Assembly: GCA_040757175.1 (NCBI GenBank)
Contig: JBFLXM010000032.1
Span: forward strand, 7,448 to 71,447
Direction of reading: 5' to 3'
Length of the DNA stretch: 64,000 nucleotides
Source of the DNA: Thermodesulfobacteriota bacterium
GTDB taxonomy: Bacteria > Desulfobacterota > Desulfobaccia > Desulfobaccales > 0-14-0-80-60-11
Shown: positions 1 to 64,000 of the stretch, in pieces
How positions within the stretch are numbered: the first letter of the stretch is position 1
Layout: each line of letters starts with the position of its first letter
Notes under the pieces: model-generated
What the model saw: the letters and a program-made list of their open reading frames with translations, nothing else
The model's database searches: none
What the model was told of the DNA's origin: nothing
Position numbers and translations under genes: made by a program

Positions 1-224
1 AGGGCATTGTGAACGATCTCATGGCCATGGTGGCCGGAGGCAGCAATGGACGGAGCCAGGAAAGAAACGGCAGGCACATCTTAGGGGAGCCCCTGACCCT
101 GGTGCGGCAGGCTGTCGGTAGCCCCTCCAGGGACAACAATATCCTGATCCACGACTCCCCCTCCGGGGAAGTACACCCGGCCCAGGTCATCCCTCTGGAA
201 GGGGATAATTTTAAGAAAATATAA
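1..224 (+). CDS. 3' end of an upstream gene, probably another methyl-accepting chemotaxis protein (partial)
   Basis: The open frame runs off the left edge. Its C-terminal tail (..[14 protein letters not shown]) resembles the tail of the MCP at 274-1911 (..[14 protein letters not shown]). Confidence 0.4.
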
Positions 225-273
225 GGGACCGGCCCTGAGGGAATCCCTGAAGAATAAAATTTGGAGGCTGCAT

Positions 274-1911
274 ATGCGCTTACATATCCGTTACAAGATT
301 TTAGCGGAGTTCGCACTGGTTATCCTGGTGTTCATGGGCTTGATTTTCCTGTGGGTGCTGCCGACCATGAAAAAGGCGATTTTCAAGGAAAAGCAGACCC
401 AGATCCAGTTTATGACTCAATCGGTTTTCAGCCTGATGGAGCAATTTCATGCCCGGGAGCAAAAAGGGGAGTTTACCCGGGAGGAAGCCCAGGCAAGATG
501 CCTGGACCGGATCAAAACCTTGCGATACGGCCCGGAGAATAAGGACTATTTCTGGGTCAATGACTTCGGTCCCAAGATGTTGATGCATCCATACGCCACG
601 CATTTGAACGGCAAGGATCTCAACGATTTCAAAGACCCCAAGGGCAAGCACCTGTTCGTGGAGTTTGTCAAGACCTGCAAAGACAAGGGTGAGGGGTTCG
701 TGGATTACATGTGGCAGTGGAAAGACAACAAGGACCTCATCGTCCCCAAGATTTCCTTTGTCAAGGGCTTTACTCCCTGGGGCTGGATTGTGGGCACCGG
801 AGTATATGTCAATGACGTGGACGAGCAGATTGCCGGCTTGAGGAACAACCTGTTGCTGGTGATTATTCCGGTGGTCTTGCTCCTGACGATGATGCTCTAC
901 CTGCCCCTGCGCAGCCTGGGGCGCCTGGGGGAAGTGACCCAGCAGATGCAGCGGGCTTCGGAAGAGGTGTACAGCGCCTCCTCAGAGGTGGCCGCCACTT
1001 CCCAGACCTTATCCCAGGGAGCCTCCGAGCAGGCCGCCAGTCTGGAGCAGACCTCCGCGTCCCTGGAAGAGCTGACGGCCATGACCCGGCAAAACGCGGA
1101 TAATGCCCGGGAGGCCAACCAGATGATGCGGGATACCACCCAGGTGGTGAAAAAAGCCAATGAGACCATGGCGGCCACCCAGAAGGCCATGGATGCGGTG
1201 TCCCAGGCAGGGTCGGAGATTGCCAAGATCATCAAGACCATTGATGAGATTTCCTTCCAGACCAACCTGTTGTCCCTGAACGCGGCGGTGGAAGCGGCCC
1301 GGGCCGGGGAGGCGGGGAAGGGTTTTGCCGTGGTGGCGGAAGAGGTCCGCTCCCTGGCGCAAAGAGCCGCCACCGCCGCCAAGACTACCTCGCAATTGAT
1401 CGAGGGGACGGTGACCCGCATTGCCGAAGGTGCGGGCCTGGTGAAACAGGCCGAGGCCGCGTTCCAAGAGTTGAGCAAGGGAGCGCAAAGGGTGGCCCAG
1501 TTGGTGGACGAGATCACCGCAGCCAGCCAGGAGCAAGCCCACGGCTTGGATCAGATCTCCCAGTCCATGTCCCATATGGATCAGGTGGTGCAGAGCACCG
1601 CAGCCAGCGCTGAGGAAGCCGCAGCCACCAGCCGGGAGCTCTCCTCCCAAAGCCGTAACATGCAAACAATTATGCAACAATTAGACGATTTGGTGGGGAC
1701 CGCCCAGCAAAACGGCAACAAGTCTGCAGATTCTGGGGGACCTGGGGTCTATGCCGGGAAACGGACTCCCCAGATTGCCGGCAGGGGGGCGGAGAAAAAA
1801 AAGGCCCAGAAACCTGGGACCACAGCCGGAGCCCTGCCTCCCCCCAAAGGCAAGGCACTATCGCCGGAGCAAGTGATTCCTTTTGATGAGGAGCATTTTA
1901 AGGAATTCTAG
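274..1911 (+). CDS. Methyl-accepting chemotaxis protein with a periplasmic single-Cache-like sensor
   Basis: 545 aa. It has an N-terminal TM, a Cache-like segment ([26 protein letters not shown]) and a second TM. The MCP signalling domain is canonical ([38 protein letters not shown]). A GGAGG RBS precedes the ATG. Confidence 0.9.
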
Positions 1912-2030
1912 GACAGCCGCCGATATTCTAATTGTAAACATTACCCCTTGGGGCGAACCTATCCCGGGGTGGCTGAGCCGAAGGCCGGCGACCCCGTGAT
2001 TGATGCAGATTATGCAGGAGGTATAAACCC

Positions 2031-2546
2031 GTGTCTCAAGCAGCAAGGCAGATCCAACAAGATGTCAACGCCCTCCAAGAGAAAGAGGGAAAATATCTCA
2101 CCTTTACCCTGGCCCAAGAGGATTATGGCCTGGAGATTTTGAAGGTCAGGGAAATCATCGGCATGATGGATATCACCGCGGTGCCCCAAACCCCGGAATA
2201 CGTCAAAGGGGTGATCAATCTCCGGGGCCGGGTGATCCCGGTCATTGACCTGCGGCTCAAGTTTGGACTGGAAGCTGCAGAATATGGAGAACGCACCTGC
2301 ATCATCGTGGTGGAGGTGCAAAGTGAGATGGGGCCGGTACAAATGGGAGTGGTGGTGGATTCGGTCTCAGAAGTCTTGAACATCAATGGGGACGACATCG
2401 AACCTGCCCCCTCTTTCGGTACCCGCTTGAAGAACCAGTACATCCTGGGCATCGCCAAGGCCAAGGGGACTATCAAGATCCTTTTGGATATCGATCGGGT
2501 GTTGACCAGCGAAGAAATGACCGGGCTTGAGGGCCTGGGGGGATAA
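2031..2546 (+). CDS. cheW: Chemotaxis coupling protein CheW
   Basis: 171 aa with a typical CheW fold signature (YLTFTLAQEDYGLEILKVREIIG..VINLRGRVIPVIDLR). GTG start 9 nt after AGGAGG. Confidence 0.9.
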   Translation: MSQAARQIQQDVNALQEKEGKYLTFTLAQEDYGLEILKVREIIGMMDITAVPQTPEYVKGVINLRGRVIPVIDLRLKFGLEAAEYGERTCIIVVEVQSEMGPVQMGVVVDSVSEVLNINGDDIEPAPSFGTRLKNQYILGIAKAKGTIKILLDIDRVLTSEEMTGLEGLGG

Positions 2547-2639
2547 GAGGTTGGTAAGGATGTAATGGTCGTCACCTTTGCCAGGGGAAAAACCCGGCAA
2601 ACCAGAGGAGAACCGGCGGGCGGCGCCCCCGGTCTCGGT

Positions 2640-3464
2640 ATGGTAATGCCGGAGATCACCGATGCTGAATTTAACCAGTTGAGCCAACTGGTTTACCAGC
2701 ATGCCGGCATTCATCTGCCACCCCAGAAAAAGGAGCTGGTGCGTTCTCGGTTGACCAAATTTCTCAGGAATCGAAAGCTTACCAGCTTCCATGAGTATTA
2801 CCGGCAGGTGCTGGATGATACCTCCGGGCTTGAGCTCATCGATCTCCTGGATGCCATCTCCACCAACATGACGGCATTTTGGAGGGAACCTAAGCACTTC
2901 GAATTCTTGGGCCAGGAACTGCTGCCGGCACTGCGGCAAAAGTGTAACCGGACGCCGCAGTGGCGTTTCTGGAGCGCCGGGTGTTCCAGCGGCGAAGAGC
3001 CTTACACCATGGCCATGGTCCTCTTAAACGCCATAACTGACAAGGATATGTCCGGGGTCAAGATCTATGCCTCGGATATCAATACTCAAGTACTGAACCA
3101 GGCCCAACGGGGCATCTACCCTTTGAGCCGGGTGGAACCTTTGTCCCCGGAATGGCGGCGGCGTTTTTTTCAAAAAGGGGTCAACCAGTTTGAAGGGTAC
3201 GTCCGGGTGAAGCCGGAAGTGAAACAAATGGTGGAATTCTTCCGCTTGAACCTGATGGAGCCTTTCCCCTTTAAAGAGGGTTTCGACGTCATCTTTTGCC
3301 GCAATGTGATGATTTATTTTGAAAAAAGTACGCAGACAGAGCTGGTCAGAAAATTTCATCACTGTCTGAAACCTGGCGGTTATCTTTTTATTGGACATTC
3401 GGAGAGCTTGTGCAACATCAGCCATCAGTTTGCGTACGTCAAACCGACCATCTATCGGAAATAG
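2640..3464 (+). CDS. cheR: Chemotaxis protein methyltransferase CheR
   Basis: CheR N-terminal helical domain plus SAM-MTase core (FWSAGCSSGEEPYTMAM..IFCRNVMIYF). Start moved to the internal ATG at 2640; the ORF-track N-terminal extension is G/P/R-rich and has no CheR-like sequence. Confidence 0.9.
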   Translation: MVMPEITDAEFNQLSQLVYQHAGIHLPPQKKELVRSRLTKFLRNRKLTSFHEYYRQVLDDTSGLELIDLLDAISTNMTAFWREPKHFEFLGQELLPALRQKCNRTPQWRFWSAGCSSGEEPYTMAMVLLNAITDKDMSGVKIYASDINTQVLNQAQRGIYPLSRVEPLSPEWRRRFFQKGVNQFEGYVRVKPEVKQMVEFFRLNLMEPFPFKEGFDVIFCRNVMIYFEKSTQTELVRKFHHCLKPGGYLFIGHSESLCNISHQFAYVKPTIYRK

Positions 3465-3475
3465 GGGCCCGGAGA

Positions 3476-3961
3476 ATGCAACTTGTGGTGGGCGTCGCCG
3501 ATATGAAGATCGGCAACCAGGCGGAACAAGTGATTATTACCCATGCCCTGGGGTCGTGCATCGGCGTGGCGATCTATGATCCCCACGTCAGAGTGGGCGG
3601 TCTCCTCCATTATATGCTGCCGGAGTCCTCCTTGGATGAAGAAAAAAGCCGGGAGAACCCTTTCATGTTTGCGGACACCGGCATTCCCAGACTCTTCAAG
3701 GAATGCTACCGCCTGGGCGCTTTGAAGCAGCGGATGCTGGTGAAGGTGGCCGGGGGCAGTCAAGTCCTGGGGGGACCCGAGCATTTCAATATCGGCCGGC
3801 GGAATTATGCGGCCTTACGGAAGATCTTTTTAAAGAACAATGTCCTTATTGGCAAGGAAGATGTGGGTGGGACTAAAGCCAGGACGATGTATCTGGAGAT
3901 CGCCACAGGCAAGGTGTGGGTAAAAATCATCGGTCAAACTCAGACCATTATCGAGTTATAG
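3476..3961 (+). CDS. cheD: Chemoreceptor glutamine deamidase CheD
   Basis: MQLVVGVADMKIG..ITHALGSCIGV..GGLLHYMLP is the conserved CheD core. The ATG at 3476 is preceded by GGAGA. The track's longer ORF overlaps cheR. Confidence 0.85.
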   Translation: MQLVVGVADMKIGNQAEQVIITHALGSCIGVAIYDPHVRVGGLLHYMLPESSLDEEKSRENPFMFADTGIPRLFKECYRLGALKQRMLVKVAGGSQVLGGPEHFNIGRRNYAALRKIFLKNNVLIGKEDVGGTKARTMYLEIATGKVWVKIIGQTQTIIEL

Positions 3962-3973
3962 GAGAACAGGGCC

Positions 3974-4858
3974 ATGAGTCTTGTGCCGCAAGTCCTTAGG
4001 TCATTGAAGAATCTACCGCCATTCCCGATGGTGGCCCAACGGACCTTGGTTCTGCTCAATAAACCGGAGGTGAGCATCCAGGAACTGGTGGAGGTGGTGA
4101 AATTCGACCCCGCCATTACCGCCAACATCCTGCGCATCAGCAATTCCGCTTACTTCGGTTTGCGGCGGGAGATTCATTCGCTGCACCAGGCCCTGCTCCT
4201 GCTGGGCACCCAAGAACTTTTGAAGATCATTATCGCCAGCGGGGCCACCCGCCTTTTCTCCGCACCCACTCCTGGCTATTTTACCGAACGCCAGGGCTTA
4301 TGGCGGCACTCCGTGAGCTGCGCCTTGATGGTGGACGTGCTCTCCCGGGAGCTCTCCTTGCCGGATCAAGCTACGGGATTTACCGCGGGGCTGATGCACG
4401 ACATCGGTAAAATTGTGCTGAGCCTCTTTGTGGAGCAGAAATTCCATGAAATCATGGAGGTGGTGGAACAGCAGGGCGTCTCCTTCCAGGCTGCGGAAAA
4501 GATCATCCTGGGAGTAGACCACGCCGAAATGGGGGGAGAGATGGCCCGCATGTGGGATTTTCCCGACCGCCTGCGCCTGGCCATCACCTATCATCACCTG
4601 GATAAACCTGAAGCCTATACCGACGATCTGATCCTGCTTGTTTACCTGGCCGACATCCTTTGTTTGATGTTCGGCCAGGATCTGGGGTCAGACGGCCTGG
4701 CTTATACCGGCTATCCCGAAGTGCTGCGCCACTTTCATTTGCGCGAGCGGAACTTGCAAAAAGTCTTATTGCAATTCGGCAGCGCCTGGGATGAAGCGCA
4801 AATTCTCTTCGGCCTTATGGGACAACAAGATGGCGTACAACGTGCTAATCGTGGATGA
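3974..4858 (+). CDS. HDOD domain protein (HD-related output domain) embedded in the che cluster
   Basis: N-terminal LPPFPMVAQRTLVLLNKPEVSIQELVEVVKFDPAITANILRISNSAYFGL and a later GLMHDIGKIVL are typical HDOD motifs. Confidence 0.8.
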   Translation: MSLVPQVLRSLKNLPPFPMVAQRTLVLLNKPEVSIQELVEVVKFDPAITANILRISNSAYFGLRREIHSLHQALLLLGTQELLKIIIASGATRLFSAPTPGYFTERQGLWRHSVSCALMVDVLSRELSLPDQATGFTAGLMHDIGKIVLSLFVEQKFHEIMEVVEQQGVSFQAAEKIILGVDHAEMGGEMARMWDFPDRLRLAITYHHLDKPEAYTDDLILLVYLADILCLMFGQDLGSDGLAYTGYPEVLRHFHLRERNLQKVLLQFGSAWDEAQILFGLMGQQDGVQRANRG

Positions 4859-5249
4859 TTCGGCCACCATGCGGGCCTTGATCCGCAAGGTGCTGGTAAT
4901 TTCCGGCTTCGATATCGGGGAGTATTTTGAAGGGGCCAATGGTCTCGAAGCCCTGGAAATCCTGGAGCAGAACTGGGTGGACATTATCCTCTCCGACCTG
5001 CACATGCCGGAAATGGATGGCGCCGGTCTGGTGCAGGAGTTAAAGAAACACGAAATGTGGCGCAACATCCCGGTGGTTCTCATCACCACCGAGGCCCGGC
5101 CGGAGGTCATCAAACCCTTCATGAATCTCGGGGTCCAGGATTATATCCAGAAACCTTTTCGTCCGGAACTCATCAGGCAGAAGCTATCCGGACTCTTAGG
5201 GGAGGCCCGTACAACGGATGCTAGCGAAATTGAAAGCTGCGACTTTTGA
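4830..5249 (+). CDS. cheY: CheY-like single-domain response regulator
   Basis: MAYNVLIVDDS..ILSDLHMPEMDG..IQKPF receiver-domain motifs. Start set at the ATG at 4830. Confidence 0.85.
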   Translation: MAYNVLIVDDSATMRALIRKVLVISGFDIGEYFEGANGLEALEILEQNWVDIILSDLHMPEMDGAGLVQELKKHEMWRNIPVVLITTEARPEVIKPFMNLGVQDYIQKPFRPELIRQKLSGLLGEARTTDASEIESCDF

Positions 5250-5655
5250 GGTATTAGAGACCATGTTTTACCTCTTTCCCGAAAGTTTGGAAGGAGGTGA
5301 GACACTGCGCTCCCGGGGACCGTTTCTTCGCTCCTCGGTGACCATAGCCGGCCCTCAAGCCATTCGCATCGGCTTGCAGGTCCCCCAAAGCTTGGCCTGC
5401 AAAATGGCCGCCAATTTTCTCGGCGCTACCGAAGCGGAAATATCCCAGACGGAAATGGAAGACATACTCAAAGAGACCACCAACATGATAGCCGGCTCTT
5501 TCCTCAGCAAGTTAGAGGCCTCAGCAGCTTTTAAACTGCAAACACCTTTGATCCAGGTGCTCGGTGCTAAAGATAAAAATAAAAAAGAGCCGGAAAAAAG
5601 TCTGCGCTTTGAGGTGGACGAAGAAGTGATGGAACTATTTGTGGAGAAGGGGTAG
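5218..5655 (+). CDS. CheX/CheC-like chemotaxis phosphatase domain protein
   Basis: 145 aa. The N-terminal ..FEVLETMFY.. and central TNMIAGSF segments resemble the CheX family, and the gene lies between cheY and cheB. The assignment comes from remembered family patterns only. Confidence 0.55.
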   Translation: MLAKLKAATFEVLETMFYLFPESLEGGETLRSRGPFLRSSVTIAGPQAIRIGLQVPQSLACKMAANFLGATEAEISQTEMEDILKETTNMIAGSFLSKLEASAAFKLQTPLIQVLGAKDKNKKEPEKSLRFEVDEEVMELFVEKG

Positions 5656-6696
<1,041 letters not shown>

Positions 6697-6871
6697 ACGT
6701 AACTGCGGGTAGGATAAATGTTTTTTCCTCCAGGCCCTGCCTCTCCCGGAAGGATTCCTTATTGACAAGACCGTGATTGGACAGTAACTTAAGTATGGCG
6801 AGACGGGTGGCGGCTTAATTCCGGCCCCGGCTCCGCCCACTTCATCAAGCCCCATTACCGGGATTAATAAT

Positions 6872-7519
6872 TTGCTGAAACTGATAGCCTTTGATTGCGA
6901 CGGGGTGCTATTCGACTCCCGCCAAGCCAATATTGCCTTCTATAATGCCATCCTGGAACAGTTCGGGCAGCCGCGCCTGAGCCCTGCAGCCACGGATTTC
7001 GTGCACAGCCACACCGTTATCCAATCCCTGGAATACCTCTTCCAGGGCTATCCCCATCTGGACGCGGTCTGGCAGTATACCCGCAGCCTGGATTACCACC
7101 AGTTCATCCCCATGATGGTGGAAGAGCCCCACTTAAGGGAGTTTCTCCAGTTCCTGCGCCCCACTTTTGCCAGGGCACTGGCCACCAACCGCACCACCAC
7201 CACCAAAGCGGTGCTGCAATACCACCGTTTGGAGGATCAATTCGACCTGGTGGTCTCGGCCCAGGATGTGACGCATCCTAAACCGCATCCTGAGTCTTTC
7301 TGGCGCATCCTGGATCATTTCGGCCTGAAACCCCGGCAAGCCATCTTCTTCGGTGACTCCCGGGTGGACGAAGAGTTCGCCAAAAATGCCGGGGTACCCC
7401 TGGTGGCTTACCGCAACCCGGAGCTCCATGCTGACTTCTTCCTGGATTCCTTTGCCGGCGCTCCGGCCTTGATCACCGACCTGGTGTCAGGAAAAATCGG
7501 CCTGCCGGAGGGGCCGTAG
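6872..7519 (+). CDS. HAD-superfamily hydrolase (phosphatase-like)
   Basis: DxDG motif I (IAFDCDGVLFDS) and a C-terminal FFGDSRVDEEFA motif. TTG start as in the track. Confidence 0.75.
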   Translation: MLKLIAFDCDGVLFDSRQANIAFYNAILEQFGQPRLSPAATDFVHSHTVIQSLEYLFQGYPHLDAVWQYTRSLDYHQFIPMMVEEPHLREFLQFLRPTFARALATNRTTTTKAVLQYHRLEDQFDLVVSAQDVTHPKPHPESFWRILDHFGLKPRQAIFFGDSRVDEEFAKNAGVPLVAYRNPELHADFFLDSFAGAPALITDLVSGKIGLPEGP

Positions 7520-7592
7520 GTCTTTGGTCTTCGCCTAAATAAGGATAAAAAAATCATTGGCTTAACGGGCAAGGCGGAAAAGGAGGACGGCC

Positions 7593-7754
7593 ATGGAAAA
7601 ATATCAATGTAACATCTGCGGCTACATTTACGATCCCGAACTGGGAGACCCGGACAACAATATCCCCCCCAATACTCCCTTTGAGAACCTGCCGGCGGAT
7701 TGGGTCTGTCCCATCTGCGGGGCTGCCAAAGACCAGTTCTCCCCGGTGGATTAA
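7593..7754 (+). CDS. rub: Rubredoxin (53 aa; below the ORF-track length cutoff)
   Basis: My translation is [53 protein letters not shown]. It has two CxxCG knuckles with rubredoxin spacing. An AAGGAGGA RBS lies 5 nt upstream of the ATG. Confidence 0.9.
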
Positions 7755-7756
7755 TA

Positions 7757-7784
7757 CGGTTTTCCGTTTTCCGTTTTCCGTTGG
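7757..7784. repeat. Heptamer tandem array (TTTTCCG-type, about 3.5 units)
   Basis: cggttttccgttttccgttttccgtt lies directly after the rubredoxin stop codon. Confidence 0.9.
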
Positions 7785-7864
7785 AAAGGCGTTGGCTCAA
7801 TAGGCAGGGAGAATTAAGATAAACCTGTTTATCGTGTGGTTAAATAATATCAAGGCATGGGAAT

Positions 7865-8596
7865 ATGGCCTTCATGGCTCTGAACAACCAAGACAAAAGC
7901 CGGCAGAATAACGCCCTGAAAAAACCCTTTTGGCGGGAATATGGCGAAGCTCTGTTCATCGCCCTGGTGCTGGCCCTGGTCATCCGGGCCTTCGTGGTCC
8001 AGGCCTTCTCCATTCCCTCCGGCTCCATGATCCCCACCCTCCTGGTGGGGGATTACCTGTTGGTGAACAAATTCAGTTACGGCATCCGCAACCCCTTCTC
8101 CAACAAGGTCTTGGTCCCCACCTGGAAACCCCAGCGGGGGGACGTGGCGGTCTTCATCTTCCCCCAGGACCCTTCCAAAGACTATATCAAGAGGCTTATC
8201 GGGCTGCCGGGAGACCGAGTGCAGATCATCAACAAGAAAGTCTTGATCAACGGCCAACCTTATGAGGTTCCCCAGGCCCGTTTTGCCGATAAAGAACTCA
8301 TTCCCGCCAACCAATCCCCCCGGGACAACTTCGGGCCGGTGGTGGTGCCCAAAGACTCCTATTTCTTCATGGGGGACAACCGGGACCAGAGTTATGACAG
8401 CCGGTTCTGGGGCTTCGTGCCCATGGACGATCTCCGGGGCAAGGCTGTGGTTATTTACTTTTCCTGGGAGGGTTCGGACCACCAACCCCTCTACCTGGCC
8501 TTCCTGGGCGGCCTCAAGGGCTTGATCACCCACCAGGCCTGGGATGCCGGCTATTTCAAGGTGCGCTGGGGCCGCATCGGCAAGTTGATCCATTAA
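7865..8596 (+). CDS. lepB: Signal peptidase I
   Basis: IPSGSMIPTL (catalytic Ser box), KRLIGLPGD and GDNRDQSYDSRFWGFVP boxes. Confidence 0.92.
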   Translation: MAFMALNNQDKSRQNNALKKPFWREYGEALFIALVLALVIRAFVVQAFSIPSGSMIPTLLVGDYLLVNKFSYGIRNPFSNKVLVPTWKPQRGDVAVFIFPQDPSKDYIKRLIGLPGDRVQIINKKVLINGQPYEVPQARFADKELIPANQSPRDNFGPVVVPKDSYFFMGDNRDQSYDSRFWGFVPMDDLRGKAVVIYFSWEGSDHQPLYLAFLGGLKGLITHQAWDAGYFKVRWGRIGKLIH

Positions 8597-8712
8597 AAGC
8601 AGTTTTCGGTTTTTTTTGAACACTTCCTTTTTCTGCATCGACAGGATAAAAGATTGTTATTGGAGTTTATTCAACAAAAATTAGGAAGTGCCCCTATTTT
8701 AAGAAGGTACTA

Positions 8713-9147
8713 ATGCCCATCCCCCGCCTGACCGTTATTACTCTTGGGGTCACTGACTTAGCGAAGGCCACCAGGTTCTACGAGACTATCTTCGGGATTG
8801 GCCCTTACCCGGGGTATGAAGGGGTCTCGTTTTTCGAGCTCCCCGGCGTCTGGCTGACGCTCTATCCGGTCGATAAGTTGGCCGCAGACATCTCGCCGCA
8901 ATTGTCTCCCGACGGCAGTGGTTTCAGTGGCATAACCCTGGCGTACAACGCCCGCAGCAAGGACGAAGTCATTGCCATTTTCGAGGAAGTCAGGGCTGCG
9001 GGCGCGTCTATCGTTAAACCCCCGCAAGACACTTTCTGGGGTGGCTTTAGCGGCTACTTCGCCGACCTGGATGGCTATTACTGGGAAGTGGTTTGGGGGC
9101 CGATGTTTGACTTTGCGCCTGACGGGTCTTTACGCTTTAAAAAGTAG
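8713..9147 (+). CDS. VOC/glyoxalase-family protein
   Basis: 144 aa with a glyoxalase-like beta-alpha-beta pattern (ITLGVTDLAKATRFYE..GYFADLDGYYWEV). Confidence 0.7.
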   Translation: MPIPRLTVITLGVTDLAKATRFYETIFGIGPYPGYEGVSFFELPGVWLTLYPVDKLAADISPQLSPDGSGFSGITLAYNARSKDEVIAIFEEVRAAGASIVKPPQDTFWGGFSGYFADLDGYYWEVVWGPMFDFAPDGSLRFKK

Positions 9148-9155
9148 CGGGAAGA

Positions 9156-10187
9156 ATGCCATCGGCCCACCGTGATAAACCATTGTGGCCAGGTTTATCC
9201 CTCCCCGCCATGAAGTTCAGAAATACACTTATACATATGCCTTTTGTCTTTTCCAACCGAAAACGGCAAACCAAAAATCGAAATCACCTATGGACCTTGC
9301 CACTATTGATGTTTTTATTGGCGGCCGCCTGTGGCCCTGCCTCTGCCCCTATAATTGTCTTTTGTTCCCCGGATTCGCCCCGGATGCGCCAGGCCATCGC
9401 CGGGCTGGAAGCGTCTTTGGGGCAGGGCCGGCTGGAAGTGGTCTGCATCCCGGAGTTCGGCGGCCAGGGAGACGAGGAGTTGCGCCGCCTGCGGAGCCGC
9501 AACCCCCGGCTGCTGGTAGTCCTGGGCACCCCGGCCCTGATCCGGGTGGCCCCGGTGGAAAAACGGACGCCCGTGGTCTTCGCGTTGGTGGCCAATCCCT
9601 ATTTCACCGGCGCCGCGTATGAACCGGAGCATCCGGAGATTCACCAGGGAAATATCACCGGCGTCTTCTCCCCGCCGCCCCTGGACACGGCTTTGGAGCA
9701 GGGGGCCGCGCTCTTGGGCGCGGGTTCCTGGGGCCTGCTCTACGACCCCAATGACGGGGTGGCGGTGGAGCTCCAAAAGCGCTTCCGGCAAGAGGCCCCG
9801 GGCTATGGCCTGAAGCCCTTGACTGCCGCCAGCGCCGCGGCCGCCACGGATCGCCAGGGACTGGAGAAGCTGCTGGCCCAGGGGGCCAGGGTGATTTATC
9901 TCCCCCCCACTCCCGGCGCGGCCCGGTATGCCCCCCTGCTGCTGGAGTGGGGCAGGAAACAAAAGGTGATGGTGGTGAGCAGCCACCCGGAGTTTCACCA
10001 GGGCGCGATTCTCTGGGTGGCCCTGGATTACCGCCGCCTGGGGGAGGAGGCCGGGGCCCTGGCTCGGCGGGTCCTGAACGGGGAGGCCCCGGACAAAATT
10101 CCCATTGCGGAAAAGGCCCCCCTTAAGGTACAAGTGGACGAGCGGCTGCTCCGGAAATGGAGCGGGTATCCTGCAGCCCGAAAATAA
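9156..10187 (+). CDS. ABC transporter substrate-binding lipoprotein (ABC_sub_bind-like family)
   Basis: Lipobox-like LLAAAC. The central VVFALVANPY..QGNITGVFSPPP resembles the conserved NvTGv segment of that family. The true start is probably an internal Met. Confidence 0.55.
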   Translation: MPSAHRDKPLWPGLSLPAMKFRNTLIHMPFVFSNRKRQTKNRNHLWTLPLLMFLLAAACGPASAPIIVFCSPDSPRMRQAIAGLEASLGQGRLEVVCIPEFGGQGDEELRRLRSRNPRLLVVLGTPALIRVAPVEKRTPVVFALVANPYFTGAAYEPEHPEIHQGNITGVFSPPPLDTALEQGAALLGAGSWGLLYDPNDGVAVELQKRFRQEAPGYGLKPLTAASAAAATDRQGLEKLLAQGARVIYLPPTPGAARYAPLLLEWGRKQKVMVVSSHPEFHQGAILWVALDYRRLGEEAGALARRVLNGEAPDKIPIAEKAPLKVQVDERLLRKWSGYPAARK

Positions 10188-10243
10188 ATGATTTCTCACG
10201 CAAAGACGCCAAGGCGCAAAGACGCAAGAATTTTTCTTTCCTC

Positions 10244-10266
10244 GTTCCCAAGCTGCGCTTGGGAAC
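10244..10266. repeat. REP-type hairpin (GTTCCCAAGC..GCTTGGGAAC family)
   Basis: gttcccaagctgcgcttgggaac, followed by a related cccgaagcttggcttcgg hairpin. The same family recurs at 42661-42683 and 55347-55369. Confidence 0.75.
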
Positions 10267-10304
10267 GCACTTGGACCCGAAGCTTGGCTTCGGAACATAA
10301 CCGA

Positions 10305-10391
10305 ATGAGAACCCGGTATAAGATTAACGATGCAGGTCAAATATATTTCATCACTTGCACTATTGTTGAATGGATTCCAGTATACCCATAA
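10305..10391 (+). pseudogene. N-terminal remnant of an IS200/RAYT-like (Y1) transposase
   Basis: The 28-codon ORF MRTRYKINDAGQIYFITCTIVEWIPVYP* matches the conserved N-terminal strand of the YKF..g.YF.T...v.W..vF transposase family and then stops. It is preceded by REP hairpins and an 8-nt repeat (acgcaaag acgccaag gcgcaaag acgcaaga, about 10195-10230). Confidence 0.5.
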
Positions 10392-10406
10392 TCAAATTCA
10401 AGAATA

Positions 10407-10434
10407 GGAACTTTGAACCTGGAACCTGGAACTT
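10407..10434. repeat. Heptamer tandem array (GGAACCT/CTGGAAC type)
   Basis: ggaactttgaacctggaacctggaactt lies just upstream of the first M16 peptidase start. Confidence 0.85.
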
Positions 10435-10451
10435 CTCTCTGGAGGACTTGC

Positions 10452-11780
10452 ATGACCCTTGCTCCCAAGTTGGACCCCGCGGTCTGGCAGCCGGAAATCG
10501 AGATAATCCCCTACCGGCTGGATAACGGCCTGCAATTATTCGTGCTCCCCGACCACCGGGTGCCCATGGTCTCTTTGCAGCTCCACTACCACGTGGGCTC
10601 CCGGTTTGAGCTCCAGGGCATCACCGGCATCAGCCACCTCTTCGAGCACCTGATGTTCCGGGGGTCGGAGACCCTGGGCCCCGAGGAATTCTCCCGCATC
10701 CTCCAGGCCAAGGGCGGGGAGATCAACGCCTTCACCACCCGGGACCACACCTCCTACTTCGAAAACCTGCCCGCGGAGCACCTGGAACTGGGTCTGCAAT
10801 TGGAGGCCGACCGCCTGGCCAACCTGAAGCTGAACGATGAGAACTTCCAGACCGAACGCCAGGTGGTCATCAGCGAGCGGAAGCTGCGCTCCGTGGACAG
10901 TCCCTTCGGCCTGGTCCTGGAGCAGCTCTTTGCCGGGGCCTTCACCCAGCACCCCTACCAGTGGCCGGTGATCGGCTGGGACCAGGACCTCAAGCGCATG
11001 AGCCTGCGGGAATGCCTGTCCTATTACCAGACCTATTATCACCCCGGCAACCTGACGGTGGTCGTCGCCGGGGACGCGGAGCCGGACGCGGCCCGGGACC
11101 TGGTGGACCGATACCTGGGGAAGCTCCCCAGCCCGGGGCCCCCCCGCCCTCTCATCGTCCAGGAGCCCCCCCAGCGGGGGGAGCGCCGCGCGGTCCTCAA
11201 GAAGGTGTCCCAGGTGGAGGCCCTGTTCGCGGGGTTTCATATCGTGGGCATGGATCATCCGGACATCTATCCCCTCTCTCTTTTGGCCATCATCCTCTCC
11301 GGGGGCAAATCCTCCCGCTTCTACCAGGAGTTCGTGCGGCCGGGCCGGGCGGTGGAGATGGAGGCGGAGATCGCGCCGCCCCCCTGGACCAGCGAAGACC
11401 CGGACCTGATGGTCATGACCGCCATTGCCGCGCCCGGGCAACCTCTGCCCCAACTGGAAGAAGACCTGTGGGCCGCGCTGGCCCGTCTCCAGAAAGACGG
11501 CGCACAGCCGGGGGAACTGGCCCGGGCCCAGAAACTTCTCCGGGCCCAGGCCGCCCGGGGCTTGTCCCAGAATTTCTACCGGGGCCTGCTGGTGGGCCTC
11601 TTCCACCTGAAGACCGGGGACGCCGGCCGGGTCAACCAACTGCTTAAACTCTACGAGGCGGTCACCCTGGAAGACGTGCAGCGGGTGGCCCAACAGTACC
11701 TCCGGGAAGACAACCGCACCGTCGTCACCCTGAAACCGGTCTCTCCGGAAGAGAGCCAGGCTTTGGGGGAGATGGTTTGA
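10452..11780 (+). CDS. M16 (pitrilysin/insulinase) family zinc peptidase, catalytic-type subunit
   Basis: HxxEH zinc motif (ISHLFEHLMFRGS) and M16 architecture. ATG at 10452 after GGAGGA; the track's TTG start lies inside the heptamer array. Confidence 0.85.
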   Translation: MTLAPKLDPAVWQPEIEIIPYRLDNGLQLFVLPDHRVPMVSLQLHYHVGSRFELQGITGISHLFEHLMFRGSETLGPEEFSRILQAKGGEINAFTTRDHTSYFENLPAEHLELGLQLEADRLANLKLNDENFQTERQVVISERKLRSVDSPFGLVLEQLFAGAFTQHPYQWPVIGWDQDLKRMSLRECLSYYQTYYHPGNLTVVVAGDAEPDAARDLVDRYLGKLPSPGPPRPLIVQEPPQRGERRAVLKKVSQVEALFAGFHIVGMDHPDIYPLSLLAIILSGGKSSRFYQEFVRPGRAVEMEAEIAPPPWTSEDPDLMVMTAIAAPGQPLPQLEEDLWAALARLQKDGAQPGELARAQKLLRAQAARGLSQNFYRGLLVGLFHLKTGDAGRVNQLLKLYEAVTLEDVQRVAQQYLREDNRTVVTLKPVSPEESQALGEMV

Positions 11781-11783
11781 GAC

Positions 11784-11861
11784 GAGTTCCGAGTTCCAGG
11801 TTCCCAGTTCCAAGTTAAACTTCGAACTCGAACCTGGAATCTGGAACTTGGAACTTGCAAC
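11784..11861. repeat. Inverted pair of heptamer arrays (GTTCCAG-type arm / CTGGAAC-type arm)
   Basis: gagttccgagttccaggttcccagttccaagtt followed by aacttcgaactcgaacctggaatctggaacttggaacttgcaac. The two arms are reverse complements in repeat unit and fill the gap between the two M16 genes. Confidence 0.85.
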
Positions 11862-11880
11862 TTTAAAAAGGATTAACCAC

Positions 11881-13188
11881 ATGGCGGAGTATATTCCAGA
11901 GATTCATCAAGCAGTCTTGCCTGGAGGGATGCGTCTTTTAGGGGTGGAGTACGACCGGGTCCCCTGGCTGAGCCTCACTTTTATGGCCAAACGGGGGGCG
12001 GAGGCCGATCCTCCGGCCAAGGGGGGAGTGGCGGATTGGACCGCGGAGTTTCTCACCCTGGGCACCCGCAAACGGACCCAGTTGCAGTTGGCCACGGACA
12101 TCGAGGCCCGGGGCGCGGCCCTGTCCGCCCGGGGCGGCTGGGATGCCACCCTGGTAAGCCTGGAAGGGCTGGCCGAGGATCTCCCGGAACTCATGGCCAC
12201 CCTGGCGGAGGTGGTGCAGACCCCTGCGTTTCCGGCAGAAGAGTTTCCCCTGCTGCAGGACCGGCGGGCCGCGGAGTTGGCCCATCTCCTGGATGACCCC
12301 CGGGAATTGGCCAACCGCCGCTTTACCCGTCTCTTTTTCGGGGACGCGGCCTATGGCCATCCGGTGACCGGGGACCTGGAGACCCTGGAGGCCATCGGCC
12401 TGGAGGACCTGAAGAAATTCTACCACCGGGAATTCACCCCCGGGGACTCCACCCTGGTGGTGGTGGGCATGGCGCCATTTGCCCGGATGCAAGAGGAAGC
12501 CGGAAAACTCTGGGGGGGCTGGCAGGGCGGCGGCCCGGCCAGCGCCCCTTACACCCAGGCTCCGGAGCGGCTCTGCTCCCCCGGCGTCTACCTCCTGGAC
12601 CGCCCGGACCTGACCCAGAGCGAGATCCGGCTGGGGCACCTGGGCCTGCCCCGGTCCCATCCGGATTACTTTCCCTTAAGGCTGGTGAACTATATTTTGG
12701 GTGAAGGGGGGTTTTCCTCCCGGCTGATGACCCGCATCCGCTCGGATTTGGGGTGCACTTACGGCATTCGCAGCACCTTCCACTTCCGCCGGGCCCCCGG
12801 TCCTTTTGTGATCTCCACCTTCACCCCCGGGGCCCAGACCGCGCTGGTGGTCAAGGAGATCAAGGCGGTGGTGCAAGAGGTCATGGAAAACGGCATTACT
12901 GAACAGGAACTGGCCGAAGCACAAAGTTACTATGTGGGGCACTTCCCCTTGGGTCTGGAGACCCCCCGGCACCTGGGCAGCCGGGTGGTGTCCATGGATC
13001 TTTATAACCTGGGGTGGGATTATCTGCGGCGCTACCGGGAACGGATCCAGGAAGTTACCCTGAGTGCGGCCCAGGAAGCGGCCCGGAAGCATCTGCAACC
13101 GGACGCTTTGGTGGCGCTGGTGGTGGGGCCTGCGGCCCAATGCGCCAAAGACCTGGAAGGCTTGGGGCCCTTGGAGATGATTAGCTGA
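11881..13188 (+). CDS. M16 family peptidase, second (non-HxxEH) subunit
   Basis: 436 aa. It pairs with the upstream M16 gene, has the M16 C-terminal domain pattern and no HxxEH motif. ATG at 11881. Confidence 0.8.
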   Translation: MAEYIPEIHQAVLPGGMRLLGVEYDRVPWLSLTFMAKRGAEADPPAKGGVADWTAEFLTLGTRKRTQLQLATDIEARGAALSARGGWDATLVSLEGLAEDLPELMATLAEVVQTPAFPAEEFPLLQDRRAAELAHLLDDPRELANRRFTRLFFGDAAYGHPVTGDLETLEAIGLEDLKKFYHREFTPGDSTLVVVGMAPFARMQEEAGKLWGGWQGGGPASAPYTQAPERLCSPGVYLLDRPDLTQSEIRLGHLGLPRSHPDYFPLRLVNYILGEGGFSSRLMTRIRSDLGCTYGIRSTFHFRRAPGPFVISTFTPGAQTALVVKEIKAVVQEVMENGITEQELAEAQSYYVGHFPLGLETPRHLGSRVVSMDLYNLGWDYLRRYRERIQEVTLSAAQEAARKHLQPDALVALVVGPAAQCAKDLEGLGPLEMIS

Positions 13189-13209
13189 AATTAGGTCTAT
13201 ATTTTTTAG

Positions 13210-13238
13210 TTGACAAATCTTTTGCGATGTTATGAGAT
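13210..13238 (+). promoter_or_regulatory. Candidate sigma70-type promoter of dsrA
   Basis: TTGACA (13210-13215), a 17-nt spacer, then TGAGAT, about 70 nt upstream of the dsrA ATG in an AT-rich gap. Confidence 0.4.
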
Positions 13239-13304
13239 AGGAAAGATATTGTGAAAAAAAGGATAAGCCCTTTGGGGACCATTTAACAAGGGAGGAGAGT
13301 TTTC

Positions 13305-14543
13305 ATGCATAAAACCCCGTTGTTGGATCAACTGGAGTCCGGTCCGTGGCCCAGCTTCATTACAGACTTGAAGCGGGTTGCCGCCCGGAAAAAATCCGCC
13401 GCGGATTTGTTAGGAGTGTTGGAACGGTCCTACAAGGACAAGATCACCCACTGGAAGCACGGCGGCATCGTCGGCGTCCTGGGGTACGGCTCCGGCATCA
13501 TCGGCCGCTACACCGATCTGCCCGAAGAATTTCCCGGCGTGGAGCATTTCCACACGGTGCGCGTCAACCAGCCCTCCGGCTGGTTTTATACCACCCAGGC
13601 CCTGCGGGAACTGTGCGAGATCTGGGATGAGCACGGCAGCAGCATTTTAAACGTGCACGGCTCCACCGGGGACATGATCTTCCTGGGCACCACCACCGAT
13701 CAGTTGGAACCCTGTTTCGCCAAGCTGACCGCCAAGGGCTGGGACCTGGGCGGCTCCGGTTCGGCCATGCGCAGCCCCTCTTGCTGCGTGGGCATGGCCC
13801 GCTGCGAATGGTCCTGCTATGACACCATGGACCTGTGCTACCAGGCTACCCAGAACTTCCAGTTCGAGATGCACCGCCCGTCCTTCCCCTATAAATTCAA
13901 GATCAAATGCTCCGGCTGCCCCAACGACTGTGTGGCTGCCGTGGCCCGGGCGGACATGAGCGTCATCGGCGTCTGGAAAGACGACATCCGCATCGACCAG
14001 GCTGCAGTGAAGGCCTATGCCGGTGGCGAACTGAAGCCCCGGGGCGGCGCCACCAAGTACGCCAAGATAGATGTCAAGGCCGACGTCACCGACCTCTGCC
14101 CCACCGCCTGCATGAGCTATGACGGCAGCAAGCTGAGCATCGACAACAAGAACTGCAACCATTGCATGCACTGCATCAGCCTGATGCCCCAGGCCCTGCG
14201 CCCCGGCACCGAGACCGGCGCCACCCTGCTCCTGGGCTCCCACGCCCCCATCCTGGAAGGCGCGCAGATGAGCTGGGTCATCGTGCCTTTCATGGCCATG
14301 GAGCCGCCTTATGATGATTTCATGGAACTGGTCACCAACATCACCGAGTGGTGGTCGGAAAACGGCAAAAACCGGGAGCGCGTGGGCGAACTCATGCTGC
14401 GCCTGGGCATGCGGGCCTTCTTCCAAGGTGTAGGACTGGAACCCCCGGCGCAGACCGTCAGAACTCCCCGGGCCAACCCCTTCTTCTTCTGGCACCAGGA
14501 AGACTTTGACGCTGAGGCCGCGGGCCGCAAGTACATTAAATAA
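13305..14543 (+). CDS. dsrA: Dissimilatory sulfite reductase alpha subunit
   Basis: MHKTPLLDQLESGPWPSFITDLKR.., siroheme/FeS cysteine clusters (CCVGMARCEW, CSGCPNDC) and a ferredoxin-like insert. Immediately followed by dsrB. Confidence 0.95.
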   Translation: MHKTPLLDQLESGPWPSFITDLKRVAARKKSAADLLGVLERSYKDKITHWKHGGIVGVLGYGSGIIGRYTDLPEEFPGVEHFHTVRVNQPSGWFYTTQALRELCEIWDEHGSSILNVHGSTGDMIFLGTTTDQLEPCFAKLTAKGWDLGGSGSAMRSPSCCVGMARCEWSCYDTMDLCYQATQNFQFEMHRPSFPYKFKIKCSGCPNDCVAAVARADMSVIGVWKDDIRIDQAAVKAYAGGELKPRGGATKYAKIDVKADVTDLCPTACMSYDGSKLSIDNKNCNHCMHCISLMPQALRPGTETGATLLLGSHAPILEGAQMSWVIVPFMAMEPPYDDFMELVTNITEWWSENGKNRERVGELMLRLGMRAFFQGVGLEPPAQTVRTPRANPFFFWHQEDFDAEAAGRKYIK

Positions 14544-14614
14544 TCAGGCTGTGCTTCCCACAGCTCCATGATCCGGCCCCGTGCCGATTGCCTAAGTAAG
14601 GAGGAATAAGGAAA

Positions 14615-15685
14615 ATGGCTGAGCGTATTACTGATATCGGTCCCCCGAAATATGACAAGTTCTTGCCGCCCGTCATCAAAGACAACTACGGCAAGTGGAA
14701 ATACCACGAAATTCTGGAACCCGGCGTGCTGATGCATGTCTCGGAATCCGGGGCGAAAATCTTTTCCGTGCGGGGTGGCTCCGGCCGCCTGGTAACCACC
14801 GATTTCATCAAAGACGTCTGCGATATCGCCGACAAGTTCTGTGACGGTTATCTGCGGTTTACCAGCCGGAATAACGTGGAGTTCCTGCTCACCGACCAGA
14901 GCAAGATCGCCGGCGTGAAAGACGCTTGCAAAAAGATGGGCATCCCCATCGGCGCCACCGGCCACTCGGTGAGCAACATCGTCCACACCCAGGGCTGGGT
15001 GCACTGCCACACCCCGGCCATCGACGCCTCCGGGATCGTCAAGGCGGTGATGGACGACTTGTTCGATTACTTCGGCAGCCACCAACTGCCGGCCCAGGTG
15101 AGGATCGCCCTGGCTTGCTGCCTCAACATGTGCGGCGCGGTGCACTGCTCCGACATCGCCATCCTGGGGATTCACCGCACGGCCCCCAAAGTGGCCCACG
15201 AAAAACTGCGCCACCTTTGCGAAATTCCCACCACCATCGCTTCTTGCCCCACCGGCGCCATCCGGCCCCATCCGGACAAGAACATCAAGAGCGTGGTGAT
15301 CAACGAGCCCCGTTGCATGTACTGCGGCAACTGCTACACCATGTGCCCGGCCCTGCCGGTGTTCGACTCCGAGAAAGGCGGCGTGGCCCTGCTGGTGGGC
15401 GGCAAGGTCTCCAACTCCAAGAGCCCGCCCATCTTCTCCAAGCTGGCGGTGCCTTATCTGCCCAACAATCCGCCCCGGTGGCCGGAAGTGGTCCAGGCCA
15501 TCCGCAAGATCCTCACCAAGTACGCGGAAGGCGCCAACAAGTGGGAGCGCGTGGGCGAGTGGGTTAACCGCATCGGTTGGGAGAAGTTCTTCGAGGTTTG
15601 CGAGATTCCTTTCGTCTTCCAGCACATTGACGACTACCGGTGGGCCTATGACACCTACCGGACGTCGATGCATTTTAAATTCTAA
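14615..15685 (+). CDS. dsrB: Dissimilatory sulfite reductase beta subunit
   Basis: [32 protein letters not shown].., cysteine clusters ([33 protein letters not shown]). AAGGAGGA RBS. Confidence 0.95.
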
Positions 15686-15698
15686 GCAGGTGAGATAA

Positions 15699-15944
15699 AT
15701 GGCACTATCCAAAGCAGAGTTGGTGGAATTCATCTATGAAATGGTGGCCAAGGCCCAGGGCAAGAAAAACCTGAAGGCCATGGACGTCCAAAAAGCCGTA
15801 CTCAAAGAGCATCCTGACCAGCCCAAGAACGACATCAAGTTCGCCATCAAGGATCTCATTGACGGCGGCCGTTGCGTCTACACCTACTTCGGCGGGAGCT
15901 ACATCGAAATCCCCCACGAGGAAGGCGCCGCCAAGAACATCTGA
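15699..15944 (+). CDS. dsrD: DsrD
   Basis: 81-aa winged-helix-like protein (..KKNLKAMDVQKAV..DIKFAIKDLIDGGRCVYTYFGGSYIEIP) directly after dsrB, the canonical position in reductive dsr operons. Confidence 0.85.
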   Translation: MALSKAELVEFIYEMVAKAQGKKNLKAMDVQKAVLKEHPDQPKNDIKFAIKDLIDGGRCVYTYFGGSYIEIPHEEGAAKNI

Positions 15945-17413
15945 TGTCTCGGTCCTGTCCCCGACTGCTGCTGGCAGCTCTCCGGGGCGGGGCCGGCAAG
16001 ACCACCTTGACCCTGGGGCTCCTGGCCGCTTGGCGGGACCAGGGGCGACGACTGGTGCCTTTTAAAAAGGGACCGGACTATATCGACCCCGCCTGGCACG
16101 CCCTGGCGGCCGGATGCCCCAGCCATAATCTGGACCCCTTCCTCATGGAGGGGGACCAGATTTTGGCTTTGGTGGCCCGCTACGCCCAAGCCGCAGACGG
16201 CATCCTGATTGAAGGCAACCGGGGGCTGTACGACGGCCTGGACGCCGAAGGCACCTCCAGTACCGCGGAACTTGCCAAAGCACTGGCCACGCCGGTGGTG
16301 CTGGTGGTGGACTGCACCATGCGCACCCGCACCACTGCGGCGCTGGTGCTCGGCTGTCAGCACTTCGATCCCCTTACTCCCATCCGGGGCGTCATCCTCA
16401 ACCAAATCGCCCGTCCCCGCCACGAAGCCCTGATCCGCAACGCCATCGAGCATTATTGCGGCCTGCCGGTGCTGGGGGCGTTGCCCCGGCTGAAGTGCGC
16501 GGTCTTTCCGGAGCGGCACATGGGCCTGGTGCCGCCCCAGGAGCACGCCAAGGCCCTGAAGGCGGTGGACACCGCCCGGGACCTGGCCCAGCGTTATCTG
16601 GACCTGGAGGGCCTCTGGCAGGTGGCCACCCAAGCCCCGCCGCTGCCCGAAGCGCAGATTTCCGAGCCGTTGCCGGTTAGCGGAGAACCGGTGACCATCG
16701 GCATTATCCGGGATTCCGCCTTCCAGTTCTATTATCCGGAGAACCTGGAGGCCCTGGAGCAAGAGGGGGCCAGATTGGTGGAGATCAGCGCCCTGGAGGA
16801 CCCTCTCCTCCCTGGGCAGATGGATGCCCTCTATATCGGCGGCGGCTTCCCGGAGACCCATGCCCGGCAGCTCTCGGAAAATCTGAGCTTCCGGAATGCC
16901 CTTAAAGCCGCGGCCCGGGCCGGCCTCCCCATTTACGCGGAATGCGGCGGCCTCATGTACCTGGGGGAGGCCATCGTCACCCAGGAGGGAAAATTTCCCA
17001 TGGTGGGCATCTTTCCCTATGAATTCATCATGGATAAAAGGCCCCAGGGGCACGGTTACACCATCCTGGAGGTGGCCCGGGATAATCCTTTCTTTTCCAC
17101 GGGGACCGTCCTCAAAGGCCATGAATTCCATTATTCCCGGATCCAACCGGAGCCGGGCCCCCAGGAGAACCTGGTCTTTACGGTCAACCGGGGCGCGGGC
17201 CTGGGGGGGCAGCGGGAAGGTTTGGTGTATCAAAACGTCCTGGCCACTTACACCCATCTCCATGCCCTGGGTTCGCCCCACTGGGCCCCCGCCCTGGTGC
17301 GCCGGGCCCGGGAATACCGCCGGGCCGCGCACCTCCCTGAAGCAAATCACCAACAAGGGGGGCATGAGGCCCCGGCGGCCCCTGACTCAAACCGGGTGAC
17401 GATTTTTTCCTAA
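15944..17413 (+). CDS. dsrN: Cobyrinic acid a,c-diamide synthase homologue (DsrN-type siroheme amidase by context)
   Basis: CbiA/CobB-like ATP-binding N-terminus (LLLAALRGGAGKTTLTLGL) and a C-terminal glutamine amidotransferase (ECGGLMYLG). The ATG overlaps the dsrD stop (cTGATG). The dsrN call rests on operon position. Confidence 0.8.
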   Translation: MSRSCPRLLLAALRGGAGKTTLTLGLLAAWRDQGRRLVPFKKGPDYIDPAWHALAAGCPSHNLDPFLMEGDQILALVARYAQAADGILIEGNRGLYDGLDAEGTSSTAELAKALATPVVLVVDCTMRTRTTAALVLGCQHFDPLTPIRGVILNQIARPRHEALIRNAIEHYCGLPVLGALPRLKCAVFPERHMGLVPPQEHAKALKAVDTARDLAQRYLDLEGLWQVATQAPPLPEAQISEPLPVSGEPVTIGIIRDSAFQFYYPENLEALEQEGARLVEISALEDPLLPGQMDALYIGGGFPETHARQLSENLSFRNALKAAARAGLPIYAECGGLMYLGEAIVTQEGKFPMVGIFPYEFIMDKRPQGHGYTILEVARDNPFFSTGTVLKGHEFHYSRIQPEPGPQENLVFTVNRGAGLGGQREGLVYQNVLATYTHLHALGSPHWAPALVRRAREYRRAAHLPEANHQQGGHEAPAAPDSNRVTIFS

Positions 17414-17494
17414 CCTTCCAGCCAGGTTTCCTGGCCGCAATTTTATCCACCGGCAGGGTTAGAATTTCTCGGCCCCTGGCCCCCAAAAGGGCAC

Positions 17495-17523
17495 TTGACC
17501 GAACCAGCCCGGCAGAATAAAAT
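17495..17523 (+). promoter_or_regulatory. Candidate sigma70-type promoter in the dsrN-ferredoxin gap
   Basis: TTGACC (17495-17500), an exact 17-nt spacer, then TAAAAT (17518-17523), about 190 nt upstream of the ferredoxin ATG. Confidence 0.5.
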
Positions 17524-17720
17524 GAAAATGGATCTGCGTGCGGCCTGGCAAGCGGCCGTATGGCCATCAAACCGGTGGAAGGTCCCCGGCCCTGGACCCG
17601 GGCCGCAAACTTGGCGCGGCTGGCAGGGCTTTTGGTAACGGGCCGCAGCCGCCGGATTTTTTCCCCGCCTGAATTGCACCAATTTCGGCTGGATGATTTT
17701 CTTAAAGGAGGAAAAGGTTA

Positions 17721-17909
17721 ATGGCTTGGCGTGTGGAAGTGGACACGGATAAATGCACCGGTGACGAAGAATGTGTTAATGTTTGCCCCGTGGGTGTTTT
17801 CGAGATGAAGGATGATAAAGCCGAGGTGGTCAACGAAGAAGAATGCCTGGGCTGCGAAAGCTGCATCGAGGTGTGCCCCTCCGCTGCACTTACCGTGACC
17901 GAAACTTAA
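17721..17909 (+). CDS. 2x[4Fe-4S]-type small ferredoxin
   Basis: 62 aa with CTGDEECVNVCP and CLGCESCIEVCP motifs. AAGGAGGA RBS. Confidence 0.88.
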   Translation: MAWRVEVDTDKCTGDEECVNVCPVGVFEMKDDKAEVVNEEECLGCESCIEVCPSAALTVTET

Positions 17910-17927
17910 AAGGCTTACTGAGTCGAC

Positions 17928-17965
17928 GAGGGCAGGAACCTCCGGTCCCTGCCCTCCCCTTTTTT
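17928..17965. terminator. Intrinsic terminator hairpin between the convergent ferredoxin and FKBP genes
   Basis: A 9-bp stem, GAGGGCAGG..CCTGCCCTC, followed by cccTTTTTT on the plus strand. Confidence 0.7.
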
Positions 17966-17988
17966 CCAACCCCGATTAAGCTGGAGTG

Positions 17989-18495
17989 TCAGGCCCTTCC
18001 CTCCATTTCCTCCTGGCAGGATTGGCATTCCTTCCGGGGGGTCAACTCCTCGGGGGTGGCCGGCCGCACTAAGATTACCCGCACTTCATAGTGCAGGTCA
18101 TGTCCGGCCAGGGGATGGTTCATATCCAAAATGACCCGGTCGCCGTCCACTTCCTTGACGGTCAGGGGATATTCCGGCGGAAAAGGCAGATTGGCGGGCA
18201 CCATTTTCTGGCCGGGACTGAGGTCCATCTCCGGCGGAAAGGATTTGCGGCTCCACTCCTGGGTGAAGTCAGGGTCGTAGGCGCCAAAGGCCTCGGCCGC
18301 AGGAATGATAAACTCCAGGGAGTCGTTCTCTGGTAAGCCCCAGAGACGCCGTTCCAGGCCCGGGAGAAGCTCCCCGCAGCCGGCCACAAAGGTGAGTAAT
18401 TCCGGTTCCTGGGCCGTCCCCCGGAGCCATTCCCCGTCATCCAGGCGCACCCGGTACTCCAGTTCCACATATTGATCCTGGGCAATGATTGCCAT
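17989..18495 (-). CDS. FKBP-type peptidyl-prolyl cis-trans isomerase (SlyD-like)
   Basis: MAIIAQDQYVELEYRVRLDDGE.. and NHPLAGHDLHYEVRV are typical of SlyD/FKBP2-type PPIases. The ATG at 18495 follows AAGGAG. Confidence 0.8.
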   Translation of the reverse strand: MAIIAQDQYVELEYRVRLDDGEWLRGTAQEPELLTFVAGCGELLPGLERRLWGLPENDSLEFIIPAAEAFGAYDPDFTQEWSRKSFPPEMDLSPGQKMVPANLPFPPEYPLTVKEVDGDRVILDMNHPLAGHDLHYEVRVILVRPATPEELTPRKECQSCQEEMEGRA

Positions 18496-18564
18496 CTTTT
18501 TCTCCTTGAAGAGTGTGTTATAATTGTCACCAAAGGGTGTCATTCTGTCAAGCGACCCTCAGCC

Positions 18565-19029
18565 ATGGATATGATTCGCAAGGCCCTGATTAAAGAAGTT
18601 CCGGAAATCTGGCGGATGCTCCACGATTTCGCCGATCATGACGTCTTGCCGCGCACCATGGCGGACCTGTACAGCCAGGTGCGGGAATATTTCATATTCC
18701 GGGAAGACCAGGGCCCCATCATCGGCGTGGCCGCGCTCCACGTCTTTTGGGAGGACCTGGGGGAAATCCGCTCCGTGGCGGTGATGCCGGATTTTCAACA
18801 AAAAGGCGTTGGCTCCCGCCTGGTGCAAAAATGCATTGCGGAAGCAGAATCCCTGGGGTTGCAAAAGGTCTTCGCCCTCACCACCCGGCCCCAATTTTTT
18901 CAACGCCTGGGTTTCCGCCAGGTTCCCAATGATGATCTCCCCAAGATTATCTGGAGCGAGTGTAAGGACTGCCTCAAGTTCCCGGATAAATGCAACGAAA
19001 TCCCCATGATTTTGGAATTGAGGGCATGA
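18565..19029 (+). CDS. GNAT family N-acetyltransferase
   Basis: Acetyl-CoA binding motif (VAVMPDFQQKGVGSRLV). Start set at the ATG at 18565; the longer track ORF overlaps the divergent FKBP gene. Confidence 0.75.
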   Translation: MDMIRKALIKEVPEIWRMLHDFADHDVLPRTMADLYSQVREYFIFREDQGPIIGVAALHVFWEDLGEIRSVAVMPDFQQKGVGSRLVQKCIAEAESLGLQKVFALTTRPQFFQRLGFRQVPNDDLPKIIWSECKDCLKFPDKCNEIPMILELRA

Positions 19030-19207
19030 GCTGAAAAATTTAATCTTTAAATAATTTATTAATGAATTAAGCTTATTAAGTGGAAATAACTGCGACCATC
19101 CCTTGCCCTGACTATAAATCGGGCATAAAATTAAATGAGGAAAGCGAGCGGCATATTTTAAATGACATCCGGATTATCGTCGCAGTTGCAATACTGAGGT
19201 GAGAATT

Positions 19208-19489
19208 ATGCGACCTAAAGTCACTATTGACTATACCATTCATATTTGGCAGGAAGGCAGTCAGTTTATTGCCCACGCCATGCCCCTGGATGTCATGAGC
19301 TCGGGTCCCACCCCGGATGTGGCCAGAAAGGCCTTGGACGAAGCCGTCAGGCTCTTCCTCCTTACCCTGGAGGATATGGGTACTACGGCCGTAATCCTTC
19401 AGGAATGCGGCTATCAATTGGATCAGGGAAGTTGGAAAAGCCCTTCTTGGGTTGCAACCGAAAGGCACTCCGCAGTGGTCGGTATTTAA
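19208..19489 (+). CDS. hicB: HicB-like (UPF0150) antitoxin
   Basis: Small protein with a HicB-like N-terminal fold pattern (YTIHIWQEGSQFIAHAMPLDVMSSGPTPDVARKALDEAV). It lies immediately upstream of and overlaps a HicA-like gene. Confidence 0.6.
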   Translation: MRPKVTIDYTIHIWQEGSQFIAHAMPLDVMSSGPTPDVARKALDEAVRLFLLTLEDMGTTAVILQECGYQLDQGSWKSPSWVATERHSAVVGI

Positions 19490-19727
19490 ATATCTGACCA
19501 GGATTGCTCCGGTCCATTGGAAGCTCCTGGAAAAGTTATTCCTGAACGCAGGATTTAAATTTGCCCGGCAGGAAGGTAATCATCGATCTTACATAAAACC
19601 CGGCATTTCCAGGCCCATCGTAATTCCCACTTATGACGAAGTCCCGGTTTCCATCATTAAAAACAATCTTAAAACTGCGGGAATTTCGAGAGAAGAATAC
19701 CTGGCGTTATTAAAAGACGCTTCATAA
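19452..19727 (+). CDS. hicA: HicA-family mRNA interferase toxin (start codon uncertain, probably near 19490)
   Basis: ..HWKLLEKLFLNAGFKFARQEGNHRSYIKPG..VIPTYDEVPVSIIKNNLKTAGISREEY matches the HicA/YcfA pattern (G-[ST/N]-H..., ..IP.H.e...g....Il...gi). Confidence 0.7.
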   Translation: MQPKGTPQWSVFKYLTRIAPVHWKLLEKLFLNAGFKFARQEGNHRSYIKPGISRPIVIPTYDEVPVSIIKNNLKTAGISREEYLALLKDAS

Positions 19728-19781
19728 ATAATCTACTAGACAGCCAGACCAAATCTGGTTCTTTGGTGATAACTAACAGAT

Positions 19782-22289
<2,508 letters not shown>

Positions 22290-22298
22290 ACAGACTTA

Positions 22299-22414
22299 AC
22301 CACAGAGGCACAAAGAGCACAGAGAAACACAGAGAGATATTTTTAGCCTTGGCGGCCAGGCCGCCAAGGCAAATTTTTTCTCTGTGGCCCTTTGTGCTCT
22401 CTGTGTCTTTGTGG
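22299..22414. repeat. Composite element: CACAGAG-type heptamer arm, GC hairpin, inverted CTCTGTG-type arm
   Basis: Left arm accacagaggcacaaagagcacagagaaacacagagag. Centre gccttggcggccaggccgccaaggc. Right arm ctctgtggccctttgtgctctctgtgtctttgtgg. A sister copy lies at 37992-38112. Confidence 0.85.
22346..22379 (+). terminator. Likely secA intrinsic terminator (the central hairpin of the composite element)
   Basis: Perfect 12-bp palindrome GCCTTGGCGGCC a GGCCGCCAAGGC, followed by aaaTTTTTT. Confidence 0.6.
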
Positions 22415-22445
22415 TAAATTTTTATTTTTTCTTAAAGAGGCTGAC

Positions 22446-23627
22446 ATGCTTATTCCAGGATTTCGCTTTGCCGCGGCCATGGCCGGCATCAAGAAGGCCG
22501 GTGTTTGGGACCTGGCCTTAATGGCCGCAGAAAAACCGGTGGCCGCGGCCGCGGTCTACACCCGGAACCGGGTGAAGGCCGCGCCGGTGCTCCTGACCCG
22601 GCAGCGCCTCCGGTCCGGCCGGGCCCAGGCCATTTTGGTGAACGCGGGCAACGCCAACGCCTGCACCGGAGACCAGGGCATGGACGCGGCCCGGGAGACC
22701 ACCGGCATAGCCGCGGAATTGCTGGGGATACCCCCGGGCCTGGTCCTCCCGGCCTCCACCGGGGTCATCGGCCAGCCCCTGCCGGCGGCGAAAATCAAGG
22801 CCGCGCTCCCGGATTTGGTGGCCAATCTGAAGGCGGAGGGTTTGCCGGACGCGGCCCGGGCCATCATGACCACGGACACCCGGCCCAAGACCGCATCTTT
22901 TCAAGGAATAATCGGCGGCCGGGCATTCACCCTGGCGGGCATCGCCAAGGGCGCGGGCATGATCCACCCGGATCTGGCCACCCTCCTGGTCTTTATCTTC
23001 ACCGACGCGGCCGCCGCGCCGGCGGTCCTGAAAACCTTGCTGCGCCAGGCCAGTGCCAAAAGCTTCAACCGCATCACCGTGGATGGGGACACCTCCACCA
23101 ATGACACCATCTTGTGGCTGGCCAGCGGCCAGGCGGGGAACCCCCTAATTGCCGGGGCCGGGCCGGAGATGGCGGTCCTGGGCGCAGGGTTGAACCAGGT
23201 GATGGGTGACCTGGCCCGGCAGGTGGTGGCCGACGGCGAAGGGGCCCGGCATATCTTCCGGGTGGAGGTTAAGGGCGCGGCCACAGCCGGCGACGCCAAA
23301 AAGGCCGCGGCCACCGTGGCGCTGTCCCCCCTGGTGAAGACGGCCATGGCCGGGGAAGACGTCAATTGGGGCCGCATCATGGCCGCGTTGGGGCGCTCCG
23401 GGGCCCGGTTCGATCCGGCGCGGGTGGACATCGCCTTCGGGGTTTGTCAGGTGGTAAAAAGCGGCCTGGGGCTGGGGGCCGCAGCCGAAGCCCGGGCCCA
23501 GCAGGTGATCAAGTCCGGGGCCTTTACCCTGCATATCGACCTTCAGGCCGGGGCCTTCACCGACTACTACGACACCTGCGACTACACCGAGGACTATATC
23601 CGCATCAACGCCGATTACCGGAGTTGA
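22446..23627 (+). CDS. argJ: Bifunctional ornithine acetyltransferase / N-acetylglutamate synthase ArgJ
   Basis: MLIPGFRFAAAMAGIKK.., autoproteolytic ATLL motif region (HPDLATLLVFIFTDA), ends ..YIRINADYRS. ATG at 22446 after AAGAGG. Confidence 0.93.
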   Translation: MLIPGFRFAAAMAGIKKAGVWDLALMAAEKPVAAAAVYTRNRVKAAPVLLTRQRLRSGRAQAILVNAGNANACTGDQGMDAARETTGIAAELLGIPPGLVLPASTGVIGQPLPAAKIKAALPDLVANLKAEGLPDAARAIMTTDTRPKTASFQGIIGGRAFTLAGIAKGAGMIHPDLATLLVFIFTDAAAAPAVLKTLLRQASAKSFNRITVDGDTSTNDTILWLASGQAGNPLIAGAGPEMAVLGAGLNQVMGDLARQVVADGEGARHIFRVEVKGAATAGDAKKAAATVALSPLVKTAMAGEDVNWGRIMAALGRSGARFDPARVDIAFGVCQVVKSGLGLGAAAEARAQQVIKSGAFTLHIDLQAGAFTDYYDTCDYTEDYIRINADYRS

Positions 23628-23649
23628 GCGGCGCTTTCGAGATCATCAG

Positions 23650-23683
23650 GCGCGCCTGACCAGGACGATGGCAGGCGCGCTTT
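23650..23683 (+). terminator. Possible argJ terminator hairpin
   Basis: A 9-bp GC stem, GCGCGCCTG..CAGGCGCGC, followed by only TTT. Weak T-tract. Confidence 0.35.
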
Positions 23684-23763
23684 AATGCCTCCAAATCCTG
23701 AGTTGTCACCCGCGCTGGCAATGCTTATTCTTAGGGTTCAAAAGAACTCAGGACGATAACCTG

Positions 23764-24345
23764 ATGCGAAGATTTGTTTCTTTCCTTATCGCTGGTCTGT
23801 GCCTCCAGCTTTTTCCCGTACTTTCTTATGCGGATTTATTCCAGAAGTATGCCAAAATAATTTGGATCGACCAGGAAAACCAGGTGGGGGGAGCCTACGG
23901 GCGGGGGAGAAAGCTGTTGGAATTCCCCATCTTGACCGGTGACGATGAAACCCCGACGCCTCCGGGAACTTACGTCATTAAAAAGAAGGAACCCCATTAT
24001 TATTCCCGTAAATACAAGGTGCCCATGCCCTACTCCCTCTTTTTCGATTTAAAGGGAATGCGGGCCATTCACGAAGGAGACGTGCCCGAACCTAACGAAA
24101 AAGGAGACTGGGCCACTCACGGCTGCATCCACGTGGAAAGGCCTTACATGAAATGGTTGTACGATTGGGCGGAGCAAGGCAAGACCGTGGTGGTAGTCAA
24201 AGGACGGCGAGTGTGGGAAGAGGAGGGGAAGAAGGAAGGAGTCGAAAACAGGGAAGGAAAGGAGAGCGTAGGATCAGAACCTGAAGCCGCAGCCGAGCAC
24301 GAGTCCGAACCCGAAGCCGCACCCGAGTCCGAGTCCGAAGACTGA
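23764..24345 (+). CDS. L,D-transpeptidase (YkuD) domain protein with an acidic SEPEAA-repeat tail
   Basis: Signal peptide and a catalytic-like H..THGCIHVE motif. The C-terminus carries repeated SEPEAA(A/P)E units. Confidence 0.6.
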   Translation: MRRFVSFLIAGLCLQLFPVLSYADLFQKYAKIIWIDQENQVGGAYGRGRKLLEFPILTGDDETPTPPGTYVIKKKEPHYYSRKYKVPMPYSLFFDLKGMRAIHEGDVPEPNEKGDWATHGCIHVERPYMKWLYDWAEQGKTVVVVKGRRVWEEEGKKEGVENREGKESVGSEPEAAAEHESEPEAAPESESED

Positions 24346-24362
24346 TTCCCTCTACCGGCAGT

Positions 24363-25412
24363 TCATCGAGGGCCCAGATGCTGAATGATCATCTCCGCGA
24401 TCACCCGGTTGCCCCGTTGATTATAGTGGCCGTTCAGCAGGAAGATGTCGGTCTTTTCATTAAGATATTTCCCGGCGTCCATGATGATCATCTTCTTGAT
24501 AAAGGGGGGGTACTGTCCGGTGGAGATTTTCTCCCGCAGGGAATCCACAAATCTGCTGTCCCGGGGATCGAAGGAATTGGCCTTGAAGACCATGAGCTGC
24601 ACCCCAGAAAAGTCGAGGCCGCAATTAAGAAGCACCTCCAGGAAGGCCTCCACTTCACCTTTTTCCAGTTTATAGCGGCCTTCTTCCACCTGCTTATAAT
24701 CCCTTATCTTAAAAAGATAATTAAAATTACTGCTGATCACGTTGGCCGCGCTCCAGAGATATTTTCCGGGATAGTATTGTCTGATCTCCCGGTTCTGTTT
24801 AACCAGCTCTTCATACTTTTCCCGGGGCATGGTGGTCAGTTGATTGCCATTATTTAAGAAGCTCAGATTTTCCTCATAATCATTGTTGCAGTACTGGATT
24901 ATGAGATATTGCAACCGCTCCCTGTTGACCTTTTTGAGCAACATCATTTCCCGGGCCGTGCCATAGGAAGAACAGGAGCAATTGAGAACGGTCAGGCCCG
25001 TCCTGGCCTCAATGATCTTGGCAAAAGTTTCGTTCTGCCGCGCGCCCCAGCCCATGGCGTAGGAATCCCCCACCACCACCATCTGGGGGGAATCCAGGGC
25101 CTCTTCGCTGTCTCTCACTCCCAGGCTGTTGATGGTGTATGGGGTGGAAAATTCGTAGTCGGAGAAAAGACAGGTGCCGGGCTTTAAGGTATATCCCAGC
25201 AGGGGGTCAAATCTGGCGCATTCCGGCAAGTATTGAATACTATTCATATCAAAATTAAAATATATTCTCCGGGATATTTTGGTGATGAGACCCGGCAGTA
25301 TCTTATGGACCCCCGGATATTTTACGGTAATAAAGAAAAACAGCTCTACTATCCCTAATAAAAAAATAATAATGACTAGGTTGATGAGAATACCTTTACC
25401 CAGTTTAGACAT
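24363..25412 (-). CDS. SGNH/GDSL-like hydrolase with an N-terminal membrane anchor
   Basis: VVVGDSYAMGWG (GDS block I), an N-terminal TM (ILINLVIIIFLLGIVELFFF) and a C-terminal GHYN. Start set at the ATG at 25412. Confidence 0.55.
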   Translation of the reverse strand: MSKLGKGILINLVIIIFLLGIVELFFFITVKYPGVHKILPGLITKISRRIYFNFDMNSIQYLPECARFDPLLGYTLKPGTCLFSDYEFSTPYTINSLGVRDSEEALDSPQMVVVGDSYAMGWGARQNETFAKIIEARTGLTVLNCSCSSYGTAREMMLLKKVNRERLQYLIIQYCNNDYEENLSFLNNGNQLTTMPREKYEELVKQNREIRQYYPGKYLWSAANVISSNFNYLFKIRDYKQVEEGRYKLEKGEVEAFLEVLLNCGLDFSGVQLMVFKANSFDPRDSRFVDSLREKISTGQYPPFIKKMIIMDAGKYLNEKTDIFLLNGHYNQRGNRVIAEMIIQHLGPR

Positions 25413-25713
25413 GCCGGCCCATCCTGAAAAAATCGACGCTCCCCCGGGGCAGGGTGGGCAACCGCGTTTGGTCAGCCGCCATCGCCAAAGCCGGAGAATG
25501 CTGCCTGCGGGCAGTGAAACCGAGTCCCCTAATTCACCCATGGGCCCGCCTAATCCCACCGGGGACCCTAGCTATTTTACTTGGTGCGGCCGGTGGGGCC
25601 AAGGGAAAACCAGGGTCTGAACTTGCATCGGCGCGGATAAGTTCTTAACATCATGTCAATCACTGGAATAATCACGCAACCCGAGTACGCCATTAACCAG
25701 GGGAGGAAAAGAA

Positions 25714-26493
25714 ATGCCTTATAAGTCCGCCGCGGCCAAATTGAAGGAGGCCTTGCGCCTGCGCACCGAACCCCTGGGGATCGCTTATCTTAAGGACCTG
25801 GCCGCGTTGCCCAAATGTCGGCGGCCCTCCCAGGTCTTCGGGAAAAAGGTGACCATCTGCCAGGGAGTCACCATGGCCCGGGTTTACGGCTGGTCCGTGG
25901 GCCTGACCCGGGAGGATCTGATCTGCGTCCCCGGCATGCTGGCCTTCGGGTTTACCCCGGCCGCGGATCCGATTCTGGAATTGGCCCAACTCTTCTGCGA
26001 GGTGGGATTCAACCGGGAGATGGGGCCGGCTCTGAAAGAGGTGGAGTCCCTGCCCCGCTTCGCGCCGGAAGAGATCGCCGCCATTTATCTCTCTCCCCTG
26101 GAGCGCCTGGCCTTGGAACCGGAGGTCGTGGCCGTCTGGGGCAATCCGGCCCAGATGATGCGCCTCATTCAGGCGGCCAACTTCAGCCTGGGAGAACAAG
26201 CCAGCGGCGATTTCAGCGGCAAGGTGGAATGCGCCTCTTATCTTCTGGGCCCTTATAGAACCGGCAAGGTAATCGTGACCATTCCCGGCATGGGGGACCG
26301 CATCTTTTCCATGACCCAGGATGATGAAATGGTGACCAGCTTCCCGGCAGCCCTCTTGGAGCCCATTCTTGAGGGCCTCCAGGAAGCCGGCCGGAAAATC
26401 GGCGCCCGCTATCCCGTCACCGTGTACCAGAATTTTACCCCGGCCTTCCCTCCACCCTATGAAGAGCGGGCCAAAAAGTGGGGGATTATTTAA
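25714..26493 (+). CDS. DUF169-like (COG2043-type) protein
   Basis: 259 aa. The N-terminal ..LKEALRLRTEPLGIAYLKD.. and overall size recall the DUF169 family. Assignment from memory only. Confidence 0.45.
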   Translation: MPYKSAAAKLKEALRLRTEPLGIAYLKDLAALPKCRRPSQVFGKKVTICQGVTMARVYGWSVGLTREDLICVPGMLAFGFTPAADPILELAQLFCEVGFNREMGPALKEVESLPRFAPEEIAAIYLSPLERLALEPEVVAVWGNPAQMMRLIQAANFSLGEQASGDFSGKVECASYLLGPYRTGKVIVTIPGMGDRIFSMTQDDEMVTSFPAALLEPILEGLQEAGRKIGARYPVTVYQNFTPAFPPPYEERAKKWGII

Positions 26494-26536
26494 GGGTGAG
26501 CAGTAAACAGTGAACTTTTAAGTCAGGGAGATCGCC

Positions 26537-28315
26537 TTGTCCGCTCGGTCCAACATCTCCTTCCGTCCCATTGCTCTGCGGGTGCTCGAAGAGCGCTATC
26601 TGCGGCGGGACCCCCAGGGGCGGGTGATGGAAAATCCGGAGGAGCTGTTCCGCCGCGTGGCCCGGGGGGTGGCCGCGGCGGAGGCCCGCTATGGCGGGAC
26701 CGGGGCGGTGGCCCGCCAGACCGAGGCTTTCTATGAAGCCCTGGCCTCTTTGAAATTCCTCCCCAATACTCCCACCTTGATGAATGCGGACATCCCGGAA
26801 GGACAACTGGCCGCCTGCTTCGTCATTCCCGTGCAGGACGATATGCGCAGCATCCTGGAGGGAGTGCGGGACATGGCCCTCATCCACCAGACGGGCGGCG
26901 GCACCGGGTTCAGCTTCACCCATCTGCGGCCCCGGGGAGACCAGGTGCGCACCACCGGCCGGGTGGCCTCCGGCCCCCTGGGGTTTATGCGCATCTACGA
27001 CGTCACCACGGAGGTGGTCAAGCAGGGGGGACGCCGCCGGGGCGCCAATATGGGCATTCTCAACGTGGACCACCCCGATATCCTGGAGTTCATCAAGGTC
27101 AAGGCCGACCTGGGCATGCTCACCAATTTCAACCTGTCGGTGGCGGTCACCGATACCTTTATGGACCGGGTGGAAACAGATGGCACCTACCCCCTCGTCA
27201 ACCCCCGCACCGGCCAGGAGGTTAAGCGGCTGCCGGCCCGGGAGGTCTTCGATCTCCTCTGCCGCTACGCCCTCAAGACCGGCGACCCGGGCCTAATTTT
27301 TCTGGATGCCATCAACCGGGTCAACCCCACCCCGGATTTGGGTCCCATGGAGGCTACCAATCCCTGCGGAGAACAGCCCCTGCTCCCCTATGAATCCTGC
27401 AACCTGGGGTCCATCAATCTGGCCCGGCTGGTGCGAAATGGCGATCTGGATTGGGAGGAACTGGATCACCTGACCCGCCTGGGGGTCATCTTTCTGGATG
27501 ACGTCATCGACCGGAGCCATTATCCCCTGCCCCAGATTACCGCCATCACCCGGGGCAACCGCAAGATCGGCCTGGGGGTCATGGGCCTGGCGGACATGTT
27601 CATCCAGTTGGGGATGGCCTACGATTCCCCGGAGGCCCTGGAGCTGGGAGAAAAAGTGATGGCCCGCATCCAGGCCGCGGCCGTGGCCCAATCCGAGGCC
27701 CTGGCCCGGGAACGGGGACCCTTCCCCAACTTCCCCGGCAGCCGCTGGCACCATGAGGGCCGCCCCCCCCGGCGCAACGCCACCGTCACCACTGTGGCCC
27801 CCACCGGCACCATCAGCATCATTGCCGGCACCTCCAGCGGCATCGAGCCCCTCTTCGCGGTGGCTTACCGCCGCCGGGCCCTGGAAGGGGAGGAATTTAA
27901 CGAAGTTCATCCATTATTTTTGCAAAAATTGCGGACCCTGGGCCTCAAGGAAGAAGAGTGGCTCCCCCAGGTCCTGGGAACCGGGCGGGTGCGCCCCCTC
28001 ACTGCTTTTCCGGAGGAAATGCACCGCCTCTTTCCCACCACCTTTGAGGTGAGTGTGGACCACCAGGTGCAGATGCAGGCCGCGTTTCAACGGCACGTGG
28101 AAAACGCGGTGTCCAAGACCATCAATCTGGCCCCGGAGACTACCGTGGAGGAGGTGGCCCGGGCCTTCAAACTGGCTCACCAACTGGGGCTGAAGGGCAT
28201 CACCGTCTACCGCTACGGCTCCAAGCCCGGCCAGGTGCTGAGCCTACCCCCCCAGGCGGAGGCCCTGACTCTGGCCCACGAGTTCGCGGAAGAATGCCGG
28301 CAGTGCTCGGTGTAG
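26537..28315 (+). CDS. nrdJ: Class II (adenosylcobalamin-dependent) ribonucleotide reductase, short form
   Basis: ATNPCGEQPLLPYESCNLGSINL active-site block, TVAPTGTISIIAGTSSGIEP, KTINL. TTG start as in the track. Confidence 0.9.
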   Translation: MSARSNISFRPIALRVLEERYLRRDPQGRVMENPEELFRRVARGVAAAEARYGGTGAVARQTEAFYEALASLKFLPNTPTLMNADIPEGQLAACFVIPVQDDMRSILEGVRDMALIHQTGGGTGFSFTHLRPRGDQVRTTGRVASGPLGFMRIYDVTTEVVKQGGRRRGANMGILNVDHPDILEFIKVKADLGMLTNFNLSVAVTDTFMDRVETDGTYPLVNPRTGQEVKRLPAREVFDLLCRYALKTGDPGLIFLDAINRVNPTPDLGPMEATNPCGEQPLLPYESCNLGSINLARLVRNGDLDWEELDHLTRLGVIFLDDVIDRSHYPLPQITAITRGNRKIGLGVMGLADMFIQLGMAYDSPEALELGEKVMARIQAAAVAQSEALARERGPFPNFPGSRWHHEGRPPRRNATVTTVAPTGTISIIAGTSSGIEPLFAVAYRRRALEGEEFNEVHPLFLQKLRTLGLKEEEWLPQVLGTGRVRPLTAFPEEMHRLFPTTFEVSVDHQVQMQAAFQRHVENAVSKTINLAPETTVEEVARAFKLAHQLGLKGITVYRYGSKPGQVLSLPPQAEALTLAHEFAEECRQCSV

Positions 28316-28474
28316 AAAGAAACTCCTGAGGAGGAGAGGCTAAGGGCCATAAGCCGTTAACGCTGGATGAAACCATTTTTTAGACGTATTGTCATTTCCA
28401 TTGCGATTTTTATGAGAATAATTCAAATTATCAATAATAGGCCCTTAGAGATTTAACTAAGCAGGTGTAAAAAA

Positions 28475-28693
28475 ATGAAAAAGTCATTTACTATGGTCGT
28501 AGAACGTGATCCCGAAAGTAATTGGCTGGTGGGAGAAGTAGTGGAACTCCCCGGCTGCTATACCCAAGCGCCGGATTTGCCCACGCTGGTTGCCAATATG
28601 CAAGAAGCAATCCGCGGCTATCTGCGGACGATCGAGTTGAAGGAACCAACGGCTGCCTTTGTGGGCACCTGGCAGGTTGAGGTGGCTATTTGA
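28475..28693 (+). CDS. hicB: HicB-like (UPF0150) antitoxin
   Basis: MKKSFTMVVERDPESNWLVGEVVELPGCYTQAPDLPTLVANMQEAIRGYL is a typical short HicB pattern. Confidence 0.65.
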   Translation: MKKSFTMVVERDPESNWLVGEVVELPGCYTQAPDLPTLVANMQEAIRGYLRTIELKEPTAAFVGTWQVEVAI

Positions 28694-28800
28694 CGAAACT
28701 ACGCTTGGTTCCTTATCGGGACTTGCGCAAAATAGTTGAGAAAGTGGGCTTCCACTGGGTAAGACGTGAGGGAAGTCACAATATATGCAGCATTGGTTGA
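28690..28800 (+). pseudogene. hicA: Truncated hicA toxin remnant (36 codons)
   Basis: The TTG overlaps the hicB stop (ATTTGA). The translation LTKLRLVPYRDLRKIVEKVGFHWVRREGSHNICSIG* keeps the HicA N-terminal half up to the GSH motif, then hits a stop. The C-terminal half is missing. Confidence 0.55.
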
Positions 28801-28806
28801 CCGGCG

Positions 28807-29124
28807 CTACCGACCCGGAGTGCCGGCGGGACCGCCCCGCAGGGCTTTCGTGGGCGGCTGGTATTGGCCGGCAGGTTTTGCTCCCTGCTGGCGTCCTTTC
28901 TTCTGGGTTTGGGGGTTCCGGATTTTCTTCTGTATCTGCTGCTGCTGCCGCCCCTTCTTTTGCTGGTCCGTGGTGAAGGACTTATCGGCTTGGTGGGGGC
29001 TATCGCCATAGCGGCCCTGGGATTGCGTCCCCTGGGCCCCTGAGATTCCCGGCAAGCCCAAAACTACTGCCAGCACCACTGCCAGCAGTCCCTTAATAGA
29101 TACCCTGGCCCCGGTTTTCTGCAT
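28807..29124 (-). CDS. Hypothetical secreted Q/K-rich low-complexity protein
   Basis: Signal-peptide-like N-terminus (LLAVVLAVVLGLPGISGAQG) followed by a QQKKGRQQQQIQKK tract. It starts 19 nt downstream of the hisG stop. It could be spurious. Confidence 0.3.
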   Translation of the reverse strand: MQKTGARVSIKGLLAVVLAVVLGLPGISGAQGTQSQGRYGDSPHQADKSFTTDQQKKGRQQQQIQKKIRNPQTQKKGRQQGAKPAGQYQPPTKALRGGPAGTPGR

Positions 29125-29143
29125 TTGCCGAGATTCCCCCTGG

Positions 29144-30019
29144 CTAGATTACTTTGTGCAAAGGATACTCCACGATGCCCTGGGCCCCAATTCGGATGAG
29201 GCGGGGGATGAGAACCCGCACCTCGGATTGGTTCACCACCACTTCCACGGAGAACCAGTCCGTCTCGTATAGAGAGGCGATGGTGGGGGCCAGGAGGCTG
29301 GGGAGGAGGTCGACGATCTCTTTCAATTGCTTCTCCGGGATATTCATTTTCAGGCCCACCATCTTTTCCGCCCGGAGGGCCCCCAGGAGCAGCACCGCGA
29401 TATTCTCCATCTTCTCCCGCTTGACGGGATTGTTTTGCCAGACCTGGGGGTTGGCGATAAACTGCGTATTGCTCTGGAAGAGTTCGTGGATGATCTTCAG
29501 GCCGTGGGCTTTAATGGTGCTGCCGGTCTCCGTCACTTCCACCACCGCGTCCACCAGCCCCGCGGCTACCTTGGCTTCCGTGGCTCCCCAGGAAAATTCC
29601 ACCTTCACCGGGATTTGCCGCTGTGCGAAAAAGCGGCGGGTGTAGTTCACCAGTTCGGTGGCGATCTTTTTGTCGGCCAGGTCTCTAATAGACCGCACCT
29701 CGGAGTCCGCGGGCACCGCCACCACCCAGCGCACCGGGTTCTGGCTGGACTTGGAGTACATGAGATCGGCCACCACTTCCACCTGGGAGTCGTTTTCCAT
29801 GGTCCAATCCAGGCCCGTGAGGCCGCAATCCAGGGTGCCGTCGGCCACATAGCGGCTCATCTCCTGGGCCCGGCACATGGAGCAGGTGATCTCCGGGTCG
29901 TCGATGTCCGGGAAATAGCTGCGCCCGTTGACCTTGATGTGCCAGCCGGAACGGCGGAAAAGTTCGATGGTGGCCTTTTCCAGGCTGCCCTTGGGAATAC
30001 CCAGTCGTAATTTATCCAC
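29144..30019 (-). CDS. hisG: ATP phosphoribosyltransferase, long form
   Basis: [21 protein letters not shown].. and a C-terminal regulatory domain. GTG at 30019 lies 9 nt after AGGAGG and overlaps the hisI stop by 8 nt. Confidence 0.9.
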
Positions 30020-30401
30020 CCCTGTATACCTCCTGGGGATCAAAGATCGGGGCACCTTCCGGCCGCCAGCCCTCGTTTTCCCGGCGGCGGTAAAAACAAC
30101 TGCGGTAGCCGGTATGGCAGGCAGCCCCGCCCACCTGCTCCACCTTCAGGAGCACCGTATCCGCATCGCAATCAAGGTAGATGGCCTTGACCCGCTGCAC
30201 ATGGCCGGAGGTTTCCCCCTTATGCCAGATTTTGCCCCGGGTGCGGCTGTAGTAATGGGCCTCTCCGGTCTTTAAGGTCAGATCCCAGGCCCCGGGGTCC
30301 ATGAAAGCCAGCATCAATACCTCCCCCGAAGCCGCATCCTGAACAATGGCGGGGATCAACCCCCCCATTTTGGCGAAATCCAATTCTTCTTTTGAGTTCA
30401 T
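30012..30401 (-). CDS. hisI: Phosphoribosyl-AMP cyclohydrolase
   Basis: ..[63 protein letters not shown] conserved HisI blocks. Confidence 0.9.
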
Positions 30402-30474
30402 ATCTCGAAAAATTACCCTTTTTCATTTTAATCTGCAAGGTTGGATGCTAAATTTTAGGCAGCGGGAGGGAAAT

Positions 30475-30852
30475 ATGGGAAAGGTCATCCCTTACGGCGA
30501 TCTGGCCCGGCAGCACCGCCTCAATTTATTGGCGCATAAACGCCGGGAATATCGGGAACGGGAAGACTACCTGGCCGGCCTCAGAAAATTGCTTTTTCAA
30601 GTGGAGGGCCAGATGCGCCAGGCGGAGATGCGGCAGTTGCAAGTCTTCCATGACTTAGCCGAGAGCCTCAAAATTACCCTGGAGTTTCCCAGCCTGGGGG
30701 ATCGGGTGGCCCTGGAGGAGTTTTTCGCCACCGACCCCTTCCTGCAGATTCTCAAGGAATTTCTGGCGGAGCGCCTCAGCCCCGATGAATGTCTGCAAAG
30801 CATCACGGATCTGCGCCAGAAATTGACTGCCCCGGAGGGAGAGGGGGCATAA
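30475..30852 (+). CDS. Hypothetical protein (125 aa)
   Basis: The ATG at 30475 is preceded by GGGAGGG. Helical, charged sequence with no family recognised. Confidence 0.45.
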   Translation: MGKVIPYGDLARQHRLNLLAHKRREYREREDYLAGLRKLLFQVEGQMRQAEMRQLQVFHDLAESLKITLEFPSLGDRVALEEFFATDPFLQILKEFLAERLSPDECLQSITDLRQKLTAPEGEGA

Positions 30853-30967
30853 AAAAAACTGGCCGGGTGGGGGAGGAACCCGGCCAGTCGGTGAAAGGAG
30901 AAAATGGTATATGAACTTTGATTAAGGGGGGGATGTGGGTACCTTAATAAGGGTCATATACTCGCTT
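30851..30967 (-). ncRNA. Candidate sigma54-dependent small RNA, copy 1 (about 115 nt)
   Basis: On the minus strand, the region downstream of the sigma54-like promoter forms a long hairpin. It has an outer stem GTATATGA/TCATATAC, an inner stem ATTAAGG/CCTTAAT and a C-rich apical loop TACCCACATCCCCC. A CU-rich stretch (TTCTCCTTTC) follows, then the terminator CTGGCCGGGT..ACCCGGCCAG plus T8. The 5' end is inferred, not observed. Confidence 0.55.
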
Positions 30968-30976
30968 TATTAAATA

Positions 30977-30992
30977 TGCAGCAACCGTGCCA
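30977..30992 (-). promoter_or_regulatory. Sigma54 (-24/-12) promoter of sRNA copy 1
   Basis: The minus strand reads TGGCACGGTTGCTGCA against the consensus TGGCACG-N4-TTGCW. There is one mismatch, and GG and GC are correctly spaced. Confidence 0.6.
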
Positions 30993-31163
30993 AACTGCGA
31001 CTACTTAATATATTCTGCAATAACAATATGTTATCCAGCAATTAAGCCCGTAGCGAATCCTTTTCAGTTCAATATTTTTTACCGTAGCCAGGTGGATAAT
31101 TTTTCTTCGTAGCTTAATTGATTAATATTACTACCAATAACAAGTTTACAATTATTTTTCCCC

Positions 31164-31280
31164 AAAAAAAAACTGGCCAGGAGGGGGAGGGACCCGGCCA
31201 GTCTCTAGTAGGAGAAATTGGTACATGAACTCCGATTAAGGGGGGGATGTGGGTACCTTAATTAGGGTCACATACTCACC
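31164..31280 (-). ncRNA. Candidate sigma54-dependent small RNA, copy 2 (about 115 nt)
   Basis: Paralogue of copy 1, with roughly 80 percent identity by eye. A 29-nt core is identical (gattaagggggggatgtgggtaccttaat on the plus strand). Substitutions in the outer stem keep pairing through G-U wobbles. Terminator CTGGCCAGG..CCCGGCCAG plus T9. Confidence 0.55.
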
Positions 31281-31289
31281 AATTAAGAA

Positions 31290-31305
31290 TGCAATAACCC
31301 TGCCA
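31290..31305 (-). promoter_or_regulatory. Sigma54 (-24/-12) promoter of sRNA copy 2
   Basis: The minus strand reads TGGCAGGGTTATTGCA against the consensus TGGCACG-N4-TTGCW, with one mismatch. Confidence 0.65.
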
Positions 31306-31490
31306 AAGAGATGAAATTAAAAATACCATTGATTACAGCATGTTGCCTTTTACTAACTTTGACCTCAGTCGTGCTCGGTTCAATATTTTTTACTAGAACT
31401 TCCCCCAATAGACAAATTTCTGTAATCACAGTTTGGCGGGGGGCTACGGGAAGGGACCGGATTCCCCCTCCTCCTGCCTCAGCAGGTGCC

Positions 31491-33455
31491 TCAACGGCTC
31501 AGAAGCAGGTGGCCTGGGGGCCGGACTTCCACCTGGAAGCCCGGTAGAATCAAGAGGGTAGCGTAATCCTCCACCACCAGGGCCGGCCCGGAGAAAGTTT
31601 CTCCGGGTTGCAGTTCCCGGCGTTCATAAAAAGGCAGGGTGGCCGGGCCCTCCGGCAGCCACACCGTGCCCTCAGGCGGCAGGAAAGAGCGGCGGGAGGA
31701 GGGGGAGGTCATCCCGGGCAGGGCCGCCGTGGACGCGGGAGCCTGGAAGTTTAGGCGCAGGCTCAGGACTTCCACTTCCCGGTGGGGAAAATCATGACCA
31801 TAGAGGTGCCGGTGGCGGCCATGGAAGGTGGGCAGGAAATCCGGGCGGCAAGGCACGGTCAGGGTGTCGCTCTGGCCCCGGTAGCGCAACTCCAGCTCTC
31901 CGGACATGGTCAGCCCTGCAACCGGCAACCCTTCCCGTTCCATCTCCGCCAACCCTTTCATTTTAAGAGACTGGACCTCCTGCTTAAGTCTGTCCCAGGT
32001 CAGCTTGGGGCCGGATAAGAGCAGGGTCCGGGTCCAATCCCGTCGGAATCCCGCCAGAGCCATGCCCAGGGCGGAAAGCACCCCGGCCTGGGCCGGGACC
32101 AGGATGCGGCGCAGGTCCAACTCCAGGGCCAACTCACATACTTGCAAACCGGCAGCCCCCCCGAAACAGCAGAGGGTGAAATCCCGGGGGTCAAAGCCCC
32201 GCTCCAGGCTCACGGCCCGCAGGGCCTTGGCCATGTGGCTGTTGGCCACCCGGATGATGCCCAGGGCCAACTCTTCCGGGGCCACCCCAAAAACGGACCC
32301 CAGCCGGGTCAGGGCCCGGGCCGTGGCCTCAGGGTCGAGGGGCATGCGGCCGCCCAAAAAGTTTTCCGGCCGCAGTCTGCCCAAAAAAAGATGGGCGTCG
32401 GTTACCGTGACTTCGTCCCCCCGGCCGTAACAGACCGGCCCGGGGTCGGCTCCCGCACTCCGGGGCCCCACCCGCAGCGCCCCGCCCCGGTCCTGAAAGG
32501 CAATGGAGCCGCCCCCCGCGCCCACGGTATGGATGTCCATCACCGGAATACCCAGGGGGTAGCCCTCCAGGAGATATTCCCGGGTAAAGGGAATCTCCCC
32601 GGCCAGGAGGGCCACGTCCGTGGAAGTCCCCCCCATGTCCAGGGTGAGGAGATTGGGTATGCCCAGTTCCTGCCCCAGGCGCCAGGCCCCATAGACCCCC
32701 CCGGCGGGACCCGAAAGGATGGTCTGCAGCCCCCAGGCCCCGGCCTGGGACGCGGGCAGAAAACCGCCGTTCGACTGCTGGATGAAAAGCGACACCCCGG
32801 GCAGCCGCCGGGACCAGTCCGCCAGATATTGTTGGATTACCGGCCCCAGATAGGCGTTCAAGACCGTGGCCGCGCTGCGTTCATACTCCCGGACTTCCGG
32901 CAAGATGCAGTTGGAGAGGGACAAAGGGATTCCCAAGTCCGCCAGGGCCGCGGCCAGGCGCTCTTCATGACGCGGGTAGGCATAGGCGTGGAGCAGGCAG
33001 ACGGCCACGGCTTCCGGGGCCAGTTCCCGGACCCGGGCCTTTACCCGGGAGATTTCTGCATTAGTCAAAGAGATGAGCGCCGCGCCGTCAGCCCCCAGGC
33101 GCTCCTGAACCCCCAGAACCCGCTCCCGGGGCAGGATCTCCGGGGGCTTTTCCACCATCAGGTTGAAGAGCTCCGGCCGGGTCTGGCGGCCGATGAACAA
33201 AACATCCTCAAACCCGGCGGTGGTGAGCAGGGCCACCCTGGCCCCTTTTCTCTCCAAAAAGGCGTTGGTGCCCCGGGTGGTGCCGTGGACCACCTCCACC
33301 CCGGCCAGGCCCTGGGGCCGCATCTCCGCCACCCCTGAGAGAATGGCTTGCAAGGGGTCTACCGGCGTGGAAGGCACTTTATGCACCCACCCCTCCCCTT
33401 CCTCCAGGAAGACGAAGTCAGTGAAGGTGCCGCCGCTGTCAATGCCGAGTCGCAT
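31491..33455 (-). CDS. Hydantoinase/oxoprolinase family protein (HyuA-like)
   Basis: MRLGIDSGGTFTDFVFL.. N-terminal ASKHA motif, DMGGTSTDV and HTVGAGGGSIA blocks. Start set at the ATG at 33455; the track extension runs into a REP element. Confidence 0.85.
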   Translation of the reverse strand: MRLGIDSGGTFTDFVFLEEGEGWVHKVPSTPVDPLQAILSGVAEMRPQGLAGVEVVHGTTRGTNAFLERKGARVALLTTAGFEDVLFIGRQTRPELFNLMVEKPPEILPRERVLGVQERLGADGAALISLTNAEISRVKARVRELAPEAVAVCLLHAYAYPRHEERLAAALADLGIPLSLSNCILPEVREYERSAATVLNAYLGPVIQQYLADWSRRLPGVSLFIQQSNGGFLPASQAGAWGLQTILSGPAGGVYGAWRLGQELGIPNLLTLDMGGTSTDVALLAGEIPFTREYLLEGYPLGIPVMDIHTVGAGGGSIAFQDRGGALRVGPRSAGADPGPVCYGRGDEVTVTDAHLFLGRLRPENFLGGRMPLDPEATARALTRLGSVFGVAPEELALGIIRVANSHMAKALRAVSLERGFDPRDFTLCCFGGAAGLQVCELALELDLRRILVPAQAGVLSALGMALAGFRRDWTRTLLLSGPKLTWDRLKQEVQSLKMKGLAEMEREGLPVAGLTMSGELELRYRGQSDTLTVPCRPDFLPTFHGRHRHLYGHDFPHREVEVLSLRLNFQAPASTAALPGMTSPSSRRSFLPPEGTVWLPEGPATLPFYERRELQPGETFSGPALVVEDYATLLILPGFQVEVRPPGHLLLSR

Positions 33456-33481
33456 AATTTTTAAGTGAGCGATGAGCGGAT

Positions 33482-33545
33482 GTAGGGTGGGCACGGCCCA
33501 CCAGCAGACTGCATTCTTAAAAAGGTGGGCCATGCCCACCCTACA
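33482..33545. repeat. Inverted pair of REP hairpins (GTAGGGTGGGCA..GCCCACC family)
   Basis: gtagggtgggcacggcccacc .. ggtgggccatgcccaccctaca. Family members are also at 52881-52903 and 55211-55233. Confidence 0.8.
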
Positions 33546-33578
33546 TCAATCTTTGAACCTTGACCTTTTCAAGTCAGT

Positions 33579-33591
33579 AATTATTATAATT
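33579..33591. promoter_or_regulatory. Possible Zur/Fur-type operator
   Basis: Perfect AT-rich palindrome AATTAT-t-ATAATT, 34 nt upstream of the zur start. Functional assignment is inference only. Confidence 0.3.
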
Positions 33592-33624
33592 GCAACTAAG
33601 TTGATTTTGGGATATTTCCTTGCC

Positions 33625-34055
33625 ATGAGCGATCTTTGTGATTTTCCCCAGTTGTTGGCCGGGCAGGGAGTGAAGGCCACGGCCTTGCGCCTGGCCGTCC
33701 TGGAAGTCTTGGGGGCTGCGCCCCGGGCCTTGCGGGCCCAGGAAATCATGGAGGCGATCCGGGCCCGCCGCCGGGTGAATAAGGTGACCGTTTACCGCAT
33801 CCTGGACGATTTCACCCGCCGGGGCATTCTCCGGCGTCTGGCCGTGGAGGACCGGGCCTCCCTCTATGAGCTGGCCTGCGAACACCACCCGCCCCACCCC
33901 CATTTCCAGTGCCGGGAGTGCGGCCAGGTGCAGTGCCTGGAGCCCGCGCCCCTGGAGCGCATGTGGGCGGAACTTAAAGGCCCCCTGGGCAATCGCGCCG
34001 ATCGCATCGAGGTCCGGGTAGCCGGGGTGTGCCATAAGTGCCGGGAGACGAGTTG

Positions 34056-34056
<1 letters not shown>
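33625..34056 (+). CDS. zur: Fur-family metalloregulator (Zur by context)
   Basis: ..LRLAVLEVLGAAPRALRAQEIMEAI..VNKVTVYRILDDFTRRGIL.. winged helix plus HFQCRECGQVQC..CHKC metal sites. It heads the znu operon. Confidence 0.8.
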
Positions 34057-35075
<1,019 letters not shown>

Positions 35076-35082
35076 GGGTTCC

Positions 35083-35859
35083 GTGGCGCAATTAGCAGTG
35101 GACATTCATGACCTCCTGGTCTCCTATAACGGCGTGCCCGCGCTGGAGGAGATCAATTTGGAGATCGAGACCGGCAAATACGTGGGGGTCCTGGGCCCCA
35201 ACGGCGCGGGCAAGAGCACCCTGCTGAAGGTGATCCTGGGCCTGATCCCGCCCACCCGGGGCCGGGTCCTGGTGTTCGGGGAAGCCCCCCAAAAATTGCG
35301 GCGCCGGGGGGAAGTGCTGGGATATCTCCCCCAGCGGCCCCTGGGAAACCCCCATTTCCCGGTGACGGTGCTGGACATGGTGCTCATGGGCCGCTACGGC
35401 CGGGTGGGCCTCCTGCGCCGGCCCGGGTCTCAGGATCGGGAGATCGCCAGGAAAAACCTGGAGCGGGTGGGCATCCCCCATCTGGCGAAGAGGGCCATCG
35501 GCGAGATCTCCGGAGGGGAGCAGCAGCGGGTCTTTATCGCCCGGGCCCTATGCGTAGAGCCCCGGCTCCTGGTCTTGGACGAGCCCACCGTCTCCTTAGA
35601 CGCCTGCGCCCAGGACGATGTTTTTGAACTGGTAAACAGGCTCAAGGAAGAGTTGAACCTCACGGTGCTCATGGTCTCCCACGACATCGGCGGCGTGGCC
35701 CGCCACGTGGACGACATCGTCTGTATCAACCGCCGCATCCATGTGCATCAGGCCCCCCCCATCGGCCGCCTGGGTCTGGAGAGCGCGTTCGGCTGCAGCG
35801 TGGAGTACCTCTTCCACGGAGAGATTCCGCACCGGGTGGTGAAGGTGCAAGATGACTGA
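35083..35859 (+). CDS. znuC: Zinc ABC transporter ATP-binding protein
   Basis: Walker A GPNGAGKST, signature SGGEQQRV, Walker B LLVLDEP. Confidence 0.9.
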   Translation: MAQLAVDIHDLLVSYNGVPALEEINLEIETGKYVGVLGPNGAGKSTLLKVILGLIPPTRGRVLVFGEAPQKLRRRGEVLGYLPQRPLGNPHFPVTVLDMVLMGRYGRVGLLRRPGSQDREIARKNLERVGIPHLAKRAIGEISGGEQQRVFIARALCVEPRLLVLDEPTVSLDACAQDDVFELVNRLKEELNLTVLMVSHDIGGVARHVDDIVCINRRIHVHQAPPIGRLGLESAFGCSVEYLFHGEIPHRVVKVQDD

Positions 35860-36670
35860 ACTGCTGTCCCTGGGCTTCCTGCAGCGGGCGCTGTTGGCGG
35901 GGATTATGGTGAGCCTGCTGTGCGGGGTGCTCTCCGTCTTCGTGATCCTGCGGCGCATGGCCTTCATCGGCGTGGGCATCTCCCATTCCGCGTTCGGGGG
36001 GGTGGCCCTGGGCTTTCTGCTGGCCGTTGATCCCCTGTGGACCGGGGTCGGCTTTTCGGTGTTGGTGGCCCTGGCTATTGAGTGGGCCCAAACCCACAGC
36101 CGGGTGGAGGAGGATACCGCCATCGGCATCTTTTTCGCGGCCTCCATGGCCCTGGGGCTGGTTTTTCTCCACCTCTCCCGGACCTATAACGTGGACGTCT
36201 TCGGCTTTCTCTTCGGCAACATCCTGGCCATCGGCCCCCAACAGGTGATGGAAATTTTTTATGTTACCGCCGCGGTCCTGGCCATCACCCTGGCCTTTTA
36301 CAAAGAACTGGTTTTTATAAGCTTTGATGAAGAAATGGCCTGGGTCAGCGGGGTGCCGGTCCGGGCTTTGCGCTATCTGTTCCTGGTGATGCTGGCCCTG
36401 GTGGTCATCATCTCCATCTACCTGGTGGGCATCGTCCTGGTCTCGGCCCTGCTGGTGATCCCCGGGGCCACCGCCCAGAACCTGACCGGGCATATCCGCA
36501 GCATGATCATCGCCTCCACCGCGGTGGCCGTGGGCTGCGTGGCCGGCGGGCTCTGGCTCTCCTACCTCCTGGATTTTCCCTCCGGGGCCACCATCGTGCT
36601 GCTGCTGGCGCTGCTCTACCTCCTAACCACCGCCGCGCCCTGGGTCCGTTCCCACCTGGTGAAGGCTTGA
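35852..36670 (+). CDS. znuB: Zinc ABC transporter permease
   Basis: 272-aa polytopic membrane protein of the ABC-3 type. It overlaps the znuC stop by 8 nt. Confidence 0.88.
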   Translation: MTELLSLGFLQRALLAGIMVSLLCGVLSVFVILRRMAFIGVGISHSAFGGVALGFLLAVDPLWTGVGFSVLVALAIEWAQTHSRVEEDTAIGIFFAASMALGLVFLHLSRTYNVDVFGFLFGNILAIGPQQVMEIFYVTAAVLAITLAFYKELVFISFDEEMAWVSGVPVRALRYLFLVMLALVVIISIYLVGIVLVSALLVIPGATAQNLTGHIRSMIIASTAVAVGCVAGGLWLSYLLDFPSGATIVLLLALLYLLTTAAPWVRSHLVKA

Positions 36671-36769
36671 CCCGGGCCTTTTCCCGGCACCGATATTGTC
36701 AACCTCATTATCAGTGATTAGCTTTTTGACAAATCTAATTTTTGTTAAAGGTGTATAAGGAGGAGGACT

Positions 36770-37294
36770 GTGAAATATCGCGCGCTAATAGCCTTAATGG
36801 CTTTCCTGCTATTACTCGTTTGGGGATGCGGAGGACCCACGCCGGAGAAGGCCAAGGCCACCCTGGTCAACGCCCAGGGCCAGAAGGTGGGCGAAGCCCA
36901 ATTAGTGGAGACCCCCCATGGCGTCAAAATCACCCTCAAGGTGGAAAATCTGCCCCCGGGAGTGCATGCCTTCCATATCCATGAAAAAGGGGATTGCCAT
37001 TGCCCGGATTTTATGAGCAGTGGGGGCCACTTCAATCCCTTCGGTAAAAAGCATGGCCTGAAAAATCAGGAGGGACCCCACGCCGGCGACCTTCCCAACC
37101 TGGTGGTGGGAGAGGACGGCAAAGAGACTCTGGAGGTCATAGCCTCCCGGGTGACCCTGAAGCCGGGGAAGAATTCCCTGCTGCAACCCGGGGGCACCTC
37201 TCTGATGATCCATGCCAACCCCGATGATTACCTGACCGATCCCGCGGGCAATGCCGGACCCCGCATCGCTTGCGGGACGATTATTAAGCAGTAA
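36770..37294 (+). CDS. sodC: Periplasmic Cu,Zn superoxide dismutase
   Basis: Signal/lipobox (LLLVWGCG), HAFHIHEKGDC, GGHFNP and GPHAGDLPNL copper/zinc ligand blocks. Confidence 0.9.
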   Translation: MKYRALIALMAFLLLLVWGCGGPTPEKAKATLVNAQGQKVGEAQLVETPHGVKITLKVENLPPGVHAFHIHEKGDCHCPDFMSSGGHFNPFGKKHGLKNQEGPHAGDLPNLVVGEDGKETLEVIASRVTLKPGKNSLLQPGGTSLMIHANPDDYLTDPAGNAGPRIACGTIIKQ

Positions 37295-37372
37295 AAGAGA
37301 CGACGGGGGAAGATTAAGACAAGGGCGGGATAGACATGGCGACATAAATAATTGCGCCTCTCCAAATATCTT

Positions 37373-37517
37373 CGAATAAGAGAATAATCTCCTTATCCTC
37401 TTATTCCCTCCCCCTTGAGGTGGGAGGGTTAGGGTGGGGGTGGCGTCTTTGGGGCCGGGTGAGCGCTAAAAATCGCCACCCTCCCCCCAACCCCCTCCTC
37501 CCCTCACAGGGAGGGGG
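37373..37517. repeat. G/C-tract inverted repeat with nested hairpins
   Basis: GAATAAGAG..CTCTTATTC hairpin. Then arm ccctcccccttgaggtgggagggttagggtgggggtggcg and, after about 30 nt, its imperfect inverse cgccaccctccccccaaccccctcctcccctcacagggaggggg. Confidence 0.65.
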
Positions 37518-37664
37518 AGATTGTCAGTCCAGTCCCCGGGAATATAATTAGAATATCGAAAATAAATGACGCTGCCTGTAAGAGCTCTCCGGGGGCACAA
37601 CAAGGGCTCCTCCTATAACGTGCGCCCGGAAAATGATATAGTTTTTTTCGTTTCCCAAGAACCT

Positions 37665-37985
37665 ATGGAGAAGCAGCCCCCCATACCCCGGGAAACCGCC
37701 ACCACCTCCCGCCAGGCCATCAGGGAGGTGCTCCTGGATCAACCCCGCTCCGCCCTGGAAATCTCCCAACTCCTCGCCCTCCCCGAAAAGGAAGTGCTGG
37801 CTCACCTAAACCACCTCGCCCGGGCCCCGGGGCCGGGCCTCCATTTCCAAATAACCCCGGCGGCCTGCAAATCCTGCGGTTTTATCTTTCGGAAACGGGA
37901 ACGCCTCACCAGCCCCTCCCGCTGCCCGGTTTGCCGCCACGAATCCATCCGCCGCCCGCGCTTTGCCTTGGCAAAGAAAAAATAA
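37665..37985 (+). CDS. Small HTH plus C-terminal zinc-ribbon transcriptional regulator-like protein
   Basis: 106 aa. ArsR-like wHTH segment (SRQAIREVLLDQPRSALEISQLLALPEKEVLAHLNHL) and CKSCG..CPVCRH. Confidence 0.55.
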   Translation: MEKQPPIPRETATTSRQAIREVLLDQPRSALEISQLLALPEKEVLAHLNHLARAPGPGLHFQITPAACKSCGFIFRKRERLTSPSRCPVCRHESIRRPRFALAKKK

Positions 37986-37991
37986 AGACTT

Positions 37992-38112
37992 ACCACGGAG
38001 ACACAGGGGACACAGGGATTCACAGAGGATAAAAAATTGAGGTCCGGCGGTTCACCGCCGGACCTCAAATATTTTCTCTGTGGCCCTCTGTGCTCTCTGT
38101 GCCTCTGTGGTG
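37992..38112. repeat. Composite element, second copy: CACAGAG-type arm, GC hairpin, CTCTGTG-type arm
   Basis: Left arm accacggagacacaggggacacagggattcacagagg. Centre gaggtccggcggttcaccgccggacctc. The right arm ctctgtggccctctgtgctctctgtgcctctgtggtg is about 90 percent identical to the right arm at 22379-22414. It lies between convergent genes. Confidence 0.85.
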
Positions 38113-38119
38113 AATCTTT

Positions 38120-39949
<1,830 letters not shown>

Positions 39950-39965
39950 AGTCGCCTCTCCTGAA

Positions 39966-40048
39966 GTGGTCAGTGGCCAGTGGTCAGTAGTCAGTAAAAA
40001 ATAGGCTGCAATCTTTACTGACCACTGGCCACTGATCACTGCTCACTG
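39966..40048. repeat. Inverted pair of heptamer arrays (GGTCAGT-type arm / ACTGACC-type arm)
   Basis: gtggtcagtggccagtggtcagtagtcagta .. tactgaccactggccactgatcactgctcactg. It fills the glmU-glmS intergenic gap; the right arm ends 1 nt from the glmU stop. Confidence 0.88.
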
Positions 40049-40049
40049 T

Positions 40050-41447
40050 CTATTCTTCCTTCTTCTTGCCGATGAGCCGCCGCTCCAGGTTTACCTGCCG
40101 GGCCCGGGAGATGCCCAGCTTGCCCGGAGGCACGTCCTTGGTGATGGTGGAGCCCGCGCCCACGTAGGCCCCGGCCCCGATGGTCACCGGGGCCACCAAG
40201 GAAGTATTGCTGCCGATGAAGGCCCCCTCTTCAATGGTGGTCTTATGCTTCCTGACGCCGTCGTAGTTGCAGGTAATGGTGCCCGCGCCCACGTTGGTGC
40301 CGGCCCCCACCTCCGCGTCCCCCAGATAGGTGAGATGCCCGGCCTTCACCCCTTCGTGGAGCACCGATTTTTTCACCTCCACGAAGTTGCCCACATGCAC
40401 CTTGGACCGGAGGTCGGCGCCAGGCCGCAGATGCGCAAAAGGACCCATATCAGACCCGGGCCCCAGGCGGCTCTGGTTGATGACGCAGCCCATCTTGATA
40501 TGGACCCCGTTTTCCAGAGTCGAGTCCACGATCTTCACGGTGGGCTCAATGATACAGTTTTCGCCGATAACTGTTTTTCCCTGGAGATAGACGTTGGGAT
40601 AGATCACCGTATCCCGGCCAATGGTCACCAGGGACTCGATATAGGTGGATTCGGGGTCTACCAAGGTGACCCCTTGGTCCATGTGCCGGGCGTTGATTTT
40701 CCGTTTCACGGTCTGGGTGGCCGCGGCCAGCTCGGCCCGGCTGTTGATGCCCATGAGGCTGTCCACGTCCGGGTCGATGAGGGCCTCCACGGCCCGACCC
40801 TGCGCCTTAGCGATGTGAATCAGGTCGGTGAGATAGATTTCCCCGGTGACCGGGCTCTTGGGGATTTTATCCAGCGCTTGCCGGAGAAATGGGGCGTCAA
40901 AGCTGTAAGCCCCGGTGTTGATCTCCCGGATGGATAGAATCTCTGGGCGGTCCTTAGAATCCTTGGACTGAAGCACCGCTCTCACCCGGCCCGCCTCATC
41001 CCGCACCACCCGGCCGTAGTGCAGGCCGTCCGGCAGCACCACGGTCTGAATGGTCACCGCGGCCTGGTGGTTTTTATGCAACCGCCGGAGTGCGCCGATG
41101 CTCTCCCCGGAGATCAAGGGCGCGTCGCCGCAGAGGACCATAACTTCTTGAGTTTCTTCAGGGACCGCAGCCATGGCCACCTGCACCGCGTGGCCGGTCC
41201 CCAACTGCGGCTCCTGGACCACGAAGCGCACCGGGTAATTCTTCAGGGCCTCCTGGACCTTCTCAGCGTGATAACCCACCACCACCAGGATATCGTCAAT
41301 TCCCAAATCGATAAGGGTATCCAGGAGGTAGGCGATCATGGGCCGGCCCAGGATTTGATGCAGGACCTTGGGCTGGCTGGATTTCATGCGGGTCCCCTGC
41401 CCCGCGGCCAGGATGACGGCGGTGATTTTGTCGGTCAACATCTCCAT
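40050..41447 (-). CDS. glmU: Bifunctional UDP-N-acetylglucosamine pyrophosphorylase / GlcN-1-P N-acetyltransferase
   Basis: AVILAAGQGTRMKS nucleotidyltransferase motif and C-terminal left-handed beta-helix hexapeptide repeats. Confidence 0.95.
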   Translation of the reverse strand: MEMLTDKITAVILAAGQGTRMKSSQPKVLHQILGRPMIAYLLDTLIDLGIDDILVVVGYHAEKVQEALKNYPVRFVVQEPQLGTGHAVQVAMAAVPEETQEVMVLCGDAPLISGESIGALRRLHKNHQAAVTIQTVVLPDGLHYGRVVRDEAGRVRAVLQSKDSKDRPEILSIREINTGAYSFDAPFLRQALDKIPKSPVTGEIYLTDLIHIAKAQGRAVEALIDPDVDSLMGINSRAELAAATQTVKRKINARHMDQGVTLVDPESTYIESLVTIGRDTVIYPNVYLQGKTVIGENCIIEPTVKIVDSTLENGVHIKMGCVINQSRLGPGSDMGPFAHLRPGADLRSKVHVGNFVEVKKSVLHEGVKAGHLTYLGDAEVGAGTNVGAGTITCNYDGVRKHKTTIEEGAFIGSNTSLVAPVTIGAGAYVGAGSTITKDVPPGKLGISRARQVNLERRLIGKKKEE

Positions 41448-41530
41448 CCTTTATTTTTATGCACTCATTGTGCCATATTATTAGCCGGAAACGCTCCATA
41501 GGGACTGGAACTCCGCTAACGCGCATATTA

Positions 41531-41878
41531 TTAAAGTTTGAATGAGAGCGGATACACCTCATATAAATATGCATGAGCAAGTGAGAAAGGATCAATAAAT
41601 GCGAGTTCACGCCTGTCGGTTTCGGCCTGTATGTAAGGTATTACAACAGCACCTCCATCAATAACAGAAATATTGTCTGGCAACGACTCGAAGCCAACCA
41701 ATAGCTTTTTGGCATGAATTATTCTGTTCAAAGCATCCCAAAGCTCGGAAACCACCTCTCCTTTTTTAGTCGGCTTCCATTTCCAGCGTTTCTGAGAGAG
41801 TATAAATTTTGGTCTATTTTTAACAGATTCTAGTATGCGACGTGCATTAAGGGCATATGCACTTATTACCTCAATCAT
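41531..41878 (-). CDS. Hypothetical protein in an AT-rich islet
   Basis: 115-aa ORF with no recognised family. Its composition contrasts strongly with the flanking genes. Confidence 0.4.
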   Translation of the reverse strand: MIEVISAYALNARRILESVKNRPKFILSQKRWKWKPTKKGEVVSELWDALNRIIHAKKLLVGFESLPDNISVIDGGAVVIPYIQAETDRRELAFIDPFSLAHAYLYEVYPLSFKL

Positions 41879-42001
41879 TCATGCAGAAGCTTCTTCTAAA
41901 AAACCAGAATTATTTTTTGGAAACTGCGTACTTGCAAGACTCCACAGGACCACTGCTTCTTCGGCCGCTCTACGTGCTGAATGCTTTGTAATTGCTTCCA
42001 T
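41879..42001 (-). CDS. Hypothetical 40-aa ORF abutting the 115-aa ORF
   Basis: My translation is MEAITKHSARRAAEEAVVLWSLASTQFPKNNSGFLEEASA*. GGAG lies 7 nt upstream. Its TGA is immediately followed by the ATG of the next ORF. Confidence 0.3.
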   Translation of the reverse strand: MEAITKHSARRAAEEAVVLWSLASTQFPKNNSGFLEEASA

Positions 42002-42038
42002 TCTGTACTCCTGCGCCCACTACATTAGTAAATCTTAA

Positions 42039-42683
42039 GTAGGGTGCGTCTCACGCACCATTATTTTTTCTCATTCACCAAAACCAATATCCTTTATTTC
42101 TTCCTCATTAATGCCGCCCCAATCGGACGGATATATTCCCTTACCTACGAATCGATGAAAAGTTGAATAAGGCCATTCTATCACTCGATTCACATAACCA
42201 TGTTTCACGGGATTCCAATGAATATAATCCAGGTGCCTTTGTAAATCCAGTTCATCCCGGATGCAATGCTCCCAGAACCTTCTTTGCCAAAATGGACCCT
42301 CACCGCGATTACCGCGAGAACTGCTAACTGGCACCCTCATCCCTTCAAGAGAACCGCAACGCTTGCTTACGATTCGTTTAATAACAGCCCACCGGGAACC
42401 ATAATTGTCGTCATTTTCCGGCAAAGTCCAGATGGTATGAAGATGATCCGGCAATAACACCCAGGCTTCGATGGTGAAGGGCAAAGATTGGCGGACCTCT
42501 TGAATCCCCTCCCGCATGGCTGCCCGGACCTGATCGTGTGTCAGTATGGGTTGGCGGCCAAAGGTGACCACGGTAAAGAAATAGGTGCCGCCTTTTAATT
42601 TGGTTCGCCGATATTCAGGCATATTTATTGGTGCGTAAGACGCACCCTACAAGGACCCACTTCCCAAGCGCAGCTTGGGAACC
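42039..42683. mobile_element. RAYT gene bracketed by inverted REP hairpins (REP/RAYT unit)
   Basis: Left GTAGGGTGCGTCTCACGCACC (42039-42059). Right GGTGCGTAAGACGCACCCTAC (42630-42652) in inverse orientation, plus a GTTCCCAAGC-type hairpin (42661-42683). Confidence 0.8.
42071..42622 (-). CDS. REP-associated tyrosine transposase (RAYT, IS200/Y1 superfamily)
   Basis: HUH motif (LLPDHLHTIW), catalytic Tyr region (LDYIHWNPVKHGY), and an N-terminal GGTYFFTVVTFGRQP strand. Confidence 0.85.
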   Translation of the reverse strand: MPEYRRTKLKGGTYFFTVVTFGRQPILTHDQVRAAMREGIQEVRQSLPFTIEAWVLLPDHLHTIWTLPENDDNYGSRWAVIKRIVSKRCGSLEGMRVPVSSSRGNRGEGPFWQRRFWEHCIRDELDLQRHLDYIHWNPVKHGYVNRVIEWPYSTFHRFVGKGIYPSDWGGINEEEIKDIGFGE

Positions 42684-42693
42684 AGGGGAAATA

Positions 42694-42927
42694 TCATCCC
42701 CATTCAGAGCGAATATTTTGCTGATATTCCAGGCTGTTTCCCCTTTTCCAGAGACCTCTGGTACTTTCCAACAATCGTTGATAGGTCTTTTGTCGTTGCT
42801 CTTCCTTCAAAAAATCAATCCCTTGACGGATAGCCGCAGCCACTGAAATCTTGTGAACTCTGCAATAGGCGTCAAGCCACTCTTTATCCGCTTCCGGGAT
42901 GGTGAAAGTAATCCGTTTAGCAGACAT
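42694..42927 (-). CDS. Ribbon-helix-helix (CopG-like) antitoxin, apparently orphan
   Basis: MSAKRITFTIPEADKEWLDAYCRVHKISVAAAIRQGI is a typical RHH N-terminus. No toxin ORF follows; REP hairpins and the RAYT gene come next. Confidence 0.65.
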   Translation of the reverse strand: MSAKRITFTIPEADKEWLDAYCRVHKISVAAAIRQGIDFLKEEQRQKTYQRLLESTRGLWKRGNSLEYQQNIRSEWG

Positions 42928-43055
42928 ACCCCAAAATCCTTTTTCTCACACTGATACAGAAAACATATAAGAAAAAAGGCAATTTGTAAAAATGAAAAGG
43001 CAAGCCCGGATTTCCAGGCTTGCCTTTTTGTTTTATCGGTTAAACGTCGGTTTGG

Positions 43056-43463
43056 TTACCGGCCGGCCACCTTGGCGCGGATCAGGGAGCGGCGCAGCGC
43101 GGCTTCGGCCCGGGCCCAGTCGACGTCTGCGGTCTTGCCCGCAGCCAGGCGCTTTTCCGCCCGCTCCCGGGCCCGTTTGGCCCGCTCCACGTCGATCATA
43201 TGGCCCAGTTCCGCGGATTCGGCGACAATGGTCACCTTGGCGCCGGTGACTTCGGCGAAGCCGCCCGAGACCGCCAGGTATTCCGTCTTGCCGCCGAGCT
43301 TATAGTACATCTCGCCGATGTCCAGGGCGCTCAGGAAGGGGATGTGGCCCACCAGGACGCCGAACTGGCCCTCCACGCCCGGGCACACCACCACATCCGC
43401 GTCGGTGGCAAGCACCTTGCGGTCGGGAGTCACCACCTCCAACAGGAGTTGTTTCTCTGCCAT
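43056..43463 (-). CDS. atpC: F1 ATP synthase epsilon subunit
   Basis: 135 aa, [24 protein letters not shown] pattern; last gene of the F1 cluster. Confidence 0.9.
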
Positions 43464-43481
43464 GGTTTTGGGCCTCCTGCC

Positions 43482-45790
<2,309 letters not shown>

Positions 45791-45805
45791 CTTTAGCCCC
45801 TGGTC

Positions 45806-47329
45806 TTACGATGCGCTGGTTTCAGGCTGGAAGACGGATTTGAACTCTTCCAGGGCAGCCTTCATTTGGGCATCGAGGTCCGGGGTAAACTCTTTGACAT
45901 CCTTGATGCTGGCCAGGATGTCGGCATATTTGGATTCCAGGAAGGAATAGAGCTGCTTTTCGTAAGATTGCAGCACGTCCACCGGATATGCGTCCAGGAA
46001 GCCCCGGGTGCCGGCGTAGAGGATGGCGATTTCCTTCTCCATGGGCAGCGGCTCATACTGGGGCTGCTTCAGGACTTCCACCAGCCGGATGCCCCGGTTG
46101 AGCTGCTGCTGGGTGGATTTGTCCAGCTCGGAGCCGAACTGGGCGAACGCGGCCAGTTCCCGGTACTGGGCCAGATCCAGGCGCAGCGACCCGGCTACCT
46201 GTTTCATGGCCTTCACCTGGGCGGCGCCGCCGACCCGGGATACGGAGAGACCCACGTTGATGGCGGGCCGGACGCCGGAGAAGAACAACCCCGGTTCCAG
46301 ATACACCTGGCCATCGGTGATGGAAATCACGTTAGTGGGAATGTAGGCGGACACGTCGCCCTGCTGGGTCTCGATGATGGGCAGAGCCGTCAGGGAGCCG
46401 CCTCCCAGGGCGTCGTTCAATTTCGCGGCCCGCTCCAGCAACCGGGAATGGTTGTAGAAAATGTCACCGGGATAGGCCTCACGACCTGGAGGACGGCGGA
46501 GCAGCAGGGAGATCTGCCGGTAGGCCTGGGCCTGCTTGGTGAGGTCGTCATAAATGATCAGGGCGTGGCGCCCGGTGTCCCGGTAGTATTCACCCATGGC
46601 GCAACCGGCGAACGCGGCTACGTACTGCAAGGGCGCGGGCTCGGAGGCCGAGGCGTTGACCACGATGGTGTGCTTCATGGCGCCGTGGCGCTCCAGGGCG
46701 TCCACCACCTGGGCCACGGTGGATTTTTTCTGGCCCACGGCCACATAAATGCAGAGAACGCCGGAGTCTTTCTGGTTGATGATGGCGTCCACGCAGAGCG
46801 CGGTCTTGCCGATTTGGCGGTCGCCGATGACCAGTTCCCGCTGGCCCCGGCCCACCGGGGTCATGGCGTCGATGGCCTTGTAGCCGGTGTACATGGGCTC
46901 ATTCACTGGCTGGCGTTCGATGACGCCGGGGGCCTTGACCTCGATGCGCCGGAATTCTTTGGCCTCGATGGGGCCCTTGCCGTCCAGGGGGGCGCCCACC
47001 GGGTCGACGACCCGGCCGAGGACCGCGTCCCCTACGGGCACCTGGGCGATACGGCCGGTGCGTTTGACGATGTCCCCTTCCTTGATGTGGGTATCTTCAC
47101 CCAGGATGGCGACACCAACGTTGTCTTCTTCCAGGTTGAGGGCGATGCCGAACATGCCTCCGGGGAATTCCAGAAGCTCCATGGCCATGCACTTTTCCAC
47201 GCCGTGGACCCGGGCGATGCCGTCACCCACGGACAGGACGGTGCCGGTTTCGGCTACCTCCACCTTTTTCTCATAATCCCGGATTTGGGAGCGAATAATT
47301 TGGCTGATTTCCTCGGCTCTGATTTCCAT
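45806..47329 (-). CDS. atpA: F1 ATP synthase alpha subunit
   Basis: Walker [10 protein letters not shown] and canonical alpha-subunit blocks. Confidence 0.98.
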
Positions 47330-47330
47330 T

Positions 47331-47882
47331 CTATAAGACCTCGCCTTTTATTAATGATTCCCTTAAGGAAAAGAGCTGCGTGCGCACGCTGCCGTCCAGC
47401 ACCAGGTCTCCCACCCGGGCCAGGACCCCGCCGATGATCCCGGGGTCTTCCTCCACTTCCATCACCACGGTGGTGCCGGTGAGTTTCTCCAGGGTCTGGC
47501 GCAACCGCTCCCGGGCGCCTTCATCCAGGGGGATGGCGGCCTTCACCTGGGCCCGGCTCACCTTCTCCAGTTCATCCGTCAGTTGCTGATAGGCCTGGGA
47601 GACTCCGGCCACGGCCCCCAACCGATGTTTGTCGAACAGCAGTTTCAGCAGATTGCCCAACAGGGGGGACATCTGTAAAAGTTTGATCATCTTGAGGAGG
47701 AGTTTCCGGCGGTCCTCCCGTCCATAAACAGGATTGAGCAGGGCGTCCTTGAGTTCCGGCTCCCGCTCCAGGAGAAGGGCGAAGCCTTGCAGCCCTTCCC
47801 CGTAGGCTTTGTAATTGCCGTCTTCCTTACCCAAGGTGAGCAAGGCCTTAGCATAGCGTCGGGGTACGGTCATGTCGATCAA
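47331..47882 (-). CDS. atpH: F1 ATP synthase delta (OSCP) subunit
   Basis: 183 aa, RYAKALL N-terminus and position between atpF and atpA. Confidence 0.85.
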
Positions 47883-48469
47883 TGGGCTTCCACCACCTTC
47901 TGTAAATATTCCTCCACCAACTGCAACTGGTCGGCGTAGGTGACTTTCTCTTTAAGGAGATCTTCGGCCAATTTTGTGGAGAGGTCGGCGATTTCCTTTT
48001 TCAGATCCTGGGTCGCCTTCTTGGTCTCCTGCTCAATGGTCATGGCCGCCATCTCTTTGATGCGGGCCGCCACCATTTCCGCCTTCTCCACGATCTTGGC
48101 CTTCTCCAGTTCGCCTTCGGAGATGTATTGCCGGATAATCCTCTCCCGCTCCCCGGCAACCTGGGCCAGCTTGGCTTCCGCTTCCGCCAGGGCCTGGGCC
48201 GCGGCCGCTTTCTGGGCCTCCAGCTCCTCCAGCGATTGGGCGATATCCTGGGAACGTTTGGCGAAGAAGTTCTTGGCGGGTTTGGCCACCAGTTTGATGA
48301 GGATGCCGGCAAAGACCAGGAAGTTTACCGTCCGCAGAATAAGGTCCGTAACTTTGGCCGGATCAATGGCTCCGTGAGCGGCCTCGCTGGCTCCCGCCAC
48401 CCCGGCCAGGAGCAGCGCCGGGCCGAGCAGCAGTGACCCCAATCCCGCAATTCGTTTTGCCAGGTTCAT
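47879..48469 (-). CDS. atpF: Fo ATP synthase b subunit
   Basis: Single N-terminal TM followed by a long charged coiled coil. Overlaps neighbouring genes by 4 nt. Confidence 0.8.
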   Translation of the reverse strand: MNLAKRIAGLGSLLLGPALLLAGVAGASEAAHGAIDPAKVTDLILRTVNFLVFAGILIKLVAKPAKNFFAKRSQDIAQSLEELEAQKAAAAQALAEAEAKLAQVAGERERIIRQYISEGELEKAKIVEKAEMVAARIKEMAAMTIEQETKKATQDLKKEIADLSTKLAEDLLKEKVTYADQLQLVEEYLQKVVEAH

Positions 48470-48894
48470 GAGAGCTCCCTCCCCAAAATCTTGGCGGCCA
48501 TCACCTGGGCAAAGGATTGGGCCTGAGTTTTTAAGGATTTCCTGGCCTTATCAATGTCTCCCTTGATCTTCTTCTCCACCCGGGTCCATTCCGCGTCCAC
48601 TTCCTGCTTCACCTTCTCCAGCAGAGAAGCTTCAGCCTGGGCCCCCTCCTGGCGCAGGCCCTCCTTCTGGCCTAAACCCTCGCGTCGGGCCGCGGCCAGG
48701 TTTTCCTGGATCTCGCCGGCAATACCTTGACCCTGCGCGGCGAGTTGGGCCACTGCGGTTTCATACGCCTGCAACCGGGCCTGACGTTCTTTGAGGCTTT
48801 TACGGATGGGCCTGAACAGGACCAGGTTCAGAAGATAGACCAAAACCAAGAAATTGATGATTTGTGCGCCTAAAGTCCAGTCAAGATCAATCAT
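48466..48894 (-). CDS. Fo ATP synthase b' subunit
   Basis: A second b-like protein (N-terminal TM plus coiled coil) directly upstream of atpF. Genes for the a and c subunits are not in this cluster. Confidence 0.75.
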   Translation of the reverse strand: MIDLDWTLGAQIINFLVLVYLLNLVLFRPIRKSLKERQARLQAYETAVAQLAAQGQGIAGEIQENLAAARREGLGQKEGLRQEGAQAEASLLEKVKQEVDAEWTRVEKKIKGDIDKARKSLKTQAQSFAQVMAAKILGRELS

Positions 48895-49033
48895 CCTGGG
48901 CTGCCACCTTGTTATTTATTATTATTTCAAAGCCTTTGCGGATTTAGCGGAAGCAGAATACATGTGTAACTTTTCACGAATTCAACTTTTAACCTATTTT
49001 CACCCCACTGTCAAAAATTTTTTTCAAAAAAAA

Positions 49034-50140
49034 TTATCCCCCGAAAAGGAAGCGGCGCATACGGATATTCAAGAGAAATCCCACCCCCAGAAAGGTGGTG
49101 ATCAGGGAGGAACCGCCGTAACTGAAAAAGGGCAGGGGAATGCCCACCACCGGCAGCAAGCCGGTGACCATCCCCAGGTTAATGAAAAACTGCCAGAAGA
49201 GCAGGGAGGACACCCCCAGGGCCAGGAGATGGCCGAAATTTTCCTTGCAATCCCGGGCGATCTGCAGGCCCCAGAGAGTCAGTCCGGTGAACAGGAGGAG
49301 CAGGAGCACCGAGCCGATAAAGCCCCACTCCTCGGCAAAGACCGAGAACACGAAATCCGTGTGCTGTTCCGGGAGAAACTGAAGCTGGCTCTGGGTGCCA
49401 TGGAGGAATCCCTTGCCCCAGAACTGGCCGGAGCCCACCGCGATCTTGGACTGAATGATGTGGTAGCCCGCGCCCAGGGGGTCATGCTCGGGATTGAGAA
49501 AAGTCAGCACCCGTTGGCGTTGGTAGTCTTTCAAGAAATGCCAAATCACCGGGGAGAGCAACACCAGGGACAGGGTGCCCCCCAACAGGGTGCGCCAGTT
49601 GACGCCCACAAAAAGAATCATGGACATGGCCGTCAGCAGGACCAGGAGGCCGGAGCCCAAATCCGGCTGCTTGACGATCATTAGGACGGGAATCATCACC
49701 AGGCTCACCGGGACCAGAAGGTCCCTGAAGCCCAGCGGCGAAGTAGGCAGACCCCGATGGAAATAGCGGGCCATCACCAGGACGATGGAAATTTTGGCCA
49801 GCTCCGCGGGCTGGAAAGAAAGGGGGCCCAGGGGCAGCCAGCGCCTGGAGCCGGAGACCATCTTCCCCCCGAACATTACCGCCAGCAACAATATCACGGT
49901 CAGGATGTATAAGGGGTAGGCCAGCTTCTCCAGATGGCGATAATCATAAAGCAGGGTCAGGCACATGAGGGTCATCCCCACCGCCAGCCAATAGATCTGC
50001 TTGAGATAAACAGGGGTGCTGCCCGGAGGGGTGCGGTTGAACCCGGCGCTGTAGAGATTGATGATGCCCATGGCGGCGATAATCGCCACCAGGACCAGGA
50101 GGAGCCAATCAAAGTTTTGGAGCAATCTGCGGTCGAACAT
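49034..50140 (-). CDS. rodA: SEDS-family peptidoglycan polymerase (RodA/FtsW)
   Basis: 368-aa polytopic protein with SEDS blocks (QPAELAKI, EQHTDFVFSVFAEEWGF, PLPFFSYGGSS). Confidence 0.85.
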   Translation of the reverse strand: MFDRRLLQNFDWLLLVLVAIIAAMGIINLYSAGFNRTPPGSTPVYLKQIYWLAVGMTLMCLTLLYDYRHLEKLAYPLYILTVILLLAVMFGGKMVSGSRRWLPLGPLSFQPAELAKISIVLVMARYFHRGLPTSPLGFRDLLVPVSLVMIPVLMIVKQPDLGSGLLVLLTAMSMILFVGVNWRTLLGGTLSLVLLSPVIWHFLKDYQRQRVLTFLNPEHDPLGAGYHIIQSKIAVGSGQFWGKGFLHGTQSQLQFLPEQHTDFVFSVFAEEWGFIGSVLLLLLFTGLTLWGLQIARDCKENFGHLLALGVSSLLFWQFFINLGMVTGLLPVVGIPLPFFSYGGSSLITTFLGVGFLLNIRMRRFLFGG

Positions 50141-50821
50141 TTAAAGAACGTTTTCCGTTTTGCGTTTTCCGTTTTCCGTTAAGTATATCGTAACGAAATA
50201 GTCCCGGGCAAGGCGCTGGAGCTCCCAGCGGGCCCCGGTCCGGGAAAATATTTTTCTCAGGTCGGATTCGGAGTACAAGAACAGCTCGCAGCGCCGCTGA
50301 TAGCGCAGCCGCCGCTGCCAGGCCAGGAAGCCCCCGGCCGCGGGGAAGCTGAAGAAGGCCTTCTCCCGGGTGGCCTGGAGCACCTTGGCAATCACCGCCC
50401 CGGGCTCCCGCACGTAGTCCATGAAGCCCATGATGACAGCAAAATCAAAGGTTTCCGCAAGGGGATAGGTCAAAAAATCCGCGAGTTCAAAGCGGCAGCG
50501 GTCGGCCACCCCTGAGAGCTCCGCCCGGGCCCGGGCCAACTCCAGCATCCCCGGGGCAAAGTCCAGGCCCAGAACGAAGCCCGCGCCCCTCTGGGCCAGG
50601 GCCACGGCGTAGTGCCCGGGGCCGCAGCCCACGTCCAGCACCTTTTTCCCGGCGATGGGCGTGCAACCTGCCAGGGTCGCCTCATACCGCAGTTTCATGC
50701 TGCGGCGCCATAAGGTATTGATGAGCCGGTTCAGCCAGGTGTTCCGGGTCCCATAGATGGCGTCGAAGTCCCGAGCATAAGACTCAAAAAACTCCGAGGT
50801 GCGGTCTGCGGCTGCCGGCAT
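50141..50821 (-). CDS. Class I SAM-dependent methyltransferase
   Basis: Motif I VLDVGCGPGHYA. The last 14 codons (YLTENGKRKTENVL) are encoded by the heptamer array at 50149-50180. Confidence 0.75.
   Translation of the reverse strand: MPAAADRTSEFFESYARDFDAIYGTRNTWLNRLINTLWRRSMKLRYEATLAGCTPIAGKKVLDVGCGPGHYAVALAQRGAGFVLGLDFAPGMLELARARAELSGVADRCRFELADFLTYPLAETFDFAVIMGFMDYVREPGAVIAKVLQATREKAFFSFPAAGGFLAWQRRLRYQRRCELFLYSESDLRKIFSRTGARWELQRLARDYFVTIYLTENGKRKTENVL
50149..50180. repeat. Heptamer tandem array (CGTTTTC type)
   Basis: cgttttccgttttgcgttttccgttttccgtt. It overlaps the 3' end of the methyltransferase ORF and ends 9 nt from the rodA start. Confidence 0.9.
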
Positions 50822-50829
50822 GGGTAATA

Positions 50830-50848
50830 CCGTTTTTCGTTTTTCGTT
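50830..50848. repeat. Heptamer tandem array (CGTTTTT type, short)
   Basis: ccgtttttcgtttttcgtt, 9 nt upstream of the methyltransferase start. Confidence 0.8.
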
Positions 50849-50909
50849 AAAAAATATCTTATCAATAAGTTACATTACAAGCTTGTTTGTTTTAGACGTG
50901 AATTTGGCA

Positions 50910-51755
50910 TTAATCCTCTATCGAGTTCCCGAAGTCCGCCAGGAAACGGGCAAAGCTGGTAATGGGAAAATCTTTGAGAATCCGGCGGATTTTCCCCTCC
51001 ATGCTCTTGAGCCCCACGTAAGATTTGAACCGCCGCCTGAAATTCATGGGCAGGCGGGGATGGTCCGGGTCAATTTCCCGGGGATGGGCGTAAAAGACCG
51101 CGGGCCGGCCTTCTTGCAGCACCCGCCGGGTCATCAGCCGCACCAGGACATAAGGAAAGAGGCGGAGATAGCCGCCGCCGAAAAGACATATGGGCCTGCC
51201 GCCAACCGCCGTCACGGTGATGGGAAACTCCACCAGGGGTCCGGAGGGGGTCCTGATCCGATAAGGGCCATAGCGGTTCTGCCGCAGGCCCCCGTGCCCC
51301 CGGGCCGCGGGAAAAACGGAGGAATCGTACCCATAACCGGCCTTTACCAGCTCCTCAAAAAACCAGGGGGTGTCCTGGGTGACGGAGAACCCCGCGCCGC
51401 GATAGCCCCGGACCGGCAGGCCGCTGATATCCTCCAACAGCAGCCGGGCCCGGCGGGCGTCTTCATAAAACTCAGCCGGGCTCTGGTCATAAACCAGCCG
51501 GTGCCCGTAACCATGGGAGGCCACTTCGTGGCCCTGGGCCGCGGCTTCCCGCACCAGATGGGGAAAACGTTCCGCCACCCAGCCCAGGAAAAAGCAGGTA
51601 ACCCCCACCCCTGCCGCCGCCAACAGGTCCAGGAACCGCCGGAAGTTGGCCTCCACCCGGCTGGGGAGCCGGTCCCAATCGTCTAAGGCCGGTGCCCCAA
51701 CGTCCAGGATGTGAAACCAGTCCTCCACGTCCACGGTGAAGATAACGGGGATCAT
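50910..51755 (-). CDS. Polysaccharide deacetylase family protein
   Basis: IFTVDVEDWFH N-terminal block and NodB-like HGYGH histidines. Confidence 0.8.
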   Translation of the reverse strand: MIPVIFTVDVEDWFHILDVGAPALDDWDRLPSRVEANFRRFLDLLAAAGVGVTCFFLGWVAERFPHLVREAAAQGHEVASHGYGHRLVYDQSPAEFYEDARRARLLLEDISGLPVRGYRGAGFSVTQDTPWFFEELVKAGYGYDSSVFPAARGHGGLRQNRYGPYRIRTPSGPLVEFPITVTAVGGRPICLFGGGYLRLFPYVLVRLMTRRVLQEGRPAVFYAHPREIDPDHPRLPMNFRRRFKSYVGLKSMEGKIRRILKDFPITSFARFLADFGNSIED

Positions 51756-51760
51756 GAATA

Positions 51761-51784
51761 GGGGTCAGGGGTCAGGGGCCAGGG
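51761..51784. repeat. Heptamer tandem array (GGGGTCA type)
   Basis: ggggtcaggggtcaggggccaggg. It starts 6 nt upstream of the deacetylase ATG and lies downstream of the MNT gene. Confidence 0.88.
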
Positions 51785-51820
51785 AGGTCCCGATACGGAT
51801 GAGACCCGAAGCCTATACTT

Positions 51821-52141
51821 TCAGTTTTCGGCATACTGCACTACTGCCTCTTGCAAAACTTTATCTCGAAAATAACGGCTCAAACATTGAGGGGTGTTGA
51901 GATCTACTTTTCTGCCAAGAATTGCCGATAACTCATCTTCCATGGTGAAAAATGATAAGCCGGGGATATGATCGGGGTCGAATTCCACCAGCACGTCGAT
52001 ATCGCTATCTGCACGGAAATCCGGGCGCAGGACAGACCCAAAGACCGCCAATTTCTTGATATGATACCTCCGGCAAAATTCGGCAATCTTTTCTTCGGGA
52101 AAGGGAACCTGAAGCTTCGATTTCTCGCTGGTCTGTTTCAT
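51821..52141 (-). CDS. Minimal nucleotidyltransferase (MNT-type, HEPN/MNT TA-like), no partner seen
   Basis: GS..DxD motif ([24 protein letters not shown]). No DUF86/HEPN ORF is adjacent. Confidence 0.8.
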
Positions 52142-52158
52142 AATTAAGCGGTTTTTTA

Positions 52159-52201
52159 CTGACCCCTGATCCCTGACCCCTGACCCCTGGCCCCTGACCC
52201 C
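52159..52201. repeat. Heptamer tandem array (CTGACCC type, 6 units), inverted relative to 51761-51784
   Basis: ctgacccctgatccctgacccctgacccctggcccctgacccc, between the recR stop and the MNT start. Confidence 0.9.
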
Positions 52202-52205
52202 TTCT

Positions 52206-52814
52206 CTACGCCTCCACCCGATGGCTCAACGCCTCTTTCAAGGTCTGCTGGTCGGTGTATTTGATGTCTCCCCCCATGGGCAGGCCGTAGGCGATGCGGC
52301 TCACCTTCACGCCCAGGGGCTTCAACTCCTGGCCCAGGTACGTGGTAGTGGCTTCCCCTTCCAGGCTGGGGTTGAGGGCCAGGATCACCTCCTGGATGCC
52401 CTCCGACCGGACCCGCTCCAGGAGTTCCCGGAGGCGCAGATCATCCGGCCCCACCCCTTCCAGGGGAGAAAGCAGGCCCCCCAGGACATGGTACTGGCCC
52501 CGAAACCACCCCACCTTCTCCAGGGCCAGCAGATCCCCGGGGTCCGCCACCACCAGGAGTTGGCCGGTGCGCCGCTCCGGATCGGCGCACAAGGGGCAGA
52601 GGTCCGCGTCCGCAAACGCGAAGCAGCGGCGGCAGAGGCGGATTTTTTCTTTTAATTCCAGCAACGCCTGGGACAGTTCTCCCACTTCCCCCCGGGGGGC
52701 CCGGAGCAGGTACATGGCCATCCGGGCCGCGGTCTTTTCGCCGATTCCCGGCCATTTGCTCAAAGCAGCGATGACGCGTCGCAACGCCGCGGGATATGCG
52801 CCTTTGGACATCAA
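52206..52814 (-). CDS. recR: Recombination protein RecR
   Basis: HhH ([16 protein letters not shown]), Cys4 zinc finger ([16 protein letters not shown]) and Toprim domain. Confidence 0.95.
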
Positions 52815-52880
52815 TTTTCCTTAATTTATTTTAAGTTAAAGGGGTAATCGAAATCGGGGTCAATAGAATCCCAAGGAATT

Positions 52881-52934
52881 GGTGGGCAGTGCCCACCCTA
52901 CATTTCTGACCCCTGATCCCTGGCCCCTGCCCCC
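52881..52934. repeat. REP hairpin followed by a TGACCCC-type heptamer array
   Basis: ggtgggcagtgcccaccctacat followed by ctgacccctgatccctggcccctgccccc, between ybaB and recR. Confidence 0.85.
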
Positions 52935-52938
52935 TACG

Positions 52939-53250
52939 TTAAAACATTCCCGGTATCTGCAAGCCGCCGGTCAGCTTCGCCATTTCCTGGGCCATCATTT
53001 CCCGGGCCCGGTTCAGGGCTTCGTTGACCGCGGCCAGGATCAGGTCCTGGAGCATGTCCACGTCTTCGGGATTGGCCACTTCCGGGTCGATGCGCAGGCT
53101 CACCAGTTCCAGGCGGCCGTTGACCACGGCTTCCACCATGCCGCCGCCGGCTTGGGCGCTCACCGTGCGGTTGCCCACCTCCGCCTGCATTTCCGCCATC
53201 TTGGATTGCAGTTTCTGGGCCTGTTTCATCAGGCCCGCCAGGTTCTTCAC
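52939..53250 (-). CDS. ybaB: Nucleoid-associated protein YbaB/EbfC
   Basis: ..NLAGLMKQAQKLQSKMAEMQ.. and C-terminal GGLQIPGMF. The GTG at 53250 overlaps the dnaX stop (GTGA). Confidence 0.85.
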   Translation of the reverse strand: MKNLAGLMKQAQKLQSKMAEMQAEVGNRTVSAQAGGGMVEAVVNGRLELVSLRIDPEVANPEDVDMLQDLILAAVNEALNRAREMMAQEMAKLTGGLQIPGMF

Positions 53251-54905
53251 TGGGGTTCCTCCTTCCCGCCAGGGCCGGCCCATTGTCCCCCGAAAATCTC
53301 TAAAGCCTGCTGCTTGAGGGTTTCCAGGTCCACCGGCTTTTTGGCGGCAGCCGGGGCTTTCCCGGCCTTCTTGGCCTCCTGGGCCTTGACTTCCAGGGAA
53401 TACTCAGGGCCGAAAAAGGCCCGGGCCAGTTCCTGCAAGCGGGCCTCGTGGCGCGGCCCCGCGGCGTTCCAGGAACGCCCCGCCTCCACCTGCAGGCGAT
53501 GGTCGGCCATGCCCAACAGGCGGCACTTGGAAATCTTGCCGTAGAGGGGGCCGTCGCCGTGCTCCTGGACATAGTTTAAGAATTGCTGCCACCTGGCTTC
53601 CAGATCCCCTTCAGCCCCGGAGACCGGCGGGGTGGGGGGCGAAGATGCGGGGACGTCTGGGTGGGGTGCCGGGGGATCGGGCGCCGGGGAGGCCGCGGCT
53701 GCGGTTACCGGCGCCACGGCTGCCTCAGGGGCCGGGGCCACCTTTCGTCGGGCCCCGGGACCCAGGCGCTTTTCCAGGTCCTCCAGGCGGGCCAGCCAGA
53801 CGCTCACCGGCTGCAGCGGCTCCAGGTGGATCAGACGGAGGAGGAGCACCTCCAGGGCCAGCCGGGGCTGGGGAGCCCGCTTCAGCTCCTCTTCCCCCTG
53901 GAGCAGCACGCTGAGCAGGTTCTGGAGATGGACCGGGGGAGTCTGGCTGGCAAGTTGGGCGATCTCTTCAAACTCCTGGTCGGCCACGGCCACCAGGTGC
54001 CGGGCCTCGGGGTGCAGCCCGGCCAGGAGCAGGTGCCGGGCGTATAAAGTCAAATCCTGGTAAAAGCGCTGCAAATCGTGGCCCTGGTTATAAAGGTCGT
54101 CGATCAACTCCAGGAGCGCCGGTCCCTCGCGCTGGATAATAGCCTGCAAAGCCTTGAGAAGGGACCCCCGCTCCGTGACCCCCAGGATGCGGGCGATTTC
54201 CCCGGCCGTGATCTTCTCGCCCCCAAAAGTCACCACCTGGTCCAGGAACCCCTGGGCGTCCCGGAGGCCCCCTTCTGCCTCCCGGGCGATCAGGGCCAGG
54301 CCCTCGGGGTCGATCTGCCAGCCTTCCTGGCGGGCCAGCTTCTCCAACTGCCCCTGGATCAGGGCCGTGGGAATGCGCCGGAAATCGTAGCGCTGGCAGC
54401 GGGAGAGGATGGTGGCCGGCACCTTGTGGGGCTCGGTGGTGGCCAGGACAAAGACCGCGTGGGCCGGGGGCTCTTCCAGGGTCTTCAACAGGGCGTTGAA
54501 GGCCTCCTTGGTGAGCATGTGCACTTCGTCGATGATATAGACCTTGTATTGGCCGTGGGTGGGGAGATACTTGATCTTCTCCCGGAGGTCCCGGACCTCG
54601 TCGATGCCCCGGTTGGAGGCGCCGTCGATTTCCAGGACGTCCAGGGAGGAGCCGCCGGTGATCTCCCGGCAGGCCTGGCACTGGTTGCAGGGGTGGGGGG
54701 TGGGCCCTTCCTGGCAGTTCAGGGCCTTGGCCAGGATGCGGGCCACCGAGGTCTTGCCCACGCCCCGGGGGCCGCTGAACAAAAAGGCATGGGCGATGCG
54801 GCCCTGGGTGATGGCGTTTTGCAGGGTGCGGGTGATGGGCTCCTGGCCCACCACTTCCTCAAAGTTTTGGGGACGCCATTTCCGGGCCAGGACTTGGTAG
54901 GTCAT
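53247..54905 (-). CDS. dnaX: DNA polymerase III gamma/tau subunit
   Basis: MTYQVLARKWRPQNFEEVVGQE.., Walker A GPRGVGKTS, zinc module CNQCQAC, DEVHML. Confidence 0.95.
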   Translation of the reverse strand: MTYQVLARKWRPQNFEEVVGQEPITRTLQNAITQGRIAHAFLFSGPRGVGKTSVARILAKALNCQEGPTPHPCNQCQACREITGGSSLDVLEIDGASNRGIDEVRDLREKIKYLPTHGQYKVYIIDEVHMLTKEAFNALLKTLEEPPAHAVFVLATTEPHKVPATILSRCQRYDFRRIPTALIQGQLEKLARQEGWQIDPEGLALIAREAEGGLRDAQGFLDQVVTFGGEKITAGEIARILGVTERGSLLKALQAIIQREGPALLELIDDLYNQGHDLQRFYQDLTLYARHLLLAGLHPEARHLVAVADQEFEEIAQLASQTPPVHLQNLLSVLLQGEEELKRAPQPRLALEVLLLRLIHLEPLQPVSVWLARLEDLEKRLGPGARRKVAPAPEAAVAPVTAAAASPAPDPPAPHPDVPASSPPTPPVSGAEGDLEARWQQFLNYVQEHGDGPLYGKISKCRLLGMADHRLQVEAGRSWNAAGPRHEARLQELARAFFGPEYSLEVKAQEAKKAGKAPAAAKKPVDLETLKQQALEIFGGQWAGPGGKEEPQ

Positions 54906-54913
54906 GAAAGGAT

Positions 54914-55051
54914 CGTTTTTCGTATTCCGTTTTTCGTTTTGCGTATTAAAACAATAACATATCTTGAGCGAAATTTGTTGGATCTTCTTCGAAATATCTC
55001 AAGCGGGCAAAAGTGATTTTTTACGAAAAACGCAAAACGAAAAACGCAAAA
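54914..55051. repeat. Inverted pair of heptamer arrays (CGTTTTT-type arm / ACGAAAA-type arm) around a roughly 75-nt centre
   Basis: cgtttttcgtattccgtttttcgttttgcgtatt .. acgaaaaacgcaaaacgaaaaacgcaaaacc, between the dnaX start and the tRNA-Ser 3' end. Confidence 0.88.
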
Positions 55052-55061
55052 CCGCCTTTAG

Positions 55062-55154
55062 TGGCGGAGAGAGAGGGATTCGAACCCTCGGAGCACTTAT
55101 TAGGCACTCACACGATTTCCAATCGTGCCCCTTCAGCCTCTCGGGCATCTCTCC
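55062..55154 (-). tRNA. tRNA-Ser (anticodon GGA), class II with a long variable arm, CCA encoded
   Basis: The reverse complement reads GGAGAGATGCCCGAGAGGCTGAAGGGGCACGATTGGAAATCGTGTGAGTGCCTAATAAGTGCTCCGAGGGTTCGAATCCCTCTCTCTCCGCCA. Anticodon arm CACGA-TTGGAAA-TCGTG; T-arm GAGGG-TTCGAAT-CCCTC. Confidence 0.9.
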
Positions 55155-55210
55155 GCAAGGATGAACTTGGATTATCACACGGCGGCACAGGCGTCTCGCC
55201 TGCGCAGTAT

Positions 55211-55543
55211 GGTGGGCCATGCCCACCCTACAACTGCTCTGAAAATGTCCTTCGTAGGGCGCGTCTCACGCGCCATAATGGTGCGTAGGACGCACCCTAC
55301 AACAATTTTCATCCTTCTGGGTGTTCCCTTGGAACATGAATTGCTCGTTCCCAAGCTTGGCTTGGGAACGGTGATTATCCGTCCAAGCTTTGCTTGGACA
55401 CCTTATATTATATACCCGGCTTTAATCCGCTTAACCAGAAAATTGACAATAAAGGGTTGGAGCGCACCAAAATGGCGGGCCAGGCCCGCCCCACACCGCT
55501 GTCCACAAATAACTAAGCAGCGGGCGAGGACGCCCGCCCTACG
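55211..55543. repeat. Cluster of REP-type hairpins from at least four families (BIME-like)
   Basis: The cluster contains seven hairpins: ggtgggccatgcccaccctac (55211-), gtagggcgcgtctcacgcgcc (55254-), ggtgcgtaggacgcaccctac (55280-), gttcccaagcttggcttgggaac (55347-), gtccaagctttgcttggac (55381-), ggcgggccaggcccgcc (55474-) and gcgggcgaggacgcccgccctac (55520-). Confidence 0.8.
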
Positions 55544-55560
55544 CCCCCGGCTCCTGCCTC

Positions 55561-55737
55561 CTATTTCTCCGGTTTGGGCACCAGGACCTCGTAATCCTTC
55601 CTCTTCTCCGGCGGCAGGTCGTTATATTCCTCTTCGGTGATAATACAATCCAGGGGGAGGGAGCCCATGTCCTCCCGGTAGGTGTTCTTCTCCCCCAGGT
55701 AGATTTCGCAATTTTTATTGATATAGGTGAGTCCCAT
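55561..55737 (-). CDS. Hypothetical small protein (58 aa; below the track cutoff)
   Basis: My translation is MGLTYINKNCEIYLGEKNTYREDMGSLPLDCIITEEEYNDLPPEKRKDYEVLVPKPEK*. GGAGG lies 6 nt upstream of the ATG. No family recognised. Confidence 0.45.
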   Translation of the reverse strand: MGLTYINKNCEIYLGEKNTYREDMGSLPLDCIITEEEYNDLPPEKRKDYEVLVPKPEK

Positions 55738-55764
55738 GCGGACCTCCGGTGGTTTCCGGTCTTT

Positions 55765-55797
55765 TACTGATCACTGACCACTGACCACTGATCACTG
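55765..55797. repeat. Heptamer tandem array (ACTGACC type)
   Basis: tactgatcactgaccactgaccactgatcactg, immediately left of the tRNA-fragment/att candidate. Confidence 0.88.
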
Positions 55798-55803
55798 TAT
55801 TTA

Positions 55804-55835
55804 TGGCGGAGGGGGTGGGATTCGAACCCACGCCA
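55804..55835 (-). other. tRNA 3'-end fragment (T-arm, acceptor 3' strand and CCA): candidate att site of the integrase island
   Basis: The reverse complement reads GGCGTGGGTTCGAATCCCACCCCCTCCGCCA. No matching 5' acceptor strand (GGAGGGG) or anticodon arm exists upstream, and the integrase stop lies 7 nt away. Confidence 0.6.
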
Positions 55836-55841
55836 TAAGCA

Positions 55842-57065
55842 TCATTTATTCTTAAAATCCAATAGCTTGGCTTTCTTATTTTTTGTCTTGGGGCTACTTT
55901 GGGGATAGTCGGGGCGATCCCAGTAAGATTTCAACTTCTCGGTGCAAACTTCTAGATAGCGCGCAGTGGTGCGTGGGTCTTTGTGTCCCATCATTTCCTG
56001 GATGATTTTCAGGTCCACCCCGGCATTAATGGCCTGGGAACCTCCCGAATGCTTGGTTCCTTGATAAAGGCTGATCTTAATCCCTGCTCTGGCGGTAGCA
56101 CGTCTCCAATAGTCTTGAACTGTATTTTCCTTGAGGGGTTCCCCCCGATAGGTAAAGACATAACCGCTCAAGGCCCGGGTGGGAATAGCTTCCATGGCTG
56201 CTCTTACTTCCGGATGTATGGGCAGGGTCCGAATATCCCGGGTCTTAGTATGTTCCCGGAATACCCCTTCGTCCATGGCTGCATCAATTCTAACCAGATT
56301 GCGCTCGAAATTTATCCGGTCCCATTTAAGGGCTCTGGCCTCGTTGGGCCGGCAAGCTTGTCTCATCAAGAAGAGGAAGAGAGCCCGGTAAACCGGATCA
56401 TGTACTTCGGCCAGGATGAGCGCCTGGTCTTCCTCATCGATCCACTTGATTGGGGGAATGACAAATTTTATTACCGGGAACTCAGGAAAGCGTTGAATGT
56501 CCCCAGCGCGCAGAGCATCCCGGAGGATTTTATGAAGCAAGCCAAAGATATTTTTTTTTGTTTTGGCGCTCAAACTCCGGGGTAGCTGGCGGCGAAATTT
56601 TTCAAGCTGCCCGTCTTCAATTTCCCTGATATTCATGCCGCCAAAAAATGGCAGCAAGTGATTGCGGGCATAAGACTCCGCCCCTTTTAAATACGATCTG
56701 GAAATGCCCTCAGGCAAATCAATTTCCTCGGCCCGCCAGGCAAACCAGGTCCGTACATAATTTTCAAATTTCAGCTTATTCAGGTCCCGGCGCACATAAT
56801 TCTTGGGGTCGAAACGGAACTTCCCTTTGCTTTTCTGATCCCGGTCGATCTCGTGACGGATGTGGGTCAACAAGCGGTCAGCCTGTTCCCATGAACTTAA
56901 GGAGTAGCCATCTTCGTCGGAATAGAGTTTGTGCTGCTTTTTCCAATAGAAATCAATATAGTATCGGGTGGGGATGGTTTTGCAGGCGGGACAGGTTAAA
57001 GGCTCTCCCTGGAAACGTCCCTTACACTGCGGACATTTCTCCTTGGTGCGAATGATCCCGAGCAT
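55842..57065 (-). CDS. Tyrosine recombinase / phage-type integrase with an N-terminal Cys4 zinc ribbon
   Basis: C-terminal catalytic region (..GTKHSGGSQAINAGVDLKIIQEMMGHKDPRTTARYLEV, the HxxR..Y pattern). N-terminal CPQCKG..CPACKT. The start could be 57065 or 57101. Confidence 0.9.
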   Translation of the reverse strand: MLGIIRTKEKCPQCKGRFQGEPLTCPACKTIPTRYYIDFYWKKQHKLYSDEDGYSLSSWEQADRLLTHIRHEIDRDQKSKGKFRFDPKNYVRRDLNKLKFENYVRTWFAWRAEEIDLPEGISRSYLKGAESYARNHLLPFFGGMNIREIEDGQLEKFRRQLPRSLSAKTKKNIFGLLHKILRDALRAGDIQRFPEFPVIKFVIPPIKWIDEEDQALILAEVHDPVYRALFLFLMRQACRPNEARALKWDRINFERNLVRIDAAMDEGVFREHTKTRDIRTLPIHPEVRAAMEAIPTRALSGYVFTYRGEPLKENTVQDYWRRATARAGIKISLYQGTKHSGGSQAINAGVDLKIIQEMMGHKDPRTTARYLEVCTEKLKSYWDRPDYPQSSPKTKNKKAKLLDFKNK

Positions 57066-57306
57066 GGAAAGATTATAGGGAAGAGGGTGTTCCAAGTGCA
57101 ACCTTTTTCGTCAAAAGTCCTAACTTAGGTTGAGAGTTGAGGGTCTATTTGGGGGGTCTTTTCCTTGAGTAAGGGGTTACCTCCCACCCCCCCTGCGGTG
57201 CAGGTTTTTGCCCAGCCGATAGGTGTAACTCTCTTACAACGCAGACTAATCGCGATTAATCAAATACGGAAAAGAGTTATGGAAAAGAGGGATAAATGAG
57301 GTGGTG

Positions 57307-57738
57307 TTAACGAGGAGCGCTTAAGAGTTGCGGAGAAAGATTCAGGTCGATTATACCCAGTTTATGGAGGATTTTTTCTCGAGCCAGGAGATATATCGGC
57401 GCTGCCGATAGATAAGCGCCTGAGGCTCCTTCCTCGGCCAGGTGTAATCTGACCGGGGTCCACCACCAGGCGGCCAAGGCCAGAAGCAGCTCTGTCCCAA
57501 GCCGGGCGACTGGATCCATCAGAAGGCTTAAGCCCAGGAATATCCCAAGCACCGCGGCCCCCATAGAGCCGGGAGGACCACTTACCACTATAAGCATCAC
57601 ACCCAGGCCTACGACGACCGGCATAGACCAACCGTCGAGCTTATTAAGCAGGGCCAGCCGCGCTCTGATATATGGCAAGTATGGGAATGGTAAAAACATA
57701 TCGAACTTTCTGTTAACAGAGCGAAGATCAGATGTCAA
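57307..57738 (-). CDS. Hypothetical membrane protein
   Basis: 143 aa with three hydrophobic stretches (VVVGLGVMLIVV, AAVLGIFLGLSLL, LLLALAAWWW). No family recognised. Confidence 0.35.
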   Translation of the reverse strand: MTSDLRSVNRKFDMFLPFPYLPYIRARLALLNKLDGWSMPVVVGLGVMLIVVSGPPGSMGAAVLGIFLGLSLLMDPVARLGTELLLALAAWWWTPVRLHLAEEGASGAYLSAAPIYLLAREKILHKLGIIDLNLSPQLLSAPR

Positions 57739-58659
57739 GACATTTTATCATTTATTATAATTTATTGAGAAAAGGTCGCATAAGGCTAAAAAAAAAGAGG
57801 ATCGATTTTACAAGCCTATCGGCTATTGTTATTTATAGAAGTCAGGAGGCAGCTTCCATAGCAACTCCAGGCTTTCTCCGGTTTATTTGTTGTAAATGCC
57901 AGAAAATGCCAGGAGTACCCTCTCCGGAAGCTTCATTTTTCTCTCCAGCTTTTTTACTTAATTTTATCCAATGCTTACATGATCACAATTTAGCTGATTT
58001 GCCTATCCTCGCTTTTTCATGCTTTTACCTTATTGCTTACGGACAAGGGGGTGCTATATCCGTTGTAGGTGACAAATTTTCATTTTCATCAGTTTTTGCT
58101 CACGCTTACCCCTTAATAAACGGATATGAGGGTGCAAATCCCGGCAACGGATATGGGGTTTCTCGATCTACTGATGATCCCAGCCTATGCCTGAAAAAGG
58201 AACCGGCTCAAAGGCTCCGGAGACCAGCAACCCCAATACCTACAATTCCACCGGGTCAACACCAGCCCGTTTATGCCTATGCGGTATCCACCCGCACGGC
58301 CGAGGACGCCTTGAGGATACAGCTGGGGTGGAGTTTGATTAGATTGTTCGATGGATTTGGCAGGCTGATCTGCTGAAATGATTGGGGGCACGGGAAAATT
58401 CTAAATATGTACAGAGTCTTATTTCTATCTATGATAAGCATAACATAACCAAAAAGCCTGATGATGAAGTGCGCAGATAGAGCAGCTATTCAACTATGAG
58501 CGCAGACGAAAACTGGTGTCATCGAAACTATCCCCTCCGGATGGTCATTTTGTGAAAACGGGGAGATTGTTCATCCTCTCCTCTCCTTATTTTTGTCCAA
58601 CGTACGCATAAACCTCGGCGAGCCTGCCTTAGTGTTCTATGCGCTGCTTCGATGTTGCC

Positions 58660-59121
58660 TTACCTTCTTATCGCCTGCAAAGCGTACTTGGCCAGTTGTT
58701 TGTGCAGGTCGGACTCTTTCGGATCATCAACAAGAGCCTGTAATGCAGGGATGGCTTCGCTTGCCTTATGGCCGATGAGTTCGAGTGTCATTATCGCGTT
58801 CGCACCCATTTCTCCGGCAGGACCACTGCCTTGAGCCGTTGATCTGATGACCTTGACGAGAGATGGAACTGCGGGTGCACCGATCCTGACGAGTGCTTCA
58901 TGCGCACCCTGCGAGATGTTAGACCCGAGTTCGCCAACAGTCTGGGAGATCATCTCGTTGGAGGCATGCTGAATTCGGTAGTTGACGTTCTGGGCAGTGA
59001 TTGAGTCGAAGGCGTCTTCAATCTGCGCGTCTACTTTCTTCCAGGCTATCGATTTCTTCCCCGTACGTGACGAGGCAGAGGTTTCACTTTGTGCAAACAA
59101 ACGTTTCAGCCATGCGAACAT
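58660..59121 (-). CDS. HEAT-repeat protein (153 aa)
   Basis: C-terminal half with HEAT/PBS-lyase-like repeats (AVPSLVKVIRS.., AIPALQALVDDPKESDLHKQLAKYALQAI). The N-terminal MFAWLKRLFAQS tag is shared with the upstream gene. Confidence 0.55.
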   Translation of the reverse strand: MFAWLKRLFAQSETSASSRTGKKSIAWKKVDAQIEDAFDSITAQNVNYRIQHASNEMISQTVGELGSNISQGAHEALVRIGAPAVPSLVKVIRSTAQGSGPAGEMGANAIMTLELIGHKASEAIPALQALVDDPKESDLHKQLAKYALQAIRR

Positions 59122-59145
59122 TTTAGATTCCCCCTTTTGAAAGGC

Positions 59146-59421
59146 TTAGCCTTTCATTTTCAAGAACTGACTCACGCAAGGTTTATGAACATCGACAATG
59201 GTCTCTTTGCCAAAGACAGTTGTCTTGACCGCCTTAGTGTCACTTGCGCGACAGTAGTATTCTCCGCAAAGGCGGCATTTCCTTGCGCCATGGCTGTCAC
59301 TGCCACAGACCTTACATGGTGCGGCATCTAATGCGGCGAATTCGGAGAAGTTGCCCCTGCGTGACCCTGGTTCACTTGAGTCCCGGGAGTCCGCAAAAAG
59401 AAATTTGATCCACCGAAGCAT
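59146..59421 (-). CDS. Small zinc-ribbon protein (91 aa from the ATG at 59421)
   Basis: CKVCGSDSHGARKCRLCGEYYC. An AAGGAGAG RBS lies 7 nt upstream of the ATG at 59421. N-terminal MLRWIKFLFADS tag. Confidence 0.5.
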   Translation of the reverse strand: MLRWIKFLFADSRDSSEPGSRRGNFSEFAALDAAPCKVCGSDSHGARKCRLCGEYYCRASDTKAVKTTVFGKETIVDVHKPCVSQFLKMKG

Positions 59422-59538
59422 TTTAGTCTCTCCTTTCCTTCTTCGAACGTCAGGGGTGAGCAGATGGTGAGCCGCACAGAGAGTCATCGCTTGACTACAC
59501 AGGCTTTAAGGGCGCGTCGTCTACATGGCTTTTTTCGG

Positions 59539-59679
59539 CTACTTCTTCCATGCAATTTTCCGTATAACACCATTGTAACCCCATACGATATCAAGATCAT
59601 CTTCATGTTCCAGTTCCCGAAGAACTCTCGTATATTCTGACTGGATTTCGCTGGCACACCCTGGCAGCACTTCTTTCAA
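59539..59679 (-). CDS. Possible 46-aa ORF (TTG start) between the DUF4062-like and Zn-ribbon genes
   Basis: My translation is (M)KEVLPGCASEIQSEYTRVLRELEHEDDLDIVWGYNGVIRKIAWKK*. The composition is protein-like, but the RBS is weak and the start is non-ATG. Confidence 0.2.
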   Translation of the reverse strand: MKEVLPGCASEIQSEYTRVLRELEHEDDLDIVWGYNGVIRKIAWKK

Positions 59680-59726
59680 GTAATCTTTACAATGTCAGAA
59701 TATGTGATTTATCCAATACTTCCTCT

Positions 59727-60587
59727 TCATTGCTGGGAGCGATTCTGCCATGCCACAAAAATGCGGCCCTCAATTGGCTTAGATTTCTCCGATAGGTCGC
59801 CGGGCTCGGGGATGAAAAAACGGTTTTTGTCAGCTATCTCTAATACAAGGCGGCGAGCGCGAAATTGCGCTTCAAGCTTTGCACGAGTGTATTTCCTCTC
59901 CCAAAAGTACATGACATCGCCTTCCTCGAATCTTAGATGAGGATTGACAATCCAATTTTGAAACATGCCGACGGCGTTTGCAATATCTCTAACCTCATTT
60001 ATCCCTGGAACCTTTCCTGCGACGTTCGGATCGGTCGGCATTTTTTCCGCCTCCGAGACGATGACCGGTTCTGGTGGGGAGAAATACCCGACCTCCCTTT
60101 CAAAGAGTGAGCATAATAGTTCTAGTTGCTTCAGGAGCGATAATTCCAGCTGGGCCATATTTCTGAATACATTGTAAAATTGCCCATCGCCTTCAATCTG
60201 TTGTCTCATCTTCTGAATATCGAGGATGGCCTTATCGATCAAATGAATCGCTACGCGGGCATGTTTAAAGTACACAAGTATATGGCGAGGATTATGGCCT
60301 TCCCTGAAATTATTATAGGCGAAATCGAACTCCTGCTTAGTGAAACGACCAACCTTTTTATGGAAAAGCACAATCATCGCGTCGCATTCAAGTATCTCGG
60401 CGTTGAATCTAGCTTGCACACCGTCCGGTCCAAAAATGAGCAGAAGCTCCTCCCATCGAACTACCTCCAGAAAGAAGCCCTTATCGATGACTGTCGAGTT
60501 CTTTCTCTGAATTACGCGTTCGACCAGATCACGTTCCCCCGCAAGTTCGTTGGACGATGCCAGAAATAATCGCTTCTTAAGAATCAT
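59727..60587 (-). CDS. DUF4062-like (TIR/flavodoxin-like fold) N-terminal domain protein with an unknown C-terminal half
   Basis: RLFLASSNELAGERDLVERVI and ECDAMIVLFHKKVGRFTKQEFDFA parallel the remembered DUF4062 consensus (FISSTF.DL..ER ... CDIFIGIIG.RYG..TE.E). A GAGGAGAA RBS follows a 21-nt gap after the GT2 gene. Confidence 0.5.
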   Translation of the reverse strand: MILKKRLFLASSNELAGERDLVERVIQRKNSTVIDKGFFLEVVRWEELLLIFGPDGVQARFNAEILECDAMIVLFHKKVGRFTKQEFDFAYNNFREGHNPRHILVYFKHARVAIHLIDKAILDIQKMRQQIEGDGQFYNVFRNMAQLELSLLKQLELLCSLFEREVGYFSPPEPVIVSEAEKMPTDPNVAGKVPGINEVRDIANAVGMFQNWIVNPHLRFEEGDVMYFWERKYTRAKLEAQFRARRLVLEIADKNRFFIPEPGDLSEKSKPIEGRIFVAWQNRSQQ

Positions 60588-60608
60588 CGGCTTTTCTCCT
60601 CTTCATAG

Positions 60609-61481
60609 CTACGCCTGGTCAGAGAAACCTGCCGCAATGGCCGGAATCTGCGGCAAGTTGTTTTCTTCGAGGAAGAAGCGAAGCAGACTCCGTCTTCCAG
60701 ACCATGCAGTTGGGAATTTCTGTCTGAAGTAGCGCACATTTCGATCTAAAGTGTCCAGTCGCTCATCCCAATTTGTTGGGTGATCCAGATGGTATGCAGC
60801 CCCATGCTTGCGATGGGGGTAGACGAAGCTCAGTCCGTTAAGATGCAGGCGGTAGGCAAGTTCCAGGTCTTCTTCGCCCCAGCCGAGGAAGCTCTCATCC
60901 CATCCACCGACATCCTCAACTTCATGGCGTTCGATACTTGTGCAGTGGCTTGCACAAAGAACCCAGATATTCGTTTTTTTCCCTCGTAGTCTTCTGGGAA
61001 GCGGCCGTGTGTCGATGCCGCAGTGTTTTGTTACAAACGGACCAAGTCTTGGAAGGTCCTGGGAAATGACCAGCGGTGCGAGGAGGCCAATCGACGCTGT
61101 GTGATCTTGCTCTGGGATGCTGTAGACAGGATATTTGACGACCACCTTACGATGTCTCGCGTGTAGATGGATCGCCGCTCGGATGATGCGAGGCTCAGGG
61201 ACTATATCACCGTCGAGATAAAGGGTCACTTGTCCATGAGCGACTTGATGCCCAAGGTTTCGTGCCATGGCTCGACGACCTGGTTCGCCCTCGCCCAGAC
61301 GGATGTAACGTGCGCCGAATGTTTCGACAATAGGGGCGATGTCTTCGGCGGAGGCGTCATCAACGCAAATGATTTCCAGTCCAGCGCATTCGGACGCGCG
61401 GAGAGCGCGCAAAATCCACGGTAAGACTCGCTGGTTGTTGTGGCATGGAATGATGACTGAGATTGAATGCATGCACATCAC
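60609..61481 (-). CDS. Family 2 glycosyltransferase
   Basis: ISVIIPCHNN..LEIICVDDAS..YLDGD, the GT-A DxD architecture. Confidence 0.85.
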   Translation of the reverse strand: MMCMHSISVIIPCHNNQRVLPWILRALRASECAGLEIICVDDASAEDIAPIVETFGARYIRLGEGEPGRRAMARNLGHQVAHGQVTLYLDGDIVPEPRIIRAAIHLHARHRKVVVKYPVYSIPEQDHTASIGLLAPLVISQDLPRLGPFVTKHCGIDTRPLPRRLRGKKTNIWVLCASHCTSIERHEVEDVGGWDESFLGWGEEDLELAYRLHLNGLSFVYPHRKHGAAYHLDHPTNWDERLDTLDRNVRYFRQKFPTAWSGRRSLLRFFLEENNLPQIPAIAAGFSDQA

Positions 61482-61808
61482 CTGTGCGGGTTTGTCAGGG
61501 CAGCTAACAATCCGAGTCTATCGATGACGGCATATTAACACAAGTTTCTTTGAAAGAACAATTTTTCCCTGAATTCCAGGAGATAGCATAATCCCACAAT
61601 CCATCAGTCAGTCGATTTTGGCAATGCCTTTTGGGGGCTTAAATTAGGGCCGTCAGTAGATGATAACTTGCCAATTGTTGGAATTATCGACGGGGAGACA
61701 AGAAATCCTGGTATGATCACCTTATAGAAACCTCACACTCCACTTTCGCAATTTCAATCGTCAGAAACTCTTAAAAATATAAGTCTTTTTTTTCATCATA
61801 AAATATGA

Positions 61809-61902
61809 TTTCACCAAACGGTGAAAATATCATAATTAGTGAAAATGAGATTGACAGGAATAGATTTTCACTATAGATTTAATTTTCAGCAAATGGTGAA
61901 AA
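61809..61902. promoter_or_regulatory. Promoter region with five GTGAAAA/TTTTCAC operator-like heptads upstream of the AbiE-like pair
   Basis: TTTCACC-aaac-GGTGAAA inverted repeat (61809-61826); GTGAAAA (61839-45); TTGACA (61851-56), then 17 nt, then TAGATT, with TTTTCAC (61865-71) in the spacer; GTGAAAA (61896-902) just before the ATG. Confidence 0.45.
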
Positions 61903-61913
61903 GGTTGTTTTAA

Positions 61914-62999
61914 ATGAAATTATCTGAACGGGAACTATTCGAACTGGTAGAAGAGGCTCTTTCTTCCTGCCTGGCAAAGGTCCCTTTCCTCAAGATACGA
62001 GATATCGAACAGGAGTCCGCTCAAGAAGCTGCCAGGCCGGATTTTTTAATCACCCTGGAGGTCCCGGCAGGCACCCAAACTTTTGTAGTTGAAGTTAAAA
62101 ACGCCGGTCAGCCACGAGTGGCTAGGGATGCGGTAAATCAACTCCTGCGATTTTCCCAAGCATTTCCCCAAGCTTTTCCTGTCTTCATTGCTCCTTACAT
62201 TTCTCCAAAAGCAGCGGAAATCTGTGAACAGGCAGGAGTCGGATACCTAGACTTTTCCGGCAACTGCCGCCTTTGCTTTCAGGAGGTCTATATTGAAAAA
62301 ACGGGCAACCCCAATATTTTTTCCGAGAAGAGAGACCTGCGTTCGCTCTATTCTCCAAAAGCGGAAAACGTTCTGCGTGTACTCCTGACAACTCCCCTAA
62401 AGGCTTGGAAAATTCAGGAACTGGCCGATGAGGCCGGGGTGAGTGTTGGCCAGGTTGCCAAGGTAAAAAACCTCCTGCTCAACCGTGAGTGCCTCAGCGA
62501 AGCCGATGGTATGGTCCTGTCCAAACCGGAAGAGCTTCTGTCTGAGTGGGCCAAGAATTATAATTTCCGCAAAAACCGGGTGAGAGACTTTTATTCTCTG
62601 AAAAGTGTCTCGGAAATAGAATTCGCTTTGGCCAACTTATGCAAATCAGAGAAGTTGACCTATGCCCTGACGTCCTTCTCCGGAGCAGCCAGGCTGGCTC
62701 CTGCGGTGCGTTATCAGCGCGTTTTTGCCTATTTGGAAGAGACGGAAAAGGATGTGGCCGGCTTACTTAACTTGAAAGAAGTGCCCAGCGGCGCCAATAT
62801 CAGCCTGTTGACCCCCTATGATGAAGGGATTTTTTACGGCAGTAAAGATATTAACGGTATCCGTATCGCTTCCCCCATTCAGATTTATCTTGATCTGAAA
62901 ACTTACCGCGGCCGGGGTGAGGAAGCAGCCGACATGCTTCTTGAGCAGGTGATCAGGAAAAGATGGCAACAAGAACAGATTACAATGAAATTGCTGTAA
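61914..62999 (+). CDS. AbiEi-like antitoxin/regulator with an N-terminal PD-(D/E)xK-like domain
   Basis: N-terminus: ..ARPDFLITLEV..FVVEVKNAG..NQL, a D..EVK nuclease-fold pattern. Middle: wHTH (WKIQELADEAGVSVGQVAKVKNLL). C-terminus: ..GIRIASPIQIYLDLKTYRGRGEEAADMLLEQV, resembling AbiEi C-terminal domains. It overlaps the next gene by 37 nt. Confidence 0.5.
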   Translation: MKLSERELFELVEEALSSCLAKVPFLKIRDIEQESAQEAARPDFLITLEVPAGTQTFVVEVKNAGQPRVARDAVNQLLRFSQAFPQAFPVFIAPYISPKAAEICEQAGVGYLDFSGNCRLCFQEVYIEKTGNPNIFSEKRDLRSLYSPKAENVLRVLLTTPLKAWKIQELADEAGVSVGQVAKVKNLLLNRECLSEADGMVLSKPEELLSEWAKNYNFRKNRVRDFYSLKSVSEIEFALANLCKSEKLTYALTSFSGAARLAPAVRYQRVFAYLEETEKDVAGLLNLKEVPSGANISLLTPYDEGIFYGSKDINGIRIASPIQIYLDLKTYRGRGEEAADMLLEQVIRKRWQQEQITMKLL

Positions 63000-63787
63000 A
63001 AGCAGCCCGGTCGGTGTTACTTGAACTTGCCCACCTCTTGGGGGAATACCGTGAAGATATGGTACTGGTGGGAGGGTGGGTTCCGGAATTTATCTTCGCT
63101 AACAAGGTCAAGCCACACTGCGGCAGCATAGACGTGGATCTCGCCCTGGATCACCGCAAGCTCCAGGAGCAAGGATACAAGTCTATTCAGAAACTCCTCC
63201 TGAGCAGGGGATATGAGCAAGGAAAGCAACCATACATATTTCACAGACGGGTTTTCGTAGAAGACCAGGAGATTATTGTTCAGGTAGATTTGTTAGCCGG
63301 AGAATATGAAGGAACCGGGAAAAGTCACCGCACTCAAAGGATGCAAGATGTCCTGGCCCGCAAAGCCAGAGGATGCGATTTGGCTTTTGATATGGTTATG
63401 GAAGTGCCGATTGAGGGAGAACTTCCAGGGGGCGGCAAGGACTCTGTAACTATCCGGGTGGCTACGATAGTGCCATTTCTAATTATGAAAGGCATGGCTT
63501 TAGAGGACCGCTTGAAAGAAAAGGATTCCTGGGACATTTATTACAGCATAACAAACTATCCCGGTGGACTCGATGGTCTGGTTGAAGTATTCAGACCTTA
63601 TCTGAAACATGGATTGGTCCGGGAGGGATTGGAAAAAATTGCCAAGAAATTCGCAACGGAAAAAGATATAGGTCCGAAATTTGTCGCTGATTTTGAAGAG
63701 ATCACCGACCCGGAAGAACGTGAAATCTTGCAGCGTGACGCTTATGAGCGGGTGAACTACCTTCTGACAAAATTGGGTATCGTATGA
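62963..63787 (+). CDS. AbiEii-like nucleotidyltransferase (type IV TA toxin family)
   Basis: ..MVLVGGWVPEFIF..HCGSIDVDLALDH.. resembles the GG..x..S.DhD nucleotidyltransferase motif of the AbiEii/DUF1814-like family. Its position downstream of an AbiEi-like gene supports the call. Confidence 0.55.
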   Translation: MATRTDYNEIAVKAARSVLLELAHLLGEYREDMVLVGGWVPEFIFANKVKPHCGSIDVDLALDHRKLQEQGYKSIQKLLLSRGYEQGKQPYIFHRRVFVEDQEIIVQVDLLAGEYEGTGKSHRTQRMQDVLARKARGCDLAFDMVMEVPIEGELPGGGKDSVTIRVATIVPFLIMKGMALEDRLKEKDSWDIYYSITNYPGGLDGLVEVFRPYLKHGLVREGLEKIAKKFATEKDIGPKFVADFEEITDPEEREILQRDAYERVNYLLTKLGIV

Positions 63788-64000
63788 CGCAAAACTGAAA
63801 GAGGTGTTCCGAGGCTCCCTCAGAGTAAAGTATTCACCTGCCATATTTCTCCACGAGGGGGGCTTATCGAAGGAGTAGCATAAGTTGCAGGTATGGAGAT
63901 GGAACGATTTTAGATTCCTGACAATCCCAGCATCATAGTAGCATCATAGGGGATGATTTTTGCCTTGACGGTCCTGGACTGCCTCAAGCGATCACTTAAG

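Follow-up and report, generated by a model that had tools for sequence, protein, structure and literature searches.

Short tandem repeats with a unit of 7 nt stand beside many genes in the 64,000-nt stretch of DNA analysed here (the window), raising the question of what these arrays are and what holds them at gene boundaries. A lag scan of the whole window (threshold of at least 17 of 21 matches) revealed 14 tandem arrays of period 7 as compared to 0–1 for every alternative period between 4 and 12. Of these 14, 13 fall between genes, in a window of which coding sequence makes up ~85%. A stricter scan returned nine arrays of period 7 and none of any other period from 5 to 15; the same scan found no period-7 arrays in Markov shuffles of the window. 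For comparison, 10 strict period-7 arrays were present in 80 unrelated dnaX loci (1.18 Mb), and the lag scan found 30 in 77 more distant secA loci (1.0 Mb), with three loci accounting for 22. Assembly artefact is not the source of the arrays, as the same sites are occupied in independent NCBI, ENA and JGI assemblies.

An earlier note on this DNA had described 3–6 tandem heptamer copies at each locus, in five discrete families. The sequences it described are present at every position it gave, and so are the false N-terminal extensions that it attributed to the arrays: the mechanically called reading frames of glmS, argJ and M16a span 639, 411 and 455 aa, as compared to 609, 393 and 442 aa for the real ones. 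One array (50830–50848) reaches only 2.6 copies. The five families do not survive, because the CACAGAG loci lack a 7-nt period and the others intergrade: a single array in relative L081 passes gradually from AAACCAA via AAACTGA and then CTACTGA to CTACTGG.

The two CACAGAG loci were rejected as heptamer arrays (TRF periods 17 and 9, motif spacing 8–10 nt). Both are composite palindromes of ~115 nt in which an inner G+C-rich hairpin lies between A and T runs; one, with CACARAG motifs in its outer arms, separates secA and argJ (22299–22414), and the other lies between the convergent PF0610-like ORF and glmS (37992–38112), with the same outer arms but an inner hairpin of its own. From its sequence, the centre of the first resembles a bidirectional terminator. 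A related composite palindrome is found 3′ of secA in L091, and a partial one in L092.

Placement and polarity of the arrays

The arrays follow a usual order: a stop codon or tRNA 3′ end, a G/T-rich array, a loop, the reverse-complementary A/C-rich array and the next start, where the loop is either empty or holds a promoter, a REP or inserted genes. The G/T-rich left array sets in 0–6 nt past the upstream stop codon or tRNA 3′ end, while the A/C-rich right array ends 2–29 nt ahead of the next gene start. In a placement test, all arrays except 7757–7784 fell within 27 nt of a gene boundary, in keeping with the position first claimed for them, and they lie closer to gene ends than expected under uniform placement within their own gaps (P about 0.001). 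Of 23 complementary pairs separated by at most 400 nt, 19 have the higher G/T content in their left arm (hand count); the same polarity is seen around tRNA genes and for single arrays beside starts, stops and tRNA ends. Neighbouring genes are housekeeping (the secA-side peptidases, glmS, rodA, recR, dnaX and tRNAs), and half of the arrays come after gene ends. No arrays were seen inside a promoter spacer, and none occur in the gaps with conserved promoter-like or terminator-like sequence (for example rodA–atpF and the gaps that follow atpC and M16b).

Several of the arrays in the window form inverted pairs. Between M16a and M16b, the left arm (11784–11816; GAGTTCC-type, 4.6 copies) starts 3 nt past the M16a stop codon, and the right arm (11825–11863; GGAACTY-type, 5–6 copies) ends 19 nt before the M16b ATG (11883); the consensus hairpin of three species has 35 pairs, 5 of them changed on both sides. 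Between glmU and glmS, one arm (39966–39996; GTGGTCA on the + strand, TGACCAC in mRNA sense) ends 16 nt upstream of the glmS ATG (39949, − strand) with a Shine-Dalgarno (SD) sequence in between, and its partner (40017–40048; ACTGACC on the + strand, CAGTGRN in mRNA sense) lies 1 nt from the glmU stop codon (40050–40052). In the recR to rodA region, an arm of 3.5 copies (51761–51784; GGGGTCA on the + strand, TGACCCC in mRNA sense) lies 5 nt upstream of a deacetylase ATG (51755); its partner (52159–52201; GGGGTCA in mRNA sense, six copies), with predicted G-quadruplex potential, lies 4 nt past the recR stop codon (52206–52208), and the two enclose a nucleotidyltransferase gene. Between tRNA-Ser(GGA) and dnaX, an AAAAACG-type arm in mRNA sense (54914–54946; 4.6 copies) lies 8 nt upstream of the dnaX ATG (54905), for which no SD sequence is present there; its CGTTTTK-type partner (55023–55051; 4.3 copies, mRNA sense) lies 10 nt past the tRNA 3′ end (55062) and contributes the T-run to a terminator-like hairpin, CCGCCACTAAAGGCGG-TTTTGCG.

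Most of the remaining arrays are single. Those of the G/T-rich type that follows gene ends include (CGTTTTC) in 3.4 copies at 7757–7784 and (GGTTTTC) in 4.6 copies at 34084–34118, 27 nt past the fur stop codon. The first, the exception in the placement test, ceases to be one if a 53-aa rubredoxin ORF recognised via relatives (7593–7754, + strand) is counted, since it begins 2 nt past that stop. Four copies of GGGGNCA (52906–52934, mRNA sense) lie 4 nt past the ybaB stop codon (52939–52941) and adjoin a classical REP (52881–52901). An array of CAGTGRT (55765–55797; 4.6 copies, − sense) sits 6 nt past the 3′ end of a tRNA-Ser(CGA) fragment (55804–55835), and a conserved 58-aa ORF follows 27 nt downstream; L081 carries nine copies of GTGGTCA immediately behind an intact tRNA-Ser(CGA). 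Before starts, (GGAACYT) in 3.7 copies (10407–10434) stops 17 nt short of the M16a start codon (10452), and GAAAACG in 4.6 copies (50149–50180, mRNA sense) ends 8 nt upstream of the rodA ATG (50140, − strand), directly downstream of a promoter-like site (50211–50182, − strand). This array overlaps the last ~13 codons of a methyltransferase ORF (50141–50821), the sole reading frame that arrays touch; the short array at 50830–50848 (AAAAACG, mRNA sense) lies 8 nt upstream of the ATG of the same ORF (50821).

The inverted pairing and hairpin potential proposed in the earlier note were borne out. Arms are predicted to pair over 21–65 bp (23–65 bp for period-7 pairs alone), and folding z-scores of the pairs ranged from −3.8 to −7.3 on the sense strand and from −2.8 to −9.1 on the antisense strand, with the weakest in the tRNA–dnaX region. 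When arm-to-arm folding energies were compared by hand, the sense strand was better in nine cases and the antisense strand in four, with two ties. By hand count, 13 of 25 A/C-rich units are predicted to lack self-structure, as compared to 31% of all heptamers.

Arrays persist at the same sites in relatives while their units drift

RecR homologues at 78–81% identity are labelled Desulfobaccales or Desulfobacca acetoxidans by their sources; judged by these homologues, the window belongs to a Desulfobaccales-related lineage, consistent with the sulfate-reducer affiliation assumed earlier. We retrieved relatives via RecR (81–95% identity) and M16a (90–92% identity). Period-7 arrays recur in them at the same intergenic sites: M16a–M16b, glmU–glmS, ybaB–recR, downstream of recR, upstream of rodA, and tRNA-Ser to dnaX, where every relative read has such a pair (L081, L085/L086, L088, L171 and L172). 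Unit sequences and copy numbers differ at these orthologous sites; at 52159–52201, for example, the orthologous arms read GTGGTCA (L082), GCKGTCA (L085) and CAGTGGY (L081). Across species, then, the same intergenic positions stay occupied by arrays with drifting units.

Moreover, the two arms of a pair change in concert between species. The recR to rodA arms are GGGGTCA/TGACCCC in the window, GTGGTCA/TGACCAC in L082 and GCGGTCA/TGACCGC in L085; the glmU–glmS arms are CAGTGGT/ACCACTG in the window and AAGTAAT/ATTACTT in L082 and L083; the tRNA-Ser to dnaX arms are CGTTTTT/AAAAACG in the window, CTGTTTT/AAAACAG in L085 and CGGTTTT/AAAACCG in L088; and the M16a–M16b arms are GTTCC/GGAAC in the window and GTTCAA/TTGAAC in L173 and L175. 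Complementarity is kept even across 0.3–1.1 kb of inserted genes.

Whole 7-nt units are gained and lost. Over 11.4 kb, L082 and L083 share 99.83% identity, the only two indels between them being 7-nt units inside arrays. Arms in L081 are unbalanced, with arrays of 4 and 14 copies in one gap and ~30 copies in one right arm, and unit changes occur between strains in one arm without a compensating change in the other. Arrays reach 26 copies in L097, where they fill ~800-nt gaps from stop to start. L088 has one array in 18 kb and the secA-site relatives L090–L092 have none in 33 kb, from which we conclude that arrays are dispensable; they are also young or absent in some close relatives (L170, for example), the 7757 site being empty in L173 and L175 and the 10407 site holding two copies in L175 and none in L173. 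L171 carries a pair of period 8 at the ybaB–recR site.

Possible origins and roles of the arrays

The explanation we favour, to which we give about an even chance, is that the arrays are STRR-like heptanucleotide simple-sequence repeats, a trait that belongs to an entire Desulfobaccales-related clade and is not confined to the window, and that they evolve by slippage, mostly form paired arms and act in cis on transcripts. Replication slippage would gain and lose units, while template switching between arms, selection for pairing, or both, may keep the arms complementary. The geometry suggests that, in a read-through transcript, the arms would close the gap into a stem of 23–35 bp, longer with expanded arms, bringing the stop codon beside the following start; such a stem could affect how the transcript is processed or how stable it is, or could couple adjacent cistrons or insulate them from each other. 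If transcription starts in the loop, which is likely for dnaX and rodA, the right arm alone would form an A/C-rich leader with little structure and often no SD sequence. The earlier note invoked a shared mechanism rather than random slippage: non-random placement does point to a shared constraint, but slippage is the proximate process, given that the only indels separating near-identical strains are exact 7-nt units within arrays. Against this explanation stand the unbalanced arms and uncompensated one-arm changes, the arrays that are young or missing in close relatives, the dispensability of the arrays and the period-8 pair. Folding is also not consistently better on the sense strand, and a symmetric process at the DNA level explains the pairing equally well.

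A function-free, neutral or selfish by-product is a real if distinctly lesser possibility: a lineage-specific 7-nt slippage bias, with template switching at quasi-palindromes, would create arrays, keep their arms alike and expand them until purifying selection on coding, SD, promoter or terminator sequence stops them, leaving them abutting gene ends. Whole-unit indels, highly variable copy number, unbalanced arms, gaps filled from stop to start, pairing without sense-strand preference, degenerate or missing arrays in close relatives, and absence only from gaps with conserved regulatory sequence all fit. An unfiltered process, however, would give no fixed order, so the G/T-then-A/C polarity of adjacent pairs and single arrays counts against it, as do the continued occupation of the same sites across relatives and the complementarity of arms separated by inserted genes. 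A trans-acting protein reading the 7-nt register, acting either on DNA (as a nucleoid-associated or global regulator) or on RNA (as a cold-shock, S1 or CsrA-like protein), would fit the strict period, and its presence or absence could match the patchy lineage distribution; a binder was earlier proposed for TAACTGA repeats and Geobacter heptamer sites (PMC4679880, PMC2700814), and ACTGA- and CAGT-type cores are common to the window arrays and the published TAACTGA and MTYCTGA repeats. We consider it improbable, as units are diverse within one genome (CGTTTTC, GGAACCT, ACTGACC, GGGGTCA), orthologous sites differ in unit (CAGTGGT versus AAGTAAT), and no candidate gene was identified. Because unit sequences vary so widely, the period most likely reflects a lineage-specific slippage bias, not sequence recognition.

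Polymorphism in 7-nt steps and arrays in 5′ leaders beside start codons would also suit contingency loci, in which unit number switches or tunes adjacent genes as in phase variation; this is highly improbable beside housekeeping rather than surface or host-interaction genes, with half of the arrays after gene ends and the arrays lying between stop codon and SD or start rather than in promoter spacers. Least credible are mobile elements (MITE- or REPIN-like and mobilised by the RAYT-like transposase) or their footprints, and assembly artefact or chance. The inverted-repeat architecture, the genes inserted between arms in the recR–rodA gap and a RAYT-like ORF in the window (42071–42622) recall mobile elements, but that ORF is flanked by a separate family of classical REPs (GTAGGGTG-N9-CACC), unlike the heptamers, and the RAYT link raised earlier is not supported. 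The arrays lack conserved internal sequence and target duplication and evolve in place at orthologous sites; identical copies with target duplications at non-orthologous sites were not seen. Agreement between independent assemblies speaks against artefact, and shuffles without arrays against chance.

The likeness to cyanobacterial STRR heptamers first remarked upon holds: the arrays are tandem, intergenic 7-nt repeats with several unit types in one genome. Comparable heptanucleotide arrays have been described in Beggiatoaceae and Xanthomonas. Novelty in ‘delta’ lineages is not supported: for Geobacter metallireducens, paired tandem arrays of five MTYCTGA copies on opposite strands were reported before (PMC2700814). 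The paired stop-to-start layout, fixed polarity and co-variation of arms appear to be undescribed before. Together, a heptamer repeat type known elsewhere takes on an unusually regular paired layout here and in the relatives.

Period-7 arrays and their place in the gaps

Strict extension scanning of the window recovered 9 arrays of period 7 and none of any other period from 5 to 15, and Markov shuffles of the window yielded no period-7 array in the same scan. A lag scan (at least 17 of 21 matches) returned 14 period-7 arrays, as against 0–1 for every other period from 4 to 12. Thirteen of these 14 are intergenic although ~85% of the window is coding; the remaining one spans the last ~13 codons of a methyltransferase ORF. 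For background we used 80 unrelated dnaX loci (1.18 Mb), which held 10 strict period-7 arrays, and 77 secA loci of at most 66% identity (1.0 Mb), which held 30 by lag scan, 22 of them in three loci. The dnaX set came from a DnaX scan of species-representative genomes in which no relative exceeded 51% identity (the nearest, Syntrophales and other 'delta' MAGs, stood at 39–48%), and it was thus usable only as background. The arrays are genuine, and neither chance nor artefact. They also have the properties of LSSRs sensu Mrazek 2007, as far as that definition is summarised in PMC4679880 and PMC4692102: head-to-tail tandems of a 5–11 nt unit, longer than chance allows (14 arrays; none in shuffles); confinement of units that are not a multiple of 3 to non-coding DNA (13 of 14 intergenic); and gain and loss of whole units, seen between the relatives L082 and L083.

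Wherever the earlier note had placed a tandem array, the sequence was as described and Tandem Repeats Finder called period 7, the CACAGAG pair excepted. The latter had been counted as a heptamer family; its motifs are spaced 8–10 nt apart with called periods of 17 and 9, and it does not belong with the others. A repeat at 50830–50848 does have period 7, at just 2.6 copies. The proposed division into discrete families also fails, as one array in the relative L081 (MAG GCA_049322315.1) grades from AAACCAA through AAACTGA and CTACTGA to CTACTGG. The false N-terminal extensions that the earlier note ascribed to arrays were borne out for glmS, argJ and M16a, the first of two M16 peptidase genes; in the relative L172 the gene caller likewise mis-started dnaX upstream of the array, and an array is read through by one ORF. 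The arrays should be masked when these genomes are annotated.

The arrays lie beside housekeeping genes and tRNAs: rubredoxin and lepB, the two M16 peptidase genes, fur and znuA, glmU and glmS, rodA, the recR, ybaB and dnaX genes, and tRNA-Ser. They are arranged as complementary arms in a fixed order next to gene ends. Read in the sense of transcription, the end of a gene is followed by a left arm of G/T-rich units (e.g., CAGTGGT, GGGGTCA, CGTTTTC or GAGTTCC), a loop, a right arm of their A/C-rich reverse complements, a Shine-Dalgarno sequence (SD) or none, and the next start codon. [quoted passage not shown] By hand count, the left arm is the richer in G/T in 19 of 23 complementary pairs no more than 400 nt apart. 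The loop can be as short as 2 nt (recR-rodA in L082); between tRNA-Ser and dnaX it is a conserved promoter-bearing spacer in every relative read there, and elsewhere it holds a REP or whole inserted genes. Gaps with conserved promoter- or terminator-like sequence (rodA-atpF, downstream of atpC, downstream of M16b) carry no arrays.

The same polarity is kept at tRNA genes, where A-rich arrays stop 4–5 nt before tRNA-Ser(CGA) and G/T-rich arrays begin directly after tRNA 3' ends. Translation alone thus does not govern the polarity, and readings specific to translation, such as avoidance of SD-like or start-like sequence or coupling, are weakened. Avoidance of Rho as a reason for the polarity, considered by reasoning only, was dropped, the CGTTTTC/GAAAACG family being at odds with it. 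The dnaX, rodA and deacetylase genes have no SD; for dnaX none is recognisable in the window (54903–54946) or in the relatives L081, L085, L088 and L171, an A-rich array directly preceding the start. Immediately upstream of the array at rodA there is a promoter-like site. The methyltransferase ORF runs through its array (window 50141–50180), so that its C-terminus is array-encoded, and its TAA stop abuts the rodA ATG. Between the two tRNA-Ser genes lies a 58-aa ORF (window 55561–55737, minus strand), kept at the same site in L081, L085 and L172 and represented in L171 by one of 59 aa; the relatives' copies have no Pfam hit on record.

Turnover of units and co-variation of arms

RecR homologues of 78–95% identity were plentiful, and the sources of those at 78–81% label them Desulfobaccales or Desulfobacca acetoxidans. 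Look-ups of the window's SecA and GlmS by exact sequence returned no record. We compared syntenic loci of ten relatives or strains (L081–L089, L170–L172 and L173–L175). All members of the closer group carry arrays of period 7 only, except that L171 adds three of period 8; at its ybaB-recR site (L171 9846–9990) a period-8 inverted pair (GCGGTTTA / TAAACCGC) stands where others have period-7 arrays. The relatives' arrays occupy the window's intergenic sites and differ in unit sequence and copy number, with L081 carrying 16 arrays in 20.6 kb, one of about 30 copies. L082 and L083, 99.83% identical over 11.4 kb, differ by only two indels, each an exact 7-nt unit inside an array, which speaks against the earlier note's preference for a shared mechanism 'rather than random slippage'; L083 and L084 differ by a third 7-nt array indel. 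The arrays are thus simple-sequence repeats that change by whole units and persist at fixed sites. Some are young: the array at 7757–7784 has no counterpart in L173 or L175, and that at 10407–10434 has 4 copies in the window vs 2 in L175. The load is patchy, with one array in 18 kb of L088 and none in 33 kb of L090–L092, the only three relatives (81–83% identity) found in a metagenome SecA scan and, being array-free, used as a contrast.

At orthologous sites both arms change in concert. From recR to rodA the arms read GGGGTCA / TGACCCC in the window, GTGGTCA / TGACCAC in L082 and GCGGTCA / TGACCGC in L085; at glmU-glmS, CAGTGGT / ACCACTG in the window and AAGTAAT / ATTACTT in L082; from tRNA-Ser to dnaX, CGTTTTT / AAAAACG in the window, CTGTTTT / AAAACAG in L085 and CGGTTTT / AAAACCG in L088 and L171; and at M16a-M16b (M16b being the second M16 peptidase gene), GTTCC / GGAAC in the window and GTTCAA / TTGAAC in L173 and L175. 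A three-species consensus stem at the last site has 35 pairs, 5 of them changed on both sides. Either selection for pairing or homogenisation of one arm by the other could produce such concerted change. The arms are strongly complementary and pair over 21–65 bp overall (23–65 bp for period-7 pairs), with sense-strand folding z-scores from −3.8 (tRNA-Ser to dnaX) to −7.3. In a hand comparison the sense strand folded better 9 times and the antisense 4 times, with 2 ties; there is no consistent sense-strand advantage, and folding thus does not separate structure in RNA from structure in DNA. There is a weak trend for A/C-rich units to have no predicted self-structure (13 of 25 by hand count vs 31% of all heptamers), confined to that orientation.

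The recR-rodA gap (window 50141–52205) is a hot spot for inserted genes. It holds nothing in L082, L088 and L171, a 64-aa ORF in L085, an unrelated 227-aa ORF in L081, a nucleotidyltransferase and GmrSD in L172, a nucleotidyltransferase, deacetylase and methyltransferase in the window, and these same three genes plus a glycosylase in L170. In each relative with intact arms the inserted genes sit between left and right arm. The 227-aa gene is not homologous to the window's methyltransferase, indicating independent acquisition. A low-GC (about 48%) island at window 55804–64000 begins beside a tyrosine integrase gene (55842–57065, minus strand) that lies directly against the 3'-terminal 32 nt from a tRNA-Ser(CGA) gene; relatives have an intact tRNA there. 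Its cargo includes an AbiEi/AbiEii pair (61914–63787) and a GT2 glycosyltransferase gene.

Arrays also occur in unrelated bacteria. A metagenome contig with a 66% identical SecA (L097) has two intergenic gaps of roughly 800 nt (2430–3203 and 5219–6017) in which arrays of several units, reaching 26 copies, take up the whole stretch between stop and start; among them are complementary sets separated by 2.6 kb. Further period-7 arrays lie in MAG or metagenome loci at L002 2293–2382, L012 2492–2545, L145 4705–7214 and L103 1260–1786, some as inverted pairs next to gene ends, that of L002 just after dnaX; the proneness to arrays thus recurs sporadically across lineages.

Neighbouring palindromes and known repeat classes

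A RAYT-like IS200-type Y1 transposase ORF (42071–42622, minus strand; weak Pfam match), raised in the earlier note as a possible partner of the arrays, is instead flanked by inverted classical REPs (window 42039–42650; GTAGGGTGCGTCTCACGCACC), a repeat system separate from the heptamers. This REP family has the form GTAGGGTG-N9-CACC; further copies occur in gaps, singly or as inverted pairs, at 33482/33524 (33482–33544), 52881–52901 and 55207–55300, one directly beside a heptamer array. The arrays resemble REP/BIME/REPIN elements in being extragenic, palindromic, species-specific, placed just after stops or between cistrons, and capable of hairpin formation in transcripts, but a REP is a single conserved palindrome with a GTAG head, and no such palindrome is found in the arrays. 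A second palindrome family, GTTCCCAAGC-N4-GCTTGGGAAC, lies at window ~10240–10300 and 55343–55399. In L175 (9062–10003) it flanks an ORF inserted between SBP and M16a that looks RAYT-like by eye, with no Pfam hit on record; the window holds only a deletion remnant of this insertion. The CACAGAG composites (22299–22414 and 37992–38112) are palindromes of roughly 115 nt with four CACARAG motifs per arm; the G+C-rich hairpin at their centre has runs of A and T on its flanks and looks like a bidirectional terminator. The two share outer arms and differ in their inner stems. Related elements lie at the secA-argJ site, after secA in L091 (2990–3071) and as an argJ-proximal arm in L092 (~6500–6600), two loci without heptamer arrays.

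A scan of the window with Rfam 15 at gathering score matched tRNA-Ser only, and nothing at the arrays. Rho-independent terminators do not account for the paired arrays, which have no T-run after the stem; the exceptions are the T-rich array after tRNA-Ser(GGA), which forms the T-run of a small hairpin, and the terminator-like centres of both composites. MITEs are set aside for want of conserved internal sequence or target duplication, and the arrays evolve in place at orthologous sites. Nor do they look like phase-variation contingency loci, their neighbours being housekeeping or tRNA genes and the arrays lying between the stop codon and the SD or start.

Intergenic heptamer repeats have been known in cyanobacteria since 1990, and later in Xanthomonas, Burkholderia, Beggiatoaceae and Geobacter. 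The cyanobacterial STRR units reportedly given by Mazel et al. in 1990 are CCCCAGT, TTGGTCA and CAACAGT. Like STRRs, the present arrays are intergenic tandems of 7-nt units with several unit types per genome, and those STRR units share a CAGT/GTCA core with GGTCAGT and GGGGTCA here. Unlike STRR1–3 of cyanobacterial hosts, they occur in a Desulfobaccales-related host with units similar, not identical, to those of STRRs; they also differ in that most are arranged as inverted pairs lying against a stop and the following start, their polarity being fixed and their arms co-varying.

In many bacterial genomes, heptanucleotides are the commonest class of long simple-sequence repeat (Mrazek 2007, as far as summarised in PMC4679880). 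TAACTGA direct repeats in marine Beggiatoaceae, some Cyanobacteria and Bacteroidetes (MacGregor 2015; PMC4679880) form arrays of 2–6 copies in one orientation directly upstream of start codons, often in place of the SD; Cyanothece strains differ by 7-nt indels in them, and BOGUAY has one favoured unit and a single inverted repeat among about 170 sets (PMC4679880). Our A/C-rich arms likewise stand in one orientation right before start codons, commonly without an SD, and the relatives' ATACTGA, AAACTGA and CTACTGA arrays share the ACTGA core. They differ in their many units, the complementary partner after the upstream gene and the arrays around tRNA genes, and a TAACTGA tandem was found neither in the window nor in 172 fetched loci. 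In Geobacter metallireducens, GGACCGG x4 occurs at 49 loci, and MTYCTGA x5 forms eight opposite-strand pairs at variable distance, e.g., at proB-proA; these pairs are termed 'class 3 global regulator sites', and the elements were read as IHF/HU-type binding sites (Aklujkar 2009; PMC2700814). By description rather than sequence, these CTGA-core tandem heptamers paired on opposite strands are like ours. The Geobacter elements belong to one species within the genus and are fixed-length conserved sites found by BLAST; that account (PMC2700814) does not report the copy-number variation, polarity and arm co-variation seen here. The G-rich heptamers of Xanthomonas (GGGAATC) and Nostoc (GGGGAYT) are intergenic, near the upstream ORF end, and kept between the same genes, with length and sequence varying by species and some inverted pairs (Rehm 2015; PMC4692102). 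Our GGGGTCA arrays at 51761–51784, 52159–52201 and 52906–52934 fit a G4 sequence pattern (at least four runs of at least three G, short loops); in contrast to the Rehm repeats, this is just one unit type predicted to be G4-capable, and CGTTTTC, GGAACCT and ACTGACC are not. According to a Nostoc preprint, which gives no mechanism, the expression of recF and recO is affected by heptamer repeats. Our literature search found no description for Desulfobaccales and no paper linking Desulfobacca to such repeats. The regular stop-to-start pairs, the polarity (including around tRNA genes), the cross-species co-variation of arms and the continuity of unit types appear to be new.

Possible origin and role

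We infer that slippage drives the gain and loss of units, and that the likeness of the two arms is maintained by template switching, by selection or by the two together. For the 7-nt period, a polymerase-related slippage bias has been proposed (Mrazek 2007, as far as summarised in PMC4679880); an origin of the period in repeated transposon target-site duplication was rejected, with no evidence of an element or footprint. On a read-through transcript the arms would close the gap into a long stem, which could be a processing or stability element or could set the coupling of neighbouring cistrons. A transcript begun inside the loop would contain the right arm only, and so probably a little-structured, A/C-rich leader, often without an SD.

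The main rival holds that the same slippage process made arrays without function. Unbalanced arms, changes in one arm between strains, the young and lost arrays and the gap-filling arrays of L097 all speak for it; against it stand the fixed polarity and the lasting occupation of the sites. A sequence-specific binding protein that reads the arrays is unlikely because the units differ so greatly between arrays and between orthologous sites. We regard as improbable a broader proposal, that the paired arrays are a distinct operon punctuation common to STRR, TAACTGA, Geobacter and Desulfobaccales repeats: self-complementary 'gene-boundary brackets' in a 7-nt register, with a recurring CTGA/CAGT core, made or read by a conserved trans-acting activity. 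That activity might be a factor of replication or repair that promotes slippage, or a protein binding in the 7-nt register; the stems would set the stop codon beside the following start, allowing coupling or RNase III-type processing, and the long palindromes would be fragile sites that catch foreign genes in their loops. This last idea fits the recR-rodA gap, since five different gene sets lie between the arms across relatives.

Intergenic heptamer repeats find in this lineage a dense, regular example for which many relatives have been sequenced and whose rules are directly testable. Should the arrays act on transcripts, they would represent a layer of operon organisation that is widespread and has been overlooked; should they be neutral, they would offer a clean natural system for period-specific slippage and the homogenisation of quasi-palindromes.

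Follow-up and report, generated by a model that had tools for sequence, protein, structure and literature searches.

Two elements in the window, a 64,000-nt stretch of DNA from a Desulfobaccales genome, are copies of a little-studied intergenic repeat; in these copies, mirror-image arms enclose an ordinary terminator. Each is one imperfect palindrome of ~115 nt located immediately 3′ of a stop codon. Both are built alike: four CACRRAG units form the left arm, CTYYGTG units complementary to it form the right arm, and between the two stands a GC hairpin followed by a U-run. This genome is not alone in carrying such arms; they occur in many bacterial phyla and probably also in some archaea. We put at about even the chances that the element is a nested hairpin in which an extragenic repeat of the REP/BIME type has been kept around a terminator.

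Organization of the two elements

Copy 1, left (F) arm: 22300–22337, + strand, CCACAGAG-G-CACAAAG-AG-CACAGAG-AAA-CACAGAG-AGA
Copy 1, central GC hairpin: 22346–22370, + strand, GCCTTGGCGGC-CAG-GCCGCCAAGGC, 11-bp stem and 3-nt loop
Copy 1, AAATTTTTT tract: 22371–22379, between hairpin and right arm, with T6 at 22374–22379
Copy 1, right (R) arm: 22380–22414, + strand, CTCTGTG-GCC-CTTTGTG-CT-CTCTGTG-T-CTTTGTGG
Copy 1, T-rich tail TAAATTTTTATTTTTTCTTAAAGAGGCTGAC: 22415–22445, + strand, between the right arm and the argJ start codon (ATG, 22446)
Copy 2, left (F) arm: 37993–38029, + strand, CCACGGAG-A-CACAGGG-GA-CACAGGG-ATT-CACAGAG-GA
Copy 2, central hairpin: 38037–38068, unstranded, TTGAGGTCCGGCGG-TTCA-CCGCCGGACCTCAA, 14 bp including TT/AA and 4-nt loop
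Copy 2, right (R) arm: 38075–38110, + strand, TCTCTGTG-GCC-CTCTGTG-CT-CTCTGTG-C-CTCTGTGG

In both elements the two arms are reverse complements of each other, so each element is a single long hairpin. The left arm of copy 1, which contains zero T, begins 10 nt downstream of the secA stop codon (22287–22289) and carries its four CACRRAG units at 8/9/10-nt spacing; orthologous arms were found in L240, L241, L243, L244 and L245. The identity of the gene 3′ of copy 1 as ArgJ was confirmed. Copy 2 lies between convergent genes, its left arm beginning 7 nt past the stop codon (37983–37985) of a PF0610-like zinc-ribbon gene and its right arm stopping 9 nt short of the glmS stop codon (38120–38122, − strand). 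The right arms of the two copies match at 33/36 positions (92%) and the left arms at 26/37 (70%), where 9 of the 11 differences are A/G transitions. Searching the window with a 27-nt right-arm pattern yielded two matches and with a degenerate 26-nt arm pattern four, against 0.00 expected from shuffles in each case.

These results agree with much of the preliminary description, which placed the elements at 22299–22414 and 37992–38112 (within 1–2 nt of our limits), estimated the right arms as about 90 percent identical, and considered the central hairpins unrelated in sequence with only their structure kept; the complementarity of the arms is a point absent from it. Its heptamer-repeat arms do consist of 7-mer units, spaced 8, 9 and 10 nt from the outer end and not as strict tandem heptamers. 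The "perfect 12-bp" hairpin needs correction, as the 12-mers given would leave a 1-nt loop in copy 1; the 11-bp stem there can lengthen through UUU/AAA pairs. Separately, the window also carries many strict period-7 arrays.

Central cores and folding of the elements

In a terminator scan the copy 1 core, which lies between co-directional genes, qualified as an intrinsic terminator solely on the + strand; the copy 2 core scored on both strands, and its flanking genes are convergent. The directionality of the core fits the orientation of the flanking genes at both copies. The motif of a bidirectional Rho-independent terminator is matched by the A-run upstream and T-run downstream of the copy 2 hairpin, and copy 1 has the T-run only; ordinary terminators, however, lack the ~37-bp complementary repeat arms found around these cores. 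Judging by sequence, the core would behave as a local intrinsic terminator in this Desulfobaccales lineage, and "modular terminator cassette", as proposed earlier, is a fair name for the two window copies.

Folding of the full unit gave a strongly structured + strand RNA (−81 kcal/mol for copy 1 and −84 kcal/mol for copy 2; z = −15 and −13), both copies folding far better than shuffled sequences. The − strand reached −70.5 and −76 kcal/mol, respectively, leaving the + strand stronger by 8–10 kcal/mol in each copy, and the sense-direction fold was the better one in 8/10 secA-family copies. Across 12 orthologous or paralogous elements, 90.4% of cells pair, compared to 40–58% with the partner slid, and the covariation score was 0.236 versus 0.155 in shuffles, a value reached by 0/500 of them; the double changes in the arms include AU-to-CG and GC-to-AU. 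G-U outnumber A-C combinations 40 to 16 in this clade, favouring the window + strand. Among 30 co-directional elements from other phyla, no transcribed-strand preference for G-U pairs was seen (47 vs 41), which weakens the case for general RNA-level selection. Cores elsewhere were significantly structured in 13/55 cases, most being short and unstructured. With no Rfam family matching the element, these counts speak against the earlier suggestion of a structured RNA with a variable specificity loop.

Conservation and turnover at orthologous sites

The elements are stable at orthologous sites over 85–93% SecA identity. The copy 1 core is kept 3′ of secA in relatives down to 89% SecA identity, and its hairpin recurs with compensatory changes in L246 and L247 (85–86% SecA identity), where the copies carrying it lie upstream of argJ. 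Likewise, the copy 2 core is kept 3′ of glmS at 89–90% GlmS identity, and a compensatory replacement of a G-C pair by U-A is seen in the orthologous hairpin of L249 and L250. Altered forms include an arm that lost one unit via a 10-nt deletion (L240), two arms lacking the intervening hairpin (L241b), a hairpin accompanied by an intact right arm only (L246a, L247a), and a half element remaining beside an inserted gene (L242); an unrelated GC-rich hairpin stands in place of the element in L242 and L248. In L126, the whole element has been duplicated including its 107-nt core, the two copies being 93% identical over arms and core.

Distribution and arrangement of the arm family

Pattern scans recovered at least 119 loci in genomes and at least 120 in metagenomes. 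Among the matches listed, arms occur in Acidobacteriota, Bacteroidota, Planctomycetota, Verrucomicrobiota, Chlamydiae, Geobacterales and archaeal MAGs, with copies in Bacteroides ovatus (between gmd and fcl), B. finegoldii and Gemmatirosa. One archaeal-MAG contig (L051) encodes a geranylgeranyl-reductase-type protein and a GAD/GatB-domain (GatE-like) protein, and another (L004) an ATPase of a mainly archaeal Pfam family. The arms are the conserved part, as noted earlier: they define the family and are found in hundreds of other genomes. Their general form is a T-run, 3–4 CTYYGTG units spaced ~10/9/8 nt, and GG-T[GT]A (~27–36 bp in all). Arms occur solo (about half of those in other genomes), as inverted pairs around variable cores at variable distance, and in tandem, with tandem and nested arrangements in L045 and L095; one subfamily has a common TTGTACA core. 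Viral contigs seldom carry the pattern (9 stretches).

Arms are often found in gaps between co-directional or convergent genes and seldom in divergent gaps (34 convergent vs 11 divergent locations among the listed loci), many of the listed arms lying 0–20 nt from a stop codon. Some are intercistronic within operons, as in glmU-glmS-type gaps and gmd-fcl of B. ovatus. Solo arms point with and against transcription about equally often (27 vs 23). All four units are identical at the variable positions in 68/137 arms, compared to 2.7 expected, and the unit variants are lineage-specific as well as concerted. This concerted variation within arms hints at a putative factor reading each unit.

Comparison with known repeats

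REP/BIME/REPIN sequences of Enterobacteria and Pseudomonas are ~35-nt extragenic modules found solo, as inverted pairs with long hairpins, and in clusters. They lie after stop codons and between convergent genes, are rare in promoter regions, are co-transcribed, affect termination and mRNA stability, and have lineage-specific variants. The arms resemble them in lying after stops, in their solo, inverted and tandem arrangements, in their rarity between divergent genes, and in having no fixed orientation. However, a REP unit is itself a short palindrome marked by a GTAG/CGTC tag, is associated with a RAYT transposase and is species-specific, whereas the arm is a direct 7-mer array that is not self-complementary, lacks the tag and is nearly identical across phyla; no RAYT gene was seen. 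Correia elements of Neisseria and other bacterial MITEs are, like the window elements, intergenic sequences of 100–150 nt whose inverted ends are conserved around a middle that varies; their co-transcribed long hairpin is an RNase III substrate and can act as a terminator or promoter. Correia elements are flanked by TA target-site duplications and keep a conserved interior that includes an IHF site; the family of the window elements differs in lacking such duplications, in its unrelated interiors and in its frequent solo arms.

Cyanobacterial STRR heptamers and the TAACTGA repeats of Beggiatoaceae, Cyanobacteria and Bacteroidetes (MacGregor 2015, PMC4679880) are, like the arms, short intergenic 7-mer arrays distributed patchily across distant phyla. 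They repeat directly with a strict 7-nt period, as do many arrays in the window, and usually lie shortly before a start codon, whereas the CACAGAG arms have 8–10-nt spacing, defined outer ends and frequent inverted pairing.

The closest described sequences come from Geobacter. As tabulated for G. bemidjiensis, "nonanucleotide repeats" TTT[WCCTCTGTGR0-1Y0-1]nGTGAG number 68 copies (Gbem_R9001–R9068) and are catalogued without an assigned function (Aklujkar et al. 2010, PMC2996986, Table S6); the 42 sites given comprise 28 3′/5′, 11 3′/3′ and 3 5′/5′, some within the nuo operon. For G. metallireducens, "class 2 predicted global regulator binding sites" are described as sites of three TCTCCGTS[Y] units, the sites being paired on opposite strands at variable distance, and IHF/HU binding was proposed for its class 1–3 sites (Aklujkar et al. 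2009, PMC2700814). So described, the Geobacter repeats share with the window arms the unit (CCTCTGTG or CTCCGTG), the inner T-run and the GTGR outer end, and with the arm family an occurrence solo or in inverted pairs at variable distance, mostly in 3′/5′ and 3′/3′ intergenic regions. The window copies differ from those descriptions in having four units at 8/9/10 nt that enclose an intrinsic terminator. The passages of the two papers on these repeats describe no central terminator, arm covariation or spread beyond Geobacter.

Interpretation and alternatives

As a REP/BIME-like module, the element would work as follows. RNA polymerase that transcribes out of secA, or out of either convergent gene at copy 2, would first meet the GC hairpin and U-run and mostly stop. 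Read-through transcripts would also hold the second arm and could form the whole ~115-nt stem, with ~37 near-perfect pairs per side, which may act as a further barrier, a 3′-exonuclease block or a substrate for a double-strand RNase of the RNase III type. Neighbouring genes would thereby be insulated and relative mRNA stability set, as with REP and Correia hairpins. The arms may persist and spread via duplication and recombination instead of cut-and-paste transposition, and are probably read unit by unit by a putative sequence-specific factor. Since solo arms cannot form the big hairpin and only 13 of the 55 cores are structured, this "terminator clamp" may be a local co-option and not the family's purpose; G. 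bemidjiensis copies inside operons such as nuo argue against strong termination by arms alone. A passive repeat model fails to explain the near-identical arms across phyla and in archaeal MAGs.

A true MITE, with arms serving as terminal inverted repeats that each hold several transposase-binding sites and with the unit mobilised in trans by a transposase whose gene lies elsewhere, is unlikely. It would account for the TIR-like geometry and conserved outer ends (TTCACCAC...GTGGTGAA), the L126 duplication, the TTGTACA-core subfamily, the tandem and nested arrangements, and the lineage-specific, concerted unit variants, which are expected if units co-evolve with a binding protein. Nevertheless, flanking target-site duplications, raised in the preliminary description, gave no signal at any offset from 0 to 8, an abutting direct repeat was absent in 71/79 inverted pairs, and no recurrent neighbouring protein or transposase emerged in 239 loci. 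The unrelated cores of the window copies, the stability at orthologous sites, the abundance of solo arms and the rarity in viral contigs also stand against mobilisation, and a classical MITE is not supported. Overall, the preliminary interpretation is partly supported. Independent slippage without shared ancestry, for which the abundance of short-period repeats in the window might be cited, is wildly improbable: it was already refuted by the shuffles and the shared architecture, as spacing, outer ends, unit type and flanks are common to both copies, their orthologues and hundreds of loci across phyla.

That the arms are phased arrays of DNA-binding sites for a nucleoid-associated or global regulatory protein, as in the IHF/HU proposal for G. 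metallireducens, their hairpin potential being incidental, is also improbable. Three to four identical 7-mers at a roughly helical 8–10 bp spacing, units that are apparently each read alike, the unbiased orientation of solo arms, right arms kept intact with no partner, and the variably spaced pairs described for G. metallireducens (PMC2700814) all suit it. Such a protein is shared neither by the phyla nor by the archaeal MAGs that the arms span, however; moreover, the arms lie close to stop codons and keep out of divergent intergenic regions, where promoters are, and inverted arms covary with pairing kept. Nor is the outer end a DnaA box: 0/353 arms match exactly, and position 4 is A in nearly all arms where the consensus has T. 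Only a slim chance attaches to a dedicated cis-acting RNA element (an RNase III site or intercistronic stabiliser) that is under mainly RNA-level selection and has the core as a variable loop. The stronger sense-strand folds, the G-U excess in this clade and the intercistronic operon copies, including those in nuo, are consistent with it; the balanced G-U counts in other phyla, solo arms unable to fold, the lack of a matching Rfam family and the tolerance of unrelated hairpins as replacements at orthologous sites argue against it.

Downstream of copy 1, a consensus scan found no sigma-70-like promoter. Within the T-rich tail, AAGAGG is the Shine-Dalgarno sequence, and TGGTAAATT is similar to an extended −10 box; the tail may serve as a second U-tract or a promoter, and it is kept in relatives at 9 orthologous junctions.

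Anatomy of the two window elements

The elements of the preliminary description, one in the gap between secA and argJ (copy 1) and one between a zinc-ribbon gene and glmS (copy 2), lie at their positions essentially as described. In the following list, F arm denotes the left arm of CACRRAG units and R arm the right arm of CTYYGTG units; the core is the part between them.

Features of the two window elements
22287-22289 to 22446: copy 1 locus, secA stop codon to argJ start, both genes on the + strand
22300-22337: copy 1 F arm
22346-22370: copy 1 hairpin, 11 bp with a 3-nt loop
22371-22379: copy 1 tract AAATTTTTT
22380-22414: copy 1 R arm
37983-37985 to 38120-38122: copy 2 locus, stop codon of a PF0610-like zinc-ribbon gene (Pfam) to stop codon of glmS on the other strand
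37993-38029: copy 2 F arm
38037-38068: copy 2 hairpin
38075-38110: copy 2 R arm

The right arms, put at about 90% identity by eye, agree at 33 of 36 positions, and the left arms at only 26 of 37, with A/G transitions accounting for nine of the 11 differences. A point absent from the earlier account is that the two arms of an element are reverse complements of each other, making each element one long imperfect palindrome. The arms are indeed built of 7-mers (CACRRAG or CTYYGTG), but these form no period-7 array, being spaced 8, 9 and 10 nt apart from the outer end; likewise, the hairpin claimed as a perfect 12-bp stem exists in copy 1 with 11 bp. The cores of the two copies share no sequence, as had been noted for their central hairpins. 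Both window R arms read CTCTGTG-GCC-CTYTGTG-CT-CTCTGTG-Y-CTYTGTGG and are preceded by TTTTTT (copy 1) or TATTTT (copy 2); the window arms terminate in GTGGTAAA and GTGGTGAA, the family-wide outer end being TTCACCAC / GTGGTGAA. Each element starts 7–10 nt from the upstream stop codon, and the flanks are TTAA/TAAA and CTTA/TGAA. RNA folding gave −81 (copy 1) and −84 (copy 2) kcal/mol on the + strand (z = −15.2 and −12.9) and −70.5 and −76 kcal/mol on the − strand. Because the arm patterns match 2 and 4 times in the window, compared to 0.00 in shuffles, a chance origin of the window arms is excluded, and chance as an account of the elements has essentially no probability.

The arms belong to a repeat family spanning many phyla

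A degenerate arm pattern matching all four window arms, scanned against one genome per species, returned at least 119 loci (chance expectation ~1 by our own estimate), and a four-unit pattern returned at least 120 metagenome contigs. Acidobacteriota form the majority of hosts among the matches listed, which further include Planctomycetota, Verrucomicrobiota, Bacteroidota, Chlamydiae, Clostridia, Gemmatimonadota, Geomonas, Trichlorobacter, Desulfobacca and Zetaproteobacteria. Arms also occur in archaeal MAGs (Ca. Ethanoperedens and Methanosarcinales); the proteins encoded on one such contig (L051) include one of geranylgeranyl-reductase type and one that combines GAD and GatB domains and is, on our reading, GatE-like, and these two make an archaeal origin of the contig plausible. 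By BLAST, copies are present in Bacteroides finegoldii, Gemmatirosa kalamazoonensis and cultured Bacteroides ovatus, where the copy fills the gmd-fcl intercistronic gap; 5,426 E. coli genomes contained none. The family consensus is T-rich, then CTYYGTG-nnn-CTYYGTG-nn-CTYYGTG-(n-CTYYGTG)-G-T[GT]A. Among the matches listed, arms are arranged as F..R hairpins with cores of 3–202 nt, back-to-back as R..F, in tandem (two loci, L045 and L095) or, in about half of cases, as solo arms with no inverted partner. Carriage by phages or plasmids was considered and rejected: the pattern was found in nine viral contigs, three fecal “bacteriophage” records and 15 plasmid-collection records (13 Bacteroides and two Gemmatirosa megaplasmids), every one of the latter typed as non-mobilizable.

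The location of arms relative to genes was assessed with crude, longest-ORF gene calls. Among the matches listed, 34 intergenic arms lie between convergent genes and 11 between divergent genes, many of them 0–20 nt from a stop codon, and the orientation of solo arms relative to transcription shows no bias (27 vs 23). The curated supplementary table for Geobacter bemidjiensis places 28 sites as 3′/5′, 11 as 3′/3′ and three as 5′/5′, with several nonanucleotide-repeat sites within the nuo operon (PMC2996986). This location is the REP/BIME pattern; it speaks against the arms serving as promoters or operators, and against their being strong terminators by themselves.

The two window features are thus members of an extragenic repeat family that is catalogued but unexplained, one already seen and numbered in Geobacter without explanation. 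The “nonanucleotide repeat” in the supplement of the G. bemidjiensis paper, TTT[WCCTCTGTGR0-1Y0-1]nGTGAG (PMC2996986, Table S6), likewise comprises tandem CCTCTGTG-type units of period ~9–10 nt, as in the window right arms, with a T-run on one side and a GTGR-type end on the other; as tabulated there, it is intergenic, mostly 3′ of genes and either solo or in inverted pairs, and the window copies fit this description. For G. metallireducens, Aklujkar et al. (2009) describe “class 2 predicted global regulator binding sites”, each with TCTCCGTS[Y] three times in tandem and a partner site on the opposite strand a variable distance away, and propose IHF/HU binding (PMC2700814). Our literature searches found no report of the cross-phylum spread, and searches for arm strings in main texts yielded nothing relevant, the sole match being the supplement of the G. 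bemidjiensis paper.

Cores are predicted terminators in Desulfobaccales-type copies

The suggestion of a modular terminator cassette fits the two window copies but not the family as a whole. In a consensus scan, the copy 1 hairpin scored as a terminator for the + strand alone, the strand of both flanking genes, and the copy 2 hairpin, which lies between convergent genes, scored for both strands. The copy 1 core has 11 pairs, nine of them GC, followed by AAATTTTTT on the + strand; that of copy 2 has 14 pairs, 10 of them GC, with a T-rich tail on either strand. Judged by these features, the cores are predicted intrinsic terminators matched to their surroundings. Every orthologue of the secA family has a T-rich linker to the left of its hairpin and so offers no U-tract for the opposite strand, while glmS-family copies are A-rich on one side of the hairpin and T-rich on the other. 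Across the listed elements, cores are significantly structured in only 13 of 55; an enclosed terminator is therefore not family-wide, and is a feature of Desulfobaccales-type copies plus those at four other loci (L031, L149, L157 and L209). A general module in which a solo arm follows a hairpin was dropped, the effect being only weak (mean −7.95 vs −6.6 kcal/mol; 21 vs 16 strong hairpins).

Arm pairing is conserved

Among 12 aligned elements, orthologous or paralogous, 90.4% of cells are paired in the nested structure, compared to 40–58% with partners slid, and the arm helices reach 83–91%; over 80 inverted pairs, Watson–Crick pairing is 81%. The covariation score (0.236) exceeds that of shuffles (0.155) and was reached by none of 500, with double changes in the arms from AU to CG and from GC to AU; the central helix also changes on both sides, much of this simply because the alignment contains two unrelated core families. 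Arm pairing is thus kept, whether at the RNA level, at the DNA level or via copying between arms. Within the Desulfobaccales clade, G-U pairs outnumber A-C mismatches 40:16 on the window + strand, and folding is better in the sense direction in eight of 10 secA-family copies. Despite this, a general RNA-strand signal was rejected, since in 30 co-directional elements of other phyla the ratio on the transcribed strand is 47:41, giving no advantage.

History of the secA and glmS sites

The host is a Desulfobaccales MAG, its SecA and GlmS each matched at 100% by a protein assigned to a Thermodesulfobacteriota bacterium. Locus history was reconstructed from syntenic relatives, the close ones being Desulfobaccales (secA-argJ loci, L240-L247; glmS loci, L248-L250). 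An element 3′ of secA with the same GCCTTGGCGG hairpin occurs in L240, L241, L243, L244 and L245, one 10-nt unit being lost from the left arm in L240. In more distant relatives, secA and argJ are separated by a gyrI-like gene that has one element on each side; this gene is missing from the window lineage, plausibly lost via deletion between the flanking elements. Partial elements occur as well: L241b (a separate element of that locus) has arms and no hairpin, L246a and L247a retain hairpin, T-run and right arm only, and L242 has half a hairpin and a right arm beside a different inserted gene of 205 aa with no homology to the gyrI-like gene. The latter is present in L241, L245, L246 and L247, and neither it nor the L242 ORF is found in the window, L240, L243 or L244. 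The secA-argJ junction is hence a hotspot of gene gain and loss, with breakpoints at or inside repeat elements. At glmS, the 3′ element with the same hairpin recurs in L249 and L250, with a compensatory change from G-C to U-A. An unrelated GGGGAGGG...CCCTCCCC hairpin replaces the element in L248 and 3′ of secA in L242, L246 and L247. The elements at both sites are old, modular, recombination-prone and replaceable by other hairpins.

Junctions and associated features at the compared loci
Window: secA-argJ junction 22290-22445; TGGTAAATT site 22411-22448
L241: junction 12509-13413; TGGTAAATT site 12620-12646
L242: junction 12506-13447; second hairpin family 12510-12575
L245: junction 6506-7438; TGGTAAATT site 6655-6675
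L246: junction 6509-7477; TGGTAAATT site 6690-6717; second hairpin family 6505-6570
L247: junction 6503-7739; TGGTAAATT site 6765-6794; second hairpin family 6510-6575 and 6650-6705
L248: second hairpin family 4835-4882
L249: second hairpin family 2755-2990

Several further observations were made at these loci. In relatives, a second hairpin family takes the place of the CACAGAG element at these 3′ sites. It consists of GGGGAGGGC...GCCCTCCCC and then a further CCCCTCCC run, and it resembles the BoxC/PIT/TMECO intrastrand-triplex motif CCCTCNCCC-N-GGGNGAGGG-N-GGGNGAGGG of E. coli (PMC4666352). The outer end of the R arm, TGGTAAATT, looks on inspection like an extended −10 box. Its distance to the downstream gyrI-like ATG is 6–7 nt in four relatives, with no Shine-Dalgarno sequence, a geometry as in leaderless mRNA promoters. 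Before argJ it is followed by a T-rich tract and then AAGAGG, and a consensus scan found no sigma-70 promoter between the terminator and argJ. In L246 (7478-8657) and L247 (7740-8730), argJ is called as two to three consecutive ORFs; these look like frameshifts and are probably assembly errors rather than pseudogenes.

Interpretation and alternatives

We would give an even chance to a REP/BIME-like reading, with the arms as an intergenic module that perpetuates itself and is tolerated at the 3′ ends of genes. The window elements share with REP/REPIN their extragenic position, 3′-end bias and inverted pairs forming long hairpins. The basic REP unit is an imperfect palindrome of 20–40 nt, whereas the window arm is a direct array that cannot pair with itself, since the copy 1 F arm lacks T and the right arms lack A. 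One end of a REP sequence also bears a conserved tag, GTAG or CGTC, whereas the outer end here is TTMACCAC. REP sequences have a cognate RAYT (TnpA-REP) gene in the genome; around 239 listed loci, no gene beyond common families recurred as a neighbour. A true MITE, close to the MITE-like option among those of the preliminary description, is distinctly unlikely. Arms of 35–38 nt qualify as terminal inverted repeats, one locus (L126) holds two whole-element copies 93% identical including a 107-nt core, and one subfamily has a common TTGTACA core. MITE copies would share internal sequence via amplification from a master copy; shared cores occur in these two cases and not in the window, where the cores are unrelated. 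Target-site duplications flanking the arms did not materialize, with no abutting direct repeat in 71 of 79 pairs and no signal at offsets 0–8; few viral contigs carry arms; and all-against-all clustering of 1,414 ORFs from 239 listed loci, performed to find a linked mobility gene, recovered as recurrent neighbours only common families (ABC transporters, SDRs, sigma-54 activators and kinases).

The arm units themselves are concerted. In 68 of the 137 arms with four units, all units agree at the three free Y positions, compared to 2.7 arms expected, and unit identity averages 0.70 vs 0.25; the dominant unit variants, or dialects, are CTCTGTG, CTTCGTG, CTCCGTG and CTTTGTG, and the partner arm shares the dialect. 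Simple slippage explains this poorly because the spacers differ in length and sequence, and the pattern suggests either that one factor reads every unit alike or that whole arms stem from few master variants. The arms may be recognition arrays of a horizontally spreading DNA/RNA binding or recombination system in many bacterial phyla and some archaea, REP/RAYT-like with phased 7-mers in place of the palindrome. Although we consider this unlikely, it fits the uniformity of the four dialects within an arm and between paired arms, as co-evolution with a unit-reading protein would give. An array bound by protein on DNA is likewise distinctly unlikely. A DnaA-box cluster (TTATNCACA 9-mers) was rejected, with no exact match in 353 arms, whose outer 9-mer is mostly TTCACCACA or TTAACCACA and nearly all of which have A at box position 4, where the consensus has T. 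A dedicated RNA element appears very unlikely; at the Rfam gathering threshold only tRNA-Ser passes in the window and the elements match no family, and at E ≤ 10 they match generic miRNA-precursor hairpin models only, far below threshold.

Under the REP/BIME-like reading, the inverted arm pair would, in the Desulfobaccales lineage, lengthen the terminator to a hairpin of ~115 nt. Its probable role is to catch read-through transcripts and either to block exonucleases or to be a site for a double-strand RNase. Termination, processing and any binding factor are inferred here, while anatomy, conservation, covariation, distribution and location bias are observed. The finding is not a new kind of system, and the local role is probably ordinary. 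It ties a Desulfobaccales element to a family whose 27–36-nt phased module is near-identical in gut Bacteroides, soil Acidobacteriota and ANME-type archaeal MAGs and whose dialects are uniform within arms. Cultured hosts exist (G. bemidjiensis, B. ovatus and Gemmatirosa). The elements are unannotated; they would place nested terminators inside operons and they mark hotspots of gene gain and loss, which bears on operon prediction and MAG annotation.

Other repeats and features of the window

The intergenic DNA of the window is full of strict period-7 arrays (GTTTTCC, GGAACCT/AGTTCCA, AGTGGTC/ACTGACC, AGGGGTC/CTGACCC and TCGTTTT/ACGAAAA), at 7759-7782, 9255-9283, 10407-10432, 11785-11863, 34084-34115, 39965-40048, 50149-50180, 50831-50848, 51760-51784, 52159-52202, 52906-52935, 54913-55052 and 55766-55797. 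A simple autocorrelation scan detected eight regions at period 7 and none at periods 5, 6, 8 or 9. Several arrays pair inverted around a short core or a whole gene (M16 peptidase, 10452-11780; nucleotidyltransferase, 51821-52141). Similar arrays are known as cyanobacterial STRRs, as TAACTGA repeats and, in G. metallireducens, as MTYCTGA and GGACCGG arrays. If the arms are recognition arrays, the period-7 arrays could be the same phenomenon in other dialects. To our knowledge, decades of cataloguing STRRs, Geobacter “multicopy sequences” and TAACTGA repeats have yielded no mechanism. In the glmU-glmS gap (39965-40048), a hairpin with arms (CAGTGRY)4 / (ACTGAYC)4 ends at the glmS Shine-Dalgarno sequence; the same gap holds a hairpin with other heptamer arms (TAAGTRA / YACTTAT) in L250 (2840-2990), GGGGAGGG-type hairpins in L249 (2755-2990) and an inserted VanY gene in L248 (2088-3000). 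Architecture is kept in this gap while sequence turns over.

Two direct copies, 88% identical, of a ~113-nt unit (30851-30963 and 31165-31277) occupy an AT-rich, gene-free gap. On the − strand, each has a GC hairpin ACTGGCCGGGT...ACCCGGCCAGT followed by T8 at its end and a TTAAGG...CCCCCCCTTAA stem-loop within; Rfam gave no match, and by these features the units look like two candidate small RNA genes, paralogous and in tandem. Three copies of GTTCCCAAGC-N4-GCTTGGGAAC make up a third family of small palindromes (10238-10267, 42654-42683 and 55341-55370). A tRNA-like 3′ fragment, TGGCGGAGGGGGTGGGATTCGAACCCACGCC (− strand sense), uncalled by ARAGORN, lies ~700 bp from tRNA-Ser (55062-55154) and adjoins a phage-type integrase gene (55842-57101, − strand; Pfam PF00589). 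Tandem-repeat consensus units past 57.7 kb are AT-rich by eye, and an integrated island probably has its edge in this part of the window (55800-57101 and 57300-64000).

Follow-up and report, generated by a model that had tools for sequence, protein, structure and literature searches.

A tandem pair of candidate sigma-54-dependent small RNA genes with anti-Shine-Dalgarno-type motifs, conserved across the Desulfobaccales

LhrC1-5 of Listeria (RF00616) and the RoxS/RsaE-type C-rich sRNAs of Firmicutes are encoded in multiple, partly tandem copies and pair with Shine-Dalgarno (SD) sequences. The CU-rich (UCCC) motifs of LhrC-type RNAs are found in the loop of a hairpin, in a single-stranded stretch and in the terminator loop. 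The Desulfobaccales RNA described here has the same layout, as is visible in the Rfam alignment (22 bits). [quoted passage not shown] The best, though sub-threshold, Rfam resemblance to our RNA is that of the NfeR1/alpha-r14 'cuckoo' sRNAs of Alphaproteobacteria (RF02344, ar14). Each of the three hairpins of NfeR1 holds an anti-SD motif, and the three motifs are redundant (10.1101/2025.11.14.688489). NfeR1 comes from a different phylum, its promoter has predicted RpoD, LsrB and NtrC sites instead of the sigma-54 signals seen here, and its motifs are distributed over three hairpins, whereas those of the Desulfobaccales RNA lie in one hairpin loop, a linker and the terminator loop. There is no homology: the alignment with ar14 runs over the linker, the terminator and DNA further downstream that is not conserved, but leaves out hairpin 1.

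As to transcription, the closest parallels are sRNAs driven by sigma-54 and an enhancer-binding protein (EBP). Qrr1-5 of Vibrio are multi-copy sRNAs of ~100 nt, each with its own sigma-54 promoter and upstream LuxO site, and their multiplicity gives dosage and differential control (PMC4878744, PMC11407668). The qrr genes are dispersed, with qrr1 adjoining luxO, whereas the genes studied here are in tandem without a nearby EBP gene; moreover, the seeds of the Qrr RNAs are not anti-SD repeats. From a former 'deltaproteobacterium', Pxr of Myxococcus/Cystobacter is a ~108-nt sRNA with a predicted sigma-54 promoter; its orthologs are as conserved as rRNA, and in Cystobacter tandem paralogs each have their own sigma-54 promoter (PMC5568312). 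It differs from our RNA in its position directly downstream of a putative EBP gene, nla19, in its three stem-loops and in its loop motifs. In the GlmY/GlmZ genes of Enterobacteriaceae, required IHF sites lie between the sigma-54 -24/-12 element and conserved upstream GlrR sites (PMC3045617). The promoter logic is the same as in the Desulfobaccales, but neither the RNAs nor the binding sites are related; GlmY acts through protein mimicry, GlmZ activates glmS, and neither has anti-SD repeats. Finally, Dv_sRNA2 of Desulfovibrio vulgaris is a mapped target of the EBP-type response regulator DVU0679, in a study which also predicts sigma-54 promoters (PMC3333781). Compared by description only, it is likewise an sRNA of a sulfate reducer, but from a different order and encoded immediately downstream of its regulator gene. 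Multi-copy sRNAs driven by sigma-54 and anti-SD motifs used redundantly are both designs that recur; the family presented below would be a further independent instance of each and introduces no new principle.

The Desulfobaccales oxidise acetate and reduce sulfate, abound in sediments, groundwater and digesters, and have been recognised chiefly through metagenomes; to our knowledge almost nothing has been learned about RNA-based regulation in this order or in the Thermodesulfobacteriota at large. In the window (the whole 64-kb stretch of DNA that was analysed), the minus strand between 30851 and 31394 consists of two units 314 bp apart, each made of an enhancer-like palindrome, an IHF-like box, a -24/-12 promoter, a body of ~114 nt and a GC hairpin with a U8-9 tract. 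A tandem duplication of about 313 bp had been proposed in a sequence-only reading of this DNA; the duplication was confirmed, all the elements described there were found at their minus-strand places, and every detail that was checked proved correct. The paralogous units (30845-30968 and 31159-31282, minus strand) align over ~290 nt with 82% column identity, their bodies being near-identical and their spacers diverged. A 27-nt core, TTAAGGTACCCACATCCCCCCCTTAAT, occurs exactly twice in the 64 kb against 0 occurrences expected. Copies 1 and 2 score 146.8 and 120 bits with the covariance model; the same model, run with filters off, revealed no further copy in the window, the next match reaching 18.8 bits on the antisense strand. 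The predicted RNAs of ~114 nt (~115) run from 30851 to 30966 for copy 1, on the evidence of fold, covariance model and covariation, and from 31164 to 31279 for copy 2, on fold and covariance model. The start of copy 1 was set 12 nt past the -12 GC; RNA start, RNA end and expression itself are deduced from DNA signals.

Each unit has a sigma-54-type -24/-12 promoter, TGGCACGGTTGCTGCA for copy 1 (30977-30992, minus strand) and TGGCAGGGTTATTGCA for copy 2 (31290-31305, minus strand), both identified by consensus match and family conservation. The claim that these are near-consensus elements was borne out, as they are the sole matches to TGGCACG-N4-TTGCW in the window at one mismatch or less. Among the 78 family copies, 76 contain T[GA]G[CT]A-N7-TGC with varying spacer bases, and in 72 of these 76 the promoter lies 21-24 nt ahead of the start of the RNA model. 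The GG at -24 is retained in all but four copies, AG replacing it in three lineage members. From these features we infer that both predicted promoters depend on sigma-54.

Farther upstream, an AT-rich motif, GTTCAATATTTTTTAC, had been noted in front of both promoters and read as either an IHF or an activator site. Its conservation was confirmed, and of the two readings the activator site is favoured, the IHF consensus fitting a different box. The motif corresponds to the upstream activator-type site (UAS) GGTAAAAAATATTGAACT of copy 1 (31083-31066, minus strand) and AGTAAAAAATATTGAACC of copy 2 (31394-31377, minus strand), with no other occurrence in the window at up to 3 mismatches. It is an imperfect palindrome, GTnnAA-N4-TTnnAC, located between roughly -100 and -117 relative to the predicted start, with helical-phase spacing, and is more likely to be bound by an EBP than by IHF. 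Among 67 distinct upstream regions, 7 positions of the family consensus, yGGTAwAAAwwaTTGAACy, are invariant, and the distances from UAS to TGGCA cluster at 80-81, 88-91 and 100-103 nt, i.e. in steps of ~10 bp. The IHF-like box of copy 1, GATAACATATTGTTAT (31020-31035, minus strand), has on the opposite strand a single mismatch to WATCAANNNNTTR; the box in the same position of copy 2, GCAACATGCTGTAATC (31331-31346, minus strand), is weaker, with 2-3 mismatches to the consensus. Located 41-42 nt upstream of TGGCA across the family, the IHF consensus is present at one mismatch or less in 33 of 73 upstream regions (45%) versus 9% of shuffles, and no enrichment was found in these regions for its opposite orientation. 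By eye, a third, palindrome-like motif was spotted in many of the upstream regions when aligned, lying ~45-55 nt beyond the UAS on its upstream side (TGTGATTACA, 31421-31430, minus strand; family form TGTAATTACA..ATAAGTTAA), which in relatives may be an operator common to the RNA and a divergent Fur-family gene. As for the activator, six-frame translations of the window and of ~80 loci contain no GAFTGA or ESELFGH motif of an EBP gene.

Both bodies fold as drawn in the sequence-only reading, i.e. into a two-tier hairpin with an outer stem, GUAUAUGA/UCAUAUAC, an inner stem, AUUAAGG/CCUUAAU, and a C-rich 14-nt loop, UACCCACAUCCCCC, followed by a CU-rich linker. The folds have predicted energies of -35.5 kcal/mol for copy 1 (z = -7.6) and -38.7 kcal/mol for copy 2 (z = -4.2), and in either case none of 200 shuffles was as stable. 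In copy 1 (all positions on the minus strand), hairpin 1 spans 30961-30907 with its loop at 30941-30928; the free linker UUUUCUCCUUUC (30904-30893) leads to the terminator hairpin (30888-30858), which has UCCUCCCCC as its loop (30877-30869) and ends in a U8 tract (30858-30851). The corresponding elements of copy 2, also on the minus strand, are hairpin 1 at 31275-31221, its outer stem being maintained through G-U pairs, with the loop at 31255-31242, the linker AUUUCUCCU at 31218-31210, the terminator hairpin with loop CCCUCCCCCU at ~31202-31172 and a U9 tract at 31172-31164. An intrinsic terminator had been claimed for each unit, and both copies indeed have, 3' of the linker, a GC hairpin of 12-14 bp and then U8 or U9; a simple terminator scan missed both hairpins because their loops of 9-11 nt exceed its 8-nt limit. 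In the terminator stem, 7 of 11 pairs show compensatory changes and 99% of the cells are paired. For the consensus structure as a whole, 96.8% of the cells are paired and compensatory changes occur at 16 of the 28 base pairs, a level of covariation reached in 0 of 500 shuffles, while slid controls were only 27-41% paired. Three C/U-rich motifs are unpaired in both the minimum-free-energy and the consensus folds: CAUCCCCCCC in the loop of hairpin 1, UUCUCCUUUC (UUCUCCU) in the linker and CCUCCCCC in the loop of the terminator.

The terminator-loop motif, the separate IHF-like box and the widespread conservation of the family were all absent from the earlier reading. A pattern scan combined with the covariance model detected this RNA in 57 species-representative genomes, which are all of Desulfobaccales type. 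It lies mostly at the same syntenic position across the order, with a copy number ranging from 1 to 3 between genomes and tandem arrays of 2-3 copies at 15 loci; family members were drawn from this genome scan and from protein-anchored loci. A copy is also present in a cultured type strain, Desulfobacca acetoxidans DSM 11109 (CP002629.1, ~1,780,584-1,780,704, plus strand); since it was missed by the exact-pattern scan, the true range must be wider than the one found. Both units are kept in all seven syntenic metagenome/MAG loci (five distinct sequences) fetched via a neighbouring protein of 74-90% identity, the spacers having diverged; more distant loci retain one unit. Over 32 loci, identity is 95.3% in the RNA core as compared to 80.7% for hisI DNA and 84.7% for hisG DNA, and the spacer DNA of these loci gave no BLAST match and could not be aligned. 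About 100 nt of the RNA body are nearly invariant, a figure to be read with the fact that the scan pattern itself fixed 24 of the ~100 core positions in genome-scan loci; protein-anchored loci and paralogs are unaffected by this. In divergent paralogs, which fall outside the scan pattern, the stems and the sequence of the loop have changed, but the loop is still rich in C, the linker still contains UUCUCC and the terminator loop is C-rich too; the copy of D. acetoxidans, also outside the pattern, likewise combines altered stems and loop with the same three C/U-rich features. The near-invariance of the body over ~100 nt goes beyond seeds of 7-12 nt; base-pairing seeds alone seldom account for so much constraint, so that a protein partner is conceivable. 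The earlier reading had named relatives lacking the promoter, hairpin and terminator as evidence that would count against it; the opposite was found, all three being kept while the surrounding DNA diverges. This pattern supports the two units as real, selected genes.

The whole window was compared with the 4227 models of Rfam 15 at the curated gathering thresholds, and the sole match was a tRNA at 55065-55154, with no sRNA family, in line with the earlier view that the RNA belongs to no known one. A permissive scan of 30700-31550 gave at best 31.4 bits for ar14 (gathering 58.8) and 22.1 bits for LhrC (gathering 110), and nothing for Qrr or Pxr at E<=10. Membership in either ar14 or LhrC was rejected, both matches being sub-threshold and limited to resemblance at the level of motifs. 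It may be observed that the only weak resemblances in Rfam are to sRNAs with multiple anti-SD motifs. Within the library searched, no paper joins Desulfobacca with bacterial sRNAs. The best reading of sequence and analogy is a previously undescribed family of a known kind, that of sigma-54/EBP-dependent sRNAs with redundant anti-SD seeds.

For the locus itself we favour, with a probability of roughly 0.6, two paralogous, independently transcribed genes for trans-acting sRNAs of ~114 nt, dependent on sigma-54 and an EBP and equipped with redundant anti-SD seeds. The proposal of stand-alone paralogous sRNA genes with C-rich seeds of anti-SD type is supported by the available comparative tests. 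By analogy with the systems cited, the RNA most likely shuts off translation through pairing with ribosome-binding sites. Judging from the DNA signals, an EBP would bind the palindrome ~105 nt upstream, and DNA bending of the IHF type near -60 would bring it to sigma-54 RNA polymerase at -24/-12; the RNA would begin ~5 nt ahead of hairpin 1 and stop at the intrinsic terminator, whose 3' hairpin and U-tail form the usual Hfq-type module. As anatomy and analogy suggest, the three C/U-rich motifs, similar to the 16S rRNA 3' tail, would pair redundantly with G-rich SD regions in several mRNAs, keep ribosomes from binding and probably promote decay. Two copies would provide higher dosage as well as differential tuning through their slightly different promoters and stems. 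The target search covered 64 kb of this genome and loci of ~8 kb. Outside the sRNA genes, no extended complement of loop 1, of the linker or of the terminator loop turned up in 567 kb of related DNA, and at the initiation regions of the neighbours (125-aa, Fur-family, znuABC, hisGI, hydantoinase and RNR genes) duplex energies were no better than with reversed seeds. The top match of a naive target scan of the window, at 53661 (plus strand), was discarded, since it belongs to a spurious ORF on the strand opposite the proline-rich region of dnaX.

An RNA with such loops might instead work as a sponge which, like CsrB/RsmZ or CrcZ with their different motifs, sequesters an RNA-binding protein, or else G-rich RNAs, and does not itself pair with ribosome-binding sites. 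A motif repeated three times per RNA and 2-3 RNAs per locus are typical of decoys, the conserved body exceeds the needs of seeds alone, and neither the neighbours nor the 567 kb yielded an mRNA target. We nevertheless consider this explanation unlikely: the motifs match the anti-SD sequence and so have an obvious nucleic-acid partner, we know of no bacterial global regulator that recognises CCUCC or C-runs this way, and loop 1 varies in paralogs and D. acetoxidans yet stays C-rich, which fits degenerate pairing better than a protein site. An equally doubtful extension of the trans-acting reading is that the family is an order-wide, almost invariant mimic of the 16S rRNA 3' tail with three anti-SD motifs which, produced only upon activation by an EBP, gates translation initiation globally or titrates a C-rich-RNA-binding protein. 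The signal could perhaps be metal status, since in 12 relatives a divergent control region of ~290-410 bp is common to the RNA and a Fur-family/znuABC operon.

The remaining explanations deny the units a role as regulatory RNA genes of their own, and we find them very improbable to varying degrees. The least improbable is a cis-element, i.e. a terminator, 3'-UTR or antisense of the convergent 125-aa gene or of the hydantoinase gene, with fortuitous promoters. The copy 1 terminator does lie within a few nt of the convergent gene's stop codon, and the RNA adjoins the 125-aa gene in about half of the loci. But the T-run exists on the minus strand only, making the hairpin a poor plus-strand terminator; in some relatives the RNA is ~60-170 nt past the end of the 125-aa gene, other loci have neither this nor the hydantoinase gene in the stretch examined, and promoter, UAS and IHF-like box are conserved alongside the RNA in every context. 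Moreover, because the downstream gene is convergent there is no cistron for the RNA to lead into, which argues for a stand-alone RNA. Still less probable is a small-protein gene encoding the 11-residue peptide MTLIKVPTSPP from the AUG in GUAUAUGA. Of 70 distinct members, 35 have the 11-codon ORF intact, but in the remaining ones indels of non-triplet length between the two stems shorten it to at most 4 codons or eliminate the AUG; no SD precedes the AUG, which lies with most of the codons within conserved, covarying paired stems. Finally, tandem repetition and a copy number of 1 to 3 between genomes might evoke a REP- or MITE-like repetitive or mobile element with no regulatory role, which is scarcely credible given just two copies in 64 kb with no weaker ones, a syntenic location across the order, neither terminal inverted repeats nor target duplications, and an evolution slower than that of housekeeping genes.

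The family offers a whole candidate regulatory module whose parts can all be delineated computationally, from the enhancer through the IHF-like bend and the sigma-54 promoter to the RNA and its terminator. As it evolves more slowly than the adjoining housekeeping genes, it probably stands high in the regulatory hierarchy. Its copy in the cultured type strain D. acetoxidans makes expression, activator and targets directly testable. The 125-aa product of the convergent gene has no Pfam or NCBIfam family and no sequence match in the PDB, and its AlphaFold model no PDB fold match at E<=0.001; the model, a confident one (pLDDT 86), consists of one long helix and three short ones.

The tandem duplication described in the sequence-only reading is confirmed. 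It lies, on the minus strand, in the 638-nt gap that separates the convergent gene for a 125-aa protein (30475-30852, + strand) from the hydantoinase-A gene (31491-33539, - strand): the two units are offset by 314 bp and can be aligned over about 290 nt with a column identity of 82%; their RNA bodies are near-identical, their spacers diverged. A 27-nt core occurs twice in the window (0 expected). Each predicted sRNA (copy 1, 30851-30966; copy 2, 31164-31279; both - strand) does have its near-consensus -24/-12 promoter, TGGCACGGTTGCTGCA (30992-30977, -) and TGGCAGGGTTATTGCA (31305-31290, -) respectively, and these are the sole matches to the sigma-54 consensus at one mismatch or fewer in 64 kb. 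Folding of both bodies gives the structure proposed by eye, i.e. a two-tier hairpin (hairpin 1) with a 14-nt C-rich loop, an unpaired CU-rich linker and a terminator made of a 12-14-bp GC hairpin and U8 or U9, with energies 4-8 standard deviations below those of shuffles; the AT-rich motif noticed ahead of both promoters is found nowhere else in the window. We consider it very probable (about 0.9) that the units are real sigma-54-type sRNA genes.

Loss of promoter, hairpin and terminator in relatives had been named as an argument against this reading, and the relatives keep all three. Homologues of the 125-aa protein come from sources labelled Desulfobaccales, Thermodesulfobacteriota or 'Deltaproteobacteria'. 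In seven contigs (five distinct sequences) where this protein is 74-90% identical, the order RNR, hisG, hisI, 125-aa gene, gap, hydantoinase, Fur-family gene, znuA is common to all, and in each of the seven the unit is present twice in tandem, complete with upstream motif, promoter, RNA body and terminator, with unalignable DNA in between. The pair is still kept at 69% protein identity; at about 60% one unit is left, its position unchanged, also at loci that lack the hydantoinase gene. One genome per bacterial or archaeal species was scanned for the succession of the three C-rich motifs, which returned 68 stretches. Nine were chance matches in unrelated phyla without any other element, and were rejected by a covariance model derived from 70 distinct bodies; the remaining 59 come from 57 genomes, every one a Desulfobaccales-type MAG, and show the complete architecture. 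One carries a Chloroflexia label, yet has the same Fur-family and znuA neighbours: L041, a contig of 1.3 Mb (CAWDIB010000004.1) whose label is 'uncultured Chloroflexia bacterium', holds a full-scoring copy (134.6 bits), and its two neighbours are 56-67% identical to those of the window. This MAG is probably mislabelled as to taxon.

In the window, the model scores the two copies at 147 and 120 bits and all else at 19 or less. It also recovered extra tandem copies overlooked by the pattern, with arrays of two or three at 15 loci. The largest (locus L071, 3920-4851, +) has three copies about 380-430 bp apart, each with its own upstream activator-type palindrome (UAS), IHF-like box and promoter; the duplications seem to have arisen separately from that in the lineage of the window. 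Desulfobacca acetoxidans DSM 11109, a cultured type strain, carries a single copy, which keeps the syntenic position and scores 98.5 bits (promoter TGGCATGGACCCTGCA; CP002629.1, about 1,780,584-1,780,704, +, or 6446-6566, -, of locus L082). Since it escaped the pattern, the family reaches beyond what the scan shows, and this copy makes the family experimentally approachable. All three of its motifs differ (loop CUCCAAUUCCCCCC, linker UUCUCCCC, terminator loop GCCUCCCCCG). About 105 nt ahead of TGGCA the palindrome appears in the opposite orientation, and the IHF-like box is 52 nt upstream, not 42.

Over 32 loci also holding hisI and hisG, the core of about 100 nt has a mean identity of 95.3% to copy 1, a value that is partly ascertainment because 24 positions are fixed by the scan pattern, against DNA identities of 80.7% for hisI and 84.7% for hisG; the promoter-UAS spacer does not align in this comparison. 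Protein-anchored loci give the same core identity, 95-98%. A MAFFT alignment has 96.9% of its cells paired, with compensatory changes in 12 pairs, in agreement with RNAalifold. A model-based alignment of 81 copies, including paralogs and D. acetoxidans, raises this to 16 of 28 pairs (6/10 in the outer helix 1, 3/7 in the inner helix 2, 7/11 in the terminator), a level matched by none of 500 shuffles; pairing falls to 27-41% when partners are slid. In two divergent paralogs, helix 1 is wholly rewritten, from GUAUAUGAAC/GUUCAUAUAC to CCCUGAAC/GUUCAGGG. Only half of the members (35 of 70) keep the 11-codon ORF of hairpin 1 intact; its coding role was therefore rejected and the RNA taken as non-coding.

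The promoter pattern T[GA]G[CT]A-N7-TGC is matched by 76 of 78 copies, with freely varying spacer bases, and lies 21-24 nt ahead of the RNA-model start in 72. Comparison of 67 distinct upstream regions shows the UAS to be an imperfect palindrome with the consensus yGGTAwAAAwwaTTGAACy, in which seven positions never vary; it starts 80-81, 88-91 or 100-103 nt before TGGCA, distances set apart by single helical turns, as expected of an enhancer facing the polymerase. Between them, 41-42 nt before TGGCA, stands a box, TAACwTATTGAwA, which on the opposite strand matches the IHF consensus WATCAANNNNTTR with at most one mismatch in 45% of regions versus 9% of shuffled ones; matches in the other orientation show no enrichment. 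Judged from these elements, the layout is the classical enhancer - IHF - sigma-54 one. The activator gene does not lie nearby: no protein with a GAFTGA motif is encoded in the window or at any locus. The -24 element reads TAGCAC, with AG for the normally invariant GG, in one lineage (L013, L030, L057), and TGTGCAC in one copy (L033, 2715-2839); RNA bodies are intact in all these variants, which may be weakened or re-wired promoters.

The sequence-only reading had not recognised the sequence as Qrr, Pxr or CrcZ, and no Rfam model reached its gathering score in the region. A permissive scan gave ar14 (31 bits, threshold 58.8) and LhrC (22, threshold 110) as best resemblances, while Qrr and Pxr were not among the matches at E<=10. 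Both ar14 and LhrC are sRNAs carrying several CUCC-type loops, and the ar14 alignment does not even extend over hairpin 1; LhrC has the same layout of motifs in loop, linker and terminator loop. Multi-copy sigma-54-driven sRNAs are already known (Qrr1-5, Pxr, CrcZ/CrcY), Pxr of Cystobacter forming tandem paralogs with a sigma-54 promoter each (PMC5568312), and the promoter layout is shared with glmY and glmZ, where it is documented (PMC3045617). In Desulfovibrio vulgaris, Dv_sRNA2, of unknown function, is a mapped target of the response regulator DVU0679 (PMC3333781). Redundant anti-Shine-Dalgarno (anti-SD) sRNAs are known as well: the closest functional precedent, NfeR1 and the 'cuckoo' RNAs, uses three anti-SD motifs redundantly at the ribosome-binding sites of many mRNAs (10.1101/2025.11.14.688489). 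No membership test by sequence and structure placed the predicted sRNA with any of those compared, to which it appears not to be homologous, and we found no paper linking Desulfobacca with bacterial sRNAs. It is a well-supported new family of a known kind, not a new principle.

How might it act? Three single-stranded C/U-rich motifs survive in every member, including the pattern-independent paralogs and the D. acetoxidans copy: the hairpin-1 loop (CAUCCCCCCC; CCCUCC in paralogs), the linker (UUCUCCU, which resembles the 16S 3' tail) and the terminator loop (CCUCCCCC). All are complementary to SD sequences of the GGAGG/GGGGG type, and because of this, of the NfeR1/'cuckoo' precedent and of the LhrC layout, we favour a trans-acting anti-SD sRNA. 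Induced by sigma-54 and an enhancer-binding protein, it would repress translation through redundant pairing, the two copies serving dosage and tuning; by analogy, we hold this mechanism to be fairly probable. The alternative is a decoy working through a protein partner, for which there is room because the whole body, and not the seeds alone, is nearly invariant. As to targets of anti-SD pairing, none came to light in the 64 kb of this genome, no extended complement of the seeds occurs in 567 kb of related DNA, and in the initiation regions of conserved neighbours the seeds pair no better than reversed seeds. The top naive match (53600-53700, +) was rejected, being a false ORF without a translation start, antisense to dnaX (53247-54905); this G-rich stretch runs opposite the linker of DNA polymerase III tau/gamma, which is rich in proline and alanine. 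Its predicted duplex with the sRNA is the strongest of all (-60 kcal/mol), and it is the kind of false positive that C-rich seeds typically produce.

Two neighbours are persistently linked to the RNA; the linkage may reflect function or only conserved gene order. The clade-specific 125-aa family (120-125 aa; 268 homologues, all Desulfobaccales-type) adjoins the sRNA gene in about half of the loci. It belongs to no Pfam or NCBIfam family, and its AlphaFold model (pLDDT 86), a 58-residue helix with three short helices, has no fold match in the PDB; a PxxGDR motif and one Cys are among the residues that never change. The Fur-family gene is followed by znuABC (together 33625-36670, +, in the window, where a Cu/Zn superoxide dismutase gene comes next at 36770-37294). 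In 12 related loci (L014, L019, L022, L025, L032, L043, L046, L049, L053, L055, L059, L065) it is divergent from the sRNA, only 290-410 bp apart; in the window's lineage, insertion of the hydantoinase gene seems to have separated the two. At many loci, about 45-55 nt upstream of the UAS, there is a further conserved motif, TGTAATTACA..ATAAGTTAA (TGTGATTACA in the window, 31421-31430, -), resembling Fur/Zur-type AT-rich palindromes, which might serve the divergent Fur-family gene as operator or give the sRNA promoter a second input.

Besides the sRNA promoters, the window has a single exact match to TGGCAY-N6-TGCW, TGGCACAATGAGTGCA (41460-41475, -). It lies about 13 nt ahead of the SD/ATG of glmU (40050-41447), the gene preceding glmS (38120-40039), and may be a sigma-54 promoter for a glmUS operon. 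It is of interest because in enterobacteria glmS is controlled through the sigma-54-driven sRNAs GlmY and GlmZ.

Follow-up and report, generated by a model that had tools for sequence, protein, structure and literature searches.

What lies at the right end of this locus, where a tyrosine integrase gene ends within a few nucleotides of a piece of a tRNA gene? We consider it very likely that the right end of the window, that is, of the whole 64,000-nt stretch of DNA that was analysed, is the start of a genomic island integrated site-specifically into the T-loop region of a tRNA-Ser(CGA) gene. The element is an ordinary, well-known kind of tRNA-integrated island.

A tRNA 3′ end and its intact counterpart

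The left boundary of the island is marked by a displaced 3′ fragment of tRNA-Ser(CGA), the attR core (55804–55832, minus strand), which contains the T-stem, the T-loop, the 3′ acceptor strand, the discriminator G and CCA. A first-pass annotation of this DNA had described a perfect 31-nt tRNA 3′ end. The corresponding 31-mer, GGCGTGGGTTCGAATCCCACCCCCTCCGCCA, occurs once in the window (55804–55834, minus strand), with zero chance matches expected even when 3 mismatches are permitted. The fragment is real and unique, but only its last 29 nt (CGTGGG...GCCA, 55804–55832), not 31, match the intact tRNA gene of relatives, being identical to the final 29 nt of tRNA-Ser(CGA) in loci L217, L130 and L215; 28 nt are common to all displaced copies. 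Neither ARAGORN nor Rfam called a tRNA at the fragment, in agreement with the earlier view that it lacks a 5′ half and is not a gene. The 28-mer was also found 3′ of the integrase in L002, L003, L015, L135, L138, L139 and L167, and in IMG/VR it formed the 3′ end of tRNA-Ser genes at 40 of 50 loci. The suggestion of a Ser isoacceptor could be made specific, as the target is tRNA-Ser(CGA) and the fragment is not a copy of the neighbouring tRNA-Ser(GGA).

The DNA to the left of the fragment belongs to the host. Directly after the CCA comes a heptamer array (B′; CAGTGRT × 4.6, 55766–55797, minus strand, period 7 in TRF), which L217 also has behind its intact tRNA-Ser(CGA). Similar heptamer arrays also occur elsewhere in the window, at 39964–40048. 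A conserved 58-aa ORF with no Pfam match (55561–55737, minus strand) lies between the target tRNA and tRNA-Ser(GGA), and was also present in L217 (10712–10888), L130, L131, L002, L135, L138, L139 and L167. The intact tRNA-Ser(GGA) (55062–55154, minus strand), located directly upstream of dnaX, was the sole tRNA gene that ARAGORN and Rfam called in the window. It is a neighbour and not the target, and its 3′ end differs from the fragment at 4 of 29 aligned positions (86% identical).

In relatives, the target gene is found between tadA on one side and the 58-aa ORF, tRNA-Ser(GGA) and dnaX on the other. The comparison with related genomes that the first-pass annotation had proposed yielded an empty site in a related metagenome contig (L217), where tadA, an intact tRNA-Ser(CGA), the heptamer array, the 58-aa ORF, tRNA-Ser(GGA) and dnaX follow one another without interruption. 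In blastn, L217 became collinear with the window at the T-stem, with L217 position 10615 aligned to window position 55832; no L217 sequence upstream of this position, the genes before the tRNA (tadA, purH and others) included, was found in the window. The intact gene at the empty site and the onset of homology exactly at the T-stem bear out the interpretation of the fragment as an integration scar. Because this empty site is in an equally close relative, the site is polymorphic.

It had also been proposed that the island extends to the right and that the intact tRNA stands at its far end, and this layout was seen in relatives. In an island of the same clade on contig_23510, tadA and an intact tRNA-Ser(CGA) (L215, 10627–10720) are at one end, and a truncated integrase and the fragment (L015, 10928–10953), followed by tRNA-Ser(GGA) and dnaX, are at the other; the repeat copies are 42,643 nt (42.6 kb) apart and the identity block common to both is 31 nt. 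Two distant members of the integrase family had both ends in one locus, running from tRNA-Asp to integrase and fragment over 10.7 kb (L020) and from tRNA-Leu to integrase and fragment over 4.5 kb (L047), and a mirror arrangement was present at tRNA-Ser(CGA) in L045. Among ~30 metagenome and genome loci that extend beyond the integrase stop, most had a co-oriented tRNA 3′ fragment, starting from the T-stem, ~10–120 nt past the stop, and across the family such a junction of integrase and fragment is found at many different tRNAs. Decayed versions were found at the same site as well: L131 has lost most of the integrase and the fragment, and L130 retains ~1.2 kb between the intact tRNA and an apparent degenerate fragment. 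Another locus, L001, carries an integrase module that is 98.7% identical and has only 55858–58485 (2.6 kb) in common with the window. Beyond 58485 its DNA differs, beside a short ORF that was read as a transposase remnant.

These arrangements suggest how the junctions may have formed. The attachment site of the island would have carried a copy of the last ~29–31 nt of the tRNA, so that integration would have restored a complete tRNA at the far junction (attL), which is expected beyond 64000, and the original 3′ end of the host gene would have been left as the displaced fragment at the near junction (attR, 55804–55832).

Composition and cargo

The visible island (55833–64000) has a length of 8,168 nt or more, continues past the right edge of the window and is set apart by a shift in GC content and tetranucleotide usage. 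GC content was 48.1% at 55835–64000 and 58.8% at 1–55803, and in 1-kb windows it was 0.482 ± 0.012 in the island and 0.589 ± 0.047 at 1–55803 (Mann–Whitney p 2e-5), which puts numbers on the earlier remark that the sequence becomes AT-richer to the right of the integrase. The tetranucleotide distance of the island to the rest of the window was 0.39–0.45, compared to 0.13–0.25 elsewhere. A switch in gene content had also been noted at this point, and the cargo differs entirely between relatives; the island had no homologous counterpart at the equivalent place in L002, L003, L015, L130 or L217, and the visible cargo in the islands of relatives consists of transporters, regulators and similar genes.

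The island would thus consist, apart from its integrase, of accessory cargo that varies by genome, here probably a toxin-antitoxin pair similar to AbiE, together with further defence-like or uncharacterised genes. The AbiE-like module of the first-pass annotation is present as two genes that overlap by 37 nt. The first encodes a 361-aa AbiEi_2-like antitoxin or regulator (61914–62999, plus strand; Pfam AbiEi_2, E 2.6e-19, 70.4 bits with a cut-off of 21). The second encodes a 274-aa AbiEii-like nucleotidyltransferase (62963–63787, plus strand), a weak assignment with 19.3 bits in Pfam AbiEii, below the cut-off of 22.5, and E 2.4e-4 for AbiEii in PADLOC. A 286-aa protein (59727–60587, minus strand) had no match in Pfam or NCBIfam, and its first 160 residues are similar to PDC-S60, a candidate defence protein (PADLOC E 5e-10, residues 5–163). 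It is joined by a 290-aa family-2 glycosyltransferase (60609–61481, minus strand; Pfam Glycos_transf_2 E 1.5e-16, every NCBIfam match under its cut-off) and a 153-aa protein with weak HEAT-repeat similarity (58660–59121, minus strand; Pfam HEAT_2 19.8 bits, below cut-off). The remaining visible genes encode hypothetical proteins, and no excisionase, phage or transfer genes were found in the visible 8.2 kb.

The integrase and its N-terminal ribbon

The tyrosine integrase (Pfam Phage_integrase, E 3e-24, and Phage_int_SAM_3) is encoded on the minus strand at 55842–57065 and has 407 aa if translation starts at the ATG at 57065, or 419 aa if it starts at the TTG at 57101 (ORF 55842–57101). Its stop is 7 nt from the 31-mer (7–9 nt to the fragment), and the gene is thus as it had been annotated. 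A candidate promoter read from the sequence (TTGCAC-18 nt-TATAAT, 57072–57101, minus strand) ends 6 nt ahead of the ATG, which suggests a leaderless mRNA and the 407-aa start. The promoter block is 78% conserved in the decayed locus L131 (8845–9044) and is conserved in L001 and L002 as well.

The domains are arranged in the order arm-binding, core-binding and catalytic. The AlphaFold model (pLDDT 90) matched full-length lambda Int (1z1b), Tn1549 Int and XerA in Foldseek. Across an alignment of 89 homologues, R239, K274, H361 and Y370 were invariant. The integrase departs from the canonical catalytic set with a Gln for the first His and a Lys (K338) for the second Arg. In the family the latter position is Lys in 45 and Arg in 44, and this alternation in an otherwise conserved family speaks for tolerance of Lys. 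The enzyme was at most 27% identical to any phage or plasmid integrase in reference collections; 27% was also the value of the best phage integrase match in INPHARED, and none of the INPHARED matches covered residues 1–32.

The N-terminal Cys4 ribbon that the first-pass annotation pointed out is a real motif (C11, C14, C25 and C28 of the 407-aa form, encoded at 56982–57035), and each Cys is kept in 70–74 of the 74 aligned integrases, out of 89, that reach the N-terminus; in four, His replaces Cys28. Residues 1–78 (56832–57065, minus strand) form an arm-binding-like domain in the model, with strands at 3–6, 36–41 and 43–47, knuckles at 9–30 and a helix at 59–78 (pLDDT 86–95), so placed that the ribbon is inserted between β-strand 1 and β-strands 2–3, ahead of the helix. 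The Cys4 motif is therefore predicted from the model to form a zinc ribbon within an arm-binding domain similar to that of lambda Int, and it looks like an elaboration of the usual domain, not like the mark of a new enzyme type. No Pfam match over threshold was obtained for this domain, PDB sequence matches begin near residue 102, and the best structural match was a "Min27-like integrase DNA-binding domain" protein (TM 0.52). The annotation had remarked that the ribbon is not seen in familiar integrases, and neither a Pfam model nor a PDB entry covers it; the domain is mildly novel.

The enzyme that catalysed the integration would be the island's own integrase, encoded at its extreme edge and reading towards attR, and it would act as a lambda-type integrase with two DNA-binding specificities. 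Its catalytic and core-binding domains would act at the T-arm, where a GTGGG/CCCAC stem flanks the 7-nt T-loop in which crossover may occur, and the Cys4-bearing domain would recognise tandem arm repeats that flank the core. Tandem 9–11-nt repeats are present on both arms in L020, L047 and L045; as we read them, the P-arm copies of L020 and L047 are at the 3′ end of the integrase reading frame, and those of L045 are downstream of the matched region. In the clade of the window, an imperfect tandem, CTATCCCCAAAG / TAGCCCCAAGA (55888–55911, minus strand), lies inside the 3′ end of the integrase ORF and, from inspection of the sequences, changes in parallel between loci. By analogy with those loci, we tentatively propose, with low confidence, that these are P-arm repeats that bind the integrase.

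Alternatives and known systems

Serine tRNA genes are in tandem at this locus and the 3′ end of tRNA-Ser(GGA) shows 86% identity to the fragment, so the latter might be a pseudo-tRNA from duplication or decay of one of them, merely adjacent to an integrase and without any integration event. We give this next to no credence, as it is contradicted by the 29/29 match to tRNA-Ser(CGA) against 4 of 29 differences to tRNA-Ser(GGA), by the synteny breakpoint exactly at the T-stem, by the same junction with many tRNAs across the family and by the matching intact copies at the far end in L215/L015, L020 and L047. An integrated prophage or phage satellite, in place of a non-viral island, is quite improbable. 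Integrases that target tRNA genes are typical of temperate phages, and the 28-mer marks prophage ends in IMG/VR, where an intact tRNA and a fragment stand on the same contig both in L082/L100 and in L096/L123. However, the integrases on the IMG/VR contigs are only ~22% identical to that of the window, INPHARED holds no close relative (best 27%, residues 1–32 uncovered), and the visible 8.2 kb contains no structural, replication or lysis genes by Pfam, NCBIfam and PADLOC; the transporters and regulators in relatives also speak against a phage. It is unlikely, if somewhat less so, that the right side holds not one island but at least two elements, arrayed in tandem or as a composite at a single tRNA. 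Such sites are known to accumulate tandem islands, of which Islander reports 125 (PMC4383910), gain and decay have been repeated at this locus in relatives, and what L001 has in common with the window is confined to the 2.6 kb beside the integrase. Within 55.8–64 kb, however, there was no second copy of the fragment, with 8 mismatches permitted, and no second integrase.

A possibility of more weight, though still a doubtful one, is that the island is real but a fixed, decaying and vertically inherited resident, unable to excise, with its cargo exchanged through deletion, IS activity and homologous recombination and not through the integrase. Several related MAGs have an occupied site here, and their integrases have diverged at a pace roughly similar to that of dnaX (79% nucleotide identity in the integrase region and 87% in the dnaX region between L002 and the window), so that long residence also fits, rather than recent transfer. 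Decayed states are common (the truncated integrase of L015, L131 and L130), L001 combines a nearly identical integrase module with different DNA next to an apparent transposase remnant, and the second catalytic Arg of the integrase is a Lys. Against this, the integrase in the window is full length with the family-invariant residues intact, the attR core matches the intact tRNA at 29 of 29 positions, the Lys is apparently tolerated, and the equally close relative L217 has an empty site. A site-specifically integrated island remains our preferred reading, and its integrase may still be active today.

With regard to known systems, the AbiE-like genes resemble AbiE type IV toxin-antitoxin and abortive-infection systems in that they overlap, with an AbiEi-like gene, above the Pfam cut-off for AbiEi_2, followed by a nucleotidyltransferase-like gene. 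They differ in that the putative AbiEii match is under the Pfam cut-off and weak in PADLOC, and that the AbiEi-like protein is long (361 aa) and only partly assigned, with its N-terminal half unassigned. The integrase shares with lambda Int (1z1b; matched over ~360 aligned columns) and Tn1549 Int (6en2) a predicted three-domain architecture, and with lambda-type integrases in general the conserved R, K, H and Y of the catalytic set and, in complete islands of the family, tandem arm-type repeats on both arms. It differs in the conserved predicted Cys4 zinc ribbon between arm-binding strands 1 and 2, in residues 1–100 having no Pfam or PDB sequence match, in the Gln for the first catalytic His and in the Lys or Arg at the second Arg position. 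A survey of arm-binding domains (PMC8138268) never mentions zinc. Phage mv4 of Lactobacillus delbrueckii likewise uses a tyrosine integrase and a tRNA-Ser 3′ end as target (bioRxiv 10.1101/2023.11.06.565760), but its host is of an unrelated phylum, mv4 is a phage whereas this island has no visible phage genes, and the likeness is one of target. A close parallel is provided by the tRNA- and tmRNA-integrated genomic islands catalogued by Islander (PMC4383910), and the T-stem/T-loop class of target sublocation was described by Williams 2002, as cited there and summarised in bioRxiv 10.1101/2020.11.02.365908. The present island has the same edge tyrosine integrase, direct-orientation 3′ tRNA fragment at one end, foreign composition and variable cargo, with an identity block from T-stem to CCA and, as seen in relatives, a regenerated tRNA as the other endpoint. 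There is no difference in kind; the integrase here adjoins the displaced fragment and reads towards it.

The tRNA fragment and the left boundary of the island

The tRNA 3′ fragment recognized in the first-pass annotation was found as a 31-mer with a single copy in the window (55804-55834, minus strand), for which 0 matches were expected by chance, also with three mismatches permitted. ARAGORN and Rfam called no tRNA at the fragment. The sole tRNA gene of the window was tRNA-Ser(GGA) (55062-55154, minus strand; ARAGORN, Rfam), and a permissive Rfam search across 50-64 kb returned this gene and otherwise chance matches only. The adjoining tyrosine integrase reading frame (55842-57101, minus strand) has its stop codon seven nt to the right of the 31-mer, and its product matched the Pfam families Phage_integrase (E 3e-24) and Phage_int_SAM_3. 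The protein is 419 aa long when read from a TTG and 407 aa when read from the ATG at 57065, and a promoter-like TTGCAC-18-TATAAT ends 6 nt ahead of this ATG. Because the promoter-like block is kept in relatives and the majority of integrase homologues begin at the same Met, we favour the 407-aa form with its predicted start at 57065. The change in base composition that had been seen by eye held up when quantified, with a GC content of 58.8% to the left of the fragment versus 48.1% to the right. Across the island boundary, the tetranucleotide distance measured against the remainder of the window rose from 0.13-0.25 to 0.39-0.45.

An unoccupied version of the locus was obtained among related contigs, which were reached through DnaX and TadA homologues. 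This empty site, L217, is on a 23-kb JGI contig encoding a DnaX that is 84% identical to that of the window. It carries tadA (10001-10453), an intact tRNA-Ser(CGA) (10550-10643), a CAGTGRT heptamer array, a 58-aa ORF (10712-10888), tRNA-Ser(GGA) (11009-11101) and dnaX (from 11208), in that order. Collinearity between the window and L217 (blastn) started at L217 10615, equivalent to window 55832 and the first base of the CGTGGG block, and extended through dnaX, ybaB and recR; L217 1-10614 had no counterpart anywhere within the window (blastn). Since synteny starts at this base, the breakpoint is in the T-stem of tRNA-Ser(CGA), as integration predicts. The left boundary of the island is set to the base, at 55832/55833. 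Another related locus, L130, was considered as an empty site and rejected, because about 1.2 kb of foreign DNA, a methyltransferase gene included, lies between its intact tRNA-Ser(CGA) and an apparent degenerate fragment. This sequence, CCGCCAAAATACAGT, stands in place of the window's CCGCCATAAATACAGT and is probably what remains of an older, eroded fragment end. The clean empty site is L217.

Target tRNA, far end and attachment site

The fragment matched the neighbouring tRNA-Ser(GGA) by only 86%. The 28-mer GTGGGTTCGAATCCCACCCCCTCCGCCA had exact matches at 50 loci in IMG/VR, where the sequence was the 3′ end of tRNA-Ser(UGA) (35 loci), tRNA-Ser(CGA) (4 loci) or tRNA-Ser(AGA) (1 locus), or an orphan fragment without a tRNA (10 loci, two of them on the same contig as an intact copy). 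The 28-mer is therefore a serine-tRNA 3′ end, given that 40/50 loci were tRNA-Ser genes and two orphans were paired with an intact copy. Reading the isoacceptor from the 3′ end alone was rejected as ambiguous, the 28-mer being common to Ser(UGA), Ser(CGA) and Ser(AGA) genes. The earlier hint at a Ser isoacceptor proved correct, and synteny settles the target as tRNA-Ser(CGA). The fragment agreed at 29/29 positions with the 3′ terminus of the intact tRNA-Ser(CGA) genes of L217, L130 and L215.

A second copy of the fragment was not found in the window or in the 10-kb flanks of the related loci L001, L002, L003, L014 and L015 (up to 8 mismatches); the islands at these five loci exceed 10 kb. Both ends of one island were present on the 724-kb contig_23510. 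At one end (L215), tadA is followed by an intact tRNA-Ser(CGA) (contig 584591-584498), and at the other (L015) a truncated integrase and the fragment (contig 541880-541855) are followed by tRNA-Ser(GGA) and dnaX. The two repeats, at a distance of 42,643 nt, have the same orientation and are identical over a block of 31 nt, ACGTGGG...GCCAT. Three more distant members of the integrase family also had both island ends, each inside a single locus. In L020, a tRNA-Asp (524-600) is followed by an integrase (10001-11143) and an exact 24-nt fragment (11251-11274), with 10.7 kb from repeat to repeat, and in L047 a tRNA-Leu(CAG) (6727-6813), an integrase (10001-11220) and a fragment (11249-11272) span 4.5 kb from repeat to repeat. 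L045 has the mirror layout, with the integrase beside the intact tRNA-Ser(CGA) and the fragment at the far end, 8.6 kb from repeat to repeat. From L215/L015, L020 and L047, the geometry proposed earlier, in which the fragment lies by the integrase, the island to the right and the intact tRNA at the far end, is therefore a demonstrated architecture of the family. For the window's genome we predict, beyond position 64000, a minus-strand and intact tRNA-Ser(CGA) that ends in CGTGGGTTCGAATCCCACCCCCTCCGCCA and has tadA and purH farther to its right. That the right end of the window is an ordinary tRNA-integrated genomic island is well supported.

The identity block spans the T-stem to just beyond the CCA, with the stem GTGGG/CCCAC flanking a 7-nt loop, TTCGAAT. 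The complete islands carried tandem 9-11-nt repeats on both arms, 40-100 nt from the core, with the sequences ACTGTCCCT in L020, AACCGTGAACA in L047 and TTGGTGACAC in L045; in L215 the P′ arm only gave AGCGTCAGTGG / ACTGTCAGTGG. As read from the sequence, the P-arm copies in L020 and L047 occupy the 3′-terminal part of the integrase reading frame. A weak tandem motif at 55888-55911, inside the 3′ end of the window's integrase gene, is a candidate P arm. Repeats on both arms, as in L020, L047 and L045, are characteristic of a heterobivalent, lambda-type system.

The CAGTGRT array behind the fragment was also considered as a P′ arm of the integrase, which would have meant an attP-like junction or a tandem remnant. 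This reading was rejected because L217, the empty site, has the same array behind its intact tRNA, and comparable arrays occur elsewhere in the host. Such arrays, with 4-5 tandem heptamers (CAGTGRT and TCGTTTT/ACGAAAA; AAAACTG/CAGTTTT in relatives), were intergenic and were found at 55766-55797, 39964-40048, 54913-54944 and 55023-55052 in the window, at 10650-10682 and 11105-11135 in L217, and at 7905-7935 and 9240-9260 in L130. They are often inverted pairs, potentially forming long hairpins, and examples bracket tRNA-Ser(GGA), come after tRNA-Ser(CGA) and lie between glmS and glmU. The unit varies by locus and genome and the format is constant; a terminator, a processing signal or a mobile repeat are possible roles. 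The P′-arm repeat of L215 (AGCGTCAGTGG ACTGTCAGTGG, 10768-10790) and the host array at 55766-55797 have an 8-mer in common, GTCAGTGG, and related CCGTCAGT repeats flank the core in L159, L163 and L171. This sharing could be coincidence, mimicry or the remnants of old arms.

Variable cargo at a recurrent integration site

When the integrase family was scanned against one genome per species, the arrangement was repeated in L002 (integrase 82% identical), L003 (71%) and L015 (45%, truncated), each with the integrase, an identically oriented copy of the 28-nt fragment, 22-650 nt of intervening DNA, tRNA-Ser(GGA) and dnaX. The same order of integrase, fragment, tRNA-Ser(GGA) and dnaX was seen on the metagenome contigs L135, L138, L139 and L167. 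The housekeeping flank of the relatives shared 75-88% identity with the window. Upstream of the integrase, the DNA of the different genomes was not homologous. L001, from the SURF_52 MAG, was 98.7% identical over window 55858-58485 and diverged completely past 58485. The window's cargo was absent from L002, L003, L015, L130 and L217.

The cargo was read from the visible 6.9 kb beyond the integrase with Pfam, NCBIfam and PADLOC. An AbiEi_2-domain protein (PF09952, 70.4 bits versus a cut-off of 21) is encoded by a gene overlapping that of an AbiEii-like nucleotidyltransferase, which scored 19.3 bits for PF08843, below the cut-off of 22.5, and E 2.4e-4 in PADLOC. The N-terminus of a 286-aa protein resembles the candidate defence protein PDC-S60, and the remaining cargo comprises a family-2 glycosyltransferase, a weak HEAT-repeat protein and several ORFs without matches. 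Phage structural, packaging and lysis genes were absent from the visible 8.2 kb (Pfam, NCBIfam, PADLOC), as were conjugation and excisionase genes from the visible part of the island.

In the related locus L131, the promoter of the integrase survives together with its first 26 codons (MAGTIRTLEKCP...), and a deletion has brought this remnant up against the heptamer array and the 58-aa ORF. The tRNA-Ser(CGA) between tadA and dnaX is a recurrent hot spot in the lineage, which has been gained, emptied and eroded among close relatives and is found empty, occupied and decayed. For the window's genome, the island boundary is fixed to a single base, and the variable cargo here includes defence-like genes.

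Several side observations were made in and around these loci. Past its integrase module (L001 1-8502, compared with window 58486-64000), L001 is GC-rich, the whole contig having 59.6% GC, and it encodes a LuxR-type response regulator and a 2381-aa ORF without a Pfam match. Where the sequence switches, a short ORF (MSRKHYTPEQIIGKVL) resembles an IS3-family transposase remnant, and the contig ends inside the integrase 3′ end, probably by an assembly break at the repeated tRNA sequence. The 58-aa ORF (window 55561-55737, minus strand; MGLTYINKNCEIYLGEKNTY...), placed between both serine tRNA genes and without a family match, had 84-91% nucleotide identity in most relatives examined, the empty site included. 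Further to the left, a 183-aa ORF (42071-42622, minus strand) lies in a low-GC insert (about 44-46%) between glmU and atpC, within an AT-rich patch at 41500-43000. It matched IS200-like Y1 transposases (Pfam Y1_Tnp, 21.3 bits, below the cut-off of 23) and looks like a REP-associated tyrosine transposase. Candidate REP-type repeats for it are GC-rich palindromes at 55209-55497 (GTAGGGTGGGCATGGCCCACCAT and others like it).

The integrase family and its zinc ribbon

The AlphaFold model of the integrase had a pLDDT of 90 and three domains, and it aligned with full-length lambda Int, Tn1549 Int and XerA in a structure search. R239, K274, H361 and Y370 were invariant across the family alignment. The first catalytic His position, in the His-x-x-Arg box, was Gln or Glu, and the second catalytic Arg position was Lys in 45 sequences versus Arg in 44, with Lys in the window enzyme. 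The variant residues are Q335 and K338 (window about 56050-56063, minus strand); the remaining catalytic residues are invariant.

The N-terminal Cys4 ribbon described earlier was a genuine family trait, since the four cysteines were kept in essentially all homologues that reach the N-terminus. The domain was modelled with strands 3-6, 36-41 and 43-47 and a helix 59-78, at a pLDDT near 90, and two zinc knuckles (residues 9-30) were placed between strand 1 (3-6) and strands 2-3 (36-47). The model predicts a classic arm-binding fold with an inserted zinc ribbon. No Pfam model matched the domain at threshold, sequence matches in the PDB started near residue 102, and Foldseek against the PDB with the domain alone found nothing. 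Its best structural match was a viral 'Min27-like integrase DNA-binding domain' protein (E 8e-3, TM 0.52). A phmmer search with the 100-residue domain against 1.84 billion representatives retrieved no more than 172 proteins at E ≤ 1e-3, and the matched region was in most cases the N-terminus of a ~400-aa protein. Reference phage and plasmid collections contained no close relative of the integrase (best 27% identity, none spanning residues 1-32). Two distant integrases, P0100 and P0101, likewise start with CxxC...CxxC/H motifs, so the zinc-ribbon N-terminus probably extends beyond this family.

The family, whose integrases target the T-loop, comprised ~110 protein clusters from uncultured sulfate-reducer-like and Nitrospirota lineages. 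Its branches have moved among tRNA-Ser, tRNA-Sec-like, Asp, Leu, Pro, Val and tmRNA targets and kept one attP layout. In a sub-branch of the family with L136, L143, L144, L145, L151, L152, L153 and L155 (integrase 40-77% identity) the downstream fragment ends ...TGGGTTCGATTCCCATGCACTTCCGCCA, which looks like the 3′ end of tRNA-Sec (selC) by its GGAAG-type acceptor and G discriminator. Further branches had fragments of other Ser tRNAs, a tmRNA- or Ala-like end, or Asn-adjacent sites, and target switching appears frequent.

We tentatively suggest that the integrase belongs to a small undescribed lineage of tRNA-targeting tyrosine integrases in Thermodesulfobacteriota and Nitrospirota, set apart by three features. 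These would be the Cys4 zinc ribbon in the arm-binding domain, Lys for the second catalytic Arg in half of the members and, by our own reading of L020 and L047, putative P-arm sites at the integrase 3′ end, the core following closely at some 10-120 nt after the stop codon. Should the zinc ribbon contribute to recognition of the arm sites or of the T-arm, the enzyme would represent a novel design of heterobivalent integrase. The zinc-ribbon variant of the arm-binding domain is undescribed in current domain libraries and would be of use to island-finding software and integrase bioprospecting.

A literature search for zinc-ribbon tyrosine integrases gave nothing relevant, and a survey of tyrosine-recombinase arm-binding domains leaves zinc unmentioned (PMC8138268). 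Among the tRNA targets of tyrosine integrases, T-loop targets form a described class (Williams 2002, cited in PMC4383910; bioRxiv 10.1101/2020.11.02.365908), and the window site falls in this class. The general understanding of such elements is unchanged by the finding; mildly novel are the zinc-ribbon arm-binding domain and the Lys/Arg catalytic variation of the integrase family.
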